DNA of 64,000 nt from Candidatus Dojkabacteria bacterium (GTDB lineage: Bacteria > Patescibacteriota > Dojkabacteria > SC72). This document shows, piece after piece, positions 1 through 64,000 of the stretch. Below the pieces are notes generated by a model. It had not been told where the DNA came from. It did no database searches and saw only the letters and a list, made by a program, of their open reading frames with translations. Positions within the stretch are counted from its first letter, which is position 1. Every line of letters begins with the position of its first letter. Where the stretch lies: contig JAVEZR010000001.1 of NCBI GenBank assembly GCA_034002865.1, positions 53,247 to 117,246 on the forward strand. The letters run 5' to 3'. The translations under genes and the position numbers were made by a program.

Positions 1-35
1 AAAGAGGGAGAAGTTGTAGAGTAAGGGTAGAGTAC

Positions 36-65
36 GAAGGGGGCTTTATGCCCCCTTCTATTTTT
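36..65 (+). terminator. Rho-independent terminator-like hairpin (gaagggggc / tttat / gcccccttc) followed by a T-tract
   Basis: A perfect 9-bp inverted repeat at 36-44 and 50-58 with a 5-nt loop, then tattttt. It lies upstream of the first ORF and probably terminates a gene located before the window. Confidence 0.5.
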
Positions 66-112
66 GCTAAGATAAATGACAATATAAATAATTATTTATC
101 TGCCCTAGTATA

Positions 113-2416
113 ATGCTAAGTAATAATACAAAAAGTAATACATCCGATACTTCTACAATGGATTTATCATTCTTCCAAAGACAGCTTTTCTATATCACAC
201 TATTCTTTCTTCCTTGGTTTGTAATTCCATTACCTTGGGATTCTACAGACCAGATAAAGACAACCCTCTTTATTTTACTTGCCTCCCTTATCATACTTCT
301 AGAAGTAGTAAAGTGGATATGGGATGGTAAGATATCTATTCTTAGATCTAAATTTGACAAAGTATTTCTTGTACTACTCTTCTCATTTATCATCTCTACT
401 ATATTCTCATTGGATAAATGGATAGCTGTTTGGGGTTTTGAAGGGCGTCTAAGTACAGGACTTCTTTCAATGTCAGTACTCTTGGTATTCTTTTTCTTAG
501 CTAGGAGTTTTTTGAATAAAAGTAAGCAAATACTAAAATCTATAGAGATTTTACTTCTAGGAGTTGCGATTTTAACTATCCTAAGCATGTTATCTTTCTT
601 TAAGGTAGATATATTTAGCTGGATACCATATTTAAAACATTTCTTTATCGTAGGACTACCACTTACATTTTCACTGAAGGAAATACTCCTTATCTCTGGG
701 AGTTCAATATTCTTAAGTATAGCTTTGATAATTAACTACCTTGGAGAACATAAATATCAAAGGGTTTTACTACCTTTTGGAACTCTTACTCTTGGTTTTA
801 TATCAATCGTATTCTTTTCAATTAATCAGGGAATAGTAATCCCTATATTAATATTACTTGGAATTATATTAACCTCTCTACTTCTATTCGTTAAACTAGA
901 AAAAAAGTTTAATTTCTTTCCAGCCCTATTAGCAATCTTCTCTGTATTAACAATGGTATTCGCCGTTGGTTTTCAATACGAATCATTCAGAGATTCAATA
1001 TTAGGGTCCTCATTCGAAGTTATTTCACCTCTTAGTTTAGCTCCAGATATATCATGGAAAATCTCAAGCGGTGTTATTGTTGAAGACTTCTATAGGGGTC
1101 TAGTTGGAATCGGTAACGAATCTTTCTCTTTAGCTTATAAGCTATTCAGACCTGCAACAGCATCAACAATTTCTCTCGGAAATGTTGATTTAAACTACGC
1201 TTCAAGTGAGATTTTTACAACTCTCGCTAACCGAGGAATTATTGGGGTTATAGTTTGGATTCTTCTAGGAGTAGTACTACTTAAATCTTTAGTTTTGGAT
1301 TTAACAGAGAACTTTAAGGATCAGAAAAGTCTTCTAGTGATAGCTCTTGAGATTAACGCTATTATATTTTTCTTAGCTTCTCTTTTTGTTCCATTTTCAT
1401 TCCTCCTTTACTTCCTTTTCAGTGTATCGGTACTTCTTCTACTAATATTGAAGAATGTTACTGAAAAGAATGAAGAGCAATTTCTACTTAAATTCTGGGC
1501 AGTAAATATTGGAGGACAATCAAAGGATATAAATAAGACGATTACAGGTATTAATTGGTTCTTTACATCTCTTCTAATTATACTTACCTTTGCAGGACTT
1601 CTTTCCTTAGGTAGTAAAACTCTCTCCTCTTTATACATCGTAAGGGCTGAAGCGTACAGCATAGAGGAGAGTAAAAAATATGAAAGCAAACAGGAGGTTA
1701 CATTTGAGCAAAGAGAGGAGTTCTTTAATAGATTAATATCGTATTACTACAAAGCTCTACGATATGATTCTTCTAATCCAATAGCAAATAGAAAGGCCAG
1801 TGCCTCTGCATTAGAGATTATGGCAGTATTAAGTGAAAGTTATCAGAAAGCATCAGAGAGCGAGAAGTCTTCAATACTTTCTGAAATCTCAAACTGGAAA
1901 AATATCTCTATAGATTTATCAAAAGAAGCAATCAGTACCTCCTCGTATACATATACCAACTGGTATAACAGGGCTTCCATTTATATTGGATTTTTAAGTA
2001 TAGGGCTTTCAGATTACAGTGAGGATGCCCTTTCTGCTTTGCAGTATTGTGTTAATCTAAATCCCCTAGACTATGAATCATACTATCGTGCTGGACAGAT
2101 ATATATGATTAAGGAAGACTATGAGAAAGCTTTATCAGCATTTAATAACGTTTTGAATATAAATGGACAGCATGTTCCATCTTTAGTTCTTTCAGCGAGA
2201 ATATTCAATGAGAATGGTGATACTAAGAATGCAATATCATTCCTTGAAGCAGCAAAGAAGATAATGGAGATAAATAAGCTAGAGGAAGATGATATGTATA
2301 GTAGCATTGTAGATAGCCTAAAAGAGTTAGGTGCAAATAATCCGGAGTTAAAAGAGAGTAGTGATGAGAAAAGTGAGAATTCTTTAACTAATGAATTTGA
2401 GCCACTTGAGCCCTAA
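113..2416 (+). CDS. Polytopic membrane protein with a Wzy_C/O-antigen-ligase-like N-terminal region (~440 aa, ~10-12 TM segments) fused to C-terminal TPR repeats
   Basis: 767-aa ORF. The N-terminal region is a long run of hydrophobic helices. The C-terminal ~300 aa show Tyr/Ala/Leu periodicity typical of TPR (e.g. YYYKALRYDSSNP, YYRAGQIYMIKEDYEKALSAF). Confidence 0.45.
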   Translation: MLSNNTKSNTSDTSTMDLSFFQRQLFYITLFFLPWFVIPLPWDSTDQIKTTLFILLASLIILLEVVKWIWDGKISILRSKFDKVFLVLLFSFIISTIFSLDKWIAVWGFEGRLSTGLLSMSVLLVFFFLARSFLNKSKQILKSIEILLLGVAILTILSMLSFFKVDIFSWIPYLKHFFIVGLPLTFSLKEILLISGSSIFLSIALIINYLGEHKYQRVLLPFGTLTLGFISIVFFSINQGIVIPILILLGIILTSLLLFVKLEKKFNFFPALLAIFSVLTMVFAVGFQYESFRDSILGSSFEVISPLSLAPDISWKISSGVIVEDFYRGLVGIGNESFSLAYKLFRPATASTISLGNVDLNYASSEIFTTLANRGIIGVIVWILLGVVLLKSLVLDLTENFKDQKSLLVIALEINAIIFFLASLFVPFSFLLYFLFSVSVLLLLILKNVTEKNEEQFLLKFWAVNIGGQSKDINKTITGINWFFTSLLIILTFAGLLSLGSKTLSSLYIVRAEAYSIEESKKYESKQEVTFEQREEFFNRLISYYYKALRYDSSNPIANRKASASALEIMAVLSESYQKASESEKSSILSEISNWKNISIDLSKEAISTSSYTYTNWYNRASIYIGFLSIGLSDYSEDALSALQYCVNLNPLDYESYYRAGQIYMIKEDYEKALSAFNNVLNINGQHVPSLVLSARIFNENGDTKNAISFLEAAKKIMEINKLEEDDMYSSIVDSLKELGANNPELKESSDEKSENSLTNEFEPLEP

Positions 2417-2937
2417 AAGAGAGTTATTAATACAACCTCTTTTATACTCTTTCTCTTTATATTCTCTATTTCTTTCTTTAATATATCTATACTTTCTAAA
2501 GTTTCTCCTACTAAGATTATCCTTCCTTTCCCCCTCTCTTTGCTTAAGGAAGTAGCTAGGTACCTATTAAGATTGAATGCTTCCTTACTCTTAGAATGTA
2601 TTGGATATATTACTGACTTAGATATCATTCCCTCTAGCTTAGAATATTTAATAAGCTTAAAAAGTAAATATCTATATATACTGTAGATATTAAGAACCTT
2701 TTTTTTCTCTAACTCTCTTAAATATTTATCTCCAATATTCCATCCCTTAATAGAGAGAATAGGGATATCGCTAAATGAACACCCCTTATGAGTAACTCCA
2801 TTTGTAGATATTCTTTTGCATACACAGCATGCGGGAAGAGCTTTAGGTATATGTAGTAGGCAGTAATCGCATATTTCATAACCTACACGAGAGCAGAGAA
2901 TACACTGAGGGGGAAATATATGGTCTAGAAGTGGCAT
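2413..2937 (-). CDS. comFC: ComFC-like competence protein with an N-terminal zinc ribbon and a compact, degenerate PRTase-like C-terminus
   Basis: N-terminal C-x2-C ... C-x2-C zinc finger (PPQCILCSRV...CDYCL...CCVCKRIS), then a PRTase-like segment (GRIILVGETLESID) in place of the canonical VLLVDDVxTTGxT. The ORF is only 174 aa. Confidence 0.45.
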   Translation of the reverse strand: MPLLDHIFPPQCILCSRVGYEICDYCLLHIPKALPACCVCKRISTNGVTHKGCSFSDIPILSIKGWNIGDKYLRELEKKKVLNIYSIYRYLLFKLIKYSKLEGMISKSVIYPIHSKSKEAFNLNRYLATSLSKERGKGRIILVGETLESIDILKKEIENIKRKSIKEVVLITLF

Positions 2938-3033
2938 ATCATATTATACATTCCTATTATTAAAAAATTTGATTAATGTTTACATTTCCATTATGATATT
3001 ATTCGCTAATTACATATTGATAAAGGGATAATA

Positions 3034-4803
3034 GTGATAAAGAAAAACAGTGTTTTTACAGTAATGTTTATTCTCCTTGTAACGAAGATATTGGGCTTTT
3101 GGAAGCTTAGAATCTTTGCTCAAATGTTTGGAGCTTCTCATGAGTTAGATATCTTCTGGGCGGCCTTTACTATCCCTGACATTATCTTCATGGTGCTTGT
3201 TGCAGGCTCTATCAACGCCGCAATAATACCGATACTCTCAGAGGTATTGTATGATAAAGGCAAGAAGAGTTTTAACAAACTCTTTCAGCAGCTAACTGCT
3301 ATCTTCTTTGCACTAACCTTTGTCTCATTACTCTTAGCTCTGTTATTCGCACCTCAGATTACTACCTGGATAGTTTCTAATAACTATGCACATACAGTAT
3401 TTAATATGTCGTATCGTATATCCTCTACTGATTATGATCTCTTTATTCAACTATTTAGGATAGGGTTACTATCTCCACTATTCCTTAGTGTAAGTGGCTT
3501 TGTAACTGCATATTTACAAGTAAGAAGGCAGTTCTTTGTTACAACCCTTGCACCTCTGTTTTATAACTTAGCAATGATTATCGGTACATATGTATTAGTC
3601 CTATATACAGATTTAGGTGTTGTTGGTATCGCTATCTCTGCAGTTATTGGATCATTAATTCATCTCCTTATACAAATACCTCATCTATTAAAATATTATA
3701 AAACAGATAACTATTTACTGTTTGATATTAAATCACTAGTAAGAGAACCAAACATTGTTAGAGCATTTAGGTTAGCACTACCCAGAATGTTAGGAGTGTT
3801 AGGAGAACAGTTCAATACCATCGTAAATACCTTTATCAGTTTCACACTTACAGCAGGAGCATTGAGTGCATACAGATTTGCATACAGTCTACATCTCTTC
3901 CCAATTAACATTATCGGAAGTGCAGTAGCACAAGTAGCACTACCTGATCTAGCTAAATATTCCTGTAAAAATGAAGATGAGAAGTTTAAGAAGGTGTTCA
4001 ATGAGTCTATACAACTCTCCTTGTATCTCATATTCCCAATAGTCGCTATTATGCTAATACTAAGATTACCTCTTGTACGTCTAATCTACGGTACAGGAGC
4101 ATTTGACTGGCAAGATACCATCTTAACATCATGGACCTTAGCTCTTCTCTCTATCTCTGTAATAGGTCAAACTGTTGTTCAGATATTACTAAGAGCTTTC
4201 TACGCTCTTAAAGATACATGGATGCCCCTTATCGCTATCACTGTAGGTATACTAACCAATCTCTTAGGAGCATATCTCTTTACAAATTTCTTTAGTCATT
4301 ACTACGACTGGAGGCCAATACTTGAACAGGTATGGATTCAGGTAGCACAGGCTAACGGTAATGGAGTTATGTCTGTACTTAAATCTTTCTTAGGAGATAT
4401 TTACAGCTGGAGTACAACAAGAGGAGATTCTAATCTTGCAGTAGGAGGTTTAGCATTAAGTTTAAGTGTCTCATACTTCTTACAGATGATATTAGCAGCA
4501 TTCTTACTAAACAAAAAAAGGGCCGTTATCTCATGGCAAGAAACCATATATCCAACCCTTCTTAAAACTCTTAATACCTTAATAATGATGTTAGGAATGT
4601 ACTTTGTATTCAGACTCTTTGACTTCCAACTAGATACTAGTAGGACAGTATATGTAATTGTACTTACAGTAATAACCTCTCTGTATGGAGCCCTATCATA
4701 TCTCGTAGGTTCTAAGATTTTCTCTCCGGGTGAATTCTCTAAGGTAGAAGATATGCTCAAGGGTTTTAGAAAGAGATTTAGTAATGGAAATAATTTAACA
4801 TAG
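3034..4803 (+). CDS. murJ: Lipid II flippase MurJ (MviN)
   Basis: The N-terminus (KILGFWKLRIFAQMFGASHELDIFWAAFTIPDIIF) closely matches the MurJ signature (RVLGFxRDxxxAxxFGAGxxTDAFFVAFxxPN). ~14 predicted TM helices; GTG start. Confidence 0.85.
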   Translation: MIKKNSVFTVMFILLVTKILGFWKLRIFAQMFGASHELDIFWAAFTIPDIIFMVLVAGSINAAIIPILSEVLYDKGKKSFNKLFQQLTAIFFALTFVSLLLALLFAPQITTWIVSNNYAHTVFNMSYRISSTDYDLFIQLFRIGLLSPLFLSVSGFVTAYLQVRRQFFVTTLAPLFYNLAMIIGTYVLVLYTDLGVVGIAISAVIGSLIHLLIQIPHLLKYYKTDNYLLFDIKSLVREPNIVRAFRLALPRMLGVLGEQFNTIVNTFISFTLTAGALSAYRFAYSLHLFPINIIGSAVAQVALPDLAKYSCKNEDEKFKKVFNESIQLSLYLIFPIVAIMLILRLPLVRLIYGTGAFDWQDTILTSWTLALLSISVIGQTVVQILLRAFYALKDTWMPLIAITVGILTNLLGAYLFTNFFSHYYDWRPILEQVWIQVAQANGNGVMSVLKSFLGDIYSWSTTRGDSNLAVGGLALSLSVSYFLQMILAAFLLNKKRAVISWQETIYPTLLKTLNTLIMMLGMYFVFRLFDFQLDTSRTVYVIVLTVITSLYGALSYLVGSKIFSPGEFSKVEDMLKGFRKRFSNGNNLT

Positions 4804-4809
4804 TTTGAT

Positions 4810-5412
4810 GTGAAGAGATTTTTCAAATTCCTCTTTCTCTTAATATTAATATCTGCCATCCTCCTTCTAGGAGCTGTATTTCTGTTTATAAATAGGTATA
4901 ACACATGGGAGAAAGAGTTCGAGCAAAGCCTTGTATCCAGCAACCTAGTAATACCTGGTAATCCTTTGGAACAGGATATAGAGGAAAAGATTGTAAGATT
5001 TACACTCTCAGCTGAGAGTACAGATTCCTTAGTACTGACAACTCGTGAGGTAGGAGAGCTTACTCTTGTTGTATTACAAGATTACCTTAAAGAAGATATT
5101 CAAGTAAGTAAAATATATATTGAACCAAACAGTAGAGTCTGGAATATATATGCTAAGGTTAATTACAGAAAGCTCTCTCTTTGGATGTCTGTAGATGTTA
5201 ATAAGGATAATATGCAAACAGCCCAGCTATATATTACAGAGGTTAAGATAGGGCCATATTCGATAGGGAGAGTAGGTAATATGATTGAAATGATAAATAG
5301 CGGTATTGCGAACTCTCTACTTACTGTAAATGAGAATGGTTTCTCTGGAAGGTATTTAGAAAACATTGAACTTTTAGAGGACGCCCTTGTCATAAAGGGG
5401 TATAGATATTGA
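4810..5412 (+). CDS. Hypothetical membrane-anchored protein (N-terminal TM, extracytoplasmic domain)
   Basis: 200-aa ORF lying 7 nt after murJ. One N-terminal hydrophobic helix; no recognisable motif. Confidence 0.4.
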   Translation: MKRFFKFLFLLILISAILLLGAVFLFINRYNTWEKEFEQSLVSSNLVIPGNPLEQDIEEKIVRFTLSAESTDSLVLTTREVGELTLVVLQDYLKEDIQVSKIYIEPNSRVWNIYAKVNYRKLSLWMSVDVNKDNMQTAQLYITEVKIGPYSIGRVGNMIEMINSGIANSLLTVNENGFSGRYLENIELLEDALVIKGYRY

Positions 5413-5437
5413 CAATTCTTCTCTGACTCTCTAAAAT
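5409..5437 (+). promoter_or_regulatory. Sigma70-like promoter of groES-groEL (TTGACA-N17-TAAAAT)
   Basis: Perfect -35 TTGACA at 5409-5414, a 17-nt spacer, and TAAAAT at 5432-5437, about 50 nt upstream of the groES ATG. Confidence 0.55.
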
Positions 5438-5439
5438 CA

Positions 5440-5466
5440 TTAGCAGTCTCTTTTTACATTTGCTAA
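5440..5466 (+). promoter_or_regulatory. CIRCE-like inverted repeat (putative HrcA operator): TTAGCAGTC-N9-ATTTGCTAA
   Basis: The left arm matches the CIRCE consensus TTAGCACTC at 8 of 9 positions. There is a 9-nt spacer, and the right arm ends in TGCTAA. It sits between the -10 element and the groES start, as in canonical heat-shock operons. Confidence 0.45.
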
Positions 5467-5488
5467 ATAATTTATCAAACAAATTCAT

Positions 5489-5791
5489 ATGTCTAGTAAT
5501 ATAAAAATTACACCATTGGGTAGAAGAGTTGTAGTTAAACCCCAAGATATCCAGGAGAAAACCCCAGGAGGCTTAGTCATACCACCTAATGCAGCAGAAG
5601 AGAAAAGGCCAGCCTTTGGAGAAGTTGTTAAGTTAGGAATTGGAAAGGATAAAGAAGGAAAGGCTTTAAAGTTTGATGTTAAGGTTGGTGACTTAGTATA
5701 TTTTAAAAAATACACCCCAGAGGAAATAGAGGTAGATGGAGAAGAGTATTTAATACTTGAATCAGAAGATATCCTCGCTATCGTCAAGTAA
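5489..5791 (+). CDS. groES: Co-chaperonin GroES
   Basis: 100 aa with typical GroES sequence (ITPLGRRVVVKP...TPGGLVIPPNAAEEKRPAFGEVVKLG...GDLVYFKKYTPEEIEVDGEEYLIL). Confidence 0.95.
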   Translation: MSSNIKITPLGRRVVVKPQDIQEKTPGGLVIPPNAAEEKRPAFGEVVKLGIGKDKEGKALKFDVKVGDLVYFKKYTPEEIEVDGEEYLILESEDILAIVK

Positions 5792-5821
5792 CTTAGATTA
5801 AATTTTTAGTAATAAATAAGT

Positions 5822-7444
5822 ATGTCAAAATCAATAATATACGATGAAGAGGCAAGAAAAGCACTAAAAGCAGGAGTAGATATAATTGCAAATGCAGTTA
5901 AAACAACATTAGGTCCTAAGGGAAGAAATGTAGCCATAGCAAAGAGCTTCGGTTCTCAAACAGTAACTAAAGATGGTGTTACTGTTGCAAAAGAGATAGA
6001 AGATAAAGATCCTTTTAAAAATGTAGGAATAGAAATGATGAAAGAGGCATCCAGAAAGGTAAATGATTTAGCAGGAGATGGTACAACTACTGTAATAGTT
6101 TTAGCACAAGCAATTGTTAATGCAGGTTTTAGGAATGTTGCTGCAGGTTCTAATCCAATAGCTCTTAAGAGAGGTTTAGATAAGGGTGTAGAGATAGTTG
6201 TTAAAGCTCTTCAGAAATCAGCAAAGATGATTAACAGTAAGGAAGAGATATCCCAGGTAGCAACAATATCCTCTAACAATGACAAAGAGTTAGGAACGAT
6301 GATTGGAGATGTATTTGAGAAGGTTGGTAAAGATGGTGTGATTACTGTAGAAGAAGCGAAAGGTTTTCTTGATGAGATTGAATATACAGAGGGTATGCAA
6401 TTTGATCAGGGATATGTAAGTTCTTACTTTGTAACAGACTCAGAGAGCCAAGAGGCAGTTATGGAAAACCCATATGTATTTGTTACAGACAAAAAACTTT
6501 CTAGTCTTCAAGAGATTCAAGCTATTGCAGAGAAGGTATTAGCTGCAGCAGATAGACCATTAGTTATAATTGCAGATGATATCGAGAATCAAGCATTAGC
6601 AACATTGGTAGTTAACAAGTTAAGAGGTACTCTTAATGTAGTTGCAGTAAAAGCACCAGGCTTTGGAGATAGGAAGAAAGAGATATTAAAAGATATAGCA
6701 ATACTAACAGGGGCAGCATATATCTCAGATGAAATTGGTAAAACATTGGATAGTGTTGATTTAACAGATTTAGGTAGTGCAAAGAAATTTATAATTAATA
6801 AAGAGAAGACTGTCATAGTAGAAGGCTTAGGTAAGCAATCTGAAATTAAGAAAAGGGTTGCAGAAATTAAAGCACAGATAGAATCTACTACATCTGATTA
6901 TGACAAAGAGAAACTACAAGAGAGATTAGCAAAGATAGCAGGAGGAGTTGCAGTAATAAAAGTAGGAGCAGCTTCAGAGGTAGAGGCTAAAGAGAAGAAG
7001 CAGAGAGTAGAGGATGCTATTAATGCAACTAGAGCAGCTATTGAAGAGGGTGTTGTAGTAGGTGGTGGTTTAGCACTGCATAACATTAAGTCTGCACTAG
7101 ATAAAACATCTCTTAGTGATCCCGATGAACAGTTAGGAATAGAGATACTTAGAGGTATACTTAGTGAACCTTTAAAGCAGATAGCTCAGAATGCTGGTAA
7201 AGATGGTGCAGTCATTGCATCTAACTGTCATGATAATATTGGATATGATGCTAAAATAGATGAATATGTAGATATGCTTGAAACAGGAATAATTGATCCT
7301 GTTAAGGTAACAAGATTAGCACTTGTAAATGCATCTTCCGTAGGTACTATGCTAATTACAACAGAGGCGGTTGTAGCAGAAATACCTGAGGAGAAATCTC
7401 AGAGTCAAATTCCTGATATGTCAGGTATGCAAGGAATGATGTAA
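5822..7444 (+). CDS. groEL: Chaperonin GroEL
   Basis: 540 aa with canonical GroEL motifs (AGDGTTTVIVLAQAIV, GGGLALH...) and a C-terminal GM-rich tail (MSGMQGMM). Confidence 0.97.
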   Translation: MSKSIIYDEEARKALKAGVDIIANAVKTTLGPKGRNVAIAKSFGSQTVTKDGVTVAKEIEDKDPFKNVGIEMMKEASRKVNDLAGDGTTTVIVLAQAIVNAGFRNVAAGSNPIALKRGLDKGVEIVVKALQKSAKMINSKEEISQVATISSNNDKELGTMIGDVFEKVGKDGVITVEEAKGFLDEIEYTEGMQFDQGYVSSYFVTDSESQEAVMENPYVFVTDKKLSSLQEIQAIAEKVLAAADRPLVIIADDIENQALATLVVNKLRGTLNVVAVKAPGFGDRKKEILKDIAILTGAAYISDEIGKTLDSVDLTDLGSAKKFIINKEKTVIVEGLGKQSEIKKRVAEIKAQIESTTSDYDKEKLQERLAKIAGGVAVIKVGAASEVEAKEKKQRVEDAINATRAAIEEGVVVGGGLALHNIKSALDKTSLSDPDEQLGIEILRGILSEPLKQIAQNAGKDGAVIASNCHDNIGYDAKIDEYVDMLETGIIDPVKVTRLALVNASSVGTMLITTEAVVAEIPEEKSQSQIPDMSGMQGMM

Positions 7445-7456
7445 TTAGAATGATTA

Positions 7457-7485
7457 AGACCCCAGTAATGGGGTCTTTTTCTTTT
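7457..7485 (+). terminator. Rho-independent terminator after groEL (agacccc / agtaat / ggggtct, then tttttctttt)
   Basis: A 7-bp GC-rich stem and a 6-nt loop at 7457-7476, followed by a T-tract. It overlaps the 3' end of the convergent minus-strand ORF and may act in both directions. Confidence 0.7.
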
Positions 7486-8023
7486 AATACCTTATCTCTT
7501 GTGCAAGCAATTTACCAAGTATGTCCTCTTTAGAATCTCTTCTATATTTCTTTAACTCAAGAGAGTCATATCCTCTTACAAGAATATAGTCATTTGTTTT
7601 TATAGGAGTATCGGTAGAAACAAAAAACACGCTACTCTTAACATCCACTATCTGTGAAGTAACTAAAGAGCCATCAATAGCGATTACATTTTCATAGTTT
7701 TTAGCTATCCACTCTGGACAGAAGTAGTAATAGTTTGTTTGTAAGGGATCAAACCTTGCAGGAGAGGGAATCTGCGTAAAGAGAGAAACCCTTAAATCAT
7801 TCTGTAGTAATCCTTCAGGTATATGCTCCTGTAATAGCTGTGACTCTGAGACTCCTAGGGCTTTTGTAATCTTTTGAATCTTCTTTAAAGGTGAACTAGT
7901 AGCTCTCTCATATCTAGAAATCATTTCCCATGATACTCCTACCTTATCAGCTAACTGTTGCTGTGTTAATTTAGACCTTTCTCTGTATATACGGATATTT
8001 TCTCCTATATAATTTCGTTTCAT
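7484..8023 (-). CDS. XRE-family HTH repressor with a C-terminal LexA-like (S24 peptidase) domain
   Basis: N-terminal HTH (IRIYRERSKLTQQQLADKVGVSWEMISRYERA). The C-terminal region has a candidate Ser nucleophile (AIDGSLV) and a Lys general base (LELKKY), spaced as in the LexA/UmuD S24 fold. Confidence 0.5.
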   Translation of the reverse strand: MKRNYIGENIRIYRERSKLTQQQLADKVGVSWEMISRYERATSSPLKKIQKITKALGVSESQLLQEHIPEGLLQNDLRVSLFTQIPSPARFDPLQTNYYYFCPEWIAKNYENVIAIDGSLVTSQIVDVKSSVFFVSTDTPIKTNDYILVRGYDSLELKKYRRDSKEDILGKLLAQEIRY

Positions 8024-8078
8024 GTTTAAGAATTCTATTCTGTTGTAAACAGAAGATGTATAGAAGAGGAGTTCTTCT

Positions 8079-8534
8079 TTATGAAATGATATTGATCCAA
8101 TTCTCTTTTAACCACCGTCTGGATTTAGTATAGATATCTAATAACTCTCTCTTTTGAAATTCCTTCTTTATTACCCCACCCCTGTGTGGATGTCTATAAA
8201 TTCTTTTAAGTGGGGAATTAAAACCATGTGTATAGTGGCATAGCTCATGTGCAATTGTAGATTTAATAACATACTCTGGTATTTCGTTAGTAGAAAAATA
8301 CTTAGTAATGGTTATTAAAGAAACAGTAGGATCTTCAAAAACAGTATCTTCTAATTTAAGCCTTTTAATATATCTATGGAAAGTTTCCCTATCCTTCACC
8401 ATCTTTATACTCCCTAACTGTCTTTTAGAAGCTTTACCATATTTAATAGCTACGACATTTAATCTAGGAACATCACAAAAATTGTTCTCCCAGAGGTCAT
8501 ATAGTAAATTTTCTAAATATTTGTTGTCTCTCAT
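8079..8534 (-). CDS. SprT-like zinc metallopeptidase domain protein (HExxH)
   Basis: 151 aa. HELCHYTHGFNS supplies the HExxH...H motif, preceded by an SprT-like N-terminal region (LENLLYDLWENNF...RLNVVAIKYGKASKRQLGSI). Confidence 0.5.
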   Translation of the reverse strand: MRDNKYLENLLYDLWENNFCDVPRLNVVAIKYGKASKRQLGSIKMVKDRETFHRYIKRLKLEDTVFEDPTVSLITITKYFSTNEIPEYVIKSTIAHELCHYTHGFNSPLKRIYRHPHRGGVIKKEFQKRELLDIYTKSRRWLKENWINIIS

Positions 8535-8550
8535 GTTATTATATTCTTAG

Positions 8551-10359
8551 ATGAAACCCATTATACAAGATAAAGTAAAAACTCTCTGGAAAGTAGTAAT
8601 CTTTTTCTATGGAAGATACCCTAAAGAGGTAGTACTAAGAGATCTCATATTCATAGCAGTAATAGTAGCAGAAATGAGTGGTATAACAATCGCTGGTAAA
8701 TTCTTAGATGCTACACTCTCCATAATTAGAGAATCTACTGGAGAGTTTAACATCCATCAATATCTTGCTACAGACTCCTTCTACTTTCTTACCCTCTCCC
8801 TTCTTCTTTTAATAATCGTCATCATTGGTAGAAATATTCGTGCATATATAGCTGCTAATATAGCGGACAAGGTATGGAAAGATACTAGTTTAGAGGTACT
8901 TGGTAAGATCTCTAACAGTAATTTGCAAGATATAGAGAAGCCTAAGATACAAAACTTAATAGACTTTATACCAAACTACTCGATAAACAACCTCCTAATG
9001 TCATATGAAGCATTCTCTGGAATTGTATATCAGGTAGCAAGAGGAGTTACAGCATTCTTAATTCTTTCCTCTCATCTTGGTTGGAGTGTTCTTTTCCTAG
9101 TACTTTTTGTTTTACCAGAGATTTTACTTTCCCATTTCAATAGAAAGAGGATGCAACTTTACGATGATAATCAAATGAGTAGGCTTAAACTAACAAGCTA
9201 TATATATTTTACATTAGGTATGGATATTCGTAACTTTATGGAGTTAAGAGTAGATAATACATATGATTTCTTAAGGAAACGATATAAGAAGGAAAGAGAA
9301 GAGTACCTTGGCGGACTGTTTGAAAGAAGAAAGCATTTTACGATAGATGCTACCTTGGGTGGTGTATCCGGACAGCTTTTTAAGTATGTATACATAGTAT
9401 ATCTTGTAGCTCATGTAGTTATTAATAAGATTACAATTGGTACATTTAGTGCACTCTTTAACTATGTTGATGTTGTATATACAAGTGCTCTTACTGCTTT
9501 AAATACACTCTCTTTACTTGATACAAATCTTTCATATGCTTCTAAATATTTTGAGTTTGTACATTACCAAGGCTTTGGAGATGAGAACCATGGATTTGCG
9601 AAATTAGGAAGAAAAACTCCCTCTTTAGCTTTCCATAATTTAGACTTCTCATACCCTGATGAACCAGAGAAGAAGGTACTAGAGAATATTAACCTAGAGA
9701 TTAATCCCGGAGAGAAGGTTGCATTCTTTGGTGGAGATGGTTCTGGTAAAAGTAGCTTGATAAAGGTGTTAACAGGTTTGTACGAAGTTACCTCTGGTGA
9801 TTACCAAATAGGGCAGTATTCAGTAAGGGAGTTAGCAAGAGGTGAATTAAAAAGAAAGGTCTCTGTGACATTCCAGAACTATGTTAACTACAACTTTAGT
9901 ATTAGAGAGAACATTACATTAACAAGTCAAAGAAAGAATATAGATATGGAACTGTATAGGAAGATTGTTAAGGTATGTGAAATAGCTGACTTTATGAAAA
10001 AAGAAAAGATTACAGACAATCTAATACTTGGTAAATATCTAGATGGTAAGGAGCTCTCCCCTGGATATTGGCAAAGATTAGCTATCGCAAGAATGTTGTA
10101 CAGAAACAGAGAGATCTTTGTAATGGATGAGCCTTTTACATTCATAGATGCTCCATCTAGAGAGCATATATTAAAGGGGATAATAGATCTTCTTGGACCT
10201 AAAAAGACCTTAATACTGATTACAAGAGATACAGATCTTTTAGATAAGTTTGATAGGATATATGTATTTGATAATGGTCATATTGTCGAAGCAGGGGATT
10301 GGAAGGAGTTAATAAAAAAGAAGGGGAAATTCTACAAAGAGGTTAAGTACAATCAGTAA
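8551..10359 (+). CDS. ABC exporter with permease and ATPase fused; the signature motif is divergent
   Basis: ~340-aa N-terminal 6-TM domain, then an ABC ATPase. Walker A is GGDGSGKSS. The signature-like motif is LSPGYWQRLAIARML (LSGGQ degenerated). Walker B is IFVMDEP. Confidence 0.8.
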   Translation: MKPIIQDKVKTLWKVVIFFYGRYPKEVVLRDLIFIAVIVAEMSGITIAGKFLDATLSIIRESTGEFNIHQYLATDSFYFLTLSLLLLIIVIIGRNIRAYIAANIADKVWKDTSLEVLGKISNSNLQDIEKPKIQNLIDFIPNYSINNLLMSYEAFSGIVYQVARGVTAFLILSSHLGWSVLFLVLFVLPEILLSHFNRKRMQLYDDNQMSRLKLTSYIYFTLGMDIRNFMELRVDNTYDFLRKRYKKEREEYLGGLFERRKHFTIDATLGGVSGQLFKYVYIVYLVAHVVINKITIGTFSALFNYVDVVYTSALTALNTLSLLDTNLSYASKYFEFVHYQGFGDENHGFAKLGRKTPSLAFHNLDFSYPDEPEKKVLENINLEINPGEKVAFFGGDGSGKSSLIKVLTGLYEVTSGDYQIGQYSVRELARGELKRKVSVTFQNYVNYNFSIRENITLTSQRKNIDMELYRKIVKVCEIADFMKKEKITDNLILGKYLDGKELSPGYWQRLAIARMLYRNREIFVMDEPFTFIDAPSREHILKGIIDLLGPKKTLILITRDTDLLDKFDRIYVFDNGHIVEAGDWKELIKKKGKFYKEVKYNQ

Positions 10360-10440
10360 TCTTTATGCTTTTAGAGATACAATTGTGAGTTCGATATTTT
10401 TACCGTATATTATTCTTAATTAAAATCTTTCATATGAATT

Positions 10441-12255
10441 ATGAAAAAACTCTCTGTATGGTTTAAGGAATTACCCAAATGGGCAAAGATAGTATTTTTC
10501 CCTGCTCTAATCTTAGGCTCTTTAATTCTCTTTCTTTCTATTACATTAATTGTATCTTTATATCTTGATTCTTCTTCTAGATCTCAGAGTAGTACTACAC
10601 AGATAGATTTAGAGAGAAGTGATATAGGGGAAGAGCCTGAGGAAGAGGTTGAAAAAGAGTTTGTTCCTAGCTTAGTTGATTTAGAAATTGATTTACTAGG
10701 AGTACCTTTGAAGATAAATAACAAGTTTGATATCACTGATGTATATCAAGATGAATATATTAAGGACCCTATAGATTTAGATGAATCATTTATAGTTGGG
10801 TACAAGACAGGTAGTATAAAGAAAGGTCGTTTTATGGAGAGTGAACAATTAGCTTACAATTTGAGTGGCTATGATATCTATGTCTTATCTACACTCGAAG
10901 AACATGATTATGTTTACACTGTTAGAATAGCTTACTTAGATGATAACTCCCCAATATTTCTCCTTTCACAAGATCAGAGAGAGCCCGGTGATTTACTTGA
11001 GATCTCTTTAAAGCCTAATGTTATTAATATCTCTTCATACAAGATTACAGATCAGAGCCTGTTTGGGTTGGATATCTTCAAAGGCATGAAATATAACTCA
11101 AAGAAGGTAAGTGACAATGGTAATACTTTTACACTTGGAGCACCGATATTTAAACCGTTGGTAGAAGAATTAAGTAAGTTAGAAGAAATAGATAGCTTTG
11201 GAGAGGTAAAGATTTATAACTACAAAGTAGATATTGAAGGATACTCTGTTGTTGAATCTCCAGAGGGATTCTTACAGAAAGTAGTATATGTTCCTTCCAT
11301 TGTCGAATATGTCAGTAGTGATCCCAAAGTGGAAATAGTGTTGGATAAAACAGGAGAGAAAACAGAACATTTTTACGATTATATATCTGTAGGAGGTTGT
11401 TCAGAAAATGACCTAGAGGTAGCTAATGTAAAGGACACGGAATTAAGAAGTATTGGAAAAGCAAAGGATGGGAATCCAATTTATGTAAAAATTAACAGAA
11501 ATGATAGCTATCTTAAGAAACTTTATAACGAAGACTACCTATCTCCGGGGTCAGAAATGAATAAATATAATTATATTACAGAGGATGATATCACACCTTT
11601 CACATATGAGCAGTTTGTAGACGCGTATCCAATATTATATTGGAAAGATCCTTTTGGTAGATATATTATGTTTGCTAGGAGAGATTTTGTTATTACTGGT
11701 GGTTGTGCAAAGCCTGCAATATATCTCTACCCTGAAGAGAAAACAAGTTTAAATGTAAAGGTTATACCTAATGGATTACTGACATTTACATCTCCTAAGT
11801 ATGAAGTAGGGGGATGGAATATCAACGTAGGTACAGATGGCACCATTAATTATAAAGGGGGGAAGTATGAGTATCTGTGGTGGGATTCTATATCTAACGG
11901 ATACTATACTCCAAGTAATGGTTGGGTTATAGAAAGGGGAAACTTTGAGACTTTCATAACTGAGAAACTACAGGAGATGGGATTGAATGAAAAAGAGATT
12001 AGTGACTTTAATGAGTTTTGGGTCCCCCTTATTAGTAAGGAGAATACTCAATACCTATATATCACATTCCTCTTTAATTCAGAGGTTAATCAGATAGCCA
12101 AATTAGAATTCAGTATACAGCCTGATAATATATTTAGAGTATTCATGCTCTACGAATCTATGGATAAATATAAAGAGGTAAGGCCATTGAAGATAGAGAA
12201 AGTAAGCAGAACAGGCTTTACTGTAGTTGAATGGGGTGGTGCTAAAGAGAGGTAA
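10441..12255 (+). CDS. Hypothetical large extracytoplasmic protein anchored by an N-terminal TM
   Basis: 604 aa. One N-terminal hydrophobic helix (IVFFPALILGSLILFLSITLIV), then a long region rich in Tyr, Asn and Gly. No recognisable catalytic motif. Confidence 0.5.
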   Translation: MKKLSVWFKELPKWAKIVFFPALILGSLILFLSITLIVSLYLDSSSRSQSSTTQIDLERSDIGEEPEEEVEKEFVPSLVDLEIDLLGVPLKINNKFDITDVYQDEYIKDPIDLDESFIVGYKTGSIKKGRFMESEQLAYNLSGYDIYVLSTLEEHDYVYTVRIAYLDDNSPIFLLSQDQREPGDLLEISLKPNVINISSYKITDQSLFGLDIFKGMKYNSKKVSDNGNTFTLGAPIFKPLVEELSKLEEIDSFGEVKIYNYKVDIEGYSVVESPEGFLQKVVYVPSIVEYVSSDPKVEIVLDKTGEKTEHFYDYISVGGCSENDLEVANVKDTELRSIGKAKDGNPIYVKINRNDSYLKKLYNEDYLSPGSEMNKYNYITEDDITPFTYEQFVDAYPILYWKDPFGRYIMFARRDFVITGGCAKPAIYLYPEEKTSLNVKVIPNGLLTFTSPKYEVGGWNINVGTDGTINYKGGKYEYLWWDSISNGYYTPSNGWVIERGNFETFITEKLQEMGLNEKEISDFNEFWVPLISKENTQYLYITFLFNSEVNQIAKLEFSIQPDNIFRVFMLYESMDKYKEVRPLKIEKVSRTGFTVVEWGGAKER

Positions 12256-12334
12256 TAAACCATCTAAAATCTTTAGCAAATACTCAAAATATCCTGTAAA
12301 ATATCCAAGGGATAATATTTGTTAGGATAAAAAT

Positions 12335-13192
12335 ATGATTCTACTAGATGGTAGTACACTCTCCGATAAGAAGTTAAACAGATTAAGGGATCAAATAAAA
12401 GAGTATATAGATATAGGCTCTAGGACTCCTAGATTAGATATAATTCTTGTAGGTGAAGATTTCGGTAGTAAGAAGTATGTGGGAATGAAACAGAGCAGAG
12501 CAATGGGTTTAGGTATTAAATGTGTTGTTCATGAGTTTGAGTCAACTGTAAAAGAGAAAGAGATAGTAGAGTTAATAGAGAAGTTAAATAGAGATGAGAG
12601 AGTAGATGGCTTAATGGTTCAACTGCCACTACCAAAGGGAATAGACAGTGACATTGTATTAGAAACAATAGATCCTAAGAAGGATGTAGATGGTCTTACA
12701 TCTTCTAACTTAGGTAAACTTTTTAAAAATGACTCCAAAGCAATTGCTCCTGCAACAGCGAAAGGGATATTAGACATACTTAAGGAGTATGAAATAGAGA
12801 TAGATGGTGCAGAAGTAGTAGTAATTGGAAGAAGTGATATTGTAGGCTTACCAACAGCTGCAATATTACAAAATGCTAATGCTACTGTTACTGTATGTCA
12901 TTCTCATACAAAAAATCTCAAAAGTATATGTAAAAGAGCAGATATCTTAGTAGTTGGTATTGGTAAAGCAGAGTATATAGATAAAGGGTATGTAAAAGAT
13001 GGTGCAACTGTGATAGATATAGGTACTAATCGCAATCAAGAGGGGAAACTAGTAGGTGATGTTAAAATGGGTAGTGTAAAGAAGGTTGCAAAATATATTA
13101 CTCCTGTACCAGGTGGTATAGGTCCAATGACTGTAGTATCTCTCCTTGATAATTTGTTTGAGGTATATAAAAAGAATGTTAAGAAATTCTAA
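12335..13192 (+). CDS. folD: Bifunctional methylenetetrahydrofolate dehydrogenase/cyclohydrolase FolD
   Basis: 285 aa with FolD motifs (YVGMKQSRAMGLGIK, VDGLMVQLPLP, DVDGL, VIGRSDIVGLP, PVPGGIGPMTV). Confidence 0.9.
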   Translation: MILLDGSTLSDKKLNRLRDQIKEYIDIGSRTPRLDIILVGEDFGSKKYVGMKQSRAMGLGIKCVVHEFESTVKEKEIVELIEKLNRDERVDGLMVQLPLPKGIDSDIVLETIDPKKDVDGLTSSNLGKLFKNDSKAIAPATAKGILDILKEYEIEIDGAEVVVIGRSDIVGLPTAAILQNANATVTVCHSHTKNLKSICKRADILVVGIGKAEYIDKGYVKDGATVIDIGTNRNQEGKLVGDVKMGSVKKVAKYITPVPGGIGPMTVVSLLDNLFEVYKKNVKKF

Positions 13193-14411
13193 GGATACTA
13201 TTTTCAAATATATAGATGGTGAAGCTAGAAGACAGATAGAGGGTATTGAATTAATAGCTTCTGAAAACTATGTTAGCAAAGACGTACTTACTGCGATGGG
13301 CAGTATACTTACTAATAAATACTCAGAGGGATATCCAGATAAAAGATACTATGGTGGTAATGAATATATAGATAAAATAGAGAAGGAGTGTATAGCTAGA
13401 GCAAAGGATCTGTTTAAAGCAGAGCATGTTAATGTACAGCCTTACTCTGGTTCACCTGCTAACTTAGCTGTTCATTTAGCATTTTTAAATCCAGGAGATA
13501 AGACAATGGGTATGGATCTCTCTGCTGGTGGTCATCTTACACACGGCTTTAAAGTCTCAATTAGTGGTAAATATTTTGACTCAGTAAGTTACGGTGTAAA
13601 TAGTGATGGATATATTGATTACGATGAAGTAAGGAAGATAGCATTAGAACATAGGCCTAAGTTAATATGGAGTGGTTTCTCTGCATACTCTCGTATAATT
13701 GATTGGAGTGAGTTTAGGAAGATTGCAGATGAAATTGACGCTATTCTTGTTGCTGATATTGCTCATGTTGCTGGATTGGTTGCAGGTGGTGTATATCCCT
13801 CTCCTGTAGGTATAGCTGATGTGGTTACTACAACCACTCATAAGACGCTCAGAGGGCCTAGAGGAGCAATGATTATGTGTAAAGAGGAGTATGGAGAGGT
13901 AATAGATAAAGCAGTATTCCCTGGCCTTCAGGGAGGTCCACACAATCATACTACAGCAGCAATAGCTATATCTTTACAAGAGGCTAATACGGATGAATTT
14001 AAGCAGTATTCAAAGCAAACAGTGGATAATGCAAAAACTCTTGCTAATGATTTAATAAAGAGAGGATTTAAGATTGTATCTAATGGAACAGATAACCACC
14101 TTTTTCTCATTGATACAGTAGGTAGTGTGGGTTTAAGTGGTAAAGAAGCCTCTGATATCTTAGAAGAGGTAAATATTACTGTAAACAAGAATAGTATACC
14201 TAATGATACACGTAAACCTTGGGATCCATCAGGTATACGTATTGGTACACCAGCTATTACTACAAGAGGTATGAATGAGAAAGATATGCTCTTTATCTCT
14301 GAAGTAATAGATAGCGCTATTAATAAAAAAGAAGATTTAAAGATATTAAAATCGAAGGTAATAAATTTTACAAAGAGATTTCCAATCCCTGGAATAGAAA
14401 TAAATTCATAA
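13176..14411 (+). CDS. glyA: Serine hydroxymethyltransferase GlyA
   Basis: Canonical SHMT motifs (LIASENYVS, YSEGYP, VQPYSGSPANLAV, the TTTTHKTLRGPRG PLP-lysine region). The track ORF begins at 13146. The Met at 13176 (MLRNSKD...) best matches SHMT N-termini and overlaps the end of folD by 17 nt. Confidence 0.93.
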   Translation: MLRNSKDTIFKYIDGEARRQIEGIELIASENYVSKDVLTAMGSILTNKYSEGYPDKRYYGGNEYIDKIEKECIARAKDLFKAEHVNVQPYSGSPANLAVHLAFLNPGDKTMGMDLSAGGHLTHGFKVSISGKYFDSVSYGVNSDGYIDYDEVRKIALEHRPKLIWSGFSAYSRIIDWSEFRKIADEIDAILVADIAHVAGLVAGGVYPSPVGIADVVTTTTHKTLRGPRGAMIMCKEEYGEVIDKAVFPGLQGGPHNHTTAAIAISLQEANTDEFKQYSKQTVDNAKTLANDLIKRGFKIVSNGTDNHLFLIDTVGSVGLSGKEASDILEEVNITVNKNSIPNDTRKPWDPSGIRIGTPAITTRGMNEKDMLFISEVIDSAINKKEDLKILKSKVINFTKRFPIPGIEINS

Positions 14412-14421
14412 TCTTAAACAC

Positions 14422-16017
14422 ATGAAGGGAACCTTTAGAAAAGATTTACAGATAGCTACTGTAAAATCTCAATCTGTATGGAACAAATTTAAAGTACATA
14501 CTCTTTTACAAAACCCTTCTCAAAAACAACCCTCTATTAATGCATATCTTGGTGCAAGATATAGTAGATCTTCTGACTCTATCCTTGATATTGCCAAGGA
14601 GATTATAAACTCAAATACAGATGCTGCAGACAGATTAGAAAAAATCTTTCATGGGTATGGCCATAAGTCTGTAGGAGATATGGCAGATCTTTTTGTATGT
14701 ATAGAGAATATCCCTATGTTTACTGCAATGAAGATCTTCTACCTTAACTCTGTTATCTCTGGTCAAGAGAGATCTACTAGATATCAGAACTTTGAGAGTC
14801 CAGAATTTATTAAAATACCAAAAGAGCTATGTAAAGATAGTGAGATTAGGAAAGAGTACGACCGTATTATGCTTAAACAGATGTCTGATTACAGAAAACT
14901 ACTTAAGAAGACACGTATATTACTTAAAGAACAGTTTAAAATTAATAAAGAGAATCCTGCAGAGGTATCAGCATGGAAATCTAGATCATTTGATGTAGCA
15001 AGATACTTACTACCGTATGGATTACGAACTAGTTTAGCAGCAGTAATGTCTGCTAGGAATTGGTCTGAATTAATATCTTACTTTAATGCTAATGATAGTG
15101 TGGTAGATAATGAAGTTGCTAACTTACTAATGAACTTACTTGGGGAATCAGATTTAGAGATACGAGGATATATACGAGAGGCAGATGGTTTGATTAAGCA
15201 TACAGATGCAAACTGTTGTAGAAGGAATTCAACTAAGGAAGTTTTACAGTACCTAGAACCTATAATCTCTAAACAGAAAGAATTGAAAGATCTAGGTTGT
15301 GAACAGGATACATGCACTATCTCTTACAATGTAGACCCTGTAGAGGACTTAATTACTCACTATGAACTTCTTTTAAATCCTCTAGGTAGTAAGAAGGAGT
15401 TAGAGTTTGATGAGAAAGACTCAATTTCAATTGGAGAGAAGATATTTGATAACCATAACCATCATAACTTAATGGGAAATATTGGTCAGTCAGGGGCTAT
15501 AAAGATAGAGGGTATGGCTACATTAGGAACATTAAAGGATTTAAATAGGCATAGGAGTTTAGAGAGATATATACCTCTCTTTCATGATCATTTAAATATT
15601 GATAATGAATTAAAGAGGGATGAGAAAGATTGTTTCTCCCTCTGCAACTATCTTGATATAAAAGAGTTGGGGAAATTAAAGGATGAATATGAACAGTGTT
15701 TAGTAGAAACATATAAAATGATAAAGAATTGGAGAAGTGTCTCTAAGCAGTTTATGTCAGAGGAGGTCTCTACTGAATATACAAAATATCTCTTACCTCA
15801 TGCTCACTTCACTAAATACAGTTTCTATGGCTCTATAGATGATTTACAGTATACAATCAATCTTAGGGTTAGAAGAGGTGGACATATTGCATATAGAGTT
15901 TTAGTGTATAAATGGCTAGAATTATTAAATGAGAAAGATTCAATCTGGAAATCATTACTTAAAAGTATTCAGAAACCTGATTATAAATCTAAAGAGCAGT
16001 TTGTAGATAGAAGTTAA
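14422..16017 (+). CDS. thyX: Tandem-duplicated flavin-dependent thymidylate synthase (ThyX-like pseudo-dimer)
   Basis: 531 aa, about twice the length of ThyX. Half 1 (HGYGHKSV...NSVISGQERSTRY, ARYLLPYGLRTSLAAVMSARNWSEL) and half 2 (NIGQSGAI...LNRHRSLERY, YLLPHAHFTKYSFYGSIDDLQYTINLRVRRG) both align to the ThyX core (GHESxxEH...RHRxxSxxxxSxRY; R..LP.n..t....t.N.R.l..f...R). The gene sits between glyA and dcd. Confidence 0.6.
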   Translation: MKGTFRKDLQIATVKSQSVWNKFKVHTLLQNPSQKQPSINAYLGARYSRSSDSILDIAKEIINSNTDAADRLEKIFHGYGHKSVGDMADLFVCIENIPMFTAMKIFYLNSVISGQERSTRYQNFESPEFIKIPKELCKDSEIRKEYDRIMLKQMSDYRKLLKKTRILLKEQFKINKENPAEVSAWKSRSFDVARYLLPYGLRTSLAAVMSARNWSELISYFNANDSVVDNEVANLLMNLLGESDLEIRGYIREADGLIKHTDANCCRRNSTKEVLQYLEPIISKQKELKDLGCEQDTCTISYNVDPVEDLITHYELLLNPLGSKKELEFDEKDSISIGEKIFDNHNHHNLMGNIGQSGAIKIEGMATLGTLKDLNRHRSLERYIPLFHDHLNIDNELKRDEKDCFSLCNYLDIKELGKLKDEYEQCLVETYKMIKNWRSVSKQFMSEEVSTEYTKYLLPHAHFTKYSFYGSIDDLQYTINLRVRRGGHIAYRVLVYKWLELLNEKDSIWKSLLKSIQKPDYKSKEQFVDRS

Positions 16018-16035
16018 TATGTATAGAATATAGAT

Positions 16036-16596
16036 ATGATACTGTCGGATAGAAGTATAAAAGAAAAAATACGTACTGGAGAGATTAGTATAGAGCCTTT
16101 CTCACATGAATTCATACAACCTGCTTCATATGATTTACATTTAGATAAAAATATATTGGTTTTTAATACTAAAAAGTATGACATTATCGATGTAAAAAAA
16201 CCTCTAGATGACTTAATGTTAAAGGTAGAGATTGATGATATAGAGGGGTATACTCTTAAACCTACTGAATTTATCTTAGCTAATGTAGTAGAGATAACTG
16301 GGGTAGATAGTAAGCACGTTGGTAGGTTAGAGGGTAAGAGTTCATTAGCAAGAATGGGTTTAATCATTCATGCTACTGCAGGATTTTTAGATCCGGGTAA
16401 TAAGCTTAGACTTACTCTTGAGATAGCGAATCTTTCTCCATTACCAATTAGAATATATGAGGGTATGAAGATAGCACAGTTAGCTTTTGAACAGCTAGAT
16501 AAGGATTGTGAAAGACCTTACGGTAGTTCTGGCTTAAATAGTAAGTACAAGGGTGATATGACTGTACAGGCAAGTAGGATGTGGAAGAATTTTTAA
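16036..16596 (+). CDS. dcd: dCTP deaminase
   Basis: 186 aa. The N-terminus MILSDRSIKEKIRTGEISIEPF...QPASYDLHL matches the Dcd family, and the size is typical. Confidence 0.88.
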   Translation: MILSDRSIKEKIRTGEISIEPFSHEFIQPASYDLHLDKNILVFNTKKYDIIDVKKPLDDLMLKVEIDDIEGYTLKPTEFILANVVEITGVDSKHVGRLEGKSSLARMGLIIHATAGFLDPGNKLRLTLEIANLSPLPIRIYEGMKIAQLAFEQLDKDCERPYGSSGLNSKYKGDMTVQASRMWKNF

Positions 16597-16614
16597 TTTA
16601 ATTTTCCATAAGTA

Positions 16615-17904
16615 ATGTTTAAAGATATCAGAAAAGAGTTTCCAATATTAAAAGATTCTCTTTTTGGTAAAAAGTTTGTGTATTTAGATAGTGCTGCATC
16701 TACACAGAAACCTGAGTATGTAATCGAACGTCTTAAGAAATACTATGTAGAGGAGAATGCAAATATTCATAGAGGCCCATATGATCTTTCTGTGAATGGT
16801 ACAAAGCTTTGGGAGTGGGCTCATGAGAAGGTAGCCTCCTTTATCAATGCTAAGTCATATAAAGAGATAATCTTTGTTAGAAATACTACAGAGGGTTTAA
16901 ATTTCTTAGTAAATACATTCGGTAGAGAGCTACTGTCAAAGGGGGATACTGTAGTTGTGAGTGAGATGGAGCATCACAGTAATATTGTTTCTTGGATGTT
17001 ATTACAAAAGCAGATTGATTTTAAAATAGAGTATATTCCTTTAAAGGAGGATTTTACTTTAGATTTAGATTGGTTAAGAGAGTTGATAAAGAGAGAGGGT
17101 AGTAGGATAAAGATAGTTTCTGTTGTACATATATCTAATGTATTAGGTGTAAAGAATGATGTAGAGGAGATATTTAAGATTGCTAAAGAGAATAGCTCTT
17201 TTACAATCCTTGATGCTGCTCAAAGCATTGTTCATACCAAGGTTGATGTTCAAAAGATTGGTTGTGATGCTTTGGTGTTCTCTGGACATAAGGCGTATGC
17301 TCCTACAGGTACGGGAGCGATATATTGTAAGCAGGAATACTTAGAGAAACTTACACCATGGATGGGTGGTGGAGAGATGATATCTTCTGTGTCTTTTAAA
17401 GATTTTGAATACAATGAACTACCGTGGAAGTTTGAGGCTGGTACTCCAGATATAGGGGGAGGTATTGTACTTGGTAGTGCAATAGAGTGGTTTGAGAATA
17501 CATTAGAGAGGATAGGGGGTTGGGATGGTTTAATAGAGCATGAGCAGGGATTAATAAAGTTTTTCTTTAATGAGTTTGATGGTATTGAGTGGTTTAAACA
17601 TTTTGGGCCAAAGGATAGCTCTCTGAAGTATGGTGCTATCGCATTTCATCTTGATGGTTTTACATTTAGAGGCTGTAAGGATATTTTTAGGATAGAAACA
17701 AATAGGGAGGGAAACAGTATTAGTGAGTTTCTTAACGAGAGTGGAATAGCCTTCAGAGAGGGTTATCACTGTGCAGAGCCTTTGCATGATAAGTTGTGTG
17801 TAGGTCCTTCATTAAGATTTAGTTTAGGTATATATAATAACCAAGATGATCTTAAATATGCTGCTAATATGCTTAAACAGGCGGTTTTGAGAGGAATGGA
17901 GTAA
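16615..17904 (+). CDS. sufS: Cysteine desulfurase, SufS/Csd family (class V aminotransferase)
   Basis: SufS-like throughout (DSAASTQKP, ANIHRGPYDLS, SEMEHHSNIVSW, FSGHKAYAPTGTGAIY, FEAGTPDIGG, the REGYHCAEPL active-site Cys region). Confidence 0.85.
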   Translation: MFKDIRKEFPILKDSLFGKKFVYLDSAASTQKPEYVIERLKKYYVEENANIHRGPYDLSVNGTKLWEWAHEKVASFINAKSYKEIIFVRNTTEGLNFLVNTFGRELLSKGDTVVVSEMEHHSNIVSWMLLQKQIDFKIEYIPLKEDFTLDLDWLRELIKREGSRIKIVSVVHISNVLGVKNDVEEIFKIAKENSSFTILDAAQSIVHTKVDVQKIGCDALVFSGHKAYAPTGTGAIYCKQEYLEKLTPWMGGGEMISSVSFKDFEYNELPWKFEAGTPDIGGGIVLGSAIEWFENTLERIGGWDGLIEHEQGLIKFFFNEFDGIEWFKHFGPKDSSLKYGAIAFHLDGFTFRGCKDIFRIETNREGNSISEFLNESGIAFREGYHCAEPLHDKLCVGPSLRFSLGIYNNQDDLKYAANMLKQAVLRGME

Positions 17905-17985
17905 GCCTGTCTTCTAGTTATACTCTTAGATTAAAGCTTTTAGTCAAATTCCCATGGTTATAGGTCGAGCAAGCCAGGCTTTAAT

Positions 17986-19152
17986 ATGATATATTTTGAT
18001 ATGGATTTAAATAGTGCCCGGAGCAATGCTCCTGTAAATACAGCTAATGATATTCTCTCTGAGATTGTAGAGCTGCAAAACAAGCTTAGTACTTCTCCTG
18101 CACCAATAGAGCTTAAAGAAGATGTAATGAGAACCATTCAGAGATTGGAGAGAATGGCAAAATGGGGTAACTATAGCTCAGAGTTTGAGAGTGTAGATAA
18201 GTATGTAGACTGGGTAACAAGAATACCTTGGGGAGTTATCTCAGAGGATAACTTGAATATTGAGAATGCGAAAGAGCTAATGGACTCTACACACTACGGT
18301 ATGGATGTTGTAAAGAATTTGATACTAGATTACTTAGCAGTAATGCAGATACAGAAGTTAACAGGTAGGAACACTCCTCAGAGTAGTAACTCAGATATGG
18401 CTGGACTAAGGGGTTCATCTGCTAATGCTCCTGTACTTCTTTTCTTAGGCCTACAGGGTGTAGGTAAAACCTCTATTGCAAAATCCATAGCTCAGTCAAT
18501 GGGAAGGAAGTTCGCTAGAGTCTCACTTGGAGCTATTGGAGATGTAAGAACATTAAGAGGTTCACCAAGGCATGAGATTGATTCCGAGCCAGGACAGATA
18601 ATTAAGGCACTAGTTAGGACAGGTACAATGAATCCAGTAATTTTAATTGATGAGATAGAGAAAGCAAGTGGTAATGCTGGTTTACTTAATGATGTAATGG
18701 CAGCTCTACTTGAGATATTAGATTCAGAGCAGAACTCTACTTTTATAGACCACTATGTTGATCATCCTGTAGATTTATCTCAAGTATTTTTCATATGTAC
18801 AGCAAATAACCTAGGCGGGTTATCTGCAGCACTGTTAGATAGGGTGGAGATAATTAGGTTTACTAGTTACTCTGATGAAGAGAAAGGTGTAATAGCTAAG
18901 TCATATATACTACCTAAGGTTTTAAAAAATATGGGACTTACAGATCAACATATTCAAATTACACAGGAGGTATGGCCACTACTAATTAGGCCTGTTGGTT
19001 TTGATGCAGGTATAAGGCAGTTAGAAAGAAATATTGCTACATTAGCTAGAAGTGCTGCTAGACAGATAGTAGGGGGGCATCCTTTACCAATAGTTGTAAC
19101 ACCTGAGAATGTTAAAGAGTATGTACTTCCAGATCAAGGCCCTCTAAGTTAA
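17986..19152 (+). CDS. Lon-like AAA+ ATPase module with no N-terminal LAN domain and no C-terminal protease domain
   Basis: Matches the Lon coiled-coil linker and AAA+ core: YVDWVTRIPWG, HYGMDVVKNLILDYLAV, Walker A GLQGVGKTSIAKSIA, Walker B VILIDEIEK, sensor LLDRVEIIRF. The ORF stops right after the AAA+ small domain. Confidence 0.75.
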   Translation: MIYFDMDLNSARSNAPVNTANDILSEIVELQNKLSTSPAPIELKEDVMRTIQRLERMAKWGNYSSEFESVDKYVDWVTRIPWGVISEDNLNIENAKELMDSTHYGMDVVKNLILDYLAVMQIQKLTGRNTPQSSNSDMAGLRGSSANAPVLLFLGLQGVGKTSIAKSIAQSMGRKFARVSLGAIGDVRTLRGSPRHEIDSEPGQIIKALVRTGTMNPVILIDEIEKASGNAGLLNDVMAALLEILDSEQNSTFIDHYVDHPVDLSQVFFICTANNLGGLSAALLDRVEIIRFTSYSDEEKGVIAKSYILPKVLKNMGLTDQHIQITQEVWPLLIRPVGFDAGIRQLERNIATLARSAARQIVGGHPLPIVVTPENVKEYVLPDQGPLS

Positions 19153-19376
19153 TATCCCTTAAAAGGGTTTGTTAATTGTAAAGCCTTCATTACCCTTGAT
19201 AGATTCTCATCCTTTATTGCCCTGGAGATGTCAGTTTTTACTCTACTTTTTTCTTCATACTTCTCTAAAAATAGAAGATCATTATTAACCTTCTCTTGAG
19301 ATAGCTGTTTTATATCCACAGCTTCTGTTACAAGATACTTCTTTAATTCTTCGTTACTGTTTTGATTTGTCATCAT
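19149..19376 (-). CDS. Small hypothetical protein (75 aa) that is the last gene of the VirB4 operon
   Basis: Charged, probably helical ORF that overlaps the 3' end of the VirB4-like gene (19354-19376), consistent with operon coupling. No motif. Confidence 0.3.
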   Translation of the reverse strand: MMTNQNSNEELKKYLVTEAVDIKQLSQEKVNNDLLFLEKYEEKSRVKTDISRAIKDENLSRVMKALQLTNPFKGY

Positions 19377-21759
19377 TCTCTATTATACCTTGTGGAGTTA
19401 TATGAGTTCTCCCTTTATTTAATTCCTCTCTCTGTTTACGTACCTGCCCCGGTATTGTGTTTTCTTCTACCATATCTACAAAGGATTTCTGAGACTCAAA
19501 CTTTTTAGGATTAAGAATCTCTTCCTGTTCCCTTAGTCTCTTTTCTAACTCCTCCTGATATTTGTTTCTCTCAGATTGAATCTTTTGTATATCTTCCTGC
19601 CTTCTCTCGACTGCTCTTTCAATTAACTCACTCTGTTTTGTAGAATCTGCAGAGATATTCTTCATAGGCTGTTGAGCTGCCGGTGGGTCATATATCTGAG
19701 CTAACTCTTGTATAGATCTTGTATCAGTCATACCTTTCTGACTCTTTCTAGCCTCTATTTCTCTTGGGTCTGAGGTAATTAGTTCATGCTCTGATTGGCT
19801 AGAGAGAACCTGTATTCCAACATGGTTAGCTCCTGCAAAGAAGAGACCTTGTCCTCTGTCACAGTTTAGTAAGAAGTTTCTTTCTCCGTCAGAGAGATTA
19901 AATACCTGTTGTAATTTTTCTACAGCAGATGGACTCTGTTTCATTAATATCTGTATTGAAGAGTTTGAGATTATTGCCCTTCCCATATCATTGTTCATAA
20001 AGTCGGCGACATCTTGTGTAATAGTTGTTAATCCTAAGTAGTACTTTCTTGCTCTTTTAGCTAAAGAGTACATAAATTTTGCAGAATCTTCTCTTTGCAT
20101 CATATACCAAGCTTCATCAACAATTAACTGTCTCCTTCTTTGATCCTTACGTATCTTTGTCCATATGAAATCTAACATTAGATACATTGAGAGAGGCTTT
20201 AGTTCTTCTTGTAGATCTCTAACACTAAATACTGTAAATGGATTATTAATTTCAAAGTTACTAGCCTCATTAAATACTCCAGCCGCACTTCCCATTATAT
20301 ATTTCTCCATTCTTTTAGAGAGCTCGTGTGCTTCTGTTTCTGCCATTCCCTTCAACACCTTATACAGATCCTCTAGAAGTGGAGCAGGGCGTTTCTGTGT
20401 TGCAGGGTCAAATGTAATACCTTTTTCTCTGTACGTTAATATCAGTGCTCTATCTAATATTGAGGTTTCTACATTTGTAAGTCCTTCAAACATTACTTTA
20501 AAGAATCCTTGCAGTGCTAGTAGTTTCATTCTTAACTCGTCATCTCCTTCCTCTGTCACCCCTGAGAGTTCAAATGGATTCATCTTATGACCTTTGTCTT
20601 GTGAGAAAGAAATGTATGCTCCATTAACTGCTTTTGAGAGATCTTCATACTCTCGCTCTGGATCAATAATTATTATATGTGTACCAAGCATTAAGCTTCT
20701 TACGGCTTCTAATTTTACAAAGTAACTTTTACCTGCACCTGACTTAGCAAAGACAACGGCATTTGCATTCTCTAATTCAAATCTGTCAAATATTACTAAG
20801 CTCTTGTTATGCATATTAATCCCGTACATAATTCCATGGTCCATTGTTAACTCTGATGTTACAAATGGGAATGTTGTAGCAAGAGAGGTAGTATCCATAT
20901 TCCTAGTAATGTACAGTTTGTCCAATCCTAATGGCTGAGTGCTGATAAAGGCAGGCTCTTGTTGAAGTGTTGCAGGTTTTGCTATTACATTCATAGCAGC
21001 AAGCGTAGAGGTAACATTCCTAGAGTATTTCTCAAGTAAATCTTTTGAAGGTCCATATATTGTTACGTACATAGCAAAGTGGAAGAACTTCTCAGTACCC
21101 TCTGCTATGGAGTCTTGTAGCTGTTGAGCATCAGAGAGAGCTACCTTTAAAGATGGGTCTACAACTTTCCTATCTTCCATCTGGGAGTAAAGGGTAGCTT
21201 CCATCTCACCTATCTTTTTCTTAAGTTTCTCTAATATGATTTTAGAATCTACAGGGTAGTAAAAGGTACTTATTCTAAGTGAGTGCTCAAAGTTGATAAT
21301 GGGGGAGAGCCAATTAGGTCCTACAAATCTGGGATATCCACTAACAAAAAAGGTTCTAGAGTAGTAATCACCCATTTGTAATGTATTAAAATCTACCTCT
21401 ACATCTATTGGAGCAATGATATCTTGAGTACTTAAGCCTTCGAATTTACCAACAGGAGCTTCAGCTTTTATTTCAACCTTTGGAGGTTTTATACCTATGG
21501 TTGTTTTAAAGTTATCGATTATTTTTGCAAAAGGACTCCTTTTATCCTCTTCCTTAGTATCATTAAATCTATCTTTTTTATCTACTTGCTCTTTAGATGT
21601 TTTAATATTCTCTAAATCTTTTCTTAGATCACCTTGAAAAGAAGCATATTTGTTCTCGGTAAGCTTGTTTTTACGCTCATCGAGCATCTGCATAGTCTTC
21701 GATGTTAAGTTGTTTTTACTATCTTTGTTATTCATCCTCTCCTTTTGGTAATTCTTCAT
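19354..21759 (-). CDS. virB4: VirB4/TrbE/CagE-family type IV secretion ATPase with K/E-rich N- and C-terminal extensions
   Basis: N-domain motif YSRTFFVSGYPRFVGPNWLSPII. Walker A VVFAKSGAGKSYFVK. IIIDPEREYEDL (VirB4 D-P-x-G/E-Y). Walker B LIVDEAWYMM. GLTTITQDVADF. No TM helices. ~100 aa of K/E/D-rich N-terminus and ~150 aa of charged C-terminus lie outside the ATPase core. Confidence 0.85.
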   Translation of the reverse strand: MKNYQKERMNNKDSKNNLTSKTMQMLDERKNKLTENKYASFQGDLRKDLENIKTSKEQVDKKDRFNDTKEEDKRSPFAKIIDNFKTTIGIKPPKVEIKAEAPVGKFEGLSTQDIIAPIDVEVDFNTLQMGDYYSRTFFVSGYPRFVGPNWLSPIINFEHSLRISTFYYPVDSKIILEKLKKKIGEMEATLYSQMEDRKVVDPSLKVALSDAQQLQDSIAEGTEKFFHFAMYVTIYGPSKDLLEKYSRNVTSTLAAMNVIAKPATLQQEPAFISTQPLGLDKLYITRNMDTTSLATTFPFVTSELTMDHGIMYGINMHNKSLVIFDRFELENANAVVFAKSGAGKSYFVKLEAVRSLMLGTHIIIIDPEREYEDLSKAVNGAYISFSQDKGHKMNPFELSGVTEEGDDELRMKLLALQGFFKVMFEGLTNVETSILDRALILTYREKGITFDPATQKRPAPLLEDLYKVLKGMAETEAHELSKRMEKYIMGSAAGVFNEASNFEINNPFTVFSVRDLQEELKPLSMYLMLDFIWTKIRKDQRRRQLIVDEAWYMMQREDSAKFMYSLAKRARKYYLGLTTITQDVADFMNNDMGRAIISNSSIQILMKQSPSAVEKLQQVFNLSDGERNFLLNCDRGQGLFFAGANHVGIQVLSSQSEHELITSDPREIEARKSQKGMTDTRSIQELAQIYDPPAAQQPMKNISADSTKQSELIERAVERRQEDIQKIQSERNKYQEELEKRLREQEEILNPKKFESQKSFVDMVEENTIPGQVRKQREELNKGRTHITPQGIIENDDKSKQ

Positions 21760-22384
21760 CTGGGTTATATATTGTATAAAACTCTGTTATTAACTCTTTA
21801 TTTGTAAGTTGATGTCCAAAGAGTCCCATTCTTCCTAACTGCTTTAGTAGATGATCTCTTTTTGGATAGAGGAAGATTTTAGATTTTTCTAGTAGTTGAT
21901 CCTGTTTCATTGCTAAGCTTCTCTCTATTTCTTCTCTTGTTTGTTTCGATTTTAAAAGAGATGAACCGGGAATCTCACCTGCAGGATTAAAGGGAATTAC
22001 TATTAAGAATGTTTTATCTAATACATCATTTTGAACTATTAAGTTCTGTATAAACTCGGTATATATATTTAACTGTCTTTTTAAACCCTCAGACATGGCT
22101 TCATTCTCCTGCTCTTCAAGGTAATCCACATAGTTAGAGATATCTATTCTCCTTGTTCTAATTAATATTTGGATATGGAAATTAAGGGAGTTTAGTAGTC
22201 CTGCAAAAGCATATATCTTACTATCCTGCTCATACTCTGCTAGTAAGTCAAAGTTAATAGCGGAGGTTTGAAGTACAAGAGCTACAGTACCAGTTTTTGT
22301 AATAACTAAATCATCAACTATCTCTCTTACTTCGAGATGATCCTGTGTAGATGAAGTTGTTCTTGCTCTTGCATTTATATCCAT
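21728..22384 (-). CDS. Hypothetical soluble protein (218 aa), translationally coupled to the flanking membrane-protein and VirB4 genes
   Basis: The stop overlaps the VirB4 start by 32 nt, and the start overlaps the stop of the upstream gene (ATGA). No TM and no recognisable motif. Confidence 0.5.
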   Translation of the reverse strand: MDINARARTTSSTQDHLEVREIVDDLVITKTGTVALVLQTSAINFDLLAEYEQDSKIYAFAGLLNSLNFHIQILIRTRRIDISNYVDYLEEQENEAMSEGLKRQLNIYTEFIQNLIVQNDVLDKTFLIVIPFNPAGEIPGSSLLKSKQTREEIERSLAMKQDQLLEKSKIFLYPKRDHLLKQLGRMGLFGHQLTNKELITEFYTIYNPDEELPKGEDE

Positions 22385-23220
22385 TACTTCAGTGTTATCT
22401 TCAAAGGTAATTTACTCTGATTAGATGATACAACTATTCTTAACTTTGGTGCTCCTGAGATTGGGCCTTCAAACTCTACTGTATATATTCCTTCTGGATA
22501 TATTTTATTAGTTAAGAAGTATCCATTAGGGCCAGTCTTATTAGCATACAGGATCTTACCATTAGAATCCTTAAGAAAGGCATTTATACCAGAGAGAGGT
22601 TGACTGTCTTTAGTACATAGCCAGATATTAATATTACCAGGTAGTTGATCTACACTTTTTATTGGAAATTGGAAGTTAGAGATATTTTCCTCTGAAATAG
22701 TGAGATACTCCTCTGTAGGAGTAATTACCTCTTCTGTTTCTTGCACTACCTGTGGTGTAGTCATAACTTCCTGTGTACTATCTCCTGCTAAGATATCATC
22801 TCCTGGATTCTCTTCAAAGATGTCTACCCTCTGTTTTTGTGTAATATCTGAAGCTCCTATTACCTTCTTCTTGCTTTCATCTACAGCATTAACCTGAGGT
22901 TTAATCCTTTGCTCTTTCATAGTTTGGTTTAACCATACTCTCTGTGTAGGCTTATTTATTGCAGAGAAGAAATTTATAATGGCTTTATCTGCAGGTAAAT
23001 CATTTATTGGTACAAGTGCTAAGAAAGCCCCTATACCTGAGAGTATTGCAAAGAGAGGTATACCAACAATGCCAGGTATATCTCCTCCGATAGAGAAGTA
23101 GAGGAAGATAGAGCCTGTACCTATACCTAAGGCTAAATATGCGAACTCTTTTAATGTAAACCTTGTGAAGAGTTTAAACTCGATATCTAATACATTTTGT
23201 GGAATAGGATGTTGTCTCAT
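22384..23220 (-). CDS. PrgI/VirB3-like membrane hairpin protein fused to a C-terminal extracytoplasmic beta-sandwich domain (carboxypeptidase-regulatory-like)
   Basis: The N-terminus (IPQNVLDIEFKLFTRFTLKEFAYLALGIGTGSIFLYF, then a second TM) resembles PrgI/TcpE/VirB3-family proteins encoded next to VirB4. The C-terminus (KDSNGKILYANKTGPNGYFLTNKIYPEGIYTVEFEGP) looks like a CarboxypepD_reg/Ig-like fold. Confidence 0.45.
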   Translation of the reverse strand: MRQHPIPQNVLDIEFKLFTRFTLKEFAYLALGIGTGSIFLYFSIGGDIPGIVGIPLFAILSGIGAFLALVPINDLPADKAIINFFSAINKPTQRVWLNQTMKEQRIKPQVNAVDESKKKVIGASDITQKQRVDIFEENPGDDILAGDSTQEVMTTPQVVQETEEVITPTEEYLTISEENISNFQFPIKSVDQLPGNINIWLCTKDSQPLSGINAFLKDSNGKILYANKTGPNGYFLTNKIYPEGIYTVEFEGPISGAPKLRIVVSSNQSKLPLKITLK

Positions 23221-23279
23221 TATTCAGGAATAGTTTACCAGAATTATCAATAATAGTGGAGGGTAATACTTCTTAAAAG

Positions 23280-24107
23280 ATGTTGTACCTGCTATCATAT
23301 CCTGTAATGTACAGAAAAGAGCTAAAAGAAATAATAGAGGAGTTAGTACTGTTTAAATCTAATATGGGGCTAAAACTCTCTATTAAAAAGCTTCAATATA
23401 TATGGGGTAAGGGAATTATAAAGGGGCTAGATGAGAGTATATTAAATACTCTGGAAAGAGGAACAAAAGAAGAGAGTTCTAATATTACACAGAAGAAAAT
23501 AGAGATTGCAAATGAAAGAGTAAAATCTTTATTGGTATCTAACTGGGTTAGATTTGTAGGTATATCTGGTTCTGTAGCTGCAGGCTTTACTAAAGAGGAT
23601 GATGATATAGATTTATTTATCGTTGTTAGAGATGGTAGCGCATGGATATATAGGGGGATATTAACAGTAAGAAATATATTTAATCATATAGCTAGGACAA
23701 GTAGAGATGGGAATACTGTTAAGGATCTGTTCTGTATAAATTTCATAGTTGAAGAGAGAGGCTTAGAGCTTGAATCTGATATATTTAATTTCCATGAGCT
23801 TATGTATCTTATACCTCTTTACAATGAGAGATATCTTAATCATATTTACAGAAAGAATAGATGGTTACTTACTAAGTATTTCATCAACAAAGAATTAGTA
23901 GTAAGTAGGGAGAGAGAGCTTAAGAGAGTAAATATCTTCTTAAGAATTATTAATTGGCTTGCATATATAGCCCAAATCCTCTTTATGATACTTTCAGGTC
24001 ATAGGCCAGAGATAGATAGGTTACTTAGTAATTATAAAGAGGGTAGGATAGAGTTCTTTCCTAAGGAGTATAAAAGCGAGGTAATGAAAAGTGTGATTAA
24101 GAAATAG
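23280..24107 (+). CDS. Nucleotidyltransferase-fold protein (Pol-beta/LicD-like GS...DDDID motif)
   Basis: GISGSVAAGFTKEDDDIDLFIVV fits the minimal nucleotidyltransferase pattern hG[GS]x9-13DhDh. 275 aa, with a helical C-terminal region. Confidence 0.4.
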   Translation: MLYLLSYPVMYRKELKEIIEELVLFKSNMGLKLSIKKLQYIWGKGIIKGLDESILNTLERGTKEESSNITQKKIEIANERVKSLLVSNWVRFVGISGSVAAGFTKEDDDIDLFIVVRDGSAWIYRGILTVRNIFNHIARTSRDGNTVKDLFCINFIVEERGLELESDIFNFHELMYLIPLYNERYLNHIYRKNRWLLTKYFINKELVVSRERELKRVNIFLRIINWLAYIAQILFMILSGHRPEIDRLLSNYKEGRIEFFPKEYKSEVMKSVIKK

Positions 24108-24110
24108 AGA

Positions 24111-25190
24111 TTATATCTCTCCGTTTAAATGTATTAGCTGTGCATCTTTTAATATGCTCTTCGGTAATGTTTTATAATCTATTACAGTAATAAATGTTTG
24201 TTGTCTATCAAGAAACTTTTTCTCAAAGATTCTCTTTGTATTTGATATATCTAACTCTGATGCAATATCATCTAACAAGAGGATAGGGTAGAAGCCTGTT
24301 TTGTTATTTACAATCTCTTGTGTATGGAATATGAGTTTCCCTATTGCTAATCTTTTTTCACCTCTTGATCCAAACTTTCTAATATCCATACCTAAAGATA
24401 TCTCCCAATCATCTCTATGTGGCCCTATGTTTGTATACCCAGTAGCTATGTCCTTCCTTTTACTATTTTCTAAATCTTGTAGTAAGATTTCGTTTAAATA
24501 CTCTTTGTTATTTAATTTTCTTCTATCAAATAGAAAGCCGGTATTGTACTTAATCTCATATCCATCTTTAGATAGCTCTCTTGCTAGCTGTATTCTGTTT
24601 TGTAAGATTGGAATAGAGTGTAGTACTATCTGATTGCTCCAGAAGTTTAGTTGAGGGTCATTTATTGCTAAGACACCTTTCTCGTAGAATAGCTTTGCTA
24701 ATCTTTTTAAGTATGCATTTCTCTGTCTTAATACCTTCTTGAAATTCTTTAAGTCATATTCATACTCATAGTTATATTTCTGGATTGTATCATCTAAGAA
24801 ATCTCTTCTTTGTGATGATGAAATCATTAGTAGCTCTATCTTCTCTGGATTAAATATAGTTGCACATCTATCCTGAAAGAAGGATTTGCTTCTTACACTT
24901 TTACCATCTACCTTGAATATTTTCTTCCCTATATCCTTAAAATATACATAGCTTTTCTCATCCTTTACAATCTCTATTCTAGTATGTGAACCTATTTCCG
25001 TTTGCTCTGTATTAACAAATTCATCTGTAGATGCCCATGGTGATTTACCATTGCTGATGATATATAAAGCTTCTAGTACAGAGCTTTTACCTTGAGCGTT
25101 ATGTCCGTAAAATACTGTAATATTGGTATTGAATTTAAAGTTCTTTTCTTTAAATTTTCTGAAGTTTTTTACTACTAATTCCTCTATCAT
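24111..25190 (-). CDS. recF: DNA replication and repair protein RecF
   Basis: The N-terminus (MIEELVVKNFRKFKEKNFKFNTNITVFYGHNAQGKSSVLEALYII) matches RecF, including the Walker A. 359 aa. Confidence 0.8.
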   Translation of the reverse strand: MIEELVVKNFRKFKEKNFKFNTNITVFYGHNAQGKSSVLEALYIISNGKSPWASTDEFVNTEQTEIGSHTRIEIVKDEKSYVYFKDIGKKIFKVDGKSVRSKSFFQDRCATIFNPEKIELLMISSSQRRDFLDDTIQKYNYEYEYDLKNFKKVLRQRNAYLKRLAKLFYEKGVLAINDPQLNFWSNQIVLHSIPILQNRIQLARELSKDGYEIKYNTGFLFDRRKLNNKEYLNEILLQDLENSKRKDIATGYTNIGPHRDDWEISLGMDIRKFGSRGEKRLAIGKLIFHTQEIVNNKTGFYPILLLDDIASELDISNTKRIFEKKFLDRQQTFITVIDYKTLPKSILKDAQLIHLNGEI

Positions 25191-27013
25191 TATGTCTTAA
25201 GGATACTTAAAAATGCCTCTTGTGGGATATTAACTTGACCTACCATCTTTAACCTCTTCTTACCTTTCTTCTGTTTCTCTAAGAGTTTTAATCGTCTAGT
25301 GTAATCACCTCCGTACAGTTTAGCAGTTACATCTTTTCTAAATGCTTTTACATCCTCTCTTGCAATTATCTTAGCCCCTATGGCAGCTTGAAGCGGTATA
25401 GGGAACTGTTGTCTAGGTATTTCATTTTTCATCACTTCTAGAAGCTTAGAGGCTTTAGATTGTGCTAACTCTCTTGTTTCTAAGAAGCTTAGCGCTGGTA
25501 TTTCTTCATGATTAACAAGTACAGCTACTTTTACTAAATCTACAGGGAAGAAATCTATCAATTCATACTCCATAGAGGCATATCCACTAGATTTGTTTTT
25601 AAGTTGATCAAAGAAATTAGAAACTAAACTTGCTAATGGCATATCATACTCTAAAACTATATATTGATCCTTTAGCTGTATACTCCCTGATTTCGCTGTT
25701 ATATATTCTGTATTAACATATTGGCCTCTTTTGGTTTGGCATAGCTCCATTAGTACTCCCATATATCTATCTGGAGTCATTAGTTTTAATCTTACCCACG
25801 GTTCTAATATCTCTGATATTTCAGATGGATCTGGTAACTCCTGTGGTGTTTGTATTGTTATCTTCTCTCCTGTTATCTTTGTAATCTCATACTCTACAGT
25901 AGGTGCTGTTATTATTAACTCTACATCATGCTCTCTTTCTAATCTTTCTTGGATAATTTCCATATGTAGTAGCCCAAGGAAGCCACACCTGAATCCAGAG
26001 CCTAAGAGATTAGATCTTTGGTCTGTAAATGTTAATGAAGCATCATTCATACTTAATTTGTTTAACCCTATCTTAAGAGGTTGATAGTCATCTGACGTAA
26101 CGGGAAAGAATGTAGCAAAGACATTTGGTTTAGGAGTTCTGTATCCTTCTAGAGCTTCAGTCTTAGGGCTATCTGAGATTGTATCTCCTACTGTAAAGAA
26201 ACTTATATCTTTAAATCCGGTGGCTATATATCCTACCTCTCCTGTATCTAAATGTTCTGTTTCTTCCAAATCTGGAGTAAATATTCCCACCTCTGTTGGT
26301 TTAAATACCTCTTTCTTTTGTAGTATGTATAGGTCTGTTGATTTGCCAGGTGTATATACTATCTTTCCATCAAAAACTCTAACAGCGACAACTACACCCC
26401 TATGTTCATCGTAGAAAGAATCGAAGATTAAACTTTTTAAAGGAGAGTTTATATCACCCTGTGGAGCAGGGCATTTCTCAACTATCCTATCAAGGAGTAA
26501 TTCTACACCCTCTCCTGTTTTCCCAGATACTTTTATTATCTCCTCTTTTCTAAATCCTAGGAGATTTTCTAATTCCTGTTCTCTAGCAGCAATATCTATA
26601 TTTGGTAAATCTATTTTATTTATTACAGGGATTAGTGTTAGTCCTAAATCTAGCGCCTTCTGTGTATTAGAGATTGTCTGTGCTTGTACTCCTTGTGATG
26701 CATCTACAAGAAGTATTGCAGCCTCACATGCAGCTAGAGACCTTGAGACTTCATATGAGAAGTCTACATGTCCTGGTGTATCTATTAGATTGAGTTGGTG
26801 TTCTTTCCATATCATTCTACACGCCTGTAGCTTTATAGTGATGCCTTTCTCTTGCTCTAAGTCTAATCGATCTAATACTCTAGAATCTCTCTTATCCCTA
26901 GAGATATCTATATGAGCAGCTTCAAGCATTCGATCTGCTAATGTAGATTTCCCATGATCTATGTGAGCTATTATGGAAAAGTTTCTAATTTTGTTTAAAG
27001 CTGTGTTACCCAT
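25190..27013 (-). CDS. lepA: Elongation factor 4 (LepA)
   Basis: IRNFSIIAHIDHGKSTLADRML, DTPGHVDF, NKIDLP, and the LepA-specific C-terminal domain. 607 aa. Confidence 0.95.
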   Translation of the reverse strand: MGNTALNKIRNFSIIAHIDHGKSTLADRMLEAAHIDISRDKRDSRVLDRLDLEQEKGITIKLQACRMIWKEHQLNLIDTPGHVDFSYEVSRSLAACEAAILLVDASQGVQAQTISNTQKALDLGLTLIPVINKIDLPNIDIAAREQELENLLGFRKEEIIKVSGKTGEGVELLLDRIVEKCPAPQGDINSPLKSLIFDSFYDEHRGVVVAVRVFDGKIVYTPGKSTDLYILQKKEVFKPTEVGIFTPDLEETEHLDTGEVGYIATGFKDISFFTVGDTISDSPKTEALEGYRTPKPNVFATFFPVTSDDYQPLKIGLNKLSMNDASLTFTDQRSNLLGSGFRCGFLGLLHMEIIQERLEREHDVELIITAPTVEYEITKITGEKITIQTPQELPDPSEISEILEPWVRLKLMTPDRYMGVLMELCQTKRGQYVNTEYITAKSGSIQLKDQYIVLEYDMPLASLVSNFFDQLKNKSSGYASMEYELIDFFPVDLVKVAVLVNHEEIPALSFLETRELAQSKASKLLEVMKNEIPRQQFPIPLQAAIGAKIIAREDVKAFRKDVTAKLYGGDYTRRLKLLEKQKKGKKRLKMVGQVNIPQEAFLSILKT

Positions 27014-27103
27014 ATATCAGGGTATTATATCGAGAATATTGTTATATTAAAAGGAAAGAGAGTGTATATGCTCTCTTTAACGTATTTTAGATATCTACGT
27101 TTG

Positions 27104-27760
27104 TCAATCTAAAAAAGTAATTGACTCTATGATGTGCCAATATCCTAATTCTGCTAAACCTCTAAATCTTATATCTAGGATATTATCTTTATGTTCTACA
27201 ACATACCCGCTACTTAAGAATGCTACATTCCCAGGTATATACATGTAGGCATCCTTCCCTGATATTAATATCTCAGTGTAGTTTAAGGAGGCATTCATTA
27301 GAGGATCTTCATTCTCAATATCCTCTTGGAGAGTTTTAACATACTCTAAGGTTTTTGTACTATTTGTGCCTGGTACGATCCAAAGATATGCTTGTCTTTC
27401 TGTACCCTCTTTCTCATTCATTGCGTGAGCTATTATTGAATCATTATCACTTATCTCGACTTCCCAATCGGACGGATATTTAAAGGAAATTCCATATTTA
27501 GTATTTGTATATACTTGCCAATCTGCATATTCATCAATTTTGTTATCATCGGATGCAGTTTCCTCTTCCTCTACTGTTTGTACTTCCTTACCAAGTAATT
27601 CATCAATGTATTTTTGACCATCCAAAAACAGGTACGTAAGAGTAAGGCCCCCAATAATGAAAATTATTAGAAGAAGGACAAGAGCAAGAGAATTCTTCTT
27701 TGGAGATTTTTCCTCTATTACAGGTATCTCTTGTGGTGTGTTCATTCCTGCAGTATCCAT
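27104..27760 (-). CDS. Hypothetical membrane-anchored protein
   Basis: 218 aa with one N-terminal TM (LALVLLLIIFIIGGLTLTYLFL) and an acidic extracytoplasmic domain. Confidence 0.4.
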   Translation of the reverse strand: MDTAGMNTPQEIPVIEEKSPKKNSLALVLLLIIFIIGGLTLTYLFLDGQKYIDELLGKEVQTVEEEETASDDNKIDEYADWQVYTNTKYGISFKYPSDWEVEISDNDSIIAHAMNEKEGTERQAYLWIVPGTNSTKTLEYVKTLQEDIENEDPLMNASLNYTEILISGKDAYMYIPGNVAFLSSGYVVEHKDNILDIRFRGLAELGYWHIIESITFLD

Positions 27761-27783
27761 ATTAAGTATGTTCTTTAAATTAA

Positions 27784-28335
27784 CTATTGAATCTCTTTTA
27801 TGTTTAATTCGAAGTCTTCTTCAAATCTAACATCTGAAAAACTCTCTATGTAAAGATATATTACATATGTTTCTTTAGGTGCAAGAGTAATCTTTTGAGT
27901 TAGGGGATTACCATTAGATTCCTGTAATCTATATCTCTGTTCTCCTATTATTATCCCAATATCAGAGTTTGTACGTATGGATGTTCCTCCATATATTTCT
28001 AAATTAACACTCTCCTCCTTATTATTCACTATCTCTATTATAGGTTTAGAGTAGCTATCTGCTTCTCTTTTTACTAACTTAGTTTTATATGTATATATAT
28101 CTTCATTACTATCTATTCTTTCATTTAGAAAGATTAGATGAGATCCCCCTATGATATTAACTTTTAATCCTGAAGAGTTTGTTACTCCTAGAACATCCAA
28201 ATCTTTTAATTTTTTTGTAATTGGTTGTAGATTAACAACAGTTATAGCGGGGATGATGAAGAGTAGGGCTAGTAACCCTAATGCTATTGGTTCTAATACT
28301 AAGGCTAATGTTTTTTTAACTTTGTTCTCTTTCAT
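27784..28335 (-). CDS. Hypothetical membrane-anchored protein
   Basis: 183 aa with an N-terminal TM and a beta-rich remainder. Confidence 0.4.
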   Translation of the reverse strand: MKENKVKKTLALVLEPIALGLLALLFIIPAITVVNLQPITKKLKDLDVLGVTNSSGLKVNIIGGSHLIFLNERIDSNEDIYTYKTKLVKREADSYSKPIIEIVNNKEESVNLEIYGGTSIRTNSDIGIIIGEQRYRLQESNGNPLTQKITLAPKETYVIYLYIESFSDVRFEEDFELNIKEIQ

Positions 28336-28337
28336 AT

Positions 28338-28886
28338 TTAGTAGTATCTCTTATTATCAGGATATACATTATTACTTTCAATTTCAAATGTTTTTACAGC
28401 TCCTACTCCACAGAGGAATGCAAAGGAACCTGCAAGAATTCCAACCCATGTATATGTACTATCTTGTAGTACATTTATTACAACAATGGATGATGCTACC
28501 CAAAGGAATGCACACCAAATGAATATCTTAAGAAAGGTTGTATCATCTTTTGTAATCCACTGTAAGATATTAAACTTTGTTACCTTTACAATGGTCTTAG
28601 GATTACCAACGGTTGATTGAAATATTGCTGTTTTAAATATGAAATATGCAGTAGGTATTGCTAAGAAAAGGAACATTGAGAGATCAGAGAAAGAGTTTAC
28701 AAAAAGAGTAATCGCTTTATCTTCAAAATATATTTGTGTTGAAAATATACCATTAAGCTCATTACCAACTTCAATGGTAAGGCCATATATGGCACTTGTT
28801 AGGAATATTCCTAATACTTTTCCCGCAATCATTAGTATTGCAGGAAACAGAGAGTTTTTAAGCGCTCTTTTTAGCAGTTTTGACAT
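28338..28886 (-). CDS. Hypothetical polytopic membrane protein (~4 TM)
   Basis: 182 aa with four hydrophobic segments. It overlaps the end of rpsT by ~29 nt; the internal Met at MIAGKVLG could be the true start. Confidence 0.4.
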   Translation of the reverse strand: MSKLLKRALKNSLFPAILMIAGKVLGIFLTSAIYGLTIEVGNELNGIFSTQIYFEDKAITLFVNSFSDLSMFLFLAIPTAYFIFKTAIFQSTVGNPKTIVKVTKFNILQWITKDDTTFLKIFIWCAFLWVASSIVVINVLQDSTYTWVGILAGSFAFLCGVGAVKTFEIESNNVYPDNKRYY

Positions 28887-29154
28887 TATCTATGGACAGT
28901 TTGTTAAGTTGAATTGCAAGTCTAGACTTCTTACGACTTGCTGTACCCTTCTTTATAACATTTTTCTTAGCTGCCTTGTCAAGAACTTTATTAGTTTGTT
29001 TTAAAGATTTCTCTGCAGCCTCTTTCTCTCCTGTACTTACTAATTCTTGGAATCTCTTTACAGATTTCTTAACTCTTTTTCTTAATCTATCGTTGTGTAC
29101 AGTTCTTCTCTTTGTCTGTCTTAAGTCTTTTATTGATGTTTTTAGGTTTGGCAT
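28858..29154 (-). CDS. rpsT: 30S ribosomal protein S20
   Basis: 98-aa basic protein (MPNLKTSIKDLRQTKRRTVHNDRLRKRVKKSVKR...) typical of bS20. Confidence 0.85.
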   Translation of the reverse strand: MPNLKTSIKDLRQTKRRTVHNDRLRKRVKKSVKRFQELVSTGEKEAAEKSLKQTNKVLDKAAKKNVIKKGTASRKKSRLAIQLNKLSIDNVKTAKKSA

Positions 29155-29252
29155 TAGAAAAAAATATATTTAAAATGATTCAATATTGCGTTGTATTATA
29201 TCTGTTAGGGCTATGTTTGTAAACAAAATATTAAATTGATACACTAGATTAT

Positions 29253-29666
29253 ATGCATAGTATCGATACAAAGAAAGTTATTGGTTTTTCTCTTCTCATT
29301 GTAATACCTTTTTTGACGATTTTTTCTACACTGTATCTCCTTTTAAAAGAGGATGAAGTTAAAGGTATTCAGGTAGAGAGGGTGATGTCTGTGCAGGAAC
29401 CATATATTACAAATTTAATGCCAAAGATTGTTAATGTAAATGAAGAGTATATTTTTGTTCCAAGGGTTGTAGCTACTGACTTTAGTAATGTTACTATTAC
29501 TGTCCAAGAGGGGCCTGAGTGGTTATGGGTAGATGGAGAGGGGATTGTAAGGGGTTATCCTCTTATAGAGGATATTGGTACATACAAGGTAGTTCTTAAG
29601 GTAGAAGATGAAGTAGGTAGCTCTACAATAACGGAATATGTTATCGTAGTAGATGATGAAGAATAG
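29253..29666 (+). CDS. Hypothetical small anchored or secreted protein
   Basis: 137 aa with an N-terminal TM or signal peptide and an acidic C-terminus. Confidence 0.35.
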   Translation: MHSIDTKKVIGFSLLIVIPFLTIFSTLYLLLKEDEVKGIQVERVMSVQEPYITNLMPKIVNVNEEYIFVPRVVATDFSNVTITVQEGPEWLWVDGEGIVRGYPLIEDIGTYKVVLKVEDEVGSSTITEYVIVVDDEE

Positions 29667-30051
29667 AGGATTGTTTTTAATAACCGTAGTTACTGTACTC
29701 TCCCTTGTAGTAGGGCTATTTGTATTTAGAGTTTCAGGCTCTAGTAGCTCTCTTTCTATAGAGGGTTGTGATCCTTACAATGTAAAGATAGAGAAGGGGG
29801 AGAAAGAGAACTCTGTGGTAATATCTTGGAAGAGTAAGGCAGAGTGCTCTGCATATGTTATATATGGTGGTGAGATGAAAGATTTGCATTTAATAGGGAT
29901 TGATTTAGAGAATGAGATAAAGGATAGGGATCATAGGGTAGTTTTAAACTCCCTTATTTCTTCTAAGATATACTTCTTCTCTATAGTTTCGGATAGTACT
30001 ACCTATGGTAAAGATGGTTTACCAATATCATTCTCTATTTCTTCTCTCTAA
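29653..30051 (+). CDS. Small secreted protein with an FN3/purple-acid-phosphatase-N-like beta-sandwich domain
   Basis: 132 aa with a signal peptide. The domain VVISWKSKAECSAYVIYGG...HRVVLNSLISSKIYFFSIVSDSTTYGKDG is paralogous to the repeated domains in the 50505-52127 product. Confidence 0.4.
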   Translation: MMKNRGLFLITVVTVLSLVVGLFVFRVSGSSSSLSIEGCDPYNVKIEKGEKENSVVISWKSKAECSAYVIYGGEMKDLHLIGIDLENEIKDRDHRVVLNSLISSKIYFFSIVSDSTTYGKDGLPISFSISSL

Positions 30052-31771
30052 CAATTTTCTCTTCAAAATATTTCTTTGGATTAGTATATTTATACTTAGT
30101 CATCTCTGCATCTTTATATATATCTGAGTTAAGGATAATTTGAGATAGTTTTACCCCTTCAGGTCTTGTATATACAGCCCATGCTGTTGCGAAGAGTACT
30201 ATTCCTATTGCCAATCTTACAAAGAGGTTGTCTAATATTCCAGTAGATGGTGTAGTTACAGGTACTGTTGGATTATCACAGTCTTGAGCAACAACTATTG
30301 AAGCTTGAGATCTTAATGTTGAAGGATCAGATGGTATCTGTACAGGATTTACAATTACTTCATTTAGGTTTTCTCCAGTAAGTGCATTACTATCTGCTTT
30401 TGCTCTGAATACAATAGTTAGCTGTCCACTAGCAACTACACTCCAAGGAGATGATTGCTGCCATACTATCTCTTGTGTAGACCCTATATTTGATACAGTA
30501 GTTAAGGAACCATCTGTAGCCGCAGTTCCATTTACAACTGTACTTTCTACTACATATGTGAATCCAAGAGGTAGTTTGTCTTTTATAGAGGTTATTTCTT
30601 GAGTTATATCACTGTTGTTCTTAATAGAGATAGTGAATGTTGCAACATTATTACTCTCAACTCTCTCTATACATGATGGAGATGCTATCTTAGATGTGGA
30701 AAAGTTAGAGTGACTCTCTTCTTCCTCTTCTTCCTCATCTGTTTCCTCTACCACTGGTACTTCCTGGGAAAGAAATTCTACCTCAGTACTTACTACTCCA
30801 ATACTTGTATCATCTACAAATACCTCTGCTGTAATAGGTAGGGGGCCTTCATGATTGTCTAGGATAGCGAATGATTGATCACCTACGAAGTTAGTTGCAT
30901 CGTACAGGTTAGCTTTTGTAATTGTGACTGTACCTTTAGCACTTTCAATGTTTAGCCCTCCCTCTGTTGTTAATGTTTGGAACTTTGTTCCAAATGAGAA
31001 ACTTACTTTTACATTCTCACTACTTAACTGCCCAACAGAGATTGTAATTTGAGAGATCTTTGTTCTACCATCACTCTGTCTTTCAGTAGTTGCAGTAAGA
31101 GCATTCGCACCTGTACTACCGCTCACATTAATATCTATAACTCTTCGACATATTATCGAATTAATGGAATCCCCTTTACTATCTGTTGCAGTAGCTAGAA
31201 TATCAAGAGAGTTTACATCTTTGAAGTCAGTAACCTTTTTGTATATCTTTTTACCCTCTATTTTGTCCGGTGTATTAGATTGTGTATTTATTTTAAAGGT
31301 GTAGTTACTGTAATTCTCATTATCAAAAGTTGCCTCTATGTTAACTTCATCTTCGGGATTAATCTTACCTGTAATTAACTTTCCATCCTGATCTGTAAGT
31401 ATCATTTCCTGACATCTAGCGTCAGAAATACTTCGTATGTTACAACTTTTAAACCTATCTGTTGCAGTACTACTTTTGATTACATATTCGGAGAGTAGTT
31501 GTGTATCACAGGCTATACTACATGCTTGGTCCGAGGGTACACTCTTTGAGCTAAAAAGAAATGCTTTCTTAGGATCTCCACAATCATTAACAACTGCAGG
31601 GTCTATCATGTAACAACCACAGGTAATCTGATTTCCTTTTTGCTCCTCCTGTACGGTATCTGCAATTGCGTAAAAATATATTACTGCGCCTATTAAAGCA
31701 ACTATTAATATACCACCGACAATGAGTAAGACTCTTAAAGCTCTTTTTGTATTTCTACTCTGTGTCCTCAT
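30035..31771 (-). CDS. Large surface protein: N-terminal TM, Cys-rich domain, Ig-like repeats, poly-Glu linker, C-terminal TM
   Basis: 578 aa. N-terminal helix LRVLLIVGGILIVALIGAVIYFYAI. Multiple Cys in the first 120 aa. An EETDEEEEEEES linker. C-terminal hydrophobic segment LFVRLAIGIVLFATAWAVY. Confidence 0.5.
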   Translation of the reverse strand: MRTQSRNTKRALRVLLIVGGILIVALIGAVIYFYAIADTVQEEQKGNQITCGCYMIDPAVVNDCGDPKKAFLFSSKSVPSDQACSIACDTQLLSEYVIKSSTATDRFKSCNIRSISDARCQEMILTDQDGKLITGKINPEDEVNIEATFDNENYSNYTFKINTQSNTPDKIEGKKIYKKVTDFKDVNSLDILATATDSKGDSINSIICRRVIDINVSGSTGANALTATTERQSDGRTKISQITISVGQLSSENVKVSFSFGTKFQTLTTEGGLNIESAKGTVTITKANLYDATNFVGDQSFAILDNHEGPLPITAEVFVDDTSIGVVSTEVEFLSQEVPVVEETDEEEEEEESHSNFSTSKIASPSCIERVESNNVATFTISIKNNSDITQEITSIKDKLPLGFTYVVESTVVNGTAATDGSLTTVSNIGSTQEIVWQQSSPWSVVASGQLTIVFRAKADSNALTGENLNEVIVNPVQIPSDPSTLRSQASIVVAQDCDNPTVPVTTPSTGILDNLFVRLAIGIVLFATAWAVYTRPEGVKLSQIILNSDIYKDAEMTKYKYTNPKKYFEEKIVREKK

Positions 31772-31853
31772 GTAAAGGCAGTGTTTCGTATATTAATGGT
31801 TATCCCTACAATAGAGTTTATGAAAATACCTATGGTAATGTCAATGAATATGT

Positions 31854-32780
31854 TTACAATATAGTGCAAAGGAGAGTAAGTCCTAGCTTTGGCTCTATCC
31901 TTCCTACCTTTATTTCATAATCTAAACTACTTAACTTCTCATATATCTTACTTATCCTTTCTTTTGTATATCTATTACTTGCACTTACTAATGGACTTAA
32001 TGTAAATGGGGGTATTTTTAGTATTGAGGGCATTTCTGTATATTGGGTATTTTTTTCTACTAGATGTTTTGTCATTGTAAGCAGTCTGATATTTCTAAGT
32101 ATCATAGCTATTATGTAGTGGGGATCTGTGGAATTTCTGAGAAGATTCTCTAATATTAGTAGAGGCTTACCACTCTCACTATTTATCTCATCTAGTAATT
32201 TCCAGATGTCTTCTTCCAATGTATCAGGGGAGAACTCTCTTATATCCTCCTCTGTTATATTATCCTTCTCTATTAGCTTTAACTTCTTTAAATTGTTCTC
32301 AAATCGTTGAGAATCATAGTTAGAGTATGTAGCGAGAAGATTAATAGCGTTACTGTTAATGCTAATATCCATTTTCTGTGTGATTTCTTTCGCCCATGTA
32401 AGAAAAGATCTTTTGTTGAACTTTGTATACTCTTCTAGTTGCTTATTTGATTTAAAGAATTTTACATACCTTGTTACTGCACTTACCTTTTGGTCTTCCC
32501 ATATTACAATTTGATCTGTTGTATTGTTGGGTAGATATTCTAAAAGGAAATTTACTATGGATTCTCTCTCTTTATTTCTATATACCCTTTTAAGAAATAT
32601 TAAACGAGAGGTACTAAAGAGGGAGGGAGAGGAGAGTAGGTCCACAAGGTCACTTGCTTTTACTTTCTCTACATCCAAGGTTATGTACTCGTTATCACTA
32701 TTCTCTCGAAGGAGTGTAACAAATTTCTTTGCTTGAGAGAGGGATATGTATGTTTCGTTACCTATGTATAGTTTGTACAT
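31854..32780 (-). CDS. holA: DNA polymerase III delta subunit (HolA)
   Basis: 308 aa with a HolA-like pattern (MYKLYIGNETY..., SLFSTSRLIFLK, LLATYSNYDSQRFENNLKKLKL). Confidence 0.6.
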   Translation of the reverse strand: MYKLYIGNETYISLSQAKKFVTLLRENSDNEYITLDVEKVKASDLVDLLSSPSLFSTSRLIFLKRVYRNKERESIVNFLLEYLPNNTTDQIVIWEDQKVSAVTRYVKFFKSNKQLEEYTKFNKRSFLTWAKEITQKMDISINSNAINLLATYSNYDSQRFENNLKKLKLIEKDNITEEDIREFSPDTLEEDIWKLLDEINSESGKPLLILENLLRNSTDPHYIIAMILRNIRLLTMTKHLVEKNTQYTEMPSILKIPPFTLSPLVSASNRYTKERISKIYEKLSSLDYEIKVGRIEPKLGLTLLCTIL

Positions 32781-32783
32781 ATT

Positions 32784-34220
32784 CTATTGTGAAGTAGAAA
32801 TATCTGAGTTTGTCTCGGAGATTTCTTTACCAAACAGAATTGAGATATCTTCTCCTCTTAGTTTGGTTGTTATATATTCTGGCTTAGTAGTGCCTGTAGG
32901 TTTAAAGTATTTAGAGAGTTGATTTACAGAATATTCAAATGAGTCCTCCTTATTACTAAATATGTAGACTCCTTCCTTATCACTGTAAAGGTTCCCTATG
33001 AATTTTATATCAAGATATTTAAAATCTTTTCTTAATGACTGAGTTTCGTTATATGTATTTTGATATCCCAAACCAGTATTGTAAGTGTATATAGAGGGGT
33101 CTTCAGAGTAGAGCTGTGGATTCTTTAATATTAAGTCTACATACTCTTTTATATTATCGTATTTACCTAATCCTTCTATTGGACCTATTGCATATGCTCC
33201 TGTATTTACTACATTTTGGCTAGTAATCAGAGATGAGTTGCCTGCGGATGGATCTAGGACAAAGGAGTATGTATTTCCTTTCTTCTCATCAAACTCTTTG
33301 AGCAAATTCACTCCAGCCTCTATATCATCTAAGGTAAATTCAGAGATTTTTATATTATTTTGTATAGCGCTCATTAAATCCATTATCTTTTTAGGATTGA
33401 GTAATGTTTCAGAGCTTAATACTAAGTCTTTAAATGCAATTATTACCTTCTGCTGTCTTCTTGCTCTTGCGAAATCAGTCCCCTCATTGTTATGCATAGA
33501 GTGTCTTGATCTTGAATATTTCAATGCGGTAGTACCGTCCATTAACTGTGGTCCTGATTTAAAGCTAATGGTTTCATATCTGGAGCCTTTTGGATACATG
33601 TAATCAGTAAAACTGTTCTCTACATTAACATATACACCTCCTACAGCATCTATCAGCTGTACAAAGCCATTGAAATCGATCATTGCATGGTACTGTATTT
33701 CCATTCCAGTCATTTGTTCAACGATATCTCTTAGTGCAAGTAATCCGGAGTCTTTCTTTTTCTGTTCATTTACAGCGTATGCAGAGTTTATCTTATTAAA
33801 CCAATACTTATCTCTATTTACTTGTACATGGAAATCTCTTGGAATGGATACCATTACAATGTCTTTTGTATCATGATTAAAGGATGCAACTATTATGGTG
33901 TCTGTATTCATTAAATTTCCTTTCTCTCTTGTATCTACACCAATTAACAGAACATTTGTATATTTGCCTGTACTATCTTTCTTAAGCTCTGGCTTTGCTT
34001 CTGGTTTTAGTATGTTTGTTGGTGTAAATTGGAAACCTATATCTGAAGATACTTTATACCCTTTGTAGAGAAGATATATTCCAGAAGTAATACCACCGAT
34101 GAGAAAAATGGCAAGTACAACCAGTAACCATGGAGTTTTTTTCTTTGTTCTTACACCATTGTATCTTGGAATCTTGGTCTTTGCCAACTCTTTGTCACTC
34201 ATGTTTATGGATACTTCCAT
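32784..34220 (-). CDS. LCP-family (LytR-CpsA-Psr) cell-wall polymer transferase
   Basis: N-terminal TM, then NVLLIGVDTREKG...TDTIIVASFNHDTKDIVMVSIPRDFHVQV, the LCP core. 478 aa. Confidence 0.8.
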   Translation of the reverse strand: MEVSINMSDKELAKTKIPRYNGVRTKKKTPWLLVVLAIFLIGGITSGIYLLYKGYKVSSDIGFQFTPTNILKPEAKPELKKDSTGKYTNVLLIGVDTREKGNLMNTDTIIVASFNHDTKDIVMVSIPRDFHVQVNRDKYWFNKINSAYAVNEQKKKDSGLLALRDIVEQMTGMEIQYHAMIDFNGFVQLIDAVGGVYVNVENSFTDYMYPKGSRYETISFKSGPQLMDGTTALKYSRSRHSMHNNEGTDFARARRQQKVIIAFKDLVLSSETLLNPKKIMDLMSAIQNNIKISEFTLDDIEAGVNLLKEFDEKKGNTYSFVLDPSAGNSSLITSQNVVNTGAYAIGPIEGLGKYDNIKEYVDLILKNPQLYSEDPSIYTYNTGLGYQNTYNETQSLRKDFKYLDIKFIGNLYSDKEGVYIFSNKEDSFEYSVNQLSKYFKPTGTTKPEYITTKLRGEDISILFGKEISETNSDISTSQ

Positions 34221-34237
34221 CGGCAGTTTAGAGTAAT

Positions 34238-35236
34238 TTATCTAAGATATTTCTGAACATTCTGGTTATGTTCTGTTAAAGTCTCAGCGTAATGTGGATT
34301 CCCACTTGCATCATGTATGTAGTAGTAATATTGGTTAGGTTTTGGATTTCTTACAGCATTTATAGCAGCTAAGCCTGGATTACATATTGGGGTAGGGGGA
34401 TATCCCTGTCTCTTGTAAGTATTGTAAGGGTTATCATCCTGCTTGTCTGCTACAGTAATGGGTGACTTCCAATCCTTTTTAGGGTACAGAAGTGTAGCAT
34501 CTATTTGGAGTAACCACCCCTCTTTGTTTCTTCTTTGTATTATATCTGCAATCATTGGCCTATCTTCAGATGTATATCCTTCTCTTTCAACCATACTTGC
34601 AACAATTATATCTTCATATGTATCTGTAAAACCAACCCTGTTCTTAAAGTTTGTAAGAAGTATACCTAGTATACTTTGAGTATCAGTATTTACAGAGAAA
34701 GAGTATTTATCTGGGAAGAGGAAGCCTTCTAAATCTGTAAGTGGGTATGGTATTGCTAAGCTTTGGATATATTGTGGGTCTTCTGTTAATCTAAGGAACT
34801 CTTCTTTAGAGAAATTCGTACCATCTATCTTCTCATACTCAGATGCAATTATATTCGCAATCTCATCTTTTCTTAAACCCTCTGGTATTGTAATCCATAC
34901 TCCTTGCTCTTTAGATGATTGTATCATCTGTGCAATCTCCTTTATATTTAAATTCTTTGGAATATCATACACACCGGCTTGTATCTTAGGTGCTAGTTTG
35001 TTGAGTTTGATATATATTTCAAAGTAGGTAGCCCACTTTTCTTTAAGTACCCCTGCAGTAATCAGGTCATCTATTATTGATTCTAGAGGTTCACCTTTCT
35101 CAATTTCAAGTACAACCTTCTCACTACTGTCACTATTAGGTGTCTCAAGTGTAGAGTAGTAGGATTTTTTGATAAAGAAGGCTCCTATTACAACGGTAAG
35201 TAGGGCTAGTAAGAAAATTTTAATTATGGTCTTCAT
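34238..35236 (-). CDS. mltG: Endolytic murein transglycosylase MltG (YceG family)
   Basis: N-terminal TM. YceG-like C-terminal motifs (ASMVEREG, YNTYKRQGYPPTPICNPGLAAINAV, YYYIHDASGNPHYAETLTEH). The alaS-ruvX-mltG synteny is conserved. Confidence 0.85.
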   Translation of the reverse strand: MKTIIKIFLLALLTVVIGAFFIKKSYYSTLETPNSDSSEKVVLEIEKGEPLESIIDDLITAGVLKEKWATYFEIYIKLNKLAPKIQAGVYDIPKNLNIKEIAQMIQSSKEQGVWITIPEGLRKDEIANIIASEYEKIDGTNFSKEEFLRLTEDPQYIQSLAIPYPLTDLEGFLFPDKYSFSVNTDTQSILGILLTNFKNRVGFTDTYEDIIVASMVEREGYTSEDRPMIADIIQRRNKEGWLLQIDATLLYPKKDWKSPITVADKQDDNPYNTYKRQGYPPTPICNPGLAAINAVRNPKPNQYYYYIHDASGNPHYAETLTEHNQNVQKYLR

Positions 35237-35672
35237 TCTTATTAGATTCTGAGTTTAAAAATTCTTGAAGAAACACAGTCGCAGCTATCTTATCTATCTT
35301 ATGTCTTGATGACTTAGTATTCTGTCCTAGGGATAGTAACATATTTTGAGCTTCAGTTGTAGAATAGCTTTCATCTTGATATATGATAGGGAGATTGGTC
35401 AATTGAGAGAGCTTTTCTTTAAATGATTCTATTACCTTTGTAGTTTTAAGATGCTTACTATCAAAGATTTGAGGATTTCCTAAAAGTATAGTTTTTATTC
35501 TATACTCCTCTATTATCCTAAGAATATCTTGAATTAGAGTATCCATACTTCTTCTCTTTGTTACTTCGAGTACCTCTAGTGGAGAAGCTATGACTCCCTT
35601 ACTGTCAGAGAGTGCTAATCCAATTCTTTTGTTGCCATAGTCTATGGCTAATATTGGTTTTTGGGTTTGCAT
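35220..35672 (-). CDS. ruvX: Putative pre-16S rRNA nuclease / Holliday junction resolvase-like RuvX (YqgF)
   Basis: ILAIDYGNKRIGLALSD N-terminal motif; 150 aa. Confidence 0.85.
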   Translation of the reverse strand: MQTQKPILAIDYGNKRIGLALSDSKGVIASPLEVLEVTKRRSMDTLIQDILRIIEEYRIKTILLGNPQIFDSKHLKTTKVIESFKEKLSQLTNLPIIYQDESYSTTEAQNMLLSLGQNTKSSRHKIDKIAATVFLQEFLNSESNKNEDHN

Positions 35673-35674
35673 AT

Positions 35675-37423
35675 TTATTCTAATATTGCTTTTATCCTCT
35701 TTATACCTGCACCTACGTTTTCCTGCTTTACTATCTTAAATTTACCTAACTCTCTTGTATTAGATACATGAGGGCCGTTACATATCTCCAAGGAGTAGGG
35801 GTTCTCTTTTTCTCCAACATAGTACAGCTTTACGATATCTCCGTACCTTTCTTCAAAAGCAGCAAATGGGACTCTTTCTAATGCTTCCTGTTTAGATACC
35901 TCTTCAAAATTAACATCAAGGGATTTATTGATAGCGTCATTTACATACTTCTCTACCTTCTCTATTTGCTCTTGAGTTAATTTCTCATCACTAGGGAAAT
36001 CTAATCTAAGTCTTTCTGAGGTAATATTACTACCTTTCTGATATACATGATCTCCTAAGGTTTTCCTTAGGGCTTCAAGGAGTAGGTGTGTAGCTGTATG
36101 ATATCTTGTTGTCATTTCAGAGCTATCTGCTAAACCTCCCTTAAACATTCCTGCAGATGAGGTCCTAGATTTCTCTTGATGTTTACTTTGTGCTTCAGTA
36201 AAACTCTCTTTGTTAATTATCTCTAACTCTTTCTCCTTTAGTATTTCTTCAATGACTTCTAGTGGTAATCCATATGTTTCGTACAGTTGGAATGCTTTCT
36301 CTCCATTGATATGTCCTATCGTAGAGAGGGTCTTTTCTAACTCTTTTAAGCCATGCTCTACTGTCTTATTAAATTTCCTTTCCTCATCTTCTATGGTTTT
36401 AAGTATGAAATCCCTTTTCTCTATTAACTGAGGCCATACATTTTTAAACTGTTCTATTGCTACATCTGCAACCTCTCTTGTAAATTCCCTATCTATCTCT
36501 AACTTTCTACCATGCCTTACAGCCCTTCTAATTAATCTCCTGAGAATATATCCCTGCTGTGTGTTAGAAGGTAAAACTCCATCCATCACAATCCAAGTAG
36601 CTGCCTTTAGATGGTCTGTAATTATTCTTTGGGATTTTAGATCCTCTGATTTAGAGAGTGTTTTTACTTTCTCAAATATCGGTCTGTATATGTCTACTTC
36701 GTATACAGAGTTTACCCCTTGGCATACTGAAACTAATCTATCTAACCCTCCTCCAAAATCTACATTATGTCTTCCTAATGGCTTGTATATACCATCTTCT
36801 AGTAGATATTCCATGAATACGTTATTGCCAATCTCTACTAATTCTCCACTGTCTGTTTTATAAAATAGCTCACTATCTGGACCACATGGACCACCAGATG
36901 GTAAGCCCCACCAGTTATCTTCTCTTCCTAATGGCATTATCCTTTCTTCTTTTCCTACCTTTGCATCTATTCCATATTTTGAGAATATCTCTTCCCATAC
37001 AGCTATTGAAACCTCATCTCTTGGTATATCTCCTTCACCTTCAAATACGGAGGCATATATTCTGTTAATATCTAGGCCTAATTCTTCTACAAAAAACTGT
37101 ACTGTCATCTCTATAGCTTCCTTTTTAAAGTAGTCATTTAGAGACCAATTACCTAACATTTCAAAAGTTGTACAGTGAGTTGCATCTCCAACCTCATCTA
37201 TATCTCCTGTCCTAACACATCGTTGAGAGTTAGTTAGCCTATTTCCTTCTGGATGTCTTTGACCTTTAAGAAAGGGCACTAATGGGAACATCCCTGAATT
37301 AACAAAGAGTACAGAGGGATCATCCTCTGGAACTAATGGTGCACTTGGAATCTCTTTATGATTTCTGTTTACAAAAAAATCTAAATATTTACCCCTTATA
37401 TTTTCATATGTAAGATTGTTCAT
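35675..37423 (-). CDS. alaS: Alanine--tRNA ligase, compact form (catalytic, tRNA-binding and editing regions; no C-terminal C-Ala extension)
   Basis: FVNSGMFPLVPFLKG, HCTTFEMLGNWSLNDYFK, editing HxxxH (TATHLLLEAL), and a C-terminal ICNGPHVSNTRELGKFKIVKQE motif. 582 aa, versus ~870 for a typical AlaS. Confidence 0.85.
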   Translation of the reverse strand: MNNLTYENIRGKYLDFFVNRNHKEIPSAPLVPEDDPSVLFVNSGMFPLVPFLKGQRHPEGNRLTNSQRCVRTGDIDEVGDATHCTTFEMLGNWSLNDYFKKEAIEMTVQFFVEELGLDINRIYASVFEGEGDIPRDEVSIAVWEEIFSKYGIDAKVGKEERIMPLGREDNWWGLPSGGPCGPDSELFYKTDSGELVEIGNNVFMEYLLEDGIYKPLGRHNVDFGGGLDRLVSVCQGVNSVYEVDIYRPIFEKVKTLSKSEDLKSQRIITDHLKAATWIVMDGVLPSNTQQGYILRRLIRRAVRHGRKLEIDREFTREVADVAIEQFKNVWPQLIEKRDFILKTIEDEERKFNKTVEHGLKELEKTLSTIGHINGEKAFQLYETYGLPLEVIEEILKEKELEIINKESFTEAQSKHQEKSRTSSAGMFKGGLADSSEMTTRYHTATHLLLEALRKTLGDHVYQKGSNITSERLRLDFPSDEKLTQEQIEKVEKYVNDAINKSLDVNFEEVSKQEALERVPFAAFEERYGDIVKLYYVGEKENPYSLEICNGPHVSNTRELGKFKIVKQENVGAGIKRIKAILE

Positions 37424-37467
37424 AGGAATGATTATACCAAATGAGAACTCTGTATTCGAGGAGAATA

Positions 37468-39324
37468 TTAGGAATTATCGTCATCCTCTTTCTTTGCAGC
37501 GTCAATCTCTGTTAGAAGTATTGAAAGGTCTGCTTCTGGCTCTGGAATACTGGTAGCTTCATTTTGAGTCACACTTTCTATCGGCTTAGGTGCTTGAAAA
37601 GATTCTGTTACTAAGTTTTCAACATCGCTACTATTACTGTACGGGTCGATATTCCCAGGGTTATTATCTTTCGGTGTAGATGGAGGGAGAGTAGGATTAA
37701 TGGTTTTCGACTCTTGAGAGTCATCTTTCCATACAGCAAAAATTATCATTGGAGTGAATATCGCAAGTACTACTAACGCAATACCTCCTGCAATTATTAA
37801 TGCAACCCTTTTGTTAATGTAGTAGCCGAAGATATTAAAACTATCAGGGTCTACATCTTCACCATCTGAGATGGAAAAGGTCCAACTCTTTTCTACAGCC
37901 TTCTCTGAGCTATCTGAGAATGAAATATCAACTTTATGTACACCCTGTTCTAAAATTTCTTCAGGTAGGTATATTACAGTATATTCATATTCAGATATCT
38001 TGTTGATTTTTATCTCAGATGTAATATCACTGTCATCAAGTAATACTTTTATACTCTCTTGGTTAACAGTAGAGTCTCTGGAAGCTATTAATGATGCTTT
38101 TATAGTGGGTTTGTTGTTCTGTACAGTATCAGAGCTTGTTGGGGAGAAGTTGATAACTTGGGGGGTATCTAGTACTACAGAATCATCAGGCTCTTTACCC
38201 TCTATTTGTCCTTTGGCTATTACAATCTCTTGTGAGACATCCATTCCAATGGCTTCAGGTTTCTGATTGTCTATAGCTCTAAGAATTACTCTGTACGTAC
38301 CATCTTTAAATTGTGAAGTATCTATGTCATATGATGATCTGTTATACTCAATTTCTTTATCTATACTTATCCAACTCTTTTCATTTGTAGGGTTAGAGGA
38401 AAGATACATTTCAAACCTAACAATGTGATTATCATCTACAGCATCCCATGCTACTTTAAGAGTTTTTTGATCAGAGATAACGGTTCTTGTTAGTGGTTCT
38501 ATTATCTTTACAGTAGGTATATCATTCTCTTTAGGACTTACACTTACAACCCATGATTGAGAGGCAAGATGCTTACTGTATCCATCATGAATGAAGATAT
38601 TGGCCAGGTAACTGGCAGCGTCTGTTGTAGAGCCCCTAAACTTTATTGTAAGTTTTCCATTACCTCCATCTTCTATTACAGTTGCTTTTAACCAATCAGT
38701 ACCAGGAGTAAATGAGTATGAGTAGTTTATTGTATCTCCATCTATGTCTTCTGCTACTAATGTGTATTCATATGTATCCCCTGTCTTTATACTTTGAGAT
38801 GGTATGGAGTTTTTAGGAAGAGTCACAAATATTGGTTTAGAGTTATCAGCTATGGCTCTTACTCCAGACACATCATATGGACTACTGACTACACATTCAT
38901 ATGTTTTCTTGTTTAAATCAAGCATTAAGCCCTTAATCTCATATGCTTTTGCAGCAGTAGGGGTGAAATTGAATGACTCTGATACTCTTTTGGGTACATC
39001 TTCACCATATGTTTTGCTTAGTAGAGGGTTGTTGTTCTCATCAATAACGGAGAGAGCTTTTATACCTAAAGATGTAGAGAGTGCATCTATCTGTACTCTA
39101 AAAGTGCTATCTACTTCCAGAGAGTATGGGTTTACATTTGGGAAGGAGATTACACAGGGGTTAACATCACTTACCTCTATATCATCAAAGGCCCTGTTTC
39201 TAATATCAAAACTCTCATCTTGTAAAAGACCGACAACAAAGACTGGTATTGAGAGGAGAAGGAGAAAGGTTAGAAACAAACTTCTTCCTTTTCTACTTTT
39301 TCTTGGGGCAAATTTTGACTTCAT
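37468..39324 (-). CDS. Large surface protein with Ig-like beta-sandwich repeats, a C-terminal TM anchor and a Pro-rich cytoplasmic tail
   Basis: 618 aa. N-terminal signal or TM. Repetitive beta-rich domains. TM (LIIAGGIALVVLAIFTPMIIFAVW) about 110 aa from the C-terminus. Confidence 0.5.
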   Translation of the reverse strand: MKSKFAPRKSRKGRSLFLTFLLLLSIPVFVVGLLQDESFDIRNRAFDDIEVSDVNPCVISFPNVNPYSLEVDSTFRVQIDALSTSLGIKALSVIDENNNPLLSKTYGEDVPKRVSESFNFTPTAAKAYEIKGLMLDLNKKTYECVVSSPYDVSGVRAIADNSKPIFVTLPKNSIPSQSIKTGDTYEYTLVAEDIDGDTINYSYSFTPGTDWLKATVIEDGGNGKLTIKFRGSTTDAASYLANIFIHDGYSKHLASQSWVVSVSPKENDIPTVKIIEPLTRTVISDQKTLKVAWDAVDDNHIVRFEMYLSSNPTNEKSWISIDKEIEYNRSSYDIDTSQFKDGTYRVILRAIDNQKPEAIGMDVSQEIVIAKGQIEGKEPDDSVVLDTPQVINFSPTSSDTVQNNKPTIKASLIASRDSTVNQESIKVLLDDSDITSEIKINKISEYEYTVIYLPEEILEQGVHKVDISFSDSSEKAVEKSWTFSISDGEDVDPDSFNIFGYYINKRVALIIAGGIALVVLAIFTPMIIFAVWKDDSQESKTINPTLPPSTPKDNNPGNIDPYSNSSDVENLVTESFQAPKPIESVTQNEATSIPEPEADLSILLTEIDAAKKEDDDNS

Positions 39325-39341
39325 TAGATATATAATAATGG

Positions 39342-40685
39342 TTATTTATTAGTAACTGCAAGTTGATCGTTTATATCCTTCTCTACATTAGTTAAAATAC
39401 TCTTTGCTTCTTTCTTGTTCTCTGCTACCTCTGTTATTGCTTCTCTAAGTAACTCCTCTACAAATCCCTGATCTCCCATCTGCCAGGATTTCATATATGG
39501 TGCCATCTCACCAATAGCTTTGGTGTACGGATTAGCTAAGAGATCTGAGTTAAGACTTATTCTAGAGTAAGGTTCTCCAAAGGCTCGTATTTTAGAGGAG
39601 TTTGTAAAGAGTAGCTTCTGCTGTTCAGGTTCACTTAGGTATTTAATAAATTTCCAGGCCTCTTTACTATTTATGCTTGTTTTACTCACACTGTCTCCCC
39701 AATACATTGAGTAGTATACAGGGTCATTGTTAGGTAGCTGAGGTAAGCTTGCTAATCCAAACTCTATCTGTGGAGCGGCTTGCAATATATCGAAAGCTCT
39801 CCAGCTAGGAGCAAACATCATAGCTAACTCTCCTTTAAAGAATGTTGTTAAATCACTTGCTAAATATGATGCCCATGTAGGATTACTTCCTGATGCAAAG
39901 CTAGTGTATGTGGTGAGAGCTGTAATGGCCCTTTCTGAGGTTAAGTTTACTTGATTCCTACTACTATTCATTATACTTGCATTGTTTTGAAGCATTAGAA
40001 AACCGAGTATGTCTGCTGAGTGTACAATATTTCTTGCAGTTCCAATTGCTAGACCAGATTGAGTTATTCTCCCAGAGCTATCTCTTTTGGTAAGCTTGTC
40101 TGCTGCTTCCATAAAGGTATCCCAATCTTCTGGGGGTTCATTGTATCCGGCTGCTGAAAGAAGCTGCTTGTTGTAAATAACCATGAGGCCATCTATCTCC
40201 CAAGGTATCGCGTATATCTGCCCATCTGCACCTGTAAAATCATCTATAGCTGTAGGGTAAAACTCTTCTGCGTACTCCTGTGTAGACATTACTTCATTGG
40301 GTAATGGAGTTAAGAATGTTTGGTATTTAGGTAACCATGTGTTGTTAATCCTAACTATGTCGGGTGCTGGTTCTGTAGAGCTAGTAGATTGTTGTAGTCT
40401 GGTATATACTCGGCTCTCGTAGTTTTTAAAAGTTTGTTGAGAGTAGAGTATCTTTACTCCAGGATTTTCTGATTCGTATTTATCTATAATCGGTTGAATT
40501 ACATCAGTAGGTTCCCATAACCCCCAATATATTAGTTCTACCTGTTGTGAAGTATCTGGCTTATCAGGTTCAGTACCACCATCTTTCTTCTTAGAAAGTA
40601 TAATGGCAGTTACTGTTACTAATATCAAAAGTACAACTGTTACTGCTGATAGTATTATGACTAATTTCTTTTGATCCTTTTCCAT
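39342..40685 (-). CDS. Extracellular solute-binding protein (ABC SBP family 1, sugar-type), TM-anchored
   Basis: N-terminal TM anchor. The family-1 SBP fold is suggested by ELIYWGLWEPTDVIQPIIDKYESENPGVKI...PDIVRINNTWLPKY. There is no adjacent permease or ATPase. Confidence 0.65.
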   Translation of the reverse strand: MEKDQKKLVIILSAVTVVLLILVTVTAIILSKKKDGGTEPDKPDTSQQVELIYWGLWEPTDVIQPIIDKYESENPGVKILYSQQTFKNYESRVYTRLQQSTSSTEPAPDIVRINNTWLPKYQTFLTPLPNEVMSTQEYAEEFYPTAIDDFTGADGQIYAIPWEIDGLMVIYNKQLLSAAGYNEPPEDWDTFMEAADKLTKRDSSGRITQSGLAIGTARNIVHSADILGFLMLQNNASIMNSSRNQVNLTSERAITALTTYTSFASGSNPTWASYLASDLTTFFKGELAMMFAPSWRAFDILQAAPQIEFGLASLPQLPNNDPVYYSMYWGDSVSKTSINSKEAWKFIKYLSEPEQQKLLFTNSSKIRAFGEPYSRISLNSDLLANPYTKAIGEMAPYMKSWQMGDQGFVEELLREAITEVAENKKEAKSILTNVEKDINDQLAVTNK

Positions 40686-40705
40686 TAAATATCATTGTAC
40701 AAAAA

Positions 40706-41506
40706 TTAGAATCTTTCTGCTACTACAACTAATCTTTTTGTTCCAACTCCAAGTGGCCAACAAGTCATCATTGTTAATGTTTCCTTGTCACTCTGGCTCT
40801 TTAGTATGGAAAAATCATCAGGAGAAACTATTCTTTTATTCCTAACAATATATCTTAATTCCTCTCCTCCCTTATTTATACTCACACTATCTCCTATATC
40901 TACCCCCTCTAATCTTGTAAATATCGTCTCTGGTAAGTTGGAGTGCCTACTAAAGAATTTCTCTACAGCACTATGTCCATAGATAAAGGAGTTACCACCA
41001 TCTCCTGGTAGAGGTGTTCCCTTAAAGTGAGCCAATCCGAACTTAAGGTATTGGTCATATATTTTTTCATCAGAGCTTTCTACATTAGGAGTAATACGTA
41101 TATCCTTAATATCTATCTTCTCGATAGTGATATACATATTCTCTGAGTAATCTTTATTTACTATGATTGGTTTACTAGTTTTTGTTTGGGGATCATATGT
41201 AAAAATTCCTTGATACTGTAACCCTTCTGCACTATCCGAGAGATTTGCAAAGTAGCTTTTACCTGGATCATAGTAGGCAAATTCATCTGCAATATACTGT
41301 CTGTATGACTCTGGGAGAGGATCTTTCATAATCCTCTGTTTAAGCTCTTGGAATTCTCCCTGTACGTATGACCTAGTGAGAGGGAATACCTGACTTATGA
41401 TTACTACTATTCCTACCACTCCTAGTATCCAAGCTATAGTTTTTTTCATCCTTTTTACTTTCCTCTCATCTATAGAGGATATTTCTATGTTTTCATCCAT
41501 CTTCAT
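40706..41506 (-). CDS. Sortase (transpeptidase)
   Basis: N-terminal TM. Catalytic His (FIYGHS). TLxTC motif (TLTMMTCWP). Conserved Arg (KRLVVVAER). Confidence 0.8.
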   Translation of the reverse strand: MKMDENIEISSIDERKVKRMKKTIAWILGVVGIVVIISQVFPLTRSYVQGEFQELKQRIMKDPLPESYRQYIADEFAYYDPGKSYFANLSDSAEGLQYQGIFTYDPQTKTSKPIIVNKDYSENMYITIEKIDIKDIRITPNVESSDEKIYDQYLKFGLAHFKGTPLPGDGGNSFIYGHSAVEKFFSRHSNLPETIFTRLEGVDIGDSVSINKGGEELRYIVRNKRIVSPDDFSILKSQSDKETLTMMTCWPLGVGTKRLVVVAERF

Positions 41507-41538
41507 ATCTTATCAATTAAATATTTCTCTGTCATTTC

Positions 41539-41565
41539 TTGGCACTCTTTGTAATTGTTTGCTAG
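41539..41565 (+). promoter_or_regulatory. CIRCE-like inverted repeat upstream of dnaJ: TTGGCACTC-N9-GTTTGCTAG
   Basis: The left arm matches the CIRCE consensus TTAGCACTC at 8 of 9 positions. The spacer is 9 nt. The right arm shares the TTTGCTA core with the groES element. It ends 10 nt before the dnaJ ATG. Confidence 0.4.
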
Positions 41566-41575
41566 AATTGTACCC

Positions 41576-42667
41576 ATGAGCAAGAAAGATTACTATGAAA
41601 TCCTTGGGATTTCAAAAGAAGCAAAAAAAGAAGAGATAAAGAAAGCATACAGGAAACTTGTTAAGAAGTATCATCCAGATGTAAATAAAGAATCTGGAAC
41701 AGATGAGAAATTTAAAGAAGTTCAGGAGGCATATGAAGTACTCTCTGATGAATCTAAGAGAAAGGCATATGATCAGTATGGACATGCAGGAACAGAAGGT
41801 TTTAATCCTGGAGCAGGCTTTAATGGATACAGTACATATGGGGACGCCCCTTTTGATATGGGAGACATCTTTAATACTTTCTTTGGAGGAGGTGCAAGTA
41901 ACTTTGGTTTTGATTTTGGACAGGGTGGGTCTAGAAGACAATCCAATTTAGGTGAAGATTTAAGATACAGAGTTAAGGTCACTTTTGCAGAGGCAATGAA
42001 GGGTGGAGAGTACAAGATAGGGATTAAGAAAAATGTTAGATGTAGTAGGTGTAGCGGAACTGGTAGTGAGAGTGGTAAAAGAAAAACCTGTGATGTATGT
42101 AACGGTACAGGTAAAGAGAGGAGAGTACAAAACAGTTTCTTAGGACAAATAGCAGTTATGGCTGAGTGTTCTAAGTGTAGAGGTATGGGTACAATTCCAG
42201 AAAAGGCTTGTACTGTATGTTCTGGTACAGGTATTGAATCTAAGAGTGAGGCAGTTAAGGTAAGAATACCTGCAGGTGCATACGATGGAATGGTCCTTCG
42301 TTTTAGAGAGGGTGGTAATGCTGGTGTAGGTGGTGGAGAATTCGGAGATCTATATATTGAGGTAGAAGTAGAACCCTCTGTAAAGTTTGATAGAAGGGGG
42401 AATGACTTGTACTCTATAGAAGATATCCCAGTTCACCTTGCAGTGTTAGGAGGCAATATTCAAATCGAAACTGTAGATGGTACTGTTAAGCTTAAGATTC
42501 CTAAGGGTACTCAATCGGGCTCTGTATTTAGAGTGAGGGGTGAAGGTGCACCTGTTCTTGGTAAAGATGGCTCTAAGGGAGATCTATATGTACGTATAGA
42601 TGTAAATATTCCAGAGAAATTAAGTAGGCAAGAGAAGAAGCTTTGGGAAGAGCTAAGTTCTCAGTAA
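41576..42667 (+). CDS. dnaJ: Chaperone DnaJ
   Basis: J-domain ([35 protein letters not shown]), G/F region, four CxxCxGxG zinc-finger repeats, and a C-terminal domain. The track ORF starts at 41555; the Met at 41576 ([11 protein letters not shown]) matches DnaJ N-termini. Confidence 0.93.
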
Positions 42668-42714
42668 GGTTTACATACTAAACTATTTCTGCTATTATTA
42701 ACCAGTTATACAGG

Positions 42715-42744
42715 AGGGTGGGGCGAAGGTCTCACCTTTTTTTT
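42715..42744 (+). terminator. Rho-independent terminator after dnaJ (ggtggg...ctcacc stem followed by T8)
   Basis: A GC-rich hairpin at 42717-42736 is immediately followed by tttttttt. Confidence 0.6.
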
Positions 42745-42780
42745 AGTAAAGATATTTTAATTTGTTAGATATATATAAAA

Positions 42781-44007
42781 ATGGCTATGACATCAGAATT
42801 AGTAGCTGCAATTAATCAGATCGCTGCAGAGAGAGGTATAGATAAAGAGGAAGTATTTAAGGCTTTAGAGTCTGCAATATTGAGTGCAGTAAAGAAGGAT
42901 AGGTATGGAAGGGTTGATAGAGAAGATGAAGAGATAGATGAGAAGTTGGGTGCTAATCTTTTTGCAGAGGTAGATAGAGAGACAGGAGAGTTTAAGCTCT
43001 TTGCTTCAAAGGTTGTTGTTAAGAAAGTTAAAGATGAAGAGCTTGAGATTGCACTAAGTGAGGCTGAATTAATCTCCCCAAGTGTAGAGATCGGAGATGC
43101 TGTTCAGATAGAGATGCCCTCTGATGATTTAGGTAGGATTGCAACTCAAACAGCAAAGCAGGTATTACTACAAAAGATTAGAGAGTCTGAAAAGGATGCC
43201 TTAATTAGTGAATTTAGTGATAAGGTGGGAGAGGTATACACCGCATTAATGCAAAGGATGCAAAAGGGTATGGCAGTTATGGAGATAGGTAAAGCTACAG
43301 CATTTATGCCTCCTGAGGAGCAAATTGCAAACGAGTTCTATAGAGTTGGAGAAAGATACAAGGTTTTGTTAAAGAGTATAGAGGATTCTCAGATTCTAGT
43401 ATCAAGAGCAGATCCTAAATTTCTTGTTGAGCTTTTCAGATTAGAAGTCCCAGAGATAGAGTCTGGTGCTGTTGAGATTAAGGCGGTAGCAAGAGAGGCT
43501 GGCTCTAGGAGTAAAATTGCTGTAGTATCTCATCAGGATGGTATAGACCCAATTGGTTCATGCGTAGGTCAAAGAGGTATTCGTATTGCAAATGTAATGA
43601 ATGAGCTTGGGGAGGAGAAGATTGATATAATCGAGTGGGATGAAGATTTAGATAGATTTGTTGCAAATGCTCTAAGTCCTGCAAAAGTAGACTCCGTTAA
43701 AATCTCAGATGAAACAGCAACTGTTACATGTCCTTCCGATCAGCTTTCTTTAGCAATAGGTAGAGATGGACAGAATGTTAGATTAGCATGGAAGTTAACA
43801 GGTACAAAGATTGATATTGTTGGGGCACAGGGAGAAGAGGTAGAGGTGGTTGAAGATGAGAAAGAAGATAGTAAGGATGAGAAAGAGGTAAAGCCAAAGA
43901 AAAAAGCAGAAGCTAAGAAAGAGAGTAAGGAAGATATTGTAGAAGAGAAAGATGCTGTAGAAGAGTATGCGAAAGAGAGTGAAGAGGATGTAGTTAGTAA
44001 AGAATAA
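42781..44007 (+). CDS. nusA: Transcription termination/antitermination factor NusA
   Basis: NusA N-terminal domain (ELVAAINQIAAERGIDKEEVFKALESAILSAV), S1 and KH domains (GSCVGQRGIRIANVMNELGEEKIDIIEWDED), and an acidic K/E-rich tail. Confidence 0.9.
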   Translation: MAMTSELVAAINQIAAERGIDKEEVFKALESAILSAVKKDRYGRVDREDEEIDEKLGANLFAEVDRETGEFKLFASKVVVKKVKDEELEIALSEAELISPSVEIGDAVQIEMPSDDLGRIATQTAKQVLLQKIRESEKDALISEFSDKVGEVYTALMQRMQKGMAVMEIGKATAFMPPEEQIANEFYRVGERYKVLLKSIEDSQILVSRADPKFLVELFRLEVPEIESGAVEIKAVAREAGSRSKIAVVSHQDGIDPIGSCVGQRGIRIANVMNELGEEKIDIIEWDEDLDRFVANALSPAKVDSVKISDETATVTCPSDQLSLAIGRDGQNVRLAWKLTGTKIDIVGAQGEEVEVVEDEKEDSKDEKEVKPKKKAEAKKESKEDIVEEKDAVEEYAKESEEDVVSKE

Positions 44008-44023
44008 TTATAGTTTGTAAGTA

Positions 44024-45604
44024 ATGACAAAGAAGAAAGCAGTGAAAAATACAGAGGTAAATAGAGTTCCAATAGTAGCTATCTTGGGTCATGTTGATCA
44101 TGGAAAAACTACAATATTGGACCAAATACGTAAGAGTAATGTACAAAGCTGCGAAGCTGGTGGTATTACTCAGAGAATTTCTGTGTTTACTGTTTCTCCA
44201 AATAGTGATGAATCTAAGAAAATTACCTTTATTGATACCCCAGGGCATGAGGCCTTTGATTTAATGAGGCTAAGAGGGGGTAGTATTGCTGATATTGTAA
44301 TACTTGTTGTTGCTGGCAATGATGGTGTAAAGCCTCAAACTATTGAATCTATAGACATTATTAATAACTCTACTGCAAGAGCAATAGTAGTTATTAACAA
44401 GAGTGATTTGCCAGATATAGATGTTGCAAAGATAAAAAGAGATTTGGTTAAACATGGTCTTTCTGTAGAAGGGATGGGGGGGAAGATTCCAGTAATAGAG
44501 GTTTCGGGTAAAACAGGTAAGGGAATACCTGAGCTATTAGACTTAATAAATCTTGTTGTAGACATAGAAGGTTTACAAGAGAGAGAAACTCTTACAGAGG
44601 GTGTTGCAGCTAAAGCTTTTGTGTTGGAGTCTGTAAAAGAGCAATCTAAGGGGAATGTATCTACCCTAGTTCTAACGTCAGGAGATCTCTGTAAGGGATC
44701 TTGGATAGGGTATAAGATTGGAGAGAGGTTTAAGATAGAGAAAGTTAAAGGCATTATCTCTGAGGAAGGAGAGAATGTTTGTGACCTTTTCTGTGGCTAT
44801 GGAGGTAATGTAATAGGTCTCTCAGAGTTAATACCTGTTGGTTCACAAGTATATATATTAAAAGAGAATAGTGAGAAGCTTCTTTCCTCTTTATATAAAG
44901 TTGAGGAAGAAGTCGTAGAAGAAGAAGTAGTTGAAGGGGAAGAGAAAGCCATTGCTCAAGATGATATGTTTGGGGATTTGTTCAAAGAGGAAAAAGAAGA
45001 GGGAGAGAATTTCCTAAACGTTATACTTAAAAGCTCTTCGGAGGGATCTCTTGAGGCTATTAAGAAATCTCTTAGTAAGGTAGAGAAAGATGGGTATAAA
45101 GTAAAAGTTATATCTGAAGGAGTTGGTGATGTTAGTTTACAAGATGTAGAGATGGCTAAGCTCTCCAAGGCTATTCTTTTAGGATTTGAAGTTGGTAGTG
45201 AGAGGGGCGTACAAGATATTTCTAAGAAGAGTGGGGTTTTATACCGTACATATTCAATTATCTACAAACTAGTTGAAGAGATTGAGGATGCTCTAGATAT
45301 GCTCTCCGCTCCTGCACATGAAGAGGAAGAGATAGGGAGTGGAGTTATAAAGATGATTATTACCCTTACAGATGGATCTAAGGTATTGGGAACAAGAGTT
45401 AAAGATGGTATATTAAAGAGAGATTGTAAATGTTACTTGGTTAGAAATGATGAAATTCTTGGAGAGAGTAAGATTAAATCTTTAAGAAAGAGCAAAGATA
45501 CAGTTACTCAAGTAAAGCAGGGAGAAGAGTGTGGAGTTATATTGAATAGCAATGTAGAAGCCCAAGAGGGAGACGAGCTTTACTGTTATAAGGTTATTCA
45601 TTAG
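44024..45604 (+). CDS. infB: Translation initiation factor IF-2, minimal form that starts at the G domain
   Basis: VPIVAILGHVDHGKTTILD, DTPGHEAF, NKSDL, and a C-terminal beta-barrel. At 526 aa it lacks the long N-terminal region of typical bacterial IF-2. Confidence 0.9.
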   Translation: MTKKKAVKNTEVNRVPIVAILGHVDHGKTTILDQIRKSNVQSCEAGGITQRISVFTVSPNSDESKKITFIDTPGHEAFDLMRLRGGSIADIVILVVAGNDGVKPQTIESIDIINNSTARAIVVINKSDLPDIDVAKIKRDLVKHGLSVEGMGGKIPVIEVSGKTGKGIPELLDLINLVVDIEGLQERETLTEGVAAKAFVLESVKEQSKGNVSTLVLTSGDLCKGSWIGYKIGERFKIEKVKGIISEEGENVCDLFCGYGGNVIGLSELIPVGSQVYILKENSEKLLSSLYKVEEEVVEEEVVEGEEKAIAQDDMFGDLFKEEKEEGENFLNVILKSSSEGSLEAIKKSLSKVEKDGYKVKVISEGVGDVSLQDVEMAKLSKAILLGFEVGSERGVQDISKKSGVLYRTYSIIYKLVEEIEDALDMLSAPAHEEEEIGSGVIKMIITLTDGSKVLGTRVKDGILKRDCKCYLVRNDEILGESKIKSLRKSKDTVTQVKQGEECGVILNSNVEAQEGDELYCYKVIH

Positions 45605-45611
45605 TTAAAAG

Positions 45612-45640
45612 TTGACACAAACCCTATAAGGATATAAAAT
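45612..45640 (+). promoter_or_regulatory. Sigma70-like promoter upstream of rpsO (TTGACA-N17-TAAAAT)
   Basis: TTGACA at 45612-45617, a 17-nt spacer, and TAAAAT at 45635-45640. The hexamers are identical to those of the groES promoter. Confidence 0.5.
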
Positions 45641-45702
45641 AGGCTTTGTATTGTCTGTTGTTAGTATTGTAAAATTAATTATATGGTGTTAATCTTGAAT
45701 AT

Positions 45703-45966
45703 ATGTCACTAGTCAAAGAAGAAAAGCAGAATATAATAAACGAATTTGCCCTCCATGAGGGTGATACTGGTTCTCCAGAAGTTCAGATAGCTATCCTTAC
45801 AGAAGAGATCACTAGATTAACTGAACATCTAAAGGATCATAAGAAAGATAATCACTCAAGGAGAGGCTTGCTACAGAAGGTAGGTAAGAGACGAAGACTT
45901 ATTCAATATCTTCAACTTAACGAACCTGAAAGATACGAGACATTTTCAAAGAAAATAAAGATATAG
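45703..45966 (+). CDS. rpsO: 30S ribosomal protein S15
   Basis: 87 aa: [51 protein letters not shown]. Confidence 0.95.
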
Positions 45967-45970
45967 CTTA

Positions 45971-46000
45971 GGGGCTTTTGTTAAAAGCCTTTCTTTTTCT
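45971..46000 (+). terminator. rpsO-pnp intergenic hairpin (ggctttt / gtt / aaaagcc) plus T-tract; attenuator or terminator
   Basis: A 7-9-bp stem at 45971-45991 followed by ttctttttct. This rpsO-pnp position corresponds to the regulatory hairpin known in other bacteria. Confidence 0.5.
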
Positions 46001-46076
46001 CCTCTCTCTTGATATAACTTCTAAGTTAAAGGCCTAAAGCCTGAGTTTTGATAATTTAATATTTATACATTTATTT

Positions 46077-48182
46077 ATGCTTTTTAATCATAAAATATAC
46101 GAATTTGAAATAGATGGTAGGAAGTGTTCCTTTGAAACAGGAAAGCTTGCCTTGCGATCTGAATCTGCAATTATTGCCAGAATGGGCGATACTGTTGTAG
46201 AAGTTAATGTGAACAGTGCTCCAGCAAAAGGAGATCTCGACTATTTCCCTCTCTCTGTAGAGTACATAGAAAGATTCTATGCATCTGGAAAGATAAATGG
46301 GTCTAGATTTGTAAAGATAGAGAGATATCCTAGTGATGATGCTGTTCTTAAGGCAAGGATGATAGATAGGGCACTACGTCCTAGATTCCCCAGTGATTAC
46401 AGAAATGAGGTAAGTCTAATTGTAACTGTAATGTCATATGATGAAGAGAATGACCCTGTCCTCTTAGCAATTAATGCAGCTTCAGTTGCTTTACTTAATT
46501 CTAAGGCACCATTCAATGGACCTGTATCAGGTGTAAGAATGGGGATTGTAGATGGGAAGATAAAGCCAATATATAAGAGTATGGAGGATGTAGATGAGAA
46601 GAATCAAATGAACTATGTAGTAGGTGGAGATGGAGAGCAGTTCTCAATGATTGATGCAGGCTGTTATGAAGTACCAGAGGATCAAGTAATAGATGCAATG
46701 GAGAGTAGTCTTGTAGAAATGAAAGTATGGGTAGAGGAACAGAACAAATTTGTAGATATGTTAGAGAAGAAAGATAAAGCATATGTACCATTTGTAATAG
46801 AAGAAGATATGCTAAATGCTATTTCAGAATTTCTAGGAGATAGGGTATTAGAGAATCTCTTAGCTGCTGATAGACAGAAGCATGAGGAAACCAAAGAGGA
46901 GATGTTTAAGCAGTTTGAGGGTAAATATACAAAATCAAATATGACAGAAGCATATGATAAGCTTCAGAAGAAAGCATTACGTAAGTATGTAAAAGAAACC
47001 AAAAAGAGAGTTGATGGAAGAGAGTTAAATGAGATTAGGGAAATGGCTGCAGAGGTAGATTTACTACCTAGAGTCCATGGATCTGCCCTCTTTACAAGAG
47101 GAGTAACCCAAGTTCTCTCTATAGCTACATTAGGTAGTCTTAAGGATGCAAAGTTAGTGGACGATATGTTAGGTGAGAAAGAGAAAAGATATATGCACTT
47201 CTATAATGATTTACCATTCGCATACGGTGTCGCAGACAGAGTTAGGTTAAATCCAAGTAGGAGAGCTGTAGGTCATGGAATGTTAGCAGAGAAAGCCCTT
47301 ATTCCTGTAATACCATCAGAGTCAGATTTCCCATATACAATCCTAGTTATGTCTGAGATACAGGGAGAGAATGGATCTAGCTCAATGGCTTCAGCATGTG
47401 GTTCCTCTTTAGCACTAATGGCAGCAGGTGTCCCTATACGAAAGATAGTGGGTGGTATTGCTTGTGGTCTTGTTGCAGATGAAAACGGAGAGTTTCATAT
47501 CTTAACTGATATGCAAGGTGTAGAAGATTTCTATGGAGACATGGATTTCAAAGTAACAGGTACAAAGGATGGAATAACTGCAGTACAAATGGATACTAAG
47601 ATGGCAGGATTGAGTATGGATATTGTTAAGGCAACATTTGAAGTATCTAAAGAGGCAAGAGTAAAAGTAATTGAAGTAATTGAAGGCTCTCTTTCTGAGT
47701 CTAGAGGAGAAATCTCTAAGTTTGCACCAAAGGTAGCTAGAGAGAAAATACCCGTAGACAAGATTGGAGAGTTAATTGGCCCTGGAGGTAAAAATATTAG
47801 AGAATTAACTGAACAGACTGGAGCAGAGATAGCTGTAGAGGAAGATGGTACTGTAAATATATACTCTTCAAGTCAAGAGTCTATAGATATGGCACTGAAA
47901 TATGTTAAAGGTCTTAGCTTTGTACCAGTAGTAGGAGAGATATATGACGGTAAGGTAGCCTCTATCATGGAGTACGGAGCCTTCGTAGATATTGCTCCAG
48001 GAGTATCTGGCTTAGTACATGTATCTGAGATTACAGATGAATTTGTAAAAGATGTACATAAATTCCTTAATGAGGGAGACAGTGTAAAGATAAAGATATT
48101 GGAGAAAGATAAGCTTGGGAGATTAAAATTCAGTATCAAACAGGCAACAGAAGGAAATAAGAGAGAAGAAGTTCAGGAGTAA
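46077..48182 (+). CDS. pnp: Polyribonucleotide nucleotidyltransferase (PNPase)
   Basis: 701 aa. Two RNase PH-like domains, then KH (IGELIGPGGKNIRELTEQTGAEI) and S1 (GKVASIMEYGAFVDIAPGVSGLVHVSEI) domains. Confidence 0.95.
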   Translation: MLFNHKIYEFEIDGRKCSFETGKLALRSESAIIARMGDTVVEVNVNSAPAKGDLDYFPLSVEYIERFYASGKINGSRFVKIERYPSDDAVLKARMIDRALRPRFPSDYRNEVSLIVTVMSYDEENDPVLLAINAASVALLNSKAPFNGPVSGVRMGIVDGKIKPIYKSMEDVDEKNQMNYVVGGDGEQFSMIDAGCYEVPEDQVIDAMESSLVEMKVWVEEQNKFVDMLEKKDKAYVPFVIEEDMLNAISEFLGDRVLENLLAADRQKHEETKEEMFKQFEGKYTKSNMTEAYDKLQKKALRKYVKETKKRVDGRELNEIREMAAEVDLLPRVHGSALFTRGVTQVLSIATLGSLKDAKLVDDMLGEKEKRYMHFYNDLPFAYGVADRVRLNPSRRAVGHGMLAEKALIPVIPSESDFPYTILVMSEIQGENGSSSMASACGSSLALMAAGVPIRKIVGGIACGLVADENGEFHILTDMQGVEDFYGDMDFKVTGTKDGITAVQMDTKMAGLSMDIVKATFEVSKEARVKVIEVIEGSLSESRGEISKFAPKVAREKIPVDKIGELIGPGGKNIRELTEQTGAEIAVEEDGTVNIYSSSQESIDMALKYVKGLSFVPVVGEIYDGKVASIMEYGAFVDIAPGVSGLVHVSEITDEFVKDVHKFLNEGDSVKIKILEKDKLGRLKFSIKQATEGNKREEVQE

Positions 48183-48203
48183 TCTCTAAATTGGTATTGC
48201 AAG

Positions 48204-48235
48204 AGGGGAGGCTTAGCTTCCCCTTTCTCTTTCTA
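48204..48235 (+). terminator. Rho-independent terminator after pnp (9-bp stem aggggaggc / tta / gcttcccct, then T-rich run)
   Basis: Hairpin at 48204-48224 followed by ttctctttct. It lies between the convergent pnp and rsmB-family genes. Confidence 0.6.
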
Positions 48236-48240
48236 ATACC

Positions 48241-49299
48241 CTATGCTTTAACTATCTTAGCAATATAGAACCCCATCATTTCAGGAGAGGGTAAAATTCT
48301 AATACTCTTTTTAACTGAAGGATCATATGTATTACCACTCCAATGAGTTATACCAGGAGATGTAAACTGCTTAAAAGCTTTAAATTTGTCAGAGCTAATT
48401 AAATCTATATCTACTACCTTTGCATTCCTATGCTTATCTAATAGGTATGTAACAATCGCTTCATTCTCTTCTGGTTCTAATGTACATGTAGAGTAAACAA
48501 GTGTACCACCACTTTTTAATGTTCTAAATGCAGACTCTATTAACTCCTTTTGTAGAGTAGAGGAACCTTTTACTTTCTTAATACTCCAAAATCTTAGAGG
48601 TTTAGGACCCTTTAGATATATCATTCCCTCACCACTACATGGAGCATCTAGAAGAACTTTATCAAAATAGTCTGGGTACTTTCTACCAAACTCTCTTGCA
48701 TCACTAAGAGTAATCTTTACACTTGTAGCACCAAACTGTTCTACAACATTCCTAAGTGAATTTGTACGACTAACTTCTATTTCATTTGCAAGAATGGTTG
48801 CCTTATTATTTGTTAACTGTGCAATATGGGTAGTCTTACTACCAGGTGCGGAGCATAGATCAACGATAGTCTCCCTTGGCTTAGGATCTAATACCAATGT
48901 ACCTAATATGCTAGAGAGATTTTGTATATAGAAATCTCCATGCCTATACTCCTCTGTTTGTGACACCTCATCCTTATCCCTGTTATTAACAAAGTAGGTA
49001 TCAGGAGCCCACGGTATCTCCTCTAAGACATAACCCCTAAGCTTTAAACTTTTAAATGTATCCTGTGGTCTAGCTTTAAGAGAGTTTAATCTAATAGTAG
49101 TTCTTGCTCTTTGGCTAAATATTGGTACTATCTGAGCCTTAGATACTCTTAATATACTTGCCATTCTTGAGATAAAGATATCCTCTTTCGTGTAATATCT
49201 TTCCTCTTTAGAGCTATCATAGAAAGGAACTGCTCTTTTCCTCTTAAAATTTGTTCTTAGCTTCCTCTTAAATTCTCTTCCCTTTTTTCTATCTTTCAT
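48241..49299 (-). CDS. RsmB/RsmF (NOL1/NOP2/Sun) family rRNA cytosine-C5 methyltransferase
   Basis: SAM-binding DLCSAPGSKTTHIA, and catalytic LLDAPCSGEGMI and TLVYSTCTLEPEENE motifs. There is no NusB-like N-domain. Confidence 0.75.
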   Translation of the reverse strand: MKDRKKGREFKRKLRTNFKRKRAVPFYDSSKEERYYTKEDIFISRMASILRVSKAQIVPIFSQRARTTIRLNSLKARPQDTFKSLKLRGYVLEEIPWAPDTYFVNNRDKDEVSQTEEYRHGDFYIQNLSSILGTLVLDPKPRETIVDLCSAPGSKTTHIAQLTNNKATILANEIEVSRTNSLRNVVEQFGATSVKITLSDAREFGRKYPDYFDKVLLDAPCSGEGMIYLKGPKPLRFWSIKKVKGSSTLQKELIESAFRTLKSGGTLVYSTCTLEPEENEAIVTYLLDKHRNAKVVDIDLISSDKFKAFKQFTSPGITHWSGNTYDPSVKKSIRILPSPEMMGFYIAKIVKA

Positions 49300-50027
49300 T
49301 ATATATCTCCCTTTAGATATTTTAATATACTACCAATTACTAACCCTGCTGTTTCTGTTCTTAGCATATTACCCTCTAGTTTAATAAAGCTAAATCCTAA
49401 ATCTTTGAATATCTCTATATCACTCTCACCCCATCCCTTCTCAGGACCTATTGCAATCACAAATGGCTTCTTTATATTAACACCCTTTACATACTGACTT
49501 AGAGAGGATGTTTGTACATTCTCTGTAGCTAGACATATCTTATTACTACCTTCATCTACAGAGAGCTCTGTAATTTTAATAGGTTTCTCTATTATCGTAC
49601 TCTTTAAAGTTCTAGATTGTTCTACAGCATCTTTAATAATCTTTCTCCAAAGACCGTAATCTTTAATAGCCTTGTTTTTACTTCTAAGAGAATATTTAGA
49701 CTCTATTGGAACAATTCTATCTATACCAATCTCTACAGATTTTTCTATAAAGAAGTTAAACTTACTATCATTACTTAATGATTGAATAATTGTAAAATCT
49801 ATTCCATCTAAAACATCCTTCTCTTCAATCATCTCTCTGATCTCTACCTCCACAGAGCTCTTCTCTATATCTGTTACTATTGCTAAAAAGATAGATTGAT
49901 AGTTCTCTATTTCAATAACATCTTCAATATTGAGCTTCAGTGTATTAATAGCAAAGCTACTATCTTTGTCTGATAGGTGAGTAATATCTCCCTCTTCTAA
50001 TTTATGACTAATAAAGAATCTTTTCAT
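49299..50027 (-). CDS. rsmE: 16S rRNA (uracil1498-N3)-methyltransferase RsmE
   Basis: MKRFFIS... N-terminus, IAIGPEKGW and NMLRTETAG motifs; 242 aa. Confidence 0.75.
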   Translation of the reverse strand: MKRFFISHKLEEGDITHLSDKDSSFAINTLKLNIEDVIEIENYQSIFLAIVTDIEKSSVEVEIREMIEEKDVLDGIDFTIIQSLSNDSKFNFFIEKSVEIGIDRIVPIESKYSLRSKNKAIKDYGLWRKIIKDAVEQSRTLKSTIIEKPIKITELSVDEGSNKICLATENVQTSSLSQYVKGVNIKKPFVIAIGPEKGWGESDIEIFKDLGFSFIKLEGNMLRTETAGLVIGSILKYLKGDI

Positions 50028-50080
50028 ATGTGCTCATTATACCACCTAGGAGCTTAAAACGTTGTTTTTTAGTATAAAAC

Positions 50081-50109
50081 TTGACATGTTAAGCAAAAAA
50101 TAATTAGAT
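50081..50109 (+). promoter_or_regulatory. Candidate promoter for the 7-gene envelope operon (perfect -35 TTGACA; weak -10)
   Basis: TTGACA at 50081-50086. The best -10 candidate 17 nt downstream is TTAGAT, a poor match. The 115-nt region is AT-rich and sits between divergent rsmE and the operon. Confidence 0.25.
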
Positions 50110-50142
50110 GTATTAATAACTAAAGTTTAAATATTTGAAAAT

Positions 50143-50463
50143 ATGGAAACAATCCCCCCTTTATATTGGATGATAATTATTGCAATAGGAGTAGGCTTTA
50201 TCTGCTTCGTCCTATATGAATTTGCAATGCTAATTAAAGAGTCTAAGAATGCTGTAGCTGATTCAAGGAAGATTATTCAAGAAGCTGAGAAAACAGTGGA
50301 TATGGCTAATAAAATTGTAACAGAGGCAACAGAGATTGTAGGAGTTGTAAAAGGTACAGTCTATGAATTAAATAGTGCAATAATAAGGCCAGTGAGAAAG
50401 ATTTCATCATTGGTATCTGTAGCATCCGCATTTACTGAGGGTTTAACCTCTAAAAGAAAGTAG
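50143..50463 (+). CDS. Small single-pass membrane protein with a coiled-coil tail (first gene of the envelope operon)
   Basis: 106 aa. TM LYWMIIIAIGVGFICFVLYEFAML, then a heptad-like helical region. Confidence 0.4.
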   Translation: METIPPLYWMIIIAIGVGFICFVLYEFAMLIKESKNAVADSRKIIQEAEKTVDMANKIVTEATEIVGVVKGTVYELNSAIIRPVRKISSLVSVASAFTEGLTSKRK

Positions 50464-50504
50464 AAATCGTTGCTATTGCGTTTCTCTCTTTGTATGATGA
50501 ATAG

Positions 50505-52127
50505 ATGCATTTAACACCTTACCAAAAAAGACAGCTGAAGATTGTTGTTGCTTTAGTTATAGGCATACCATTAACAATATTTGCCGTATATCAAGGTATT
50601 CAGTATCTCTCCAAAGCAAGTGCAGATGTAACTCCTCAAGATGTTGTAATTACTAACCTAACAACTAACTCTCTTACAGTAACATGGTTTACGCAGAGTT
50701 CTGCAGATGGATATGTTGTTCCACTATTAAATGGAGTAGAGCAAAGTCCTGTTAGAGACAAAAGGGGGAGTGGCAAGAGAACATCCCACTATGTTGAATT
50801 AAGAAGTCTAGAGCCTAGTACTAAATATAGCTTTACGATAGTGTCAGGAGGTAGTAAGTATACGAATAGTAGTGGTATAAACTATGAGTTTACAACTGCA
50901 CCTGTTGGTACTGATACTCCAATTCCAAACCCTATACATGGTACTGTAACAGGGATTTCTAATGATGATGTTGTTGTGTATGTATTCCCTAAAAACAAAA
51001 GTACATATCCAGTATCTACAACAATCCCAAGCGGTGGTAACTGGATAGTAGATCTTTCTTCTTTGAGAAAGATATCTGACAAGAGTATGGTAAAGATTAC
51101 TGATGATACTGAGTTAGTATTAATGGCTAAAAATACTGCAAATAAAGGAGCAGTACTAGAGGGGTCATACTCATCTCTTTTTGATAGTAATGGGAAATTA
51201 AATAGAACACTCTCCTTAGCTATAGGAGAGCTTGGAGATCTCATTACACACTTTCCTGACGATTCGAAGTTAGGAACGAAAGCTGTAGTTACTACCAAAC
51301 CTACTCCAACTCCTACGCCGAAGCCTCCTACAACTCCTACTAAAGATCCTGATGAAGAAGATACCGATACAGTTGTAGATCGAGATTATCAAATAGTGCA
51401 TGATTTAAGATGGGTAGATATGGTTACTGGGCAGGCTACTAGTAACTTACAAAGTGGAGAGGGTACAGTACTGATTACAAACTTAACAGATGTAGGCTTT
51501 ACTGTTGTATGGAGATCTCCTCAGAAAGTAGATGGATATATAAAGTATGGAACAAGTAAGACATCTCTTACAGAAGAGGTTTGGGATGTTAGAGATGGTT
51601 TGTCCAATAGAGGTACATACTATGCTCACTCAGTAGAGAGTAAAAGGGTAGATCCCGATACTACATACTACTTTACAATATACTCTGGAGAGGATATCTA
51701 TAACAACTCGGGAAGTATGTACTCTGTTACAACTCTTCCTACTTTAAGTTCTCCTCCTCCCTTTGAAACTAGATCTGGTTCTCTTGGAGAAGTGTCTACT
51801 CCTGGTGATTGGATAGTAGTTGCTAAAATTGTAGATGACGATGAAGCAGGTACATTGGGTAGCTCTAAGTTAATGTCTACAATCCCAGATGATAATGGGT
51901 ATTGGATATTAACAGTAGGAGATACTAGAAGTGAGGATGGTAGTACATACTTCTCATTCTCTAATACAGATATACTTAATATATACTTCTTAGGAGCAAA
52001 GGAGAAGCTATTTGAATTCCCTATGTCTATCTCTGAGATTAGCTTAGATACCTCTTCTGTAGGTAGTGCTGTAGTAGAAAGTAGTGTTAAATTGCTTTCT
52101 GATTATGGAATAGTTAATATAAAGTGA
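50505..52127 (+). CDS. Secreted or anchored protein with two FN3/PAP-N-like domains in tandem-duplicated modules
   Basis: 540 aa with an N-terminal TM or signal. Module 1 is TNLTTNSLTVTWFTQSSADGYVV...TSHYVELRSLEPSTKYSFTIVSGGSKYTNSSG. Module 2 is TNLTDVGFTVVWRSPQKVDGYIKYG...YYAHSVESKRVDPDTTYYFTIYSGEDIYNNSG. A Thr/Pro-rich linker (KPTPTPTPKPPTTPTKDP) separates them. Confidence 0.5.
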   Translation: MHLTPYQKRQLKIVVALVIGIPLTIFAVYQGIQYLSKASADVTPQDVVITNLTTNSLTVTWFTQSSADGYVVPLLNGVEQSPVRDKRGSGKRTSHYVELRSLEPSTKYSFTIVSGGSKYTNSSGINYEFTTAPVGTDTPIPNPIHGTVTGISNDDVVVYVFPKNKSTYPVSTTIPSGGNWIVDLSSLRKISDKSMVKITDDTELVLMAKNTANKGAVLEGSYSSLFDSNGKLNRTLSLAIGELGDLITHFPDDSKLGTKAVVTTKPTPTPTPKPPTTPTKDPDEEDTDTVVDRDYQIVHDLRWVDMVTGQATSNLQSGEGTVLITNLTDVGFTVVWRSPQKVDGYIKYGTSKTSLTEEVWDVRDGLSNRGTYYAHSVESKRVDPDTTYYFTIYSGEDIYNNSGSMYSVTTLPTLSSPPPFETRSGSLGEVSTPGDWIVVAKIVDDDEAGTLGSSKLMSTIPDDNGYWILTVGDTRSEDGSTYFSFSNTDILNIYFLGAKEKLFEFPMSISEISLDTSSVGSAVVESSVKLLSDYGIVNIK

Positions 52128-52130
52128 GGT

Positions 52131-53504
52131 TTGTTAATTGTTTATAAATGCATTAGAATCATTTGCTTAATGGATATTAAAAGTACACTCTTAAAATTTA
52201 AACCCATATTCTTCTTACTACTAATGTCTTTTGTGACCTTTACTCTTGTATGGACAGTTAATCAGTTTAAAGATAGCTCTGAGTTTGTATCTGCCAAAGA
52301 GAACACTAAGGAGTTAAATTCTGTAGAAATAGTATCTCCTGTTTTAAATGAAAGTGATAGTGCAGTACCTGAGAAAGTGCAGGAGGATAACAAACCAATA
52401 GTGTTAAGTACAATAGCTTCTAGTGAATGCTCTGCATCGGTCATTAAGATAGACTCATACTCGGTTTGTACTAGAGGTGGCAGTGCAGAAATAGACTATA
52501 AAGATGGGTACAGATCGGGTACCTCTGTAAGTAAGAACTCAACCGTTGAACTAGTAGAGGTTAATATCCCTCTAGAGCTATTCTCAGGTTCTGGTGTAAA
52601 AGATTCGAATAGGAAAATTACAACAAAAACACCGATATATAAACCTGCAGGAGAACAGCTCGATCCTAAGGTCGCAAATGTAAAGCTACCTCCCGGTACT
52701 AATATAGTTGAGTATAAAAGCCCAGTAAAAGATAGACCTTTCTCTACACCATACACTACATCGATGGCAGATCAGGTATCAGAAGATGGTGAGGTGATTG
52801 TTGATAAGAAGATAATAAATAATTGTGAAGAGTGTAATAACCCTTCTAATGTGAATCCAGATAACTCAAATAAAAGCTCTGAATTTGTATATGAATCTCT
52901 GTATAAAGCACCCGGAGAAAAAGCTACCGCTAACACATCTAAAGCTATTGAGTCTTGTACTGAGGATGATCAATTTGTAGATTGGCCATCTCCAGCATCT
53001 AATAGAAAAGCATGTGCTACATCTCCTATAGCTGTTGCAGTAAAGCTTATACAGACATTCTCTGAAGCGATATGGAGCGAGTGTAATGGGATTTTGAAAT
53101 ACGATGCTAATGGTAATCCTATTCCTCCTAGCGATAATTGTATTCGTCCTGAAGATATTGTAATAAAGATGACATCGGCTTTTGGTTCGGACAGAGAGTG
53201 TCTTGATGGTGTGTGTACGAATGCATATATGAATACAAGAAATAAAGTAGCATTGATGCCTTCAGAGTCAGAGAAGTATTCAGATAAGGTATATTACACT
53301 ACAGATTGTAAGGTAATTATCGAAGGTAAGAGATATACTGTAAAGTGTGCATGGGATATGTCTCATCTATTTAAAGAAAGGAAGTTCTCGGAGTATGATG
53401 ATTTACCAGATATTGAGAAAACTCCTCCCAAAGAGGTTTATAAAGATTTTTTAACCAATGAAGCTACTAAGAGACAGTATGAGCCAGTAGTAAAAATATA
53501 TTAG
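52131..53504 (+). CDS. Cys-rich secreted or anchored hypothetical protein
   Basis: 457 aa. The probable start is the internal Met (MDIKSTLLKFKPIFFLLLMSF) with a TM anchor. More than 20 Cys in the extracytoplasmic part. No known motif. Confidence 0.45.
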   Translation: MLIVYKCIRIICLMDIKSTLLKFKPIFFLLLMSFVTFTLVWTVNQFKDSSEFVSAKENTKELNSVEIVSPVLNESDSAVPEKVQEDNKPIVLSTIASSECSASVIKIDSYSVCTRGGSAEIDYKDGYRSGTSVSKNSTVELVEVNIPLELFSGSGVKDSNRKITTKTPIYKPAGEQLDPKVANVKLPPGTNIVEYKSPVKDRPFSTPYTTSMADQVSEDGEVIVDKKIINNCEECNNPSNVNPDNSNKSSEFVYESLYKAPGEKATANTSKAIESCTEDDQFVDWPSPASNRKACATSPIAVAVKLIQTFSEAIWSECNGILKYDANGNPIPPSDNCIRPEDIVIKMTSAFGSDRECLDGVCTNAYMNTRNKVALMPSESEKYSDKVYYTTDCKVIIEGKRYTVKCAWDMSHLFKERKFSEYDDLPDIEKTPPKEVYKDFLTNEATKRQYEPVVKIY

Positions 53505-53526
53505 ATTAATTTATTAACAAACAACA

Positions 53527-55011
53527 ATGAGTATATCTCTTAAAGTATATGGTAGCGGTCTTAGGATAAAAAGATTCCTAGGCACTAAAACATTCCAGAG
53601 CTCTCTTATTGCTTTCTTGTCGGTATTGATGTTCTTTGGGACATTTAATATATATGCTCAAGAAGGTATTTCGCCTGAGTGGGAAGGTACAAAGAGGTTT
53701 CACAATATTATAAGTGGAACTGACGGAGAGGAAGATAATATGAACAGTATGCAAGGATTGGAAATTCTAAATTCCGGTTGGGCAATTTTCTCTATTATGG
53801 TACCAGAGGCTACTCAGAATGCAGATAAAGTACTGTCGGATTCAAAAATCCCTAATGACTTAAAAAGGGGAGTCCTTGGAATGGCTGAAGATGCTAGCTA
53901 TGCTGCGTATGCATCATACCCTTCAGTAGATGTGGGAAAACATTTAGCTCAACAGTGGGTACCTGGCTATCAAGAGAGCGTTACAAGCTTGTATGCACAG
54001 AGCTCTTCTGCAGGACATGAATCGGGATACTCTGAATTAATGGGAAGTGGAATAGTGAAGCTATGGAATAGGGTGTTAAATATTGCATATGTAGCATTTG
54101 TTGTAGTAATGATAGCTGCAGGCTTTATGATTATGTTTAGACATAAGCTTGGTGGTCAGACTATGGTAACCATAGGGAATGTATTACCAGGAGTTATTAC
54201 AGCCCTTATTATTGCTACATTCAGTTTCGCTATAGCAGGATTAATAATAGATTTCGGTGGGGTATTAACCTCTATTGTAGTGTTTATTCTAAAAGGGAGT
54301 TCGGATTTGAATATTCATAGTACATCTAACATATATACACTGATGATAGGGGCCTTTGGTAATGTACTCAATGATCTCGGGAAGCTGTCTCCTGTACATA
54401 CGGGAGTTGGAGTAATAGACAAAGTATTAGATCTCTCAGCTATAGTAATAGGTATAGTTGGAACCGTTGCAACAGTCGGTATTCCACTGTTAATTTTAGG
54501 ATTAATTACAGCCGGTGTTGTTTTTGTTGGGGCTGTGAAAGTTTTAATTGTCCTGTTCAAGGCATACTTTAATATCCTCCTAAATACAATTATTGGTCCT
54601 GTTCAGATTGCATTAAGTGCTTTGCCTGGAAATGGACACATGCTTCAAAATTGGTTTACAAGTATACTCAGAAATGTCTTAGTCTTTCCTTTGGTATTAG
54701 CAATAATAAATATACCAAATGCTATTGTTGCTGCTACGGATGGAGATTTTGATTTAAAACTCCCTGAGAAGCTAACATATGATCAGAATCAAGGTATTTT
54801 TGAAACTTTAGTTCCAAATCTTGGACTGAATATAGGAGGAGGTTTTGTAATGGTTCTCTTTAGAATCTTTATCCTTTATTTCGCAGCTCAAGCACCTAAA
54901 TTCCTTGAAGCGTGGTTACCACCTAATACTCCAAAGCCAGTTGGAGAGGCTATGGTGTCGGCGAAAGGTAGTCTATCTAAAGTTCCTTTGATTGGAACAC
55001 TATTTAAGTAG
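53527..55011 (+). CDS. Polytopic membrane protein (~7-8 TM) with a signal peptide and ~150-aa extracytoplasmic N-domain; VirB6/TrbL-like architecture
   Basis: 494 aa. Signal-like N-terminus (LIAFLSVLMFFGTFNIYAQE). Multiple Gly/Ile/Val-rich TM helices (e.g. VLDLSAIVIGIVGTVATVGIPLLILGLITAGVVFVGAVKVLIVLF). Resemblance to VirB6/ConG-type proteins rests on architecture only. Confidence 0.4.
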   Translation: MSISLKVYGSGLRIKRFLGTKTFQSSLIAFLSVLMFFGTFNIYAQEGISPEWEGTKRFHNIISGTDGEEDNMNSMQGLEILNSGWAIFSIMVPEATQNADKVLSDSKIPNDLKRGVLGMAEDASYAAYASYPSVDVGKHLAQQWVPGYQESVTSLYAQSSSAGHESGYSELMGSGIVKLWNRVLNIAYVAFVVVMIAAGFMIMFRHKLGGQTMVTIGNVLPGVITALIIATFSFAIAGLIIDFGGVLTSIVVFILKGSSDLNIHSTSNIYTLMIGAFGNVLNDLGKLSPVHTGVGVIDKVLDLSAIVIGIVGTVATVGIPLLILGLITAGVVFVGAVKVLIVLFKAYFNILLNTIIGPVQIALSALPGNGHMLQNWFTSILRNVLVFPLVLAIINIPNAIVAATDGDFDLKLPEKLTYDQNQGIFETLVPNLGLNIGGGFVMVLFRIFILYFAAQAPKFLEAWLPPNTPKPVGEAMVSAKGSLSKVPLIGTLFK

Positions 55012-55022
55012 TCCAATTCTTT

Positions 55023-57632
55023 ATGGCTAAGAAGTCTAAAACAGAAAACTTTGATGCTTTAGGTAGTGTATTTGATTTTCTCTTTACTGAGGCTAAGAAA
55101 CCACCAGATAAAAGGAAACCAATTAAACCTACAGGAGTAGCTGGAGATAGCGCACTTACTGACGCTTTGTTTTCATCTTTAGAGATGCCAGGAGCATTTG
55201 TAACAGATACCATTGTAGACGAATTTAACGGGGCAATAGATATTGAGTTGGGAAGGGTGAAATATGGAGAATACGGTAATGTAAAATTCACGACGACATC
55301 TTTAATTGATCTTTTGAAAGACCCTGAGAAAGCTTTCCAAAAAGCTGTTACTACTCAGAAGGCAATCCGAAAATCTCAGAGAGCGATGTTTCTTGGTGCT
55401 GCAATGGAAGATTTGGTTACCTCTGCATGGGCGCATAAGTACGGTAACCTCGAGGCAAGAGCTGCTATCTATGGTGCGTCCGTAGCTAATAGAGCAGAAA
55501 GTTACAAAATTGAAAGAGCTCTTGGGCAGTTTGGTGCATCACACAAGGAAGATGGAGTATCAAAGTTACAAGGTACTGGAGCTCCTGGGCGTTTCTCTCC
55601 AAAAGATTTAAACTTCATGGCCGATAGGTCAACTGATTTACTAGGCAGTAAGACGTTCGGTAGCAATTGGAATACATTGAGTGACTCGGATAAAGCGGAG
55701 TTTGCGAGCCAAGTAAGTGGAAAGAAAACTTCTGAGATACAGACATACTTAGCAAAGAAATATGGAACTACTATTCCAAGTGCAGCTACTAATTTTGGAG
55801 CAGCCGTTGGAAGTACAGAGAACGTAGATATCTTTAACGGTGCACTGTATAAGAAATTAGAAGGTGCTAATTTGCAAGATAAAATTGCGGATCCCTCAAC
55901 ATCTTCTGAAGAAAGAGAGATATACAAAAAAACATACTACTTATTACAAAGGGACAAAGTAACTCTTAATACTGCAATAAAGGATATTAAGGATAGATTA
56001 AAGAGAGCTACGTCTTCAGTAGATAAGGCAGTATTAGAGAAGGAGTTAAAAGAGACTAGAAATGTTCTAAGGATTGTACAAGGGCATGGTGTTTTCGGAA
56101 GAATTGGTCAAATTGAAGGATATTATAACTCTCTAAACAATATTTATGGAGGAGTATTAGGTTCTAATTTCGCTGCTAGTGTGTTAAATGGAAAACTTTA
56201 TGATAAAAACCAAAATTCCTTATTCTTACCTGTAAGTGAGGCTAAGGTAGGTGGCGTGGATATCTTAGTTGCAAAGGATAGTCCTTACAAGTTACTAGGT
56301 AAGTATAACCAAGTCATGACCGATATATACTATCTTACACCTAGATCATTGGCTCGTAATTTCTATAATGGCGAAGGTTTTGCATACCTTTTACATAAGA
56401 AATTGATAAATATAACTAAGCTTCCTGCTTTTTCAAAACTTTCTAGCTTAGGAATAGATAAAAAAACATTATTAGAAGGATTTAATAGTAAAGACATAGA
56501 TACTTTTATTAATGATTTATTGAAAAAATCTTCAGGTATATTGAATGCTAAAGAGTTAGAAAAACTTGAAAAGTTTCTACAGTCATCAAAAACTCTTAAA
56601 AAATTAGCTCATAGATTTAGTTTTGTCTCTAGAGTTCAAGAATCTTTGAATAAGGCACTTGGAGAGCAACTAAAGAAATTCCGTACTGAGATTAAAGATT
56701 GGATATTGAAAAATCCTAAGGTTCTCGCTTGGTTTACAAAAGTAGGTGCCGATAAGTTACTAAAACAGTGGGCTCTTAAAGGAGGAATCGATGTTTTAAT
56801 AAAATCTCTTCTAAGTGCAATAGCCAGTGCATTAGGACTAAGTATGGGCCCTGTAGTTAGTGCTATTGTAGGAGGATTAACGATGATTGTATCAGGTGTT
56901 GTAATGAAAGTACTAGGCGTTGGATTGAATATGCTGAAGTGGGCTGCAATAGGTGCATTCGCTATCCTACTTATTATCCCTACATTAGGTTACGGTTCTT
57001 TAATTAGTTATAATCAAAAGAATTTATCATATAAGTTGGAAACCCCAGGATCAATAATTCAATGCACAGTATATCAAGAAACAGAGCTTGAAGAGGGAGA
57101 TACCCCTTGGGGAGACACAATTATACCTCCTCCATCTGGAGAAAGCTGTATATTTGGAGCAGGAAGCTTTGGATGTTCACAAGGATACAATGATGTAGAT
57201 GGCTGGACCCATCAGAGAACCTCACATCTAATGCCTGTAGACTTAACATCCGTAGGATATATATATGCTCCTCAATTTTGTAGTACAGGGAATTGTAGTA
57301 TTACAAGAATTGCAATGATTAACTGTAGTGATGGATCTAATGCTGGAGGTATAGTTGAATTAACTGCTACAAGTGGAGGTACTACTTACTTCTTTAAACT
57401 ACTACATGTAAAACCTTTGGCAGGATTAGGTGAGAAGCTCTCAGGAGGGCAGGCTGTTGCAGTAGTTCAAGAATCTCCAGAGGTAGAGAAAGGATGGTGT
57501 TGGACAGGTAAGCATTTACACTTAGAAACAAGACAGAATGGTGCAGTAGTAGATCCTTTGGAATTACTACAAAGTTTTAGCTGTGGAGTACCTGATGAGT
57601 CCAGTTGTAGTAGGCCAAAACCTAAGTTATAA
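55023..57632 (+). CDS. Membrane protein with a ~570-aa cytoplasmic N-domain, 2-3 TM helices and a C-terminal extracytoplasmic Cys-rich M23 (LytM-type) peptidase domain
   Basis: 869 aa with no signal peptide. TM block LSAIASALGLSMGPVVSAIVGGLTMIVSGVVMKVLGVGLNMLKWAAIGAFAILLIIPTL. The C-terminal domain has M23 motifs HxxxD (SHLMPVD) and HxH (GKHLHLETRQNGAVVDP). Confidence 0.6.
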   Translation: MAKKSKTENFDALGSVFDFLFTEAKKPPDKRKPIKPTGVAGDSALTDALFSSLEMPGAFVTDTIVDEFNGAIDIELGRVKYGEYGNVKFTTTSLIDLLKDPEKAFQKAVTTQKAIRKSQRAMFLGAAMEDLVTSAWAHKYGNLEARAAIYGASVANRAESYKIERALGQFGASHKEDGVSKLQGTGAPGRFSPKDLNFMADRSTDLLGSKTFGSNWNTLSDSDKAEFASQVSGKKTSEIQTYLAKKYGTTIPSAATNFGAAVGSTENVDIFNGALYKKLEGANLQDKIADPSTSSEEREIYKKTYYLLQRDKVTLNTAIKDIKDRLKRATSSVDKAVLEKELKETRNVLRIVQGHGVFGRIGQIEGYYNSLNNIYGGVLGSNFAASVLNGKLYDKNQNSLFLPVSEAKVGGVDILVAKDSPYKLLGKYNQVMTDIYYLTPRSLARNFYNGEGFAYLLHKKLINITKLPAFSKLSSLGIDKKTLLEGFNSKDIDTFINDLLKKSSGILNAKELEKLEKFLQSSKTLKKLAHRFSFVSRVQESLNKALGEQLKKFRTEIKDWILKNPKVLAWFTKVGADKLLKQWALKGGIDVLIKSLLSAIASALGLSMGPVVSAIVGGLTMIVSGVVMKVLGVGLNMLKWAAIGAFAILLIIPTLGYGSLISYNQKNLSYKLETPGSIIQCTVYQETELEEGDTPWGDTIIPPPSGESCIFGAGSFGCSQGYNDVDGWTHQRTSHLMPVDLTSVGYIYAPQFCSTGNCSITRIAMINCSDGSNAGGIVELTATSGGTTYFFKLLHVKPLAGLGEKLSGGQAVAVVQESPEVEKGWCWTGKHLHLETRQNGAVVDPLELLQSFSCGVPDESSCSRPKPKL

Positions 57633-57644
57633 AACTAAGATATA

Positions 57645-58616
57645 ATGAAAATACAGGGAAGTAGAAAGAATGCCTTCTATATTCTAATAGCCTTTATAAT
57701 TATCATCTCAGTAGTACTTCTAATAGTGCTAAACTCCCTTTATGCTAAACAGTATCCAGAGGAACCAATTAAGATGAAGAACCTTGGTAAAAGTACTCAA
57801 ACAATTGATATATCTTCCTTAAGTAAAAAGATTGAACAGGAAGATATCCCTGTATATTTTGTACACCCAAGATTACATATCTCAAATGTAGAGGAGATGA
57901 TTGATAAAATGGGTTTGTCATTAAAAAGAGAAGATATAGTTAAAGATAGCTATATCCAATGGAGTGATGGGGAAAATAGCTTCACATATGACTCTGTACA
58001 AGACACAGTATCGTTTCAATTAACAAGAAGGATATCATTAGAAAGAGGGGTAGAAGCTTTTAAGAATGTATTTCAAAAGTACCTAGGTATCCAACACGAT
58101 TATGTTTTAATTAAAGAGAGAAAGAACAACGATGGAGGAGTAACTTACTACGCTTCTCGTACCTTAGATGGTATTCCTGTTCAGTTTGGTGCTAACTATG
58201 AATACTCTGAGATTTTAAAATTTAACAAGGAGGGAGTTTTAGAATCAGGACAGTTACTATTAGCAGAGTTTGAGAAGTATGATCTATATGTTCCAACCAT
58301 TACCAATGATGAGTTAAAAGCGTATATAAATGCAAAAGATTATCCTAAAGAGCACTATATAGATAGCTCTGTATTAACAGAGACATTAGATCTTAACTAT
58401 CTTGATGAAGCCTGGGGAGAAATAGAGGGCACATTGGAGGAGTGTAAGGCTCAAGATTTTGAAAATATCTTTCTTTACAAAAATAGTAATCAAGGATACC
58501 TTTTACCCGTAGTAAAGATATCTGCTAATTGTAATGTTACTAGTAAAGCCACTGTATATACCGTACCCGTAACTTTCTATGTTAATGGAGTTAGCCCCGA
58601 TTATGTGACTTTGTAA
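57645..58616 (+). CDS. Hypothetical membrane-anchored extracytoplasmic protein
   Basis: 323 aa with an N-terminal TM (FYILIAFIIIISVVLLIVL). No motif. Confidence 0.4.
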   Translation: MKIQGSRKNAFYILIAFIIIISVVLLIVLNSLYAKQYPEEPIKMKNLGKSTQTIDISSLSKKIEQEDIPVYFVHPRLHISNVEEMIDKMGLSLKREDIVKDSYIQWSDGENSFTYDSVQDTVSFQLTRRISLERGVEAFKNVFQKYLGIQHDYVLIKERKNNDGGVTYYASRTLDGIPVQFGANYEYSEILKFNKEGVLESGQLLLAEFEKYDLYVPTITNDELKAYINAKDYPKEHYIDSSVLTETLDLNYLDEAWGEIEGTLEECKAQDFENIFLYKNSNQGYLLPVVKISANCNVTSKATVYTVPVTFYVNGVSPDYVTL

Positions 58617-58623
58617 GCATCTT

Positions 58624-59829
58624 TTGTGGTACAATATTGAAATGAAAATATTCAGATTATTTACAATTCTCTTTGTTACACAACTCTTCTTCTTACTTCT
58701 TGGTAGTACTACTTACGCTATGGATATTACTACCAGAGAAGATCTTAAATTAGATAGTACTCTCTCAGAAGAGGAGTCACTCTTTACACAACCTCAGAAG
58801 ATATATATTACTCAGGTAAAAAGTTTAAACAAAGAGCTTAAGAATGATAGTCGTGCATGGGTAAGGTCAATATATTACTACAGTATTACAAGGTTAAAAT
58901 TAAATGATATACCTTACAACTATCTTGTAGATAGTAGTGGAAATGTATTTGAAGGAACAAGGGGTGGAGCTGGAGCAAATCCAGGCCTACAGGGAGGAGA
59001 TAACGTTGTACTTATAGGGATACTAGATAGTGATTCAACATTAACACCTAGAGCTCAAAGCTCCCTTGTAGAGTTAGTTGAAACTCTTTCATATAAGTAT
59101 GGGATAAAGGAAGGCTCTTGGGATTTTGTAGATTTACAGATTGCTATGAATGAGGGAGAGAGATCATATCTTACATATACGTCATCTAGTAGCTCTGTAT
59201 CGCAAACTATAACCCAAACAATGTCTTCTGTACGTTGGTCAGCAGAGGAGCATTTAGAGTACAAGGCAAGTATAGTAGATGTTGAATATCCAAAAGAGAT
59301 AGAGGTAGGTAAGCAGTTACCAGTGAAGGTTACAATTAAAAATGAGAATGATTTTACTTGGTTTAGTGATACTAAGTATATCTATATCTCTACTGCAGAT
59401 TCCTCTGAGAGTCCATATGCTATTAACTCTGCATGGGAGAGTTTTAGTAGGCCTACATATATTAAAGAGAAATATGTAAAACCTGGAGATAGTGTAGAGG
59501 TACAGTTTAATATGCTAGGTAAGAGCAAACCTGGGGAGTATAAAGAGGAGTTTATTTTTGTTAAGGATAGTGCTTCCCAATTTAAAGATTCAAACTTTGA
59601 AGTAACTTTTAATATCATTGCTGGAGAGTATAAGCTTGTAGAAGTAGTATCTCCACAGTATGGATTTGTAAATATTCGTGAATGTAGATGGTATAGCTGT
59701 GCAAAGATAGAGGTAGCAAATGATGGAGACGTCTTTATTATGAACAAGAAAGAGGAGGGATGGTATGAAATTTACTACAACGAAGGGAATTTAGGTTGGG
59801 TATCCCAAACCTATATGAAAGAGCTATAG
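58624..59829 (+). CDS. Secreted PGRP/amidase_2-like peptidoglycan-binding protein with a C-terminal SH3b-like domain; the zinc ligands appear to be missing
   Basis: Signal peptide. PGRP-like core (IPYNYLVDSSGNVFEGTRGGAGANPGLQGGDNVVLIGIL vs PGRP DIGYNFLIGGDGxVYEGRGW...GAHA...NxxSIGI). The expected His and Cys ligands are not evident. The C-terminus (EGWYEIYYNEGNLGWVSQTYM) is SH3b-like. Confidence 0.5.
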   Translation: MWYNIEMKIFRLFTILFVTQLFFLLLGSTTYAMDITTREDLKLDSTLSEEESLFTQPQKIYITQVKSLNKELKNDSRAWVRSIYYYSITRLKLNDIPYNYLVDSSGNVFEGTRGGAGANPGLQGGDNVVLIGILDSDSTLTPRAQSSLVELVETLSYKYGIKEGSWDFVDLQIAMNEGERSYLTYTSSSSSVSQTITQTMSSVRWSAEEHLEYKASIVDVEYPKEIEVGKQLPVKVTIKNENDFTWFSDTKYIYISTADSSESPYAINSAWESFSRPTYIKEKYVKPGDSVEVQFNMLGKSKPGEYKEEFIFVKDSASQFKDSNFEVTFNIIAGEYKLVEVVSPQYGFVNIRECRWYSCAKIEVANDGDVFIMNKKEEGWYEIYYNEGNLGWVSQTYMKEL

Positions 59830-59914
59830 CTTATAGCAAAATTTCTTCTGATATCTTTATCTTATAACCCTGTTTTACTATCTATTACTAATCAATTTAA
59901 ATATAATCAATCAC

Positions 59915-61924
59915 GTGGCACCTCAAGATATAATTCTCGGAAAACTAAATCCACAGCAAAGAATTGCAGTGGAAACAACAGAGGGACCTTTGCTCGTATT
60001 CGCAGGGGCTGGATCAGGTAAAACAAGAGTTATTACCAACAGAATAGCCTACCTAATTACAGAGAAAAAGGTTTCTCCCGAGAACATCCTGGCAGTAACA
60101 TTCACTAAAAAAGCAGCAGGAGAAATGCAAGAAAGGGTAGTAGGACTTCTTAAGGAGTTAAATGTCAATGCAAAGAAACCTCCACTTATTGGAACTTTCC
60201 ATTCAATAGGTGCACTCTTCCTTAGGGAGAATTCTAAAGAGGTAGGATTAACTCCCAACTTCTCTATCTATGACAGTGCAGATTCTGAGAACTTAGTAAA
60301 AGATATACTTGTTGAACAGGGTATTGATATAAAACAGATTAGGCCTAAGGCTATCTCTTACTTCATATCCTCTGCAAAGAATGAAATGGTTTCCCCTGAG
60401 AACTTTAGAAATCACTACGGTGGCTTTATAGAGGATATTGTTGCAGATATATATCCTTTGTATCAAAAACAGCTATTAGCACAAAATTCTGTTGATTTTG
60501 GAGATCTCCTATATCTAGCAGTGAAACTACTTTCAGAGAAGAAAGATGTTCTTTCTAGATATCAAGAGTATTACAGATATATGATGATTGATGAGTATCA
60601 AGATACTAACAATGCACAGTATATGTTTGCCAAATTACTCTCTGAGAAGTATAAAAATATATGTGTAGTAGGTGATGATGATCAGGGTATATATGCATGG
60701 AGAGGTGCTGATATTAAAAATATTCAATCTTTTGAAAAAGATTTTGAGAATGTAAAAACAGTTAAGTTGGAACAGAATTATAGATCTAGTGCTAATGTAA
60801 TAGATGCTGCTACTGCTGTTATTAAACAGAATTACTCTAGAGTAGAGAAGGCCCTTTGGACAGAGAAAGAGTCAGGAGAGAGTATTACTGTATATCAATC
60901 ATTAGATCAAGATGATGAAGCTCAGTATGTGATGGATGAGATAGAGAATCTGAAGAGAAAGGGAGAAAAGCTCTCTAATATGGCAGTACTGTATCGAACT
61001 AACTATCAATCTCGTGTAATTGAGGAGGCTCTCTTAAAGAGAGGTTTGCCTTATAAATTGGTAGGAGGTTTTAGATTCTATGAGAGAAAAGAGGTAAAAG
61101 ATATTCTTAGCTATATGAGGTTTATACATAATATTAAAGATGAGTTAAGCCTTTCAAGAATATTAAATACACCTACAAGGAAAGTAGGTCCTAAGTCAGT
61201 GGCAACACTGCATGAAATTGCAAAATCATGTGAATGCTCTGTAGGAGAATTACTGGTAGCCACATATGAGATTGAGAATAGTATAGAGAGAAGATTAAAA
61301 ATATCCCCTCAGAGATATTCTAAAATAGAGGAAAAGATCTCTTTAATGGGTAAGTATACAAACTTAGTAAATATCTTTGGGGAAATATATACTGACTCAC
61401 AAGGGGAAGATGCTCTTACTGTAATAGACATTATTCTAAGAAAAATTAAGTATATACAGTGGATGGATGATGGTTCAGAGGCTGCAGAGTACAAGAAAGA
61501 GAATATAGAGGAGCTAAAGAATGTTGCCAGCAGTTATGCCCAGAAACATGGAGATAAATCTTTAGACGTACTCTTACAAGAGATAAATCTTTTAGAACAG
61601 GAACAGGATAAAAATCAAGATGGTAGTGGTAACTATGTTAACCTTATGACTTTACACTCTTCTAAAGGTTTAGAATTTGAAAATGTCTTCATTATTGGTA
61701 TGGAGGAAGGGATACTTCCACACTCTAGATCTTTCACTGATGAAGATGGCTTGGAAGAGGAAAGAAGGCTTTGCTATGTAGGTATTACAAGAGCAAGAGA
61801 GAAGCTGTATTTAACATTCGCAGATAAAAGGCAGGGAAGAGAAGGATATAATACTCAGATACCATCTAGATTCTTAGGAGAGATACCTCAAGATATTTGT
61901 GAATATTACAGTTGGCAAACTTAG
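59915..61924 (+). CDS. uvrD: ATP-dependent DNA helicase UvrD/PcrA family
   Basis: GTG start. LNPQQRIAVETTEGPLLVFAGAGSGKTRVITNRIAYLI (motifs Q and I), DEYQDTN (II), VGDDDQGIYAWRGA (III), and the C-terminal VGITRAREKLYLT (VI). 669 aa. Confidence 0.9.
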   Translation: MAPQDIILGKLNPQQRIAVETTEGPLLVFAGAGSGKTRVITNRIAYLITEKKVSPENILAVTFTKKAAGEMQERVVGLLKELNVNAKKPPLIGTFHSIGALFLRENSKEVGLTPNFSIYDSADSENLVKDILVEQGIDIKQIRPKAISYFISSAKNEMVSPENFRNHYGGFIEDIVADIYPLYQKQLLAQNSVDFGDLLYLAVKLLSEKKDVLSRYQEYYRYMMIDEYQDTNNAQYMFAKLLSEKYKNICVVGDDDQGIYAWRGADIKNIQSFEKDFENVKTVKLEQNYRSSANVIDAATAVIKQNYSRVEKALWTEKESGESITVYQSLDQDDEAQYVMDEIENLKRKGEKLSNMAVLYRTNYQSRVIEEALLKRGLPYKLVGGFRFYERKEVKDILSYMRFIHNIKDELSLSRILNTPTRKVGPKSVATLHEIAKSCECSVGELLVATYEIENSIERRLKISPQRYSKIEEKISLMGKYTNLVNIFGEIYTDSQGEDALTVIDIILRKIKYIQWMDDGSEAAEYKKENIEELKNVASSYAQKHGDKSLDVLLQEINLLEQEQDKNQDGSGNYVNLMTLHSSKGLEFENVFIIGMEEGILPHSRSFTDEDGLEEERRLCYVGITRAREKLYLTFADKRQGREGYNTQIPSRFLGEIPQDICEYYSWQT

Positions 61925-62868
61925 TTAATACCGTATGTTCTAACATATTTAGCATGACATGCAGGCCATTGGCTTCTTCTAGTAGATTCTCCAGCTCTAT
62001 ATTTAAAAATAGTGTTCCTTATCTGTGCATGACCATCAAAGATATTCTCTGAGAACTGTTTACGCCATGTAGTAGGACTCCATTGGAAAAGACCTTTGTA
62101 AGTACCTTTATTTGACTCTGCATTACATCCTGATTCACAGTACATTATAGATTTTAACCATCTTCTCTCTTCCTCGTTATACGGTCCTGAATCTACAACT
62201 GAGTACCAGTAATCACAGTTATACCCCTTAGGATCAATTCCTGCTAATGAGTAAAGTGATGTTCCTACCTCTAACACTTTGGTGACAGGCTCTTTAGCTA
62301 TACTCTCTGAAAGCAATGTACTTTCTACTAATTTACCATCCTCATAGTAGGTAAGCACTCTCTCCTTTTTAATACCTAATACTCCCTCCTGTGTAATATA
62401 CTCTTCACCTTTAAGGTACTTGTCTGTTTTAATTACATTCACATCAAATGGTATATCAGAAACAATCTCTTCAATTACAGATTCTGTTTTAATAACTCTA
62501 ACTAAGCTACCATTTGTAACATATTCAGAGCTTAGAATAATCCTATACTCTCCATCTAGGTATATCTTGTACTGATCTAATATCTTGTAAATATCTGTTT
62601 CTACAGTAAAGATTTTGTATACATACTCTCCCTTCTTAATATGAAGTAACTTTGGTCTTCTAGAGCTTCTTTCTAATTCACTATCTGTACCATATACTAT
62701 CTCCTTTATATCAATATCTTGTGAGTCAGTAGAACTACTTTGTGCTAACACAAGATTGTTATGAGAGTTATATGAAAAGAAAAGAATTAAAAGGAAGGTA
62801 ACAACTAGAGCAATTGTAAATCCTTTATATCTAATAGAAGGTCGTCGATTTGTACTGTTTGTATACAT
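61921..62868 (-). CDS. Rpf-like (resuscitation-promoting-factor type) transglycosylase with a G5 domain and N-terminal TM
   Basis: N-terminal TM. A G5-like segment (VIKTDKYLKGEEYITQEGVLGIKKERVLTYYEDGKLVE). A C-terminal transglycosylase-like motif (WLKSIMYCESGCNAESNKGTYKGLFQWSPTTW, cf. Rpf ECESGGNW...GLYQFS..TW). Confidence 0.6.
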   Translation of the reverse strand: MYTNSTNRRPSIRYKGFTIALVVTFLLILFFSYNSHNNLVLAQSSSTDSQDIDIKEIVYGTDSELERSSRRPKLLHIKKGEYVYKIFTVETDIYKILDQYKIYLDGEYRIILSSEYVTNGSLVRVIKTESVIEEIVSDIPFDVNVIKTDKYLKGEEYITQEGVLGIKKERVLTYYEDGKLVESTLLSESIAKEPVTKVLEVGTSLYSLAGIDPKGYNCDYWYSVVDSGPYNEEERRWLKSIMYCESGCNAESNKGTYKGLFQWSPTTWRKQFSENIFDGHAQIRNTIFKYRAGESTRRSQWPACHAKYVRTYGIN

Positions 62869-62973
62869 GTTTTTAATATTTTCCTCTGCTTGTCAATTAG
62901 AGGTTACAGGAAAGTATAGCATGATTGATAAAACATGTGTAAAATGAAAATATATAGTTTAATGTAATAGAAA

Positions 62974-64000
62974 TGAAAAATATATCTAAAATACTTTCGT
63001 ATGCAGTTCTCCTCATATTAAGCGGTTTTCTACTCTCAGGCTGTAAGCCTTCGGAGGAAACTCTCTCGAAATACAATCAGATTGTTTCAGATGCGGATTT
63101 ATTAATAGAGGGAAAGGAGTACTCTTCCGCTATGGAGAAGCTAAGTGATGCTACTCAATTAGTACCGCAGCGATATGATGCATATGAAAGAATGGTAGAT
63201 ATATTACTACTGAAAAACAGGTTGGATGATGCTAAGAAACTAATAGATGAATCTGCTAATAAGTTGGGTGAAGACGATAGAGCTCAGTTATATACCACAG
63301 TGGGTAGAGCTTTCTATGATAATATGGAGTACTCTAAAGCTTTAATATGTTTTGAATTGGCAAAGGGGGCATTGGAGAGTGGTAATACAGTAAACCTAGA
63401 AATTGCCAAGGTGTATCTTCAGCAGGGAAATATACAGGGAGCTAAATCTATACTTAAGGGTAATTTCGAAGATGAACTTAATACAGAAGCCAAACTACTG
63501 TACTCATATCTACTCTCTACTACGGATACTAATCAAGCATTAGAGCTTGTAAGAGAGATTCAGCCATCAGAGCAGTGGAGTGAAAAATATTTAACCTGGG
63601 AAGAGACTCTGGGTAGTTTAAATGAAGATGAACTTTTTAATAGTGCCAAACTATCACAGGTATATATAGATGAGGGATATCCATATCTCGCAATTTCAGT
63701 CCTTGAATCTAAAAAGGAGAGTATGCAGGAGTATATAGATGGGATGTATCTTCTTGGTAAGGCTTACTATGAAAATGGAAAGTATCAAGAGAGCATAGAT
63801 ACCCTTGCAGGAGTAACTACATTGAGTAATTTAAACCCATACCTTTACTGGACTATAGCAAGGTCTTACTACTTACTAGATGATATTAATAACGCAACAT
63901 CTTACTATGATAGTGCAGTCTCATATGCGGGGGATAGCGCAGATGTTAAGGTATACCAGGAGTATTTAGATTTATTAATGGATAACAATCAGACAACAAA
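62974..64000 (+). CDS. TPR-repeat lipoprotein (partial; it continues beyond the window)
   Basis: A lipoprotein-type signal (LSGCKPS, a lipobox-like LSGC), then multiple TPR-like repeats (YDAYERMVDILL..., YSKALICFELAKG..., AYYENGKYQESIDTLAG...). There is no stop codon within the window. Confidence 0.5.

Follow-up and report, generated by a model that had tools for sequence, protein, structure and literature searches.

A predicted two-domain flavin-dependent thymidylate synthase in Candidatus Dojkabacteria, with catalytic motifs divided between two fused ThyX-like halves

Canonical flavin-dependent thymidylate synthases, ThyX, are chains of approximately 220-250 aa that assemble into homotetramers with four identical active sites. 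The question raised by the locus described here, located within a 64-kb stretch of Candidatus Dojkabacteria DNA (the window, meaning the whole stretch analyzed), is what to make of a ThyX-like chain of 531 aa, and whether its two halves could build together the active sites that neither appears equipped to build by itself. The open reading frame, on the forward strand, is exactly as a preliminary description of this DNA had it (Table 1), and an identical protein is found in NCBI as MDX9738797.1, annotated as 'FAD-dependent thymidylate synthase [Candidatus Dojkabacteria bacterium].' The whole protein matches the Pfam family Thy1 (PF02511) with 79.4 bits (cut-off 24.8), over two separate stretches, and it scores 39.3 bits with the thyX equivalog model TIGR02170, far under the curated cut-off of 87.9. 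Our reading, to which we would give a probability of roughly three in four, is that this is a functional two-domain flavin-dependent thymidylate synthase, a product of an ancient duplication followed by complementary loss of active-site parts, and that it works as a homodimeric pseudo-tetramer; it draws on comparisons of sequences and on modeled folds.

Table 1. Positions of the two-domain thyX gene, its neighbors, and its catalytic motifs in the window.
Feature	Position	Strand	Basis	Assignment or remark
folD (methylene-THF dehydrogenase/cyclohydrolase)	12335..13192	+	Pfam PF00763, PF02882	upstream of thyX
glyA (serine hydroxymethyltransferase, SHMT)	13146..14411	+	Pfam SHMT, E = 3.7e-161	regenerates CH2-THF
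Two-domain thyX	14422..16017	+	ORF list; Pfam Thy1	531 aa plus stop, ATG start
Predicted N-terminal ThyX-fold domain, residues 1-262	14422..15207	+	Pfam, hhalign, AF2	subunit-B/-C type residues
GYGHKS	14653..14670	+		H81 = T. maritima H53; S83 = T55 (M. tuberculosis S71); flavin/folate side
YLNS	14740..14751	+	profile alignment to T. maritima R78-H79-R80	degenerate RHR position of the N-terminal half
SGQERSTRY, residues 113-121	14758..14784	+		substrate loop; E116 = E86, S118 = S88, R120 = R90, Y121 = Y91 (T. maritima)
ARYLLP	14998..15015	+		R194 = T. maritima R147, dUMP phosphate ligand
SAR	15049..15057	+	PMC6514825	R212 = T. maritima R165 (M. tuberculosis R190), subunit-B FAD phosphate ligand
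Predicted C-terminal ThyX-fold domain, residues 263-531	15208..16014	+	hhalign, AF2, Foldseek	subunit-A type residues
NRHR-SLERY	15544..15570	+		sole RHR motif (R376, H377, R378), NRHR at residues 375-378; Ser loop absent
NLRVRRGGHIAYR	15859..15897	+	PMC8316439	R482 = T. maritima R174, dUMP-activating Arg; H488 ~ H178
FVDRS	16000..16014	+		C-terminal tail; R530 near-invariant, 140/141
dcd (dCTP deaminase)	16036..16596	+	TIGR02274, 172.9 bits (cut-off 92.8)	supplies deoxyuridine nucleotide precursor

From the single sequence, the alignment of both halves with ThyX is marginal. The N-terminal half alone matches Thy1 with 63.6 bits (E = 2.7e-17), the C-terminal half alone with 19.2 bits (E = 0.0011), under the Pfam cut-off of 24.8, and a direct BLASTP comparison of one half with the other reveals no significant similarity. 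The relationship emerges from profile comparison (hhalign), with a family profile built from 141 sequences: residues 65-226 of the N-terminal half align with residues 37-179 of the T. maritima enzyme (E = 6.9e-6 versus canonical ThyX), residues 335-507 of the C-terminal half align with residues 42-199 (E = 3.3e-6), and the two halves match each other at E = 4.4e-6. Significance is reached only with 141 sequences, a 30-sequence profile of the halves giving only E = 0.055. Both halves, and not just one of them, are thus significantly related to ThyX, and the internal duplication proposed in the preliminary description gains support from these values as well as from the predicted fold. The AF2 model of the C-terminal half alone (pLDDT 80.8), when compared with the PDB by Foldseek, has ThyX structures for all of its 50 best matches (top match 4fzb_E, E = 8.9e-5), and the order of secondary-structure elements is the same in the N-terminal and the C-terminal halves; as modeled, each half is of the ThyX fold. 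Searches of the PDB sequences with the 531-aa protein (phmmer) and with the family profile (hmmsearch) returned no ThyX match, so the relatedness to the solved enzymes is established by profile-profile and fold comparison. None of the PDB entries searched is a tandem ThyX.

The active site of canonical ThyX is composed of parts of three subunits, according to a 2019 review (PMC6514825); in the M. tuberculosis enzyme RHR and R199 come from subunit A, S71 and R190 from subunit B, and S105, R107, and Y108 from subunit C (PMC6514825). For R174, S88, R90, Y91, and H53, the catalytic roles have been set out in PMC8316439 and PMC11940539. When set against the three-subunit assignment (PMC6514825), the C-terminal half conserves only the subunit-A set, and the N-terminal half only the B and C sets. 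In terms of the T. maritima residues, the N-terminal half possesses the equivalents of H53, S88, R90, Y91, R147, and R165, without RHR, and the C-terminal half possesses RHR along with the R174 equivalent, without the S88/E86 loop, R165, or a conserved R147. The complementary loss noticed earlier, with SGQERSTRY in the N-terminal half only and RHR in the C-terminal half only, stands, as does the absence of the Ser loop from the C-terminal half, in which SLERY follows straight after RHR and approximately 7 residues are missing. The RHR site of the N-terminal half is indeed degenerate, but the residues originally named for it, NSV, were off by one to two positions, a shift of no consequence: the profile alignment places Y107, L108, and S110 there, in columns that are variable across the 141-member family.

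Among the 141 diverse family members, the retained catalytic residues are conserved at approximately 90% or above, except for E116 and Y121, at 81% each, the latter position being Tyr or Phe in 99% (Tyr in 115 members, Phe in 25). In the N-terminal half, H81 and S83 are each kept in 139/141, S118 in all 141, Q115 and R120 in 139 each, R194 in 136, and R212 in 127; in the C-terminal half, R376 is kept in 139, H377 in 125, and R378 in 134, and around the R174 equivalent the counts are 139 for R482, 135 for G486, 133 for Y491, and 128 for R492.

Some further details of the two halves were observed. In the C-terminal half, a conserved pair, R382-[FY]383, directly follows RHR and could be a remnant of R90-Y91, and H347 occupies the H53 position; this half may not be wholly 'dead' for the H53/R90-Y91 roles. 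In the N-terminal half, the R174 equivalent can be placed to within one column, at F221/N222 in this protein, and the N222 column is occupied by K or R in 92 of the 141 members.

The division of motifs extends far beyond this gene. RHR is confined to the C-terminal half in 111 of 113 close relatives, 122 of 129 distant representatives, and all 119 Chlamydia-type proteins, and E-x-S-x-R-Y is confined to the N-terminal half in 110/113, 109/129, and 119/119, respectively, with both motifs split in the complementary fashion in 108/113, 102/129, and 119/119. An RHR motif within the N-terminal half is found in none of the 113 close relatives and in three of the 129 distant ones. In canonical ThyX, RHR and S-x-R-Y are contiguous in 120 of 120 sequences, and the pattern RHR-x(7-8)-S-x-R-Y within one domain is absent from both halves of the 531-aa protein. 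Ten distant representatives that were looked up are annotated as 'FAD-dependent thymidylate synthase [Dojkabacteria]' or carry no annotation.

One biochemically characterized relative is the ThyX of Chlamydia trachomatis (CT632), belonging to a family distributed in Chlamydiae, Verrucomicrobia, and Lentisphaerae. The profile of this Chlamydia-type family aligns end to end with the 531-aa protein (hhalign, Prob 100, E = 2e-54, residues 1-531 to 1-521, 478 columns), and in BLASTP the enzymes match at E ~1e-17 over approximately 480-530 residues, at approximately 21-23% identity. The 529-aa FAD-dependent thymidylate synthase of C. trachomatis falls in a 90% cluster of the family (P0392) and shares with the Dojkabacteria protein the two-domain layout, the near-equal length, and the split of motifs. 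The differences are in the H53 position, occupied by Asp in Chlamydia (GYGDDS) and by His in the Dojkabacteria protein (GYGHKS), in the F-x-D-R-S tail and the GGHIxYR motif that are typical of the Patescibacteria branch as compared to the Chlamydia family, and in the host lineage, Candidatus Dojkabacteria being part of the candidate phyla radiation. Catalysis by the C. trachomatis enzyme, FAD-dependent dTMP synthesis, was reportedly studied by Griffin et al. in 2005. The same enzyme has been used in inhibitor screens (PMC6514825). A duplicated ThyX was also noted in Chloroflexi by Valas and Bourne (2009; PMC3224940), who called it uncharacterized and did not discuss the motif split; going by its description only, it is of the same kind of architecture. 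This remark was the only mention of tandem or duplicated ThyX, or of Patescibacteria ThyX, in the literature searched. The tandem arrangement that the preliminary description suggested looking for in related genomes is not only present there but is the hallmark of a very large class that includes the C. trachomatis enzyme. The tandem design is already known, from thousands of bacteria including Chlamydia, and the gene in question is a largely ordinary member of this class; the arrangement is not peculiar to this gene and is much less novel than was first implied.

The gene neighborhood speaks to the metabolic role. The folD-glyA-thyX-dcd block read from the sequence earlier was confirmed by Pfam and NCBIfam models, and this order is kept in most of 79 related loci. 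The NCBIfam FolD models match folD, though under their equivalog cut-offs, and the position of this gene is kept in related loci; glyA adjoins thyX in most of them, and dcd is still next to thyX in loci of distant Patescibacteria (L057, L058, L061, and L078). The start codon of glyA is uncertain, as the mechanically assigned TTG start overlaps folD. Besides these three genes, the neighbors of thyX include a SufS-family gene and a gene for a Lon-like AAA+ protein, with no nucleoside-antibiotic cluster. In HMM scans, no second ThyX-like or ThyA-like open reading frame was found in the 64-kb window, in line with the earlier view of this gene as the sole thymidylate synthase candidate there, and a query with E. 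coli ThyA produced nothing significant in the window in either tblastn or phmmer. Since tblastn with T. maritima ThyX missed even the two-domain thyX itself, it is from the HMM scans that we conclude that the window holds no second thyX. Scanning the window for Rfam families and for tRNAs brought up nothing relevant. In the cycle that we propose, dCTP would be converted to a deoxyuridine nucleotide, dUMP and CH2-THF to dTMP and THF, and THF and serine back to CH2-THF, with SHMT, FolD, and dCTP deaminase acting beside the two-domain ThyX. Judging from the 64-kb window, the gene almost certainly encodes the thymidylate synthase of this organism, as part of a compact dTMP-cycle operon.

How might such a protein build its active sites? 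In an ancient internal duplication, two ThyX domains would have become joined in a single chain, and each copy would then have shed the parts of the active site that the other kept. The C-terminal domain would now provide the share of subunit A, with R376-H377-R378 binding FAD and dUMP and R482 activating dUMP; the N-terminal domain would provide the share of subunit B, through H81, S83, and R212 (T. maritima H53, T55, and R165), as well as that of subunit C, through the loop residues E116, S118, R120, and Y121, with R194 (R147) on this domain too. The match between the split residue sets and the published three-subunit site (PMC6514825) suggests a homodimer acting as a pseudo-tetramer, and it lends support to the earlier idea of composite sites formed across the halves. 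In this homodimer, the four domains of the two chains would imitate the ThyX tetramer, each of two working sites would be made of the C-terminal domain of one chain and the N-terminal domains of both, and the remaining two pockets would be catalytically dead. As to canonical ThyX, such as those of T. maritima (TM0449), M. tuberculosis (Rv2754c), H. pylori, and PBCV-1 (A674R), their fold is that of each half, their catalytic residues are those of both halves combined, and the FAD- and CH2-THF-dependent chemistry is presumably common to both types. In the tandem enzyme, in contrast, the motif is divided between two fused, diverged domains, and two sites per pseudo-tetramer would be expected. The dimeric state, the two sites per dimer, the FAD stoichiometry, and the catalytic activity of the 531-aa protein are all what we infer from its sequence.

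Other explanations have to be weighed against this reading. That the long open reading frame is an artifact of assembly or annotation, joining two adjacent thyX genes, has practically no chance of being correct and was rejected. Nothing was found in its favor, and uninterrupted open reading frames of approximately 531 aa occur in more than 100 independent clusters, of Dojkabacteria, and in 79 genome loci, independent contigs encode the identical protein, and, among the best 150 of the 1285 relatives (representatives at 50% identity, E <= 0.001), most are 500-620 aa long and match near end to end. More serious is the proposal that only one half is catalytic and the other a scaffold, with no cross-domain sites, as in a monomer or with a different site architecture. 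The C-terminal half is hardly recognizable when taken singly, and pairwise BLAST does not connect it with the N-terminal half, as such a division of roles would have it. However, the essential residues are not all present in either half by itself, strong purifying selection acts on both residue sets in approximately 360 sequences from three sub-families, and the equivalent residues in canonical ThyX belong to different subunits of one site, making this proposal an unlikely one. The opposite possibility, of four complete dUMP/FAD sites per dimer, which the preliminary description had envisaged, could invoke the His at the H53 position of the C-terminal half (H347) and the R382-[FY]383 pair, which might partly replace the lost loop. 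We consider it highly improbable: with the N-terminal half in the role of subunit A, RHR would be missing and, in this protein, the R174 position would not be basic; the C-terminal half lacks R165, the loop with S88 and E86, and any conserved R147; and, under the 222 pseudo-symmetry, a site is made up either of two N-terminal domains and one C-terminal domain or of the reverse, which leaves a single type of site that can be complete. The geometry, in other words, allows two complete sites per homodimer and no more.

A further alternative concerns the substrate. The protein could be a ThyX-fold enzyme with a function other than that of the cell's thymidylate synthase, such as a PolB-like UMP/dUMP C5-methylase, a hydroxymethylase, or another flavin-dependent methyltransferase; its failure to reach the curated thyX equivalog threshold and its great divergence from canonical ThyX would agree with that. 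This alternative appears quite improbable, given that the dUMP-activating and flavin-side residues of true ThyX, the equivalents of R174, S88, R90, Y91, R147, and RHR, are all conserved, that the protein's homolog in Chlamydia is a genuine dTMP synthase, and that the 64-kb window contains no further thymidylate synthase. The gene also has glyA on one side and dcd on the other, within a conserved block for one-carbon and deoxyuridine metabolism, and not in a natural-product cluster. The comparison with PolB (PDB 4p5a), the ThyX-like UMP/dUMP methylase of polyoxin biosynthesis, is instructive in this respect: PolB is a single-domain protein from an antibiotic biosynthesis cluster, whereas the Dojkabacteria thyX belongs to a housekeeping block.

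A bolder extension of the two-site reading is that the tandem ThyX class as a whole, including Chlamydia, consists of two-site homodimeric pseudo-tetramers in which the degenerate pockets have been repurposed. We regard this as a rather unlikely, speculative scenario. Such pockets may, for example, serve as a regulatory nucleotide site or as a dedicated docking site for NADPH or folate, and they may make use of the partly conserved His cluster at residues 345-348 or of the near-invariant R530. Neither a two-site architecture nor a second function for tandem ThyX was found in the literature searched.

Humans have no ThyX, and the enzyme is a target for antibacterials. In the PDB as searched, there is no structure of its two-domain form, the one used by Chlamydia and by many bacteria not yet cultured. 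A compact dTMP-cycle operon is in keeping with the reduced metabolism of the Dojkabacteria. If two composite sites are indeed assembled from complementary, half-degenerate domains, the tandem enzymes would offer a clean example from nature of how an oligomeric enzyme subfunctionalizes once it has been duplicated internally. The low scores of tandem proteins against the curated single-domain thyX models would then be explained, and the two-site architecture would be relevant to the design of inhibitors against the Chlamydia enzyme.

As to the gene itself, the fused ORF of the preliminary description is borne out by its ATG start and by two stretches matching PF02511 (Thy1/ThyX; 79.4 bits for the whole protein). 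The N-half (residues 1-262) alone matches this model with 63.6 bits (E = 2.7e-17) and the C-half (residues 263-531) with 19.2 bits (E = 0.0011), under the curated cut-off of 24.8, and against TIGR02170, the curated model of single-domain thyX, the entire protein reaches 39.3 bits, short of the cut-off of 87.9. As the C-half scores below the cut-off, and as BLASTP finds no match between the N-half and the C-half, the claimed similarity of each half to the ThyX core is marginal for the C-half at the level of single sequences, but it holds for profiles and for the fold. The relatives gathered comprise close ones, 150 representatives returned by phmmer from the full library, and canonical ThyX of Thermotogae; for profile-profile comparison, 141 full-length relatives were aligned and cut at residue 270. 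Against canonical, single-domain ThyX, the N-half profile yields E = 6.9e-6 (residues 65-226 on residues 37-179 of the Thermotoga maritima enzyme, whose query sequence matches the PDB-derived entry P0272 at 100% identity), the C-half profile yields E = 3.3e-6 (residues 335-507 on 42-199), and the two match each other with E = 4.4e-6. Residues 262-531, modeled alone (pLDDT 80.8), retrieve ThyX in 50 of the top 50 PDB matches (best 4fzb_E, E = 8.9e-5), with modest TM-scores of 0.4-0.5. Both halves are ThyX-fold domains. By sequence, no PDB entry is matched by the protein or by a family profile of 30 members.

The protein, identical to NCBI MDX9738797.1 ('FAD-dependent thymidylate synthase [Candidatus Dojkabacteria bacterium]'), is an uncharacterised member of a known two-domain ThyX class, and the two-domain design is class-wide and ancient, not peculiar to this gene. 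Its architecture is widespread: 1285 cluster representatives (50% identity) match the protein at E<=0.001. Of the best 150, the majority are 500-620 aa long and align nearly end to end. A search with the Chlamydia enzyme, about 529 aa long, retrieved proteins of 529-531 aa from Chlamydia. The best match is P0392 (86% identity), whose 90% cluster includes the FAD-dependent thymidylate synthases of C. trachomatis and C. muridarum. The Chlamydia type aligns with the Patescibacteria family over the full length of the profiles (Prob 100, E = 2e-54, 478 columns). Searched against PDB, the Chlamydia protein matched only single-domain ThyX chains (C-half E~1e-3, N-half E~0.02), and no tandem ThyX structure was found there. 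Griffin et al. are said to have carried out a kinetic study of C. trachomatis ThyX in 2005, and this enzyme has also been employed in inhibitor screens.

The proposed division of the conserved motifs between the halves is upheld by residue mapping (see table; T. maritima numbering was checked against the named PDB mutants H53D, S88A, E144R, and R174K), by conservation in the 141 relatives, and by motif counts. In canonical ThyX, the RHR and E-x-S-x-R-Y motifs are contiguous in 120/120 sequences. Among 113 close relatives, RHR is found in 111 C-halves and no N-half, and E-x-S-x-R-Y in 110 N-halves and no C-half; for 129 distant representatives, the respective numbers are 122 and 3, and 109 and 0. 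The Chlamydia type has the same split in 119 of 119 sequences. The kept residues are nearly invariant: in the N-half, H81, S83, and R120 (139/141 each), S118 (141/141), R194 (136/141), and R212 (127/141), and in the C-half, R376 and R482 (139/141 each), H377 (125/141), and R378 (134/141), while the positions 'lost' from each half are variable. In the C-half, SLERY follows straight after RHR, the approximately seven residues that hold T. maritima S83-S88 being missing, K455 occupies the R147 position, and the R165 position is without Arg. Three features qualify the split. In the C-half, H347 is at the H53 position, with His kept in 77/141 relatives, and the conserved R382-[FY]383 may be a remnant of R90-Y91. 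In the N-half, the column beside the R174 position is K/R in 92/141 relatives, although this protein has F221/N222. The C-terminal tail F-x-D-R-S (residues 527-531), a signature of Patescibacteria-type tandem ThyX, is outside the segment aligned to canonical ThyX; its R530 is present in 140/141 diverse sequences, and the tail might reach into an active site and stand in for a lost arginine.

Features of the window and residue equivalents from profile alignment
Feature	Position	Strand	T. maritima equivalent or remark
Two-domain thyX ORF	14422-16017	+	ATG start, 531 aa
N-half H81			H53
N-half S83			T55
N-half E116			E86
N-half S118			S88
N-half R120			R90
N-half Y121			Y91
N-half R194			R147
N-half R212			R165
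N-half Y107, L108, S110			at R78, H79, R80 (RHR)
C-half R376-H377-R378			R78-H79-R80
C-half R482			R174
F-x-D-R-S tail	16000-16014	+
Orphan ORF	10441-12255	+	604 aa
folD/glyA overlap	13146-13192	+	47 nt
glyA in-frame ATG	13176		MLRNSKD...
SufS-family gene	16615-17904
Lon-like gene	17986-19152	+	388 aa
ORF with Rfam match	59915-61924		669 aa
RF03531 match	61727-61827	+	65.3 bits

The folD-glyA-thyX-dcd block is confirmed by matches of the neighbours to FolD (PF00763 and PF02882), SHMT (Pfam E = 3.7e-161), and dCTP deaminase (TIGR02274, 172.9 bits; cut-off 92.8), and by related loci: the order is kept in most of the 79 compared (mostly Candidatus Dojkabacteria), and dcd still adjoins thyX in distant Patescibacteria. 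The gene also remains the sole thymidylate synthase candidate in the window, as HMM scans of all its 288 six-frame ORFs with canonical ThyX, E. coli ThyA, and each half of the protein found no second ThyX-like or ThyA-like sequence. The conserved block, along with the lack of a second ThyX or ThyA within these 64 kb, supports a probable housekeeping role in the dTMP cycle.

As mechanically called, glyA has a TTG start and overlaps the end of folD; the SHMT match starts at residue 14 of this ORF, and the in-frame ATG is the more likely start. Further neighbours encode a SufS-family protein, downstream of dcd, and a Lon-like AAA+ protein. In one Dojkabacteria sub-group (L022, L024, L026, L028-L033, and other loci), the former has no match (tblastn E<1e-8), and dcd and the Lon-like gene are set apart by approximately 1.3-2 kb of other sequence. 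Most related loci keep the Lon-like gene downstream of the thyX block. Its product combines an AAA+ module with a Lon lid domain, with neither the Lon protease domain nor the N-terminal substrate-binding domain detected by Pfam, and may be a Lon-like ATPase that lacks the protease. Between an ABC-transporter gene and folD lies the orphan ORF, which is without a Pfam match and without a tblastn match in the 79 related loci, and in a 95%-identical relative (L001) just ~70 bp separate these two genes; the region looks like a strain-specific insertion of ~1.9 kb. The sole Rfam match in the window, RF03531 (a Clostridioides difficile sRNA 'included into helicase gene'; gathering score 65.2), lies inside a long ORF and is most likely conserved coding sequence, not an sRNA. 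No tRNA or tmRNA genes were found across the 64 kb, and G+C is ~33-39% throughout.

According to a review of FDTS structures (PMC6514825), the active-site residues of Mycobacterium tuberculosis ThyX are shared out among three subunits: A supplies RHR (95-97) and R199 (R174 in T. maritima), B supplies S71 and R190 (T55, R165), and C supplies S105, R107, and Y108 (S88, R90, Y91), with no subunit named for T. maritima R147. R174 activates dUMP, S88, R90, and Y91 aid methylene transfer (PMC8316439), and H53 makes a stacking contact with flavin or folate (PMC11940539). The conserved set of the C-half is exactly that of the subunit-A residues, and the conserved set of the N-half is exactly that of subunits B and C. 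In a 222-symmetric tetramer of two N-domains and two C-domains, each site would combine a pair of like domains with a single domain of the other kind, and the only complete type would be that with a C-domain as A and two N-domains as B and C, the other type being deprived of every role. The fused chain would then form a homodimer imitating the tetramer, with two working sites and two degenerate ones. Thus, since only one site type would be complete, we infer from the residue split a homodimeric pseudo-tetramer with two predicted functional sites. The idea of a fused pseudo-dimer rebuilding composite sites survives in that the split fits a three-subunit site, but two sites per dimer are expected, not four. 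No description of complementary degeneration or of a two-site dimer was found in the literature searched. The two-site pseudo-tetramer is an explicit and testable model for a class that is without a structure and that includes a drug target of a pathogen.

Follow-up and report, generated by a model that had tools for sequence, protein, structure and literature searches.

We analyzed a 64-kb stretch of DNA from a Candidatus Dojkabacteria bacterium (hereafter the window) and identified an operon of four overlapping genes on the minus strand (19149-23220) that very probably encodes the cytoplasmic-membrane core of a chromosomal, MPF_FATA-derived type IV secretion system (T4SS) of the kind typical of Patescibacteria. 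The module is an ordinary member of the non-conjugative T4SS already published across Patescibacteria; the VirB3-TrsD-VirB4 arrangement, the lack of a relaxase, and the non-conjugative reading were all in print for this group in 2025 (PMC12102498, PMC10633639, PMC12857230). According to passages of Quinonero-Coronel et al. (2025, PMC12102498), VirB3, TrsD, and VirB4 are encoded near one another in Patescibacteria and consecutively in supplementary-table examples, VirB4 forms a monophyletic Patescibacteria clade within MPF_FATA, relaxases are rare in these bacteria, and Dojkabacteria genomes are counted as VirB4-positive in the dataset.

Organization of the operon and its neighborhood

All four open reading frames (ORFs) were found on the minus strand at the coordinates given here. 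The first gene (22384..23220) encodes a PrgI/VirB3-like membrane anchor of 278 aa, and the second (21728..22384) a soluble TrsD/TraD-type protein of 218 aa with a fold resembling the VirB4 N-terminal domain. These are followed by a VirB4-family ATPase (19354..21759; 801 aa as the longest ORF) and a conserved small gene (19149..19376) encoding 75 aa. The genes are translationally coupled, as proposed in an earlier, sequence-only reading of this DNA, and two of the junctions described there required revision. The first was given as an ATGA overlap at 22384, whereas the PrgI/TrsD junction is TAATG, with an overlap of 1 nt. The second, a 32-nt overlap at 21728-21759, holds for the longest VirB4 ORF but not for the better start; start-codon analysis indicated that VirB4 probably begins at the ATG at 21735, which follows an AAGGAG Shine-Dalgarno sequence, giving a product of 793 aa and an 8-nt overlap with TrsD (ATGAATAA). 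The same 8-nt overlap was obtained from the longest-ORF calls in several orthologues (e.g., L004, L007, L008, L016, and L017). The 75-aa ORF shares 23 nt with the VirB4 ORF and a TTAA double stop with a convergent Lon-like gene.

The surrounding gene order is conserved in approximately 80 Dojkabacteria species: S20, a 182-aa membrane protein, a 183-aa protein, LepA, RecF, NTase, PrgI, TrsD, VirB4, the 75-aa protein, Lon, SufS, DCD, ThyX, SHMT, and FolD. The GC content is uniform across the window (0.33-0.39). Because the same housekeeping neighborhood has been kept in approximately 80 species, the operon is a vertically inherited set in a fixed location rather than a mobile element. Proteins identical or nearly so to those of the window carry a Candidatus Dojkabacteria (WS6) annotation. 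The best 80 genome matches were Patescibacteria or unclassified metagenome-assembled genomes, and the best VirB4 match from outside Patescibacteria was 37% identical.

The VirB4 ATPase and the TrsD protein

The results revealed that the third gene encodes a bona fide VirB4, as had been claimed, with matches far beyond chance to the NCBIfam family NF045971 (conju_CD1110; 391.3 bits, cutoff 325), to Pfam P-loop_TraG (1.3e-29, 103.5 bits, cutoff 25.8), and to the solved VirB4 C-terminal domain 4ag5 (9e-49). The motifs quoted previously are all present, namely YSRTFFVSGYPRFVGPNWL at residues 133-151, GAGKSY at 341-346, DPEREY at 366-371, and LIVDEAWYMM at 545-554. Walker A (AKSGAGKS, residues 338-345) and Walker B (LIVDE, residues 545-549) are both intact; the Walker segments are 84-93% conserved, and the residues invariant in the alignment include G341, G343, K344, D548, and E549.

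Three parts of the protein can be distinguished. The conserved core (residues 109-680; 19720..21435, minus strand) comprises the distal N-terminal domain and the RecA-like ATPase with Walker A and B, and it is 80-93% identical across about 75-80 Dojkabacteria species. This core aligns to residues 220-774 of PrgJ, 45-652 of TraE, and 29-617 of the Pontibacillus VirB4; residues 645-735 of TrwK align to window VirB4 residues 543-633, the TrwK numbering running approximately 102 ahead. The core is preceded by a Lys/Glu/Asn-rich, poorly conserved segment (residues 1-108; 21436..21759, minus strand; conservation 25-41%) that has no counterpart in the conjugative VirB4s, whose alignments begin at residue ~109. 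It is followed by a charged, Dojkabacteria-specific C-terminal tail (residues 681-801; 19357..19719, minus strand; conservation 44-58%), which was unmatched in any conjugative VirB4 compared and in the 628-aa VirB4 of locus L084. A complete VirB4 N-terminal domain is not present in this one chain, which holds only the distal part; PF03135 matched at positions 123-196 of 204 with 15.8 bits, under its 21-bit cutoff.

The 218-aa product was previously described as having no recognizable family, but it belongs to the TrsD/TraD family (PF26593, "TraC-like"). The PF26593 assignment is already recorded for P0001, a protein of identical sequence, as well as for the majority of the 120 homologues listed. 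The NCBIfam model NF041427 matched the protein at E=1.4e-7 with 31.5 bits, and because this score is far under the subfamily cutoff of 200, we regard the protein as a distant TrsD/TraD member outside the staphylococcal subfamily. A diverse TrsD family profile matched the Staphylococcus aureus pSK41-type TraD nearly end to end (E=4e-12; profile positions 10-206 to TraD residues 32-219). TrsD is 56-95% identical across approximately 80 Dojkabacteria species.

Several results relate TrsD to the N-terminal portion of VirB4. Among solved structures, the only strong match to the predicted TrsD fold was the VirB4 of plasmid R388 (TrwK), and the two window proteins tile the VirB4_plasma model, TrsD at positions 100-216 and VirB4 at 234-893. 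A natural TrsD-VirB4 fusion of 787 aa is present on at least three contigs from different samples; in this Patescibacteria fusion (P0323), the window TrsD maps to residues 7-200 and the window VirB4 to residues 211-775, and the poorly conserved VirB4 N-terminal segment is missing. No match emerged when TrsD was compared with VirB4s and with PDB sequences by profile-profile and profile-sequence searches. The ~200 N-terminal residues that the short VirB4 lacks appear to be supplied by the product of the upstream TrsD gene. VirB4 segment 1-108 may be what remains of a linker that joined the TrsD and VirB4 modules.

These findings also bear on the possibility that the operon is a decayed, integrated MPF_FATA conjugative element of Gram-positive type, of which only virB3-trsD-virB4 survive without a present function. 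The gene order is identical to that of pSK41-type traC-traD-traE, the best VirB4 family match is a conjugative family, and no other recognizable T4SS genes lie within 10 kb. However, the identity of the VirB4 core and of TrsD across approximately 80 species, together with the intact Walker motifs and reading frames, indicates strong purifying selection. The operon keeps one chromosomal position amid housekeeping genes, base composition is uniform, and a homologous system is essential in S. epibionticum (PMC10633639). A decayed remnant is therefore disfavored, and we consider it extremely improbable.

The PrgI/VirB3-like anchor and the 75-aa protein

The first product had been described as PrgI/VirB3-like, a description that the analysis supported. 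PF12666 (PrgI) matched residues 5-87 of the window protein at E=3.8e-5 with 24.6 bits, which falls short of the gathering score of 27, and PrgI was matched by 51 of the 51 aligned orthologues (best 1.1e-9). Most orthologues carry a precomputed PF12666 assignment, and one was named "PrgI family protein" by NCBI. The AlphaFold2 (AF2) model of the 278-aa protein has a mean pLDDT of 72 and comprises three regions. The PrgI domain proper (residues 1-106; 22903..23220, minus strand) consists of an amphipathic N-terminal helix, a transmembrane (TM) hairpin (approximately 23-45 and 50-69), and two conserved post-TM helices (AF2 helices 8-19, 23-45, 50-69, 77-89, and 93-106, with a hairpin pLDDT of ~90); it is 62-82% identical across Dojkabacteria. 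It is followed by a disordered acidic linker (residues 107-169; 22714..22902, minus strand) of low conservation and variable length, reaching ~250 aa in orthologues, with pLDDT <50 at residues 112-139 and 144-169. A Foldseek search of PDB with the whole model returned no structural match to VirB3 (TrwM) in the top 50, all matches being to the C-terminal domain; this negative is a weak one, as short TM hairpins are poor queries.

The C-terminal region (residues 170-278; 22387..22713, minus strand) is a beta-sandwich of the CnaB/SdrD-B/CarboxypepD_reg/transthyretin type, in line with the earlier description. The AF2 model contains at least seven strands at pLDDT 80-92, the CnaB2 structure 8bdw was the top Foldseek match in PDB (7.6e-5), followed by BcpA, SdrD B domains, carboxypeptidase D, and transthyretins, and Pfam yielded weak SdrD_B and CarboxypepD_reg matches. 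The sandwich had been placed outside the cytoplasm, which the topology contradicts. Hydropathy and the AF2 model indicated exactly two TM helices, and across 70 PrgI orthologues Lys and Arg residues are plentiful on either side of the hairpin (on average 3.9 in the N-tail and 6.1 in the C-flank) but almost lacking in the 6-residue loop (0.6). Two TM helices with Lys/Arg-rich flanks place the beta-sandwich on the cytoplasmic side together with the N-terminus. The operon encodes a two-TM hairpin with cytoplasmic termini directly before the trsD-virB4 pair, but the protein is not small, since it bears a 170-aa C-terminal extension. The view that carrying such a domain is unusual was overstated, as the PrgI-CarboxypepD_reg fusion also occurs in other Patescibacteria lineages; the PrgI of L084 bears a homologous domain, scored as PF13620.

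Folds of the CnaB/SdrD-B type typically belong to surface proteins of Gram-positive bacteria, outside the cell, which fits awkwardly with the cytoplasmic location that topology indicates for the PrgI domain.

The 75-aa gene was found in 73 of 76 loci, always in the same position (63 by BLAST and 10 rescued by an ORF search), and was not recovered in the other three. Its product contains the conserved motifs YLVTxAVD...DLxxLxKAE and ALxLxNPF[KR]G-x-stop, the C-terminal NPF[KR]G being invariant, and had no family match in Pfam or NCBIfam.

Conjugation genes and other T4SS components

As reported earlier, the 64 kb yielded no relaxase, integrase, VirB11-type ATPase, or coupling protein (T4CP/VirD4) when all ORFs of at least 90 aa were searched with Pfam and the three intergenic gaps were read. 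Comparison with the window proteins likewise revealed no relaxase or T4CP in the 10-kb flanks of approximately 80 orthologous loci, and the window contains no tRNA. The lack of relaxase, T4CP, and integrase genes in the window, the fixed housekeeping synteny, and the uniform GC content uphold the conclusion that this is not a conjugative element.

The absence of a relaxase and T4CP nearby would also suit a competence-like DNA-uptake machine, resembling ComB of H. pylori or the archaeal Ced system, that imports host or environmental DNA or nucleotides for a cell unable to make nucleotides; we consider this explanation unlikely. VirB4 gave weak, sub-threshold matches to CedB (1.7e-17, 63 bits, cutoff 700) and CedD, but the CedB match reflects the shared ATPase core only, and the conjugative CD1110-type VirB4 matched much more strongly (391 bits). 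Although recF lies 0.9 kb from the operon, an oppositely oriented gene stands between them, and recF is a usual housekeeping gene of the origin region. No DNA-binding component was indicated in the window. The T4SS has been named as a candidate route of nucleotide acquisition (PMC11665869), and passages of PMC12102498 describe a T4SS in the class ABY1 that adjoins comF, recG, and radA; in S. epibionticum, however, competence proceeds through ComEC and type IV pili, and T4SS essentiality is independent of ComEC (PMC12857230).

No homologue of VirB6, VirB8, a VirB2-like pilin, or VirB1 was recognized by sequence in the 64-kb window (searches including PF18895 and PF04956), and no VirB2-like pilins, VirB6, or cell-wall hydrolase were found within 10 kb of virB4.

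Candidate membrane and cell-wall partners, picked by architecture only, lie 31 kb from the operon in the same window (53527-59829); given these candidates, the label "minimal" used in the earlier reading may not hold. On the plus strand, candidate genes encode a 494-aa polytopic membrane protein (53527-55011), an 869-aa protein with a TM cluster and a C-terminal M23-like peptidase (55023-57632), and a 323-aa bitopic protein (57645-58616). None showed significant sequence similarity to known T4SS parts. At L085 and L086, virB4 is directly followed by genes for an 890-aa protein and for a 332-aa membrane protein whose TM segment is N-terminal. The 890-aa protein has the layout of the 869-aa candidate: a soluble N-terminal region of ~525-580 aa, a TM cluster, and, at the C-terminus, an M23 domain that bears an HLH[LY]E motif. 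By analogy with these loci, the genes at 53527..58616 could possibly represent the remainder of the secretion apparatus.

Missing channel components could also mean that Dojkabacteria have no dedicated T4SS channel and use a stand-alone membrane ATPase module for a purpose other than secretion, such as the extraction or insertion of envelope proteins or pilins. VirB6, VirB8, and VirB2 homologues went unrecognized in the 64 kb, and VirB6 is described as scarce or undetectable in some classes in passages of PMC12102498. A platform adapted to a new use could explain the additions specific to Dojkabacteria, namely the NPF[KR]G protein and the tails at both ends of VirB4. However, fast-evolving membrane parts are expected to escape detection by sequence, and the polytopic protein, the M23 hydrolase with TM helices, and the bitopic protein at 53527-58616 mirror the post-virB4 genes of another lineage. 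To our knowledge, VirB4 has no role outside T4SS-type machines. We consider a stand-alone module quite unlikely.

Comparison with known systems and proposed function

The operon resembles the Patescibacteria T4SS, as described in passages of PMC12102498, in host phylum, consecutive VirB3(PrgI)-TrsD-VirB4 genes, MPF_FATA type, and chromosomal location among housekeeping genes with no adjacent relaxase or T4CP. It differs in that the window virB4 has no adjoining VirB2-like pilin array, VirB6, or hydrolase, which are frequent but not universal there. The main text of PMC12102498 makes no mention of the PrgI C-terminal CarboxypepD_reg/CnaB-like domain, and its passages considered here do not describe the 75-aa NPF[KR]G gene, the VirB4 N- and C-terminal tails, or a roaming linker.

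The overlapping traC(trsC)-traD(trsD)-traE(trsE) genes of staphylococcal pSK41/pGO1 show the same order of VirB3-like protein, TrsD, and VirB4. Unlike the window, pSK41/pGO1 is conjugative and encodes a relaxase, a T4CP (TraK), topoisomerase III, and a CHAP hydrolase; its TraC lacks the C-terminal beta-sandwich and its TraE lacks the terminal tails. A VirB3-like/TrsD-like/VirB4/M23 cluster in Pontibacillus also matches the window gene order. A PrgI/VirB3 hairpin gene likewise precedes the VirB4 ATPase gene directly in Enterococcus pCF10 (PrgI-PrgJ) and R388 (TrwM-TrwK). At the N-terminus, PrgJ and TrwK are longer by ~200 residues, and TrsD would map to this additional stretch; in these conjugative systems, in contrast to the window, the VirB4 N-terminal region is part of one polypeptide and not a separate gene. 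The VirB4 of the Mollicutes ICE (NF045975, Mbov_0397 family) and P0323 both carry, in one chain, a TrsD-like region ahead of the VirB4 core; unlike the split window genes, both are fused, and the Mollicutes protein belongs to a mobile ICE.

On the basis of these comparisons, we propose that TrsD is a detached N-proximal part of the VirB4 N-terminal domain, ~205 aa in length and roughly equivalent to the first 210 residues of R388 TrwK, an equivalence drawn from offset arithmetic and whole-chain structure matches rather than from residue-level alignment. The break point would be the disordered linker that separates the two modules. This linker may have roamed, forming the VirB4 N-tail in Dojkabacteria and, in other lineages, a long TrsD C-tail rich in Q, N, and P; the natural fusions lack it. 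Docking of TrsD on the VirB4 core and on the PrgI cytoplasmic helices would rebuild a full-length VirB4-VirB3 unit at the membrane, and the gene overlaps may lead to roughly equimolar synthesis. Most likely, the PrgI beta-sandwich on its flexible tether serves the ATPase platform in the cytoplasm as an accessory or docking element, as does the NPF[KR]G protein.

The role of the Patescibacteria T4SS is called unknown in PMC12857230 and PMC11665869, and Wang et al. (2023, PMC10633639) showed the T4SS to be essential in Southlakia epibionticum ML1. In the non-conjugative system proposed here, a VirB4 hexamer would power assembly and the handling of substrate or pilin, and the likeliest role would be a function in host interaction, as shown to be essential in Southlakia epibionticum.

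Results

The four co-directional open reading frames (ORFs) of the operon occupy 19149-23220 on the minus strand, exactly where the sequence-only reading had placed them. ORF reading assigned them to a 278-aa PrgI/VirB3-like protein (22384-23220), a 218-aa TrsD-like protein (21728-22384), VirB4 (19354-21759; 801 aa as the longest ORF), and a 75-aa protein (19149-19376). The junctions required revision. The junction at 22384, taken to be an ATGA overlap, reads CTG AAG TAATG G and is a 1-nt TAATG overlap. The 32-nt overlap at 21728-21759 holds for the longest VirB4 ORF only and disappears with the likelier start ATG 21735, which has AAGGAG ahead of it and overlaps the trsD-like gene by 8 nt (ATGAATAA). 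The identical 8-nt overlap resulted from the longest-ORF calls in several Dojkabacteria orthologues (e.g., loci L004, L007, L008, L016, and L017). These features suggest that VirB4 probably starts at M9 and is a product of 793 aa. The virB4 and 75-aa ORFs overlap by 23 nt, a TTAA double stop is common to the 75-aa ORF and the convergent Lon-like AAA+ gene, and a gap of 59 nt separates the prgI-like gene from the divergent nucleotidyltransferase gene. A scan of 18900-23500 revealed no terminator-like sites inside the operon block and fewer promoter-like sites than in shuffles; together, these findings fit a single transcription unit and are otherwise uninformative.

To place the operon in its genomic setting, we scanned one genome per species and identified at least 80 loci, nearly all in Dojkabacteria/WS6, with VirB4 identities of 61-96%. 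The GC content was 0.33-0.39 across the whole window, and the remainder of the window encodes housekeeping proteins, namely MurJ, GroES/EL, FolD, SHMT, ThyX, dCTP deaminase, SufS, RecF, LepA, S20, HolA, AlaRS, DnaJ, NusA, IF-2, S15, PNPase, and UvrD. The gene order S20, 182-aa membrane protein, 183-aa protein, LepA, RecF, NTase, PrgI, TrsD, VirB4, 75-aa gene, Lon-like, SufS, DCD, ThyX, SHMT, FolD, and ABC was preserved in approximately 80 species, and the operon is thus a stable chromosomal feature that is inherited vertically. As had been claimed, no VirD4/T4CP, relaxase, VirB11-type ATPase, or integrase was recognized among the ORFs of the 64-kb window; no tRNA genes are present in the window, and no other recognizable T4SS genes were found near virB4 in any of the approximately 80 Dojkabacteria loci compared. 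The fixed housekeeping context and the absence of relaxase, T4CP, and integrase genes from the window bear out the earlier judgment that this is not a conjugative element, and a survey of Patescibacteria T4SSs (PMC12102498) concurs.

Several neighboring genes were also recorded. The Lon-like protein (388 aa; 17986-19152, plus strand) has AAA+ and Lon lid domains without a protease domain; its gene converges on the T4SS operon, and the two remain neighbors in most, not all, Dojkabacteria loci. The nucleotidyltransferase-fold protein (275 aa; 23280-24107, plus strand) has a C-terminal TM helix, and its gene, divergent from the prgI-like gene, likewise adjoins the operon in most, not all, of these loci. 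The ThyX homologue (531 aa; 14422-16017, plus strand), whose long form is conserved across Dojkabacteria, confines its Thy1 domain to residues 41-221 and carries approximately 300 extra residues. On the minus strand, 27784-28886 encodes two proteins that match no family, one of 182 aa with four to five TM segments and one of 183 aa that is bitopic and beta-rich; this pair, approximately 5 kb from the operon, separates S20 from LepA in nearly all Dojkabacteria loci reaching that far. Two large surface proteins of 578 aa (weak sub-threshold DUF11) and 618 aa (Big_7) are encoded on the minus strand with a sortase gene nearby (30035-31771, 37468-39324, and 40706-41506). Both combine an N-terminal signal anchor with a C-terminal TM segment; they are probably adhesin-like proteins that a sortase handles at the epibiont surface.

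All of the motifs quoted earlier for VirB4 are present in the 801-aa product, which matched NCBIfam NF045971 (CD1110-family VirB4-like conjugal transfer ATPase) with 391 bits against a curated threshold of 325, Pfam P-loop_TraG (1.3e-29), and the solved VirB4 C-terminal domain 4ag5 (9e-49). Alignment to every conjugative VirB4 was restricted to residues ~109-680. Across Dojkabacteria, residues 121-660 were 80-93% identical to the window sequence, with conservation of just 25-41% in the Lys/Glu/Asn-rich N-terminal residues 1-108 and 44-58% in the charged tail 681-801; other Patescibacteria VirB4s, such as the 628-aa protein of locus L084, lack both extensions. By these sequence measures, the window VirB4 is shown to be an intact, strongly constrained ATPase.

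The 218-aa product had been described as belonging to no recognizable family. Its homologues, however, bear Pfam PF26593 'TraC-like', and the protein matched NCBIfam TrsD/TraD (E=1.4e-7). On the Mollicutes ICE VirB4 model NF045975, the TrsD-like protein matched positions 100-216 (7.3e-8) and the window VirB4 covered positions 234-893; therefore, both proteins tile one long VirB4. The pSK41/pGO1-type plasmid of S. aureus has the identical gene order, comprising traC (135 aa, VirB3-like), traD (227 aa), and traE (670 aa, VirB4). A TrsD family profile built from 145 diverse representatives matched S. aureus TraD almost end to end (E=4e-12) and the 274-aa protein just upstream of a Pontibacillus VirB4 (7e-48); the family numbered 1546 representatives at 50% clustering (E<=1e-3). 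The AF2 model of the TrsD-like protein was confident (pLDDT 87, pTM 0.76), and the top 14 Foldseek matches were all TrwK/VirB4 chains, after which the E-values jumped hundred-fold. Most TrsD-like proteins outside Dojkabacteria (P0241-P0390; L084 8001-9197) are 300-715 aa long, with very long, disordered C-terminal tails rich in Gln/Asn/Ser/Pro/Thr; several of the long-tailed proteins inspected terminate in a conserved ...LPPI[AS]EI[TE] motif.

Two origins were considered for TrsD: a paralogue of what VirB4 still has of its N-terminal domain, and a detached portion of that domain. TrsD sequence profiles did not match the N-terminal domain kept in the short VirB4s of Dojkabacteria, TraE, and Pontibacillus, and hhalign yielded no signal between VirB4 and either the Dojkabacteria TrsD alignment or a 146-sequence TrsD profile. 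By sequence, TrsD is therefore not detectable as a paralogue of the retained part. Searches of all PDB sequences with the TrsD profile returned chance matches only (E>1), and single-sequence phmmer with TrsD returned no match.

A detached origin agrees with the remaining comparisons. The VirB4 profile aligned residues 645-735 of TrwK, the R388 VirB4, with window positions 543-633. Given this offset of ~+102 and a core start at residue 109, the first ~210 residues of TrwK have no counterpart in the core; this portion is approximately the size of the TrsD domain (~205 aa), and pCF10 PrgJ likewise has ~200 extra N-terminal residues. Moreover, in P0323, a natural 787-aa protein of an uncultured Patescibacterium, a TrsD domain (7-200) leads directly into a VirB4 core (211-775). 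At least three contigs, assembled from different samples, carry this fusion (including L085 6001-8364 and L086 877-3240), so an assembly error is unlikely. The P0323 gene adjoins dnaN/dnaA, and the gene after it encodes an 890-aa M23 peptidase. In most other lineages TrsD has a long Q/N/S/P-rich disordered C-tail, whereas the Dojkabacteria TrsD lacks this tail and the disordered 108 residues stand at the VirB4 N-terminus instead. On the basis of fold, tiling, and natural fusions, we infer that TrsD is a detached N-proximal part of the VirB4 N-terminal domain, with a break point inside, and shifting within, a disordered linker. Literature cited in PMC12102498 had previously noted that TrsD is remotely homologous to the VirB4 N-terminus.

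The 278-aa protein matched PrgI (PF12666) over residues 5-87 with E=3.8e-5, although its score of 24.6 bits lies under the Pfam gathering score of 27. All 51 aligned orthologues matched PrgI (best 1.1e-9), and SdrD_B and CarboxypepD_reg were matched by 11 and 6 of these 51, respectively. The Dojkabacteria PrgI profile gave no significant match to pSK41 TraC, pCF10 PrgI, or the 116-aa Pontibacillus protein; short TM hairpins are poor profile targets, so the PrgI assignment relied on Pfam. AF2 predicted an N-terminal helix, a TM hairpin (23-45/50-69; pLDDT ~90), two conserved helices, a disordered linker (112-169), and a beta-sandwich (170-278; pLDDT 80-92). Foldseek grouped the sandwich with CnaB2, BcpA pilin, SdrD B domains, carboxypeptidase D, and transthyretins, and the original CarboxypepD_reg-like fold call was therefore right. 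The earlier description of the fusion as unusual was overstated: it is kept throughout Dojkabacteria and is present in other Patescibacteria, namely in a 464-aa protein with PF12666 and PF13620 (L084) and a 273-aa protein (L085).

The sandwich had also been regarded as extracytoplasmic. Only two hydrophobic segments are present in the protein. Averaged over 70 orthologues, the N-tail (25 residues) has 3.9 Lys+Arg, the loop (6 residues) 0.6, and the 40-residue stretch past TM2 6.1; under the positive-inside rule, this distribution places both termini in the cytoplasm and argues against the extracytoplasmic assignment. VirB3 is known to contact VirB4 in the cytoplasm. The cytoplasmic termini agree with this contact and with the VirB3-VirB4 fusions of some conjugative systems, as described in PMC12102498, suggesting that the sandwich is most likely cytoplasmic and tethered where other systems fuse VirB4. 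The usual extracellular setting of this fold is a genuine counter-indication.

Of 76 loci, 73 yielded the 75-aa gene, with its position and overlap unchanged. Its product has a central conserved motif, YLVTxAVD...DLxxLxKAE, and ends in an invariant ALxLxNPF[KR]G, one residue, and the stop; judged from sequence, the ORF is a real gene. The protein has no TM segment and no family match in Pfam or NCBIfam, and comparison of the family with pCF10 PrgF, PrgM, and PrgL yielded nothing convincing. Its identification as PrgF was rejected, PrgF being a hydrophobic membrane protein. Because the gene is absent from L084 and L085, it seems to be Dojkabacteria-specific.

A compact seven-gene envelope cluster is located on the plus strand at 50143-59829, and most of its products lack an above-threshold family match. 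One product has 106 aa and a single TM segment. Two are secreted: one of 540 aa, whose fn3 and purple-acid-phosphatase-N domains gave the sole clear Pfam match (2.5e-11), and a Cys-rich one of 457 aa. The 494-aa product is polytopic, with eight or nine TM segments, and belongs to a Dojkabacteria-only family that has no Pfam match. The 869-aa product combines a TM cluster at ~588-663 with an M23-like domain at its C-terminus (HLHLE; Pfam E=0.003, sub-threshold). The remaining two are a 323-aa bitopic protein, which matched the FliF/YscJ ring-building motif at a level under the family cutoff (TIGR00206, 7e-5), and a 401-aa amidase/SH3 protein (SH3_3 5.8e-5 and Amidase_2 0.0028, both below gathering). 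Comparisons of the cluster proteins against Pfam, NCBIfam, pCF10, pSK41, Pontibacillus, and the L084/L085 neighbors revealed no significant T4SS likeness. In L085 and L086, an 890-aa protein with the layout of the 869-aa protein (TM cluster ~578-651, C-terminal HLHYE M23) directly follows the fused VirB4, and next comes a membrane protein of 332 aa whose TM segment is N-terminal, a series that echoes PrgJ-PrgK-PrgL of pCF10. The 869-aa and 323-aa pair mirrors the genes after the L085 virB4 in architecture only, marking 50143-59829 as a candidate second locus that could supply the other half of the T4SS, at the membrane and cell wall.

The closest non-Patescibacteria VirB4 (37% identity) is carried by the 898-kb megaplasmid of Pontibacillus sp. 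ALD_SL1 (L082, 4468-14021), a replicon typed as non-mobilizable, on which the VirB4 cluster lies beside flagellar genes. The cluster comprises an Mbov_0395-type pilin-like gene and genes for a 779-aa polytopic protein, a 116-aa VirB3-like protein, a 274-aa TrsD-like protein, VirB4, and a 1050-aa M23 peptidase. This Firmicute cluster may represent a further non-conjugative MPF_FATA system.

Discussion

In this operon, a constrained VirB4, a VirB3-type anchor, and a TrsD resembling the VirB4 N-terminal domain are encoded by overlapping genes in a chromosomal, non-mobile context. The module is one already catalogued by Quinonero-Coronel et al. 2025 (PMC12102498) and does not constitute a new kind of system. 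That survey tabulates VirB3, FATA_TrsD, and VirB4 as consecutive genes in other classes, includes Dojkabacteria genomes among the VirB4-positive ones, and describes relaxases as rare and the system as co-opted for a non-conjugative role. Its main text does not mention the CarboxypepD_reg-like domain on PrgI. Relative to the portions of the survey consulted, the PrgI sandwich, the NPF[KR]G protein, and the roaming linker are possibly new, small details.

Coupled translation would provide matched amounts of the PrgI-like, TrsD-like, and VirB4 proteins. At the membrane, TrsD would then complete the VirB4 N-terminal domain and link it to PrgI through the cytoplasmic PrgI helices. The VirB4 hexamer would energize a non-conjugative T4SS, both its assembly and its handling of substrate or pilin. 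The function of Patescibacteria T4SSs has been described as completely unknown (PMC11665869). A homologous T4SS is essential to the epibiotic growth of S. epibionticum, the one species tested (PMC10633639), and is independent of ComEC-mediated competence (PMC12857230). The leading idea is that the system exports effectors or a pilus towards the host; import of DNA or nucleotides is a live alternative, and the window data favor neither.

A more speculative proposal, which we consider improbable, is that the tethered CnaB/transthyretin-like domain, which several Patescibacteria lineages have on their VirB3-like anchor, serves as a substrate- or adaptor-docking platform, assisted in Dojkabacteria by the VirB4-coupled 75-aa NPF[KR]G protein. 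Such a platform would replace the missing coupling protein at the cytoplasmic mouth of the T4SS, the site at which VirB3-VirB4 fusions of other systems put VirB4. If this were true, the sandwich and the NPF[KR]G protein would be the first experimental handle, as pull-down bait, on T4SS cargo. The analysis sharpens the parts list of the system to a TrsD that behaves as a detached VirB4 N-terminal module, a roaming break point, a probably cytoplasmic anchor sandwich, and a Dojkabacteria NPF[KR]G protein, and these parts are concrete interaction and depletion targets in cultivable relatives.

Follow-up and report, generated by a model that had tools for sequence, protein, structure and literature searches.

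The stretch of DNA examined here raised the question of whether a single T4SS is encoded at two separate places on one chromosome. The window, meaning the whole stretch analyzed, covers 64,000 nt (positions 53,247-117,246, forward strand) of contig JAVEZR010000001.1 in assembly GCA_034002865.1, and is chromosomal DNA of Ca. Dojkabacteria (WS6), a member of the Patescibacteria. An initial annotation had placed VirB3 and VirB4 genes at 19-23 kb, and a VirB6-like gene with a wall hydrolase at 50-60 kb, and had assigned both to one T4SS-like apparatus. The presence of the named genes at these places was confirmed by open reading frames, Pfam matches, and hydropathy. Four genes make up locus 1 (19149-23220, minus strand): one for a PrgI/VirB3-like protein, one for a TrsD-like protein, virB4, and a conserved ORF of 75 aa. 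Locus 2 (50143-59829, plus strand) is a tight run of seven genes. The overlaps between the genes of locus 1 and the spacing of 3-41 nt in locus 2 indicate two operons. They are separated by 26.9 kb (23220 to 50143), a distance that includes the housekeeping genes recF, lepA, holA, lytR, mltG/yceG, ruvX, alaS, dnaJ, nusA, infB, pnp, rsmF, and rsmE.

The VirB4 locus

The VirB4 ATPase (801 aa, 19354-21759, minus strand) matched PF19044 (1.3e-29), PF12846 (AAA_10), PF01935 (DUF87), and PF11130. Its P-loop is intact, with Walker A (SGAGKS) and Walker B (IVDEAW) motifs readable in the translation, and both its N- and C-terminal tails are rich in Lys and Glu. The protein shares 96% identity with a 'Candidatus Dojkabacteria' protein and 72% with WS6 proteins named 'VirB4 component-like'. 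Among 7885 scored matches, the best 120 were all at least 72% identical, and every named one belonged to Dojkabacteria or WS6.

The PrgI/VirB3-like membrane protein (278 aa, 22384-23220, minus strand) was recognized from its hydrophobic segments and a match to PF12666 that fell slightly below the 27-bit cut-off (E 3.8e-5, 24.6 bits). The PrgI domain occupies residues 5-87, with two to three hydrophobic segments within residues 26-69, and the protein continues for about 190 aa beyond it to the C-terminus. Orthologues were flagged as PF12666, and an HMM built from the protein and its relatives matched the gene that directly precedes TrsD-VirB4 in 21 loci of Microgenomatia (E 1e-85 to 1e-123).

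The start of the next gene (218 aa, 21728-22384, minus strand) overlaps the PrgI stop by 1 nt. No Pfam match was found for the window protein itself. However, PF11130 (TraC_F_IV) was matched by six of the 14 aligned members of its family (best 1.4e-6), orthologues carry PF26593 (TraC-like), and the protein is 37-46% identical to Microgenomatia proteins. Judged by these relatives and by its position, which is invariant between PrgI and VirB4 in the Microgenomatia loci, the protein is classified as TrsD-like, akin to the N-terminal domain of VirB4/TraC. The PrgI-TrsD-VirB4 gene order was identical in the 21 Microgenomatia loci, and a VirB3-TrsD-VirB4 arrangement has been described for the Patescibacteria T4SS (PMC12102498). 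Finally, the last 23 nt of virB4 are shared with the 75-aa ORF (19149-19376, minus strand). Three other Dojkabacteria contigs have a gene of 67-78 aa at its position, with a conserved N-terminus (MM-T/S…N-x-N) and C-terminus (AL..NPF-K/R-G), and it is possibly an extra T4SS subunit.

VirB4 homologues are detectable in all known T4SSs, and the Patescibacteria VirB4 clade has been placed inside the MPF-FATA class (PMC12102498). Chromosomal T4SSs without a relaxase are already known, and of a widespread kind, in the ultra-small Patescibacteria (PMC12102498; PMC10633639), where a relaxase is absent from most T4SS clusters (PMC12102498). Locus 1 shares the features of this clade: a VirB4 with an intact P-loop, PrgI and TrsD-like genes beside virB4, and a chromosomal cluster with no relaxase or coupling protein among the scanned window ORFs. 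A Pfam scan of the larger ORFs of the 64-kb window, which took in every ORF longer than 141 aa and left out short overlapping ones, gave no T4CP or relaxase domain. Neither locus lies in a plasmid or integrative-element setting, both being embedded among housekeeping genes whose order is conserved throughout the class. The initial description of the system as something other than a canonical conjugation system is supported, and the accompanying statement that a coupling ATPase and relaxase are missing applies to the scanned ORFs of the 64-kb window and reaches no further.

Since virB4 has neither a channel gene nor a pilin or hydrolase gene next to it here, locus 1 might be a stripped-down ATPase module with another job, such as DNA or nucleotide uptake with type IV pili or competence proteins, in which case the T4SS likeness of locus 2 would reflect ancestry only; reviews do allow import as a T4SS role in these bacteria. 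We regard this as improbable, as PrgI/VirB3 and TrsD are T4SS-specific and strictly kept with VirB4, no mode of action is known for VirB4 without a membrane channel, and the sole VirB6-like candidate found is in locus 2.

The 494-aa VirB6-like protein

The candidate channel of locus 2 is a polytopic membrane protein of 494 aa (53527-55011, plus strand), recognized by its fold and by the neighborhood of its relatives. It has one N-terminal hydrophobic segment, about 130 residues predicted to lie outside, and then at least six transmembrane helices, with hydropathy peaks and predicted helices at residues 177-206, 210-231, 233-256, 319-364, 370-404, and 436-454, beyond the N-terminal anchor and a helical region. 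The predicted number exceeds the minimum of five helices that characterizes VirB6/TrbL. No Pfam match to PF04610 (TrbL/VirB6) was obtained for the window protein, while matches below the cut-off appeared in two of 28 orthologues (best E 0.0017) and in one of ten distant relatives (E 0.0049, 17.1 bits versus 25.9). TrbL/VirB6 was the sole Pfam family recurring among the relatives, and its gathering score was never reached. The family is large, with at least 3431 clusters at 50% identity.

A structure model of moderate confidence (pLDDT 66.9) resembled the fold of solved VirB6 proteins. In a Foldseek search of 350,542 PDB chains, the top five matches were all TrwI/VirB6, with E-values of 0.014-0.057 and TM-scores of 0.39-0.43. 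The best structural matches overall were TrwI/VirB6 of plasmid R388 and DotA of the Legionella Dot/Icm system (structures 7o3v, 8rt9, and 9ngy). TrwI/VirB6 is likewise a polytopic membrane protein and, according to PDB entry titles, is located in the stalk of its T4SS. Identity to TrwI/VirB6 and DotA was only 8-14%, and no sequence-level match was found between the 494-aa family and solved VirB6 proteins. The two systems further differ from that of Dojkabacteria in being diderm with outer-membrane complexes, and DotA, at 857 aa, is much larger.

Such weak similarity might be helical-bundle noise from an unrelated polytopic transporter, which would leave the two loci unconnected. This appears very improbable, given that two different fold-search programs placed the T4SS channel proteins DotA and TrwI/VirB6 first, with 210-227 residues aligned, and that the gene context of the relatives, in pilin arrays and with VirB3-TrsD-VirB4, does not rest on the structure model. 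The 494-aa protein is therefore predicted to be VirB6-like, a channel or stalk-base subunit.

Relatives in Microgenomatia

The gene for the 494-aa protein and that of the adjacent hydrolase are the 31st and 32nd genes counted from virB4, and the relatives of the former in Microgenomatia lie inside T4SS clusters. An upstream flank of 3 kb or more was available for 67 Microgenomatia-type loci, and in 60 of these the VirB6-like gene lay 3' of an array of small genes (median 7); all array genes sampled (32 of 32) matched PF18895 (T4SS_pilin). The downstream flank reached 9 kb or more in 47 loci. In 16 of them, PrgI followed the VirB6-like gene on the same strand at 2.1-8.5 kb, with TrsD and VirB4 seen where the flank extended to them; chance alone would give about 1% for a genome of roughly 1 Mb. 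In approximately two thirds of the Microgenomatia loci, virB4 did not lie within 9-10 kb of the VirB6-like gene. The neighborhood of pilins and PrgI-TrsD-VirB4 around the 494-aa family was repeated in the metagenome loci L109, L139, L146, L164, and L168.

The gene order in Microgenomatia comprises the pilin array, a large Cys-rich protein, the VirB6-like protein, one gene on the opposite strand, PrgI-TrsD-VirB4, a hydrolase, and a small anchored protein. Hence, with its own hydrolase in the position of the one that follows virB4 there, locus 2 looks like that cluster minus the ATPase module. The Microgenomatia clusters (L023-L084; a class surveyed in PMC12102498) share with Dojkabacteria the 494-aa family, the PrgI-TrsD-VirB4 block (HMM E down to 1e-120), and a long membrane protein with M23 or CHAP at its C-terminus. 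In contrast, the ATPase block of Dojkabacteria is 27 kb away, no pilins were seen, and the fn3 protein and the 457-aa, 323-aa, and 401-aa proteins described below are not detectably related to proteins of the Microgenomatia clusters.

VirB2-like pilin genes are common, yet not universal, in the Patescibacteria T4SS clade (PMC12102498; PMC10633639). With a pilin HMM built from 287 Microgenomatia genes, the best match among the window ORFs was no better than E 0.34, and none was found in Dojkabacteria-type loci except for one overlap with the VirB6-like ORF itself (L128).

The candidate wall hydrolase and other members of the operon

Directly after the VirB6-like gene lies that of a putative membrane-anchored M23 peptidase (869 aa, 55023-57632, plus strand), and this adjacency was constant in Dojkabacteria. 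The protein consists of an N-terminal part of about 590 aa, which is probably cytoplasmic, a hydrophobic block at residues 588-661, and a Cys-rich C-terminal M23 domain. The match of the protein itself to PF01551 was weak (E 0.0029, 18.2 bits, with the gathering score of 28.7 not reached), whereas the profile of its family retrieved M23 enzymes only from the PDB (best 2.2e-4). Residues H730, D740, H795, H831, and H833 were each retained in 27-29 of 33 relatives, and eight Cys residues were retained in 29-33 of the 33. In the putative zinc site, H831 and H833 form the HxH motif, and the first His and the Asp lie farther apart than in the usual HxxxD. The sequence features make the protein a candidate T4SS wall hydrolase.

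PF01551 is present in some orthologues, and in one its place is taken by CHAP. In Microgenomatia, the gene straight after virB4 encodes a protein of 744-885 aa with hydrophobic segments at about residues 440-620 and a C-terminal domain that is M23 in L040 (2.4e-14) and CHAP in L083 (1e-7). The M23/CHAP swap is thus common to both groups. Comparison of the N-terminal domain with the post-virB4 proteins gave only 34 transmembrane columns by hhalign and nothing in HMM searches, such that the two hydrolases are considered equivalent based on architecture and position, with no detectable homology of the N-terminal domains.

The remaining five genes, all on the plus strand, encode anchored or probable envelope proteins. 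The operon begins with a 106-aa protein (50143-50463) that has one N-terminal transmembrane helix (hydrophobic segment 7-25) and a long helical tail; it gave no match to the pilin HMM, and its gene was conserved in this place in every Dojkabacteria context examined. The second gene encodes a membrane-anchored surface protein of 540 aa (50505-52127; PF00041 fn3 and PF16656) with an N-terminal hydrophobic segment (11-29), two fn3-type domains, and a Pro/Thr-rich linker. It is kept in the operon, often with a second fn3 protein of about 1000 aa in front, and is a candidate adhesin or extracellular part. A Cys-rich, membrane-anchored extracytoplasmic protein of 457 aa (52131-53504) is encoded directly upstream of the VirB6-like gene. 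It has 14 Cys residues (11-16 in orthologues) and gave no Pfam or PDB sequence match. In position, it is equivalent to the large Cys-rich protein upstream of the VirB6-like gene in Microgenomatia, which has 16-33 Cys residues in six mapped clusters and up to 40 among all loci, although homology between the two is not detectable.

Beyond the hydrolase gene, a conserved protein of 323 aa (57645-58616) has an N-terminal anchor (hydrophobic segment 11-29) and an extracytoplasmic alpha/beta region. Its size and anchor make it a candidate for the VirB8-like role; no PDB sequence match was found, solved VirB8-like proteins included, and its single-sequence AF2 model (pLDDT 40) was too low in confidence for use. 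The gene closing the conserved operon encodes a secreted or anchored protein of 401 aa (58624-59829) with a PGRP/Amidase_2-like domain and a C-terminal SH3b domain (weak PF01510 and PF08239 matches), and uvrD is next. In the PDB, the family profile matched peptidoglycan-recognition proteins (8e-4) as well as an autolytic lysozyme at its SH3 end (1e-3), suggesting a second peptidoglycan-directed component. No relatives of the 540-aa, 457-aa, 323-aa, or 401-aa proteins were detected in the Microgenomatia clusters.

Conservation within Dojkabacteria

The split layout is conserved across Dojkabacteria. In every Dojkabacteria context read, the seven-gene operon of locus 2 lay between rsmE/rsmF and uvrD, and locus 1 lay between recF and a Lon-like AAA gene. 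The synteny of both loci held down to 26-31% identity of the 869-aa protein, and on a 647-kb contig of a relative, about 30 kb lay between the loci, whose relative orientation was unchanged. The co-occurrence of the loci within Dojkabacteria nevertheless says little about their connection, as the whole region is syntenic.

These contexts also bear on the alternative that locus 2 is a self-contained envelope operon, serving wall remodeling, division, or host attack without VirB4, and that VirB3-TrsD-VirB4 has other partners. In none of them was virB4 within 8-10 kb of the operon, and a related lineage has only a three-gene unit in housekeeping surroundings, composed of a small Cys protein, the VirB6-like protein, and the N-terminal domain of the 869-aa protein without the hydrolase. 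The lack of relatives for most locus-2 proteins in Microgenomatia T4SS clusters points the same way. However, known VirB6-family proteins work with VirB4, which has homologues in all known T4SSs and is present in the source genome and related genomes, and relatives of the 494-aa protein occur in clusters with pilins and VirB3-TrsD-VirB4 far above chance. A self-contained locus 2 is consequently considered unlikely.

Comparison with known systems

The T4SS of Southlakia epibionticum ML1 (class Saccharimonadia; genes SEML1_0006-0019; Wang et al. 2023, PMC10633639) is likewise chromosomal. Its cluster contains neither a relaxase nor a coupling protein, and recF neighbors the T4SS genes in both organisms. 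Its parts also include PrgI (SEML1_0010), VirB4 (SEML1_0008), an unannotated gene between them (SEML1_0009), and a VirB6-like polytopic protein (SEML1_0013). SEML1_0007, a long protein encoded beside virB4, has a C-terminal peptidoglycan peptidase domain (residues 951-1105) and can be likened to the 869-aa protein, and the neighboring SEML1_0006, a second wall hydrolase of the lysozyme/cysteine-peptidase type, has its likeness in locus 2. Both SEML1_0006 and SEML1_0007 are essential (PMC12102498). The T4SS genes of S. epibionticum are contiguous, whereas those of Dojkabacteria are split, and the former include six VirB2-like pilins and an NTF2-like (VirB8-like) protein, with no pilins in the Dojkabacteria window. 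The VirB6-like protein has 1088 aa in S. epibionticum versus 494 aa here, and a DD-peptidase and a lysozyme/cysteine-peptidase stand in contrast to M23 and PGRP/SH3 proteins. Essentiality has been shown for the T4SS of S. epibionticum.

Gram-positive conjugative T4SSs (pCF10 PrgH/I/J/K/L, pCW3 Tcp, and ICEBs1 Con) have the same core of VirB3-like, VirB4, and VirB6-like proteins and an anchored wall hydrolase, and an outer-membrane complex is absent from both these systems and the one described here. Unlike them, the window has no relaxase, coupling protein, or mobile-element context, and its T4SS genes lie in housekeeping synteny, are split over two loci, and include a TrsD-like gene. The 869-aa protein also differs from the hydrolases of these systems in having no SLT, CHAP, or NlpC domain, although PrgK of pCF10 also has a LytM/M23-type domain. 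The dispersed T4SS genes of Rickettsia, an exception noted in PMC12102498, provide a precedent for one T4SS at several chromosomal sites. That T4SS differs in being a diderm MPF-T type with duplicated components, and in its unrelated lineage and composition.

Interpretation and significance

Three independent lines of evidence link the loci to one apparatus: the fold of the 494-aa protein, its neighborhood in another class, and the equivalent hydrolases. On this evidence, the window probably carries a Patescibacteria chromosomal T4SS, a kind of system already known for the phylum and descended from the conjugation systems of monoderms, here in a split layout specific to the class, with the motor at locus 1 and the envelope parts at locus 2. 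The original proposal of one apparatus over two loci is thereby supported, as are its VirB6-like protein, through the DotA and TrwI/VirB6 matches and the relatives inside T4SS clusters, and its membrane-anchored M23 hydrolase, through the hydrophobic block and the exclusive M23 matches of the family profile in the PDB.

We infer that the products of both loci assemble together. At locus 1, the energizing module, the PrgI/VirB3-like protein would hold VirB4 at the membrane, accompanied by the TrsD-like protein and the product of the small ORF. At locus 2, the envelope module, the VirB6-like protein would form the membrane channel or stalk base, beside which the 869-aa protein would set its M23 peptidase outside the membrane. 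With the 401-aa PGRP/SH3 protein as a second peptidoglycan-directed activity, the two may together make an opening in the wall of the bacterium itself or of a host, and the fn3 and Cys-rich proteins would be exposed parts. The ancestral cluster was probably contiguous, from the VirB6-like gene to PrgI-TrsD-VirB4 and then the hydrolase. The inferred direction of change is that the PrgI-TrsD-VirB4 block moved apart in the Dojkabacteria lineage, which would have left the VirB6-like gene directly before the hydrolase gene. The likely function would be the exchange of protein or other macromolecules with a host cell, not conjugation.

A survey from 2025 found VirB6 to be scarce in Microgenomatia and Dojkabacteria and ascribed this to extreme divergence (PMC12102498). 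It is conceivable, and nearly as probable as its contrary, that the 494-aa family is an unrecognized VirB6-like family representing the 'missing' channel of the T4SS in both classes, and that Dojkabacteria have a pilus-less split machine in which the place of the pilin array is taken by fn3 and Cys-rich surface proteins with M23 and PGRP/SH3 enzymes, which may serve to breach the host wall directly. Surveys limited to 20 genes from virB4 and to existing VirB6 profiles would miss these channel and hydrolase genes, and missed genes of the 494-aa type may partly account for the apparent scarcity of VirB6 in Microgenomatia. Patescibacteria live in dependence on hosts, and the T4SS belongs to the small set of machines that have proved essential to this way of life. 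Standard profiles miss the large 494-aa family of predicted channel proteins. A profile of its own, combined with awareness of split layouts, would lead to fuller parts lists, and these would point to the wall-degrading and surface proteins likeliest to touch the host.

The ATPase locus and its chromosomal setting

The window is chromosomal DNA of a member of Dojkabacteria (WS6), in Patescibacteria (Candidate Phyla Radiation). Its G+C content is ~35%, and housekeeping genes are densely packed along the 64 kb (groEL, murJ, folD, glyA, thyX, dcd, lepA, recF, holA, alaS, dnaJ, nusA, infB, pnp, rsmF, rsmE, and uvrD). Two loci were analyzed, locus 1 at 19149-23220 on the minus strand and locus 2 at 50143-59829 on the plus strand, which are separated by 26.9 kb of housekeeping genes. 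Hypothetical proteins identical to the 494-aa and 869-aa products of locus 2 are on record from a Dojkabacteria MAG.

The first gene of locus 1 (22384-23220, -) encodes a PrgI/VirB3-like protein of 278 aa, which has hydrophobic segments within residues 26-69 and matched PF12666 with an E of 3.8e-5, slightly below the cut-off. VirB4 (801 aa; 19354-21759, -) matched PF19044 (1.3e-29), and Walker A and Walker B motifs can be recognized in its sequence. It shares 96% identity with a protein named Candidatus Dojkabacteria and 72% with proteins of candidate division WS6 that bear the name 'VirB4 component-like'. Together with the coordinates, these matches and motifs confirmed the VirB3-like and VirB4 genes that the initial annotation had placed at 19-23 kb. 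The 218-aa protein encoded between them (21728-22384, -) had no Pfam match of its own. However, the TraC N-terminal model PF11130 was matched by six of 14 aligned relatives and the TraC-like PF26593 was present in orthologues, hence the protein was considered a TrsD-like component. According to a 2025 survey of Patescibacteria T4SSs (PMC12102498), TrsD is remotely homologous to the N-terminus of VirB4 and accompanies VirB4 more often than any other protein in this group. The PrgI-like, TrsD-like, and virB4 genes abut or overlap, and the 3' end of virB4 is overlapped by 23 nt by a 75-aa ORF (19149-19376, -) that belongs to no known family. A counterpart of 67-78 aa was called at the same position in three other Dojkabacteria contigs, with conserved N-terminal MM(T/S)..N.N and C-terminal AL..NPF(K/R)G motifs.

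The PrgI-like protein continues past the PrgI domain in a ~190-aa extension (residues ~90-278) with a strand-rich segment at its end. Extensions of this kind are common and variable, as the PrgI-like proteins of Microgenomatia loci range from 263 to ~530 aa. Between recF and the PrgI-like gene, a 275-aa nucleotidyltransferase-domain gene lies on the opposite strand (23280-24107, +). In the relative L003/L004, the site lacks this gene and recF is immediately followed by PrgI; L169 carries a 247-aa gene on the opposite strand at the site.

No relaxase or coupling-protein domain was found among the scanned ORFs of the window, which included every ORF above 141 aa, in agreement with the initial claim that both components are absent. 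Promoter-like sites were fewer than in shuffled sequence, and the terminator scan returned no useful terminator. The region between the loci also encodes several Ig-like/fn3-like surface proteins, small or large (He_PIG, Pur_ac_phosph_N, DUF11, Big_7), together with a sortase, at 29253-31771, 37468-39324, and 40706-41506. Among these coordinates, a 132-aa protein (29653-30051) had a weak Pur_ac_phosph_N (fn3-type) match, and its L003/L004 counterpart matches p540, the 540-aa product of locus 2, in the second fn3 domain. Additionally, the alanyl-tRNA synthetase gene (35675-37423, -) is short, encoding 582 aa with the catalytic and SAD domains only, while the ThyX gene (14422-16017, +) is long, encoding 531 aa of which residues 41-221 alone form the Thy1 domain.

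Composition of the distant operon

Locus 2 comprises seven plus-strand genes with spacings of 3-41 nt. In order, they encode an anchored helical protein of 106 aa (p106), an anchored 540-aa protein with two fn3-type domains (p540), an anchored 457-aa protein with 14 Cys (p457), the 494-aa polytopic protein (53527-55011), the 869-aa protein (p869; 55023-57632), an anchored 323-aa protein (p323), and a protein of 401 aa that combines PGRP/Amidase_2-like and SH3b domains (p401). The polytopic protein and the long M23-like protein were thus found at 50-60 kb, about 27 kb from locus 1, as had been proposed.

A pilin identity was considered for p106 and rejected, as the protein has a single hydrophobic segment and was unmatched by the pilin HMM. 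The VirB2-like pilin HMM had no match in the window, and in Dojkabacteria-type loci its sole match was an overlap with the VirB6-like ORF itself (L128). The HMMs of p540, p457, p323, and p401 detected no relatives in Microgenomatia T4SS loci, and the HMM of the Cys-rich protein of Microgenomatia had no match in the window. The natural candidate for a VirB8-like protein is p323; a PDB profile search for this assignment was negative, and folding from the single sequence gave an unusable model (pLDDT 40).

A divergent VirB6-like family

The 494-aa protein had no Pfam match. TrbL/VirB6 was the sole Pfam family to recur among its relatives, always below the cut-off, in two of 28 orthologues (best E 0.0017) and one of 10 distant relatives. 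Searches of the PDB sequences with family profiles, built from 28 and 70 members, recovered no VirB6; fold and gene context are therefore the basis of the VirB6 assignment. An AlphaFold2 model from 28 sequences, of moderate confidence (pLDDT 66.9), comprised a bundle of long membrane helices together with an N-terminal anchor and a helical region, the latter placed outside the membrane by prediction. When 350,542 PDB chains were searched with Foldseek, five copies of TrwI/VirB6 of plasmid R388 ranked on top (E 0.014-0.057, probability 0.94-0.99, TM-score 0.36-0.43 on the target), followed by unrelated proteins with a probability of 0.1. Two programs agreed that the closest solved folds are those of T4SS inner-membrane channel or stalk proteins, by a remote match of a moderate model.

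A profile search of 1.84 billion cluster representatives recovered 3431 members at E <= 0.001, and hence the family extends well beyond Dojkabacteria. Distant members were used to fetch 80 loci from GTDB species genomes, mostly of Microgenomatia (Woesebacteria, Pacebacteria, Curtissbacteria, Gottesmanbacteria, Shapirobacteria, and Beckwithbacteria), in which ORFs were called and searched with HMMs seeded from the window proteins. This comparison of gene context is a test independent of the structure model. A PrgI-like gene was found downstream of the 494-aa homologue on the same strand in 21 loci (one divergent); wherever the flank was long enough, TrsD-like and VirB4 genes came next. The PrgI block stood at a distance of 2.1-8.5 kb in 16 of the 47 loci whose downstream sequence extended to 9 kb or more; we estimate a chance expectation of ~1% for this in ~1-Mb genomes. 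Of the 67 loci whose upstream sequence extended to 3 kb or more, 60 had an array of small two-helix genes (median of seven) before the 494-aa homologue, and all 32 array genes sampled matched PF18895 (T4SS_pilin). The same pattern recurred in a scan of metagenome contigs (L109, L139, L146, L164, and L168). The pilin arrays and PrgI-TrsD-VirB4 neighbors indicate that the 494-aa family is a regular member of Patescibacteria T4SS clusters, and, together with the remote fold match, they supported the VirB6-like label initially given to the protein. The survey reports VirB6 homologues as scarce in Microgenomatia and suggests extreme divergence (PMC12102498); the 494-aa family is a good candidate for this missing component.

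Microgenomatia clusters typically run from pilins through a large secreted protein rich in Cys, VirB6-like, one opposite-strand gene, PrgI, TrsD, VirB4, and a membrane protein of 744-885 aa to a small anchored protein. The Cys-rich protein (for example, L040:3185-6328, L070:7196-9808, L076:6894-9500, and L061:7540-9609) has 541-1047 aa and 16-33 Cys in six mapped clusters, and up to 40 Cys elsewhere; a Pfam scan of one of these proteins returned no match. In Agrobacterium, virB5 stands before virB6, the position that the Cys-rich gene occupies in Microgenomatia, and its product might be a pilus-tip or adhesin component. The opposite-strand gene between VirB6-like and PrgI encodes 630-760 aa (L040:7873-10107, L070:11367-13268, L076:11267-13495, and L048:2239-4515, all -). 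Some of its copies carry just one hydrophobic segment, at the C-terminus, and a Pfam scan of the L070 copy returned no match. Many of the GTDB genomes bearing these clusters (L007-L083) are titled 'uncultured Pseudomonadales', 'Gammaproteobacteria', 'Clostridia', or 'Bathyarchaeia', and these submitter labels are at odds with the gene content.

A candidate membrane-anchored wall hydrolase

The match of p869 itself to Peptidase_M23 reached only an E of 0.0029. However, a profile of 33 family sequences matched no PDB proteins other than M23 enzymes (best E 2.2e-4), including a lytic endopeptidase, ShyA, LytM, and SpoIIQ, which supported the proposal of a membrane-anchored M23 hydrolase. H730, D740, H795, and the HxH pair H831/H833 were each kept in 27-29 of the 33 relatives, with a non-canonical spacing of the first His-Asp pair. 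Eight Cys were near-invariant among these relatives, consistent with an extracytoplasmic enzyme. Some orthologues matched PF01551 outright, and one carried CHAP instead.

In Microgenomatia, the product of the gene directly after virB4 is built like p869: its N-terminal region is long, hydrophobic segments lie at ~440-620, and the C-terminus is a hydrolase, which is M23 in L040:14190-16847 (2.4e-14) and CHAP in L083:16947-19511 (1e-7). A swap of M23 and CHAP at the C-terminus of a long T4SS-associated membrane protein is seen within both Dojkabacteria (P0418 of the p869 family) and Microgenomatia. Only 34 transmembrane columns were aligned by hhalign between the p869 family and five Microgenomatia post-virB4 proteins, and the p869-family HMM found no N-domain match in the latter; their equivalence is one of architecture and position, and orthology is not claimed. 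Similarly, virB4 of S. epibionticum is adjoined by SEML1_0007, which has a C-terminal peptidase domain (residues 951-1105) with M15B and M23 proteins as structural neighbors, and beside it stands SEML1_0006, a lysozyme/cysteine-peptidase protein (PMC10633639, Table S2). Both are described as essential for epibiotic growth in the survey (PMC12102498).

A divergent lineage on metagenome contigs (L089-L093, L102, and L106) carries only a three-gene unit in housekeeping surroundings, whose products are an anchored protein of 235 aa containing 6-7 Cys, a ~600-aa VirB6-like protein, and a p869 homologue of 623-726 aa. This homologue covers the N-terminal and transmembrane region and lacks the hydrolase domain. 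The p869-family HMM matched three of these homologues collinearly (E 4e-11 to 4e-5), and the VirB6-like/p869 pairing thus predates the M23 domain.

A probable old split between the two loci

The cluster of S. epibionticum runs pilins, VirB6-like, NTF2-like, 0011, PrgI, 0009, VirB4, peptidase, and lysozyme, and that of Microgenomatia pilins, Cys-rich, VirB6-like, the opposite-strand gene, PrgI, TrsD, VirB4, hydrolase, and small anchored protein. In contrast, locus 2 reads Cys-rich, VirB6-like, hydrolase, small anchored protein, and a second wall enzyme, with PrgI-TrsD-VirB4 27 kb away. Locus 2 thus resembles a contiguous cluster minus the ATPase block between the VirB6-like and hydrolase genes.

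Both loci were in fixed housekeeping synteny in every Dojkabacteria context read, down to a p869 identity of 26-31%, and ~45 metagenome loci had the same arrangement. In a relative, a single contig of 647 kb carries both loci, ~30 kb from each other and with their relative orientation preserved. These observations indicate that the split is old and stable in the class. The survey used a neighborhood of ±20 genes around virB4 (PMC12102498), outside of which fall the VirB6-like and hydrolase genes, the 31st and 32nd from virB4 as counted in the window. Locus 1 and locus 2 probably encode one apparatus.

Proposed mechanism and implications

The general architecture of T4SSs is established from R388 and the Gram-positive Prg/Pcf systems. 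By analogy, we infer that VirB4 oligomers would dock at the membrane via the PrgI-like protein, that the TrsD-like protein would have an accessory role, and that the VirB6-like protein would form the membrane channel or stalk base. Beside the channel, p869 would be held by its transmembrane segment while its M23 domain cuts peptidoglycan cross-links, and p401 may bind or cleave peptidoglycan. The exposed part would consist of the fn3 and Cys-rich proteins.

The apparatus is proposed not to be a conjugation machine, since the window has neither a relaxase nor a mobile-element context. Chromosomal relaxase-less T4SSs derived from the monoderm MPF-FATA class are described across Patescibacteria in the survey, which included VirB4-positive Dojkabacteria genomes (PMC12102498). 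The Patescibacteria T4SS is essential in one cultured species (PMC10633639), and the literature considers effector export and host-macromolecule import as its possible roles. To this, the present analysis adds a class-specific split layout with no pilins nearby, a divergent VirB6-like family overlooked by standard profiles, and the assignment of a distant operon, which probably belongs with locus 1, to the T4SS.
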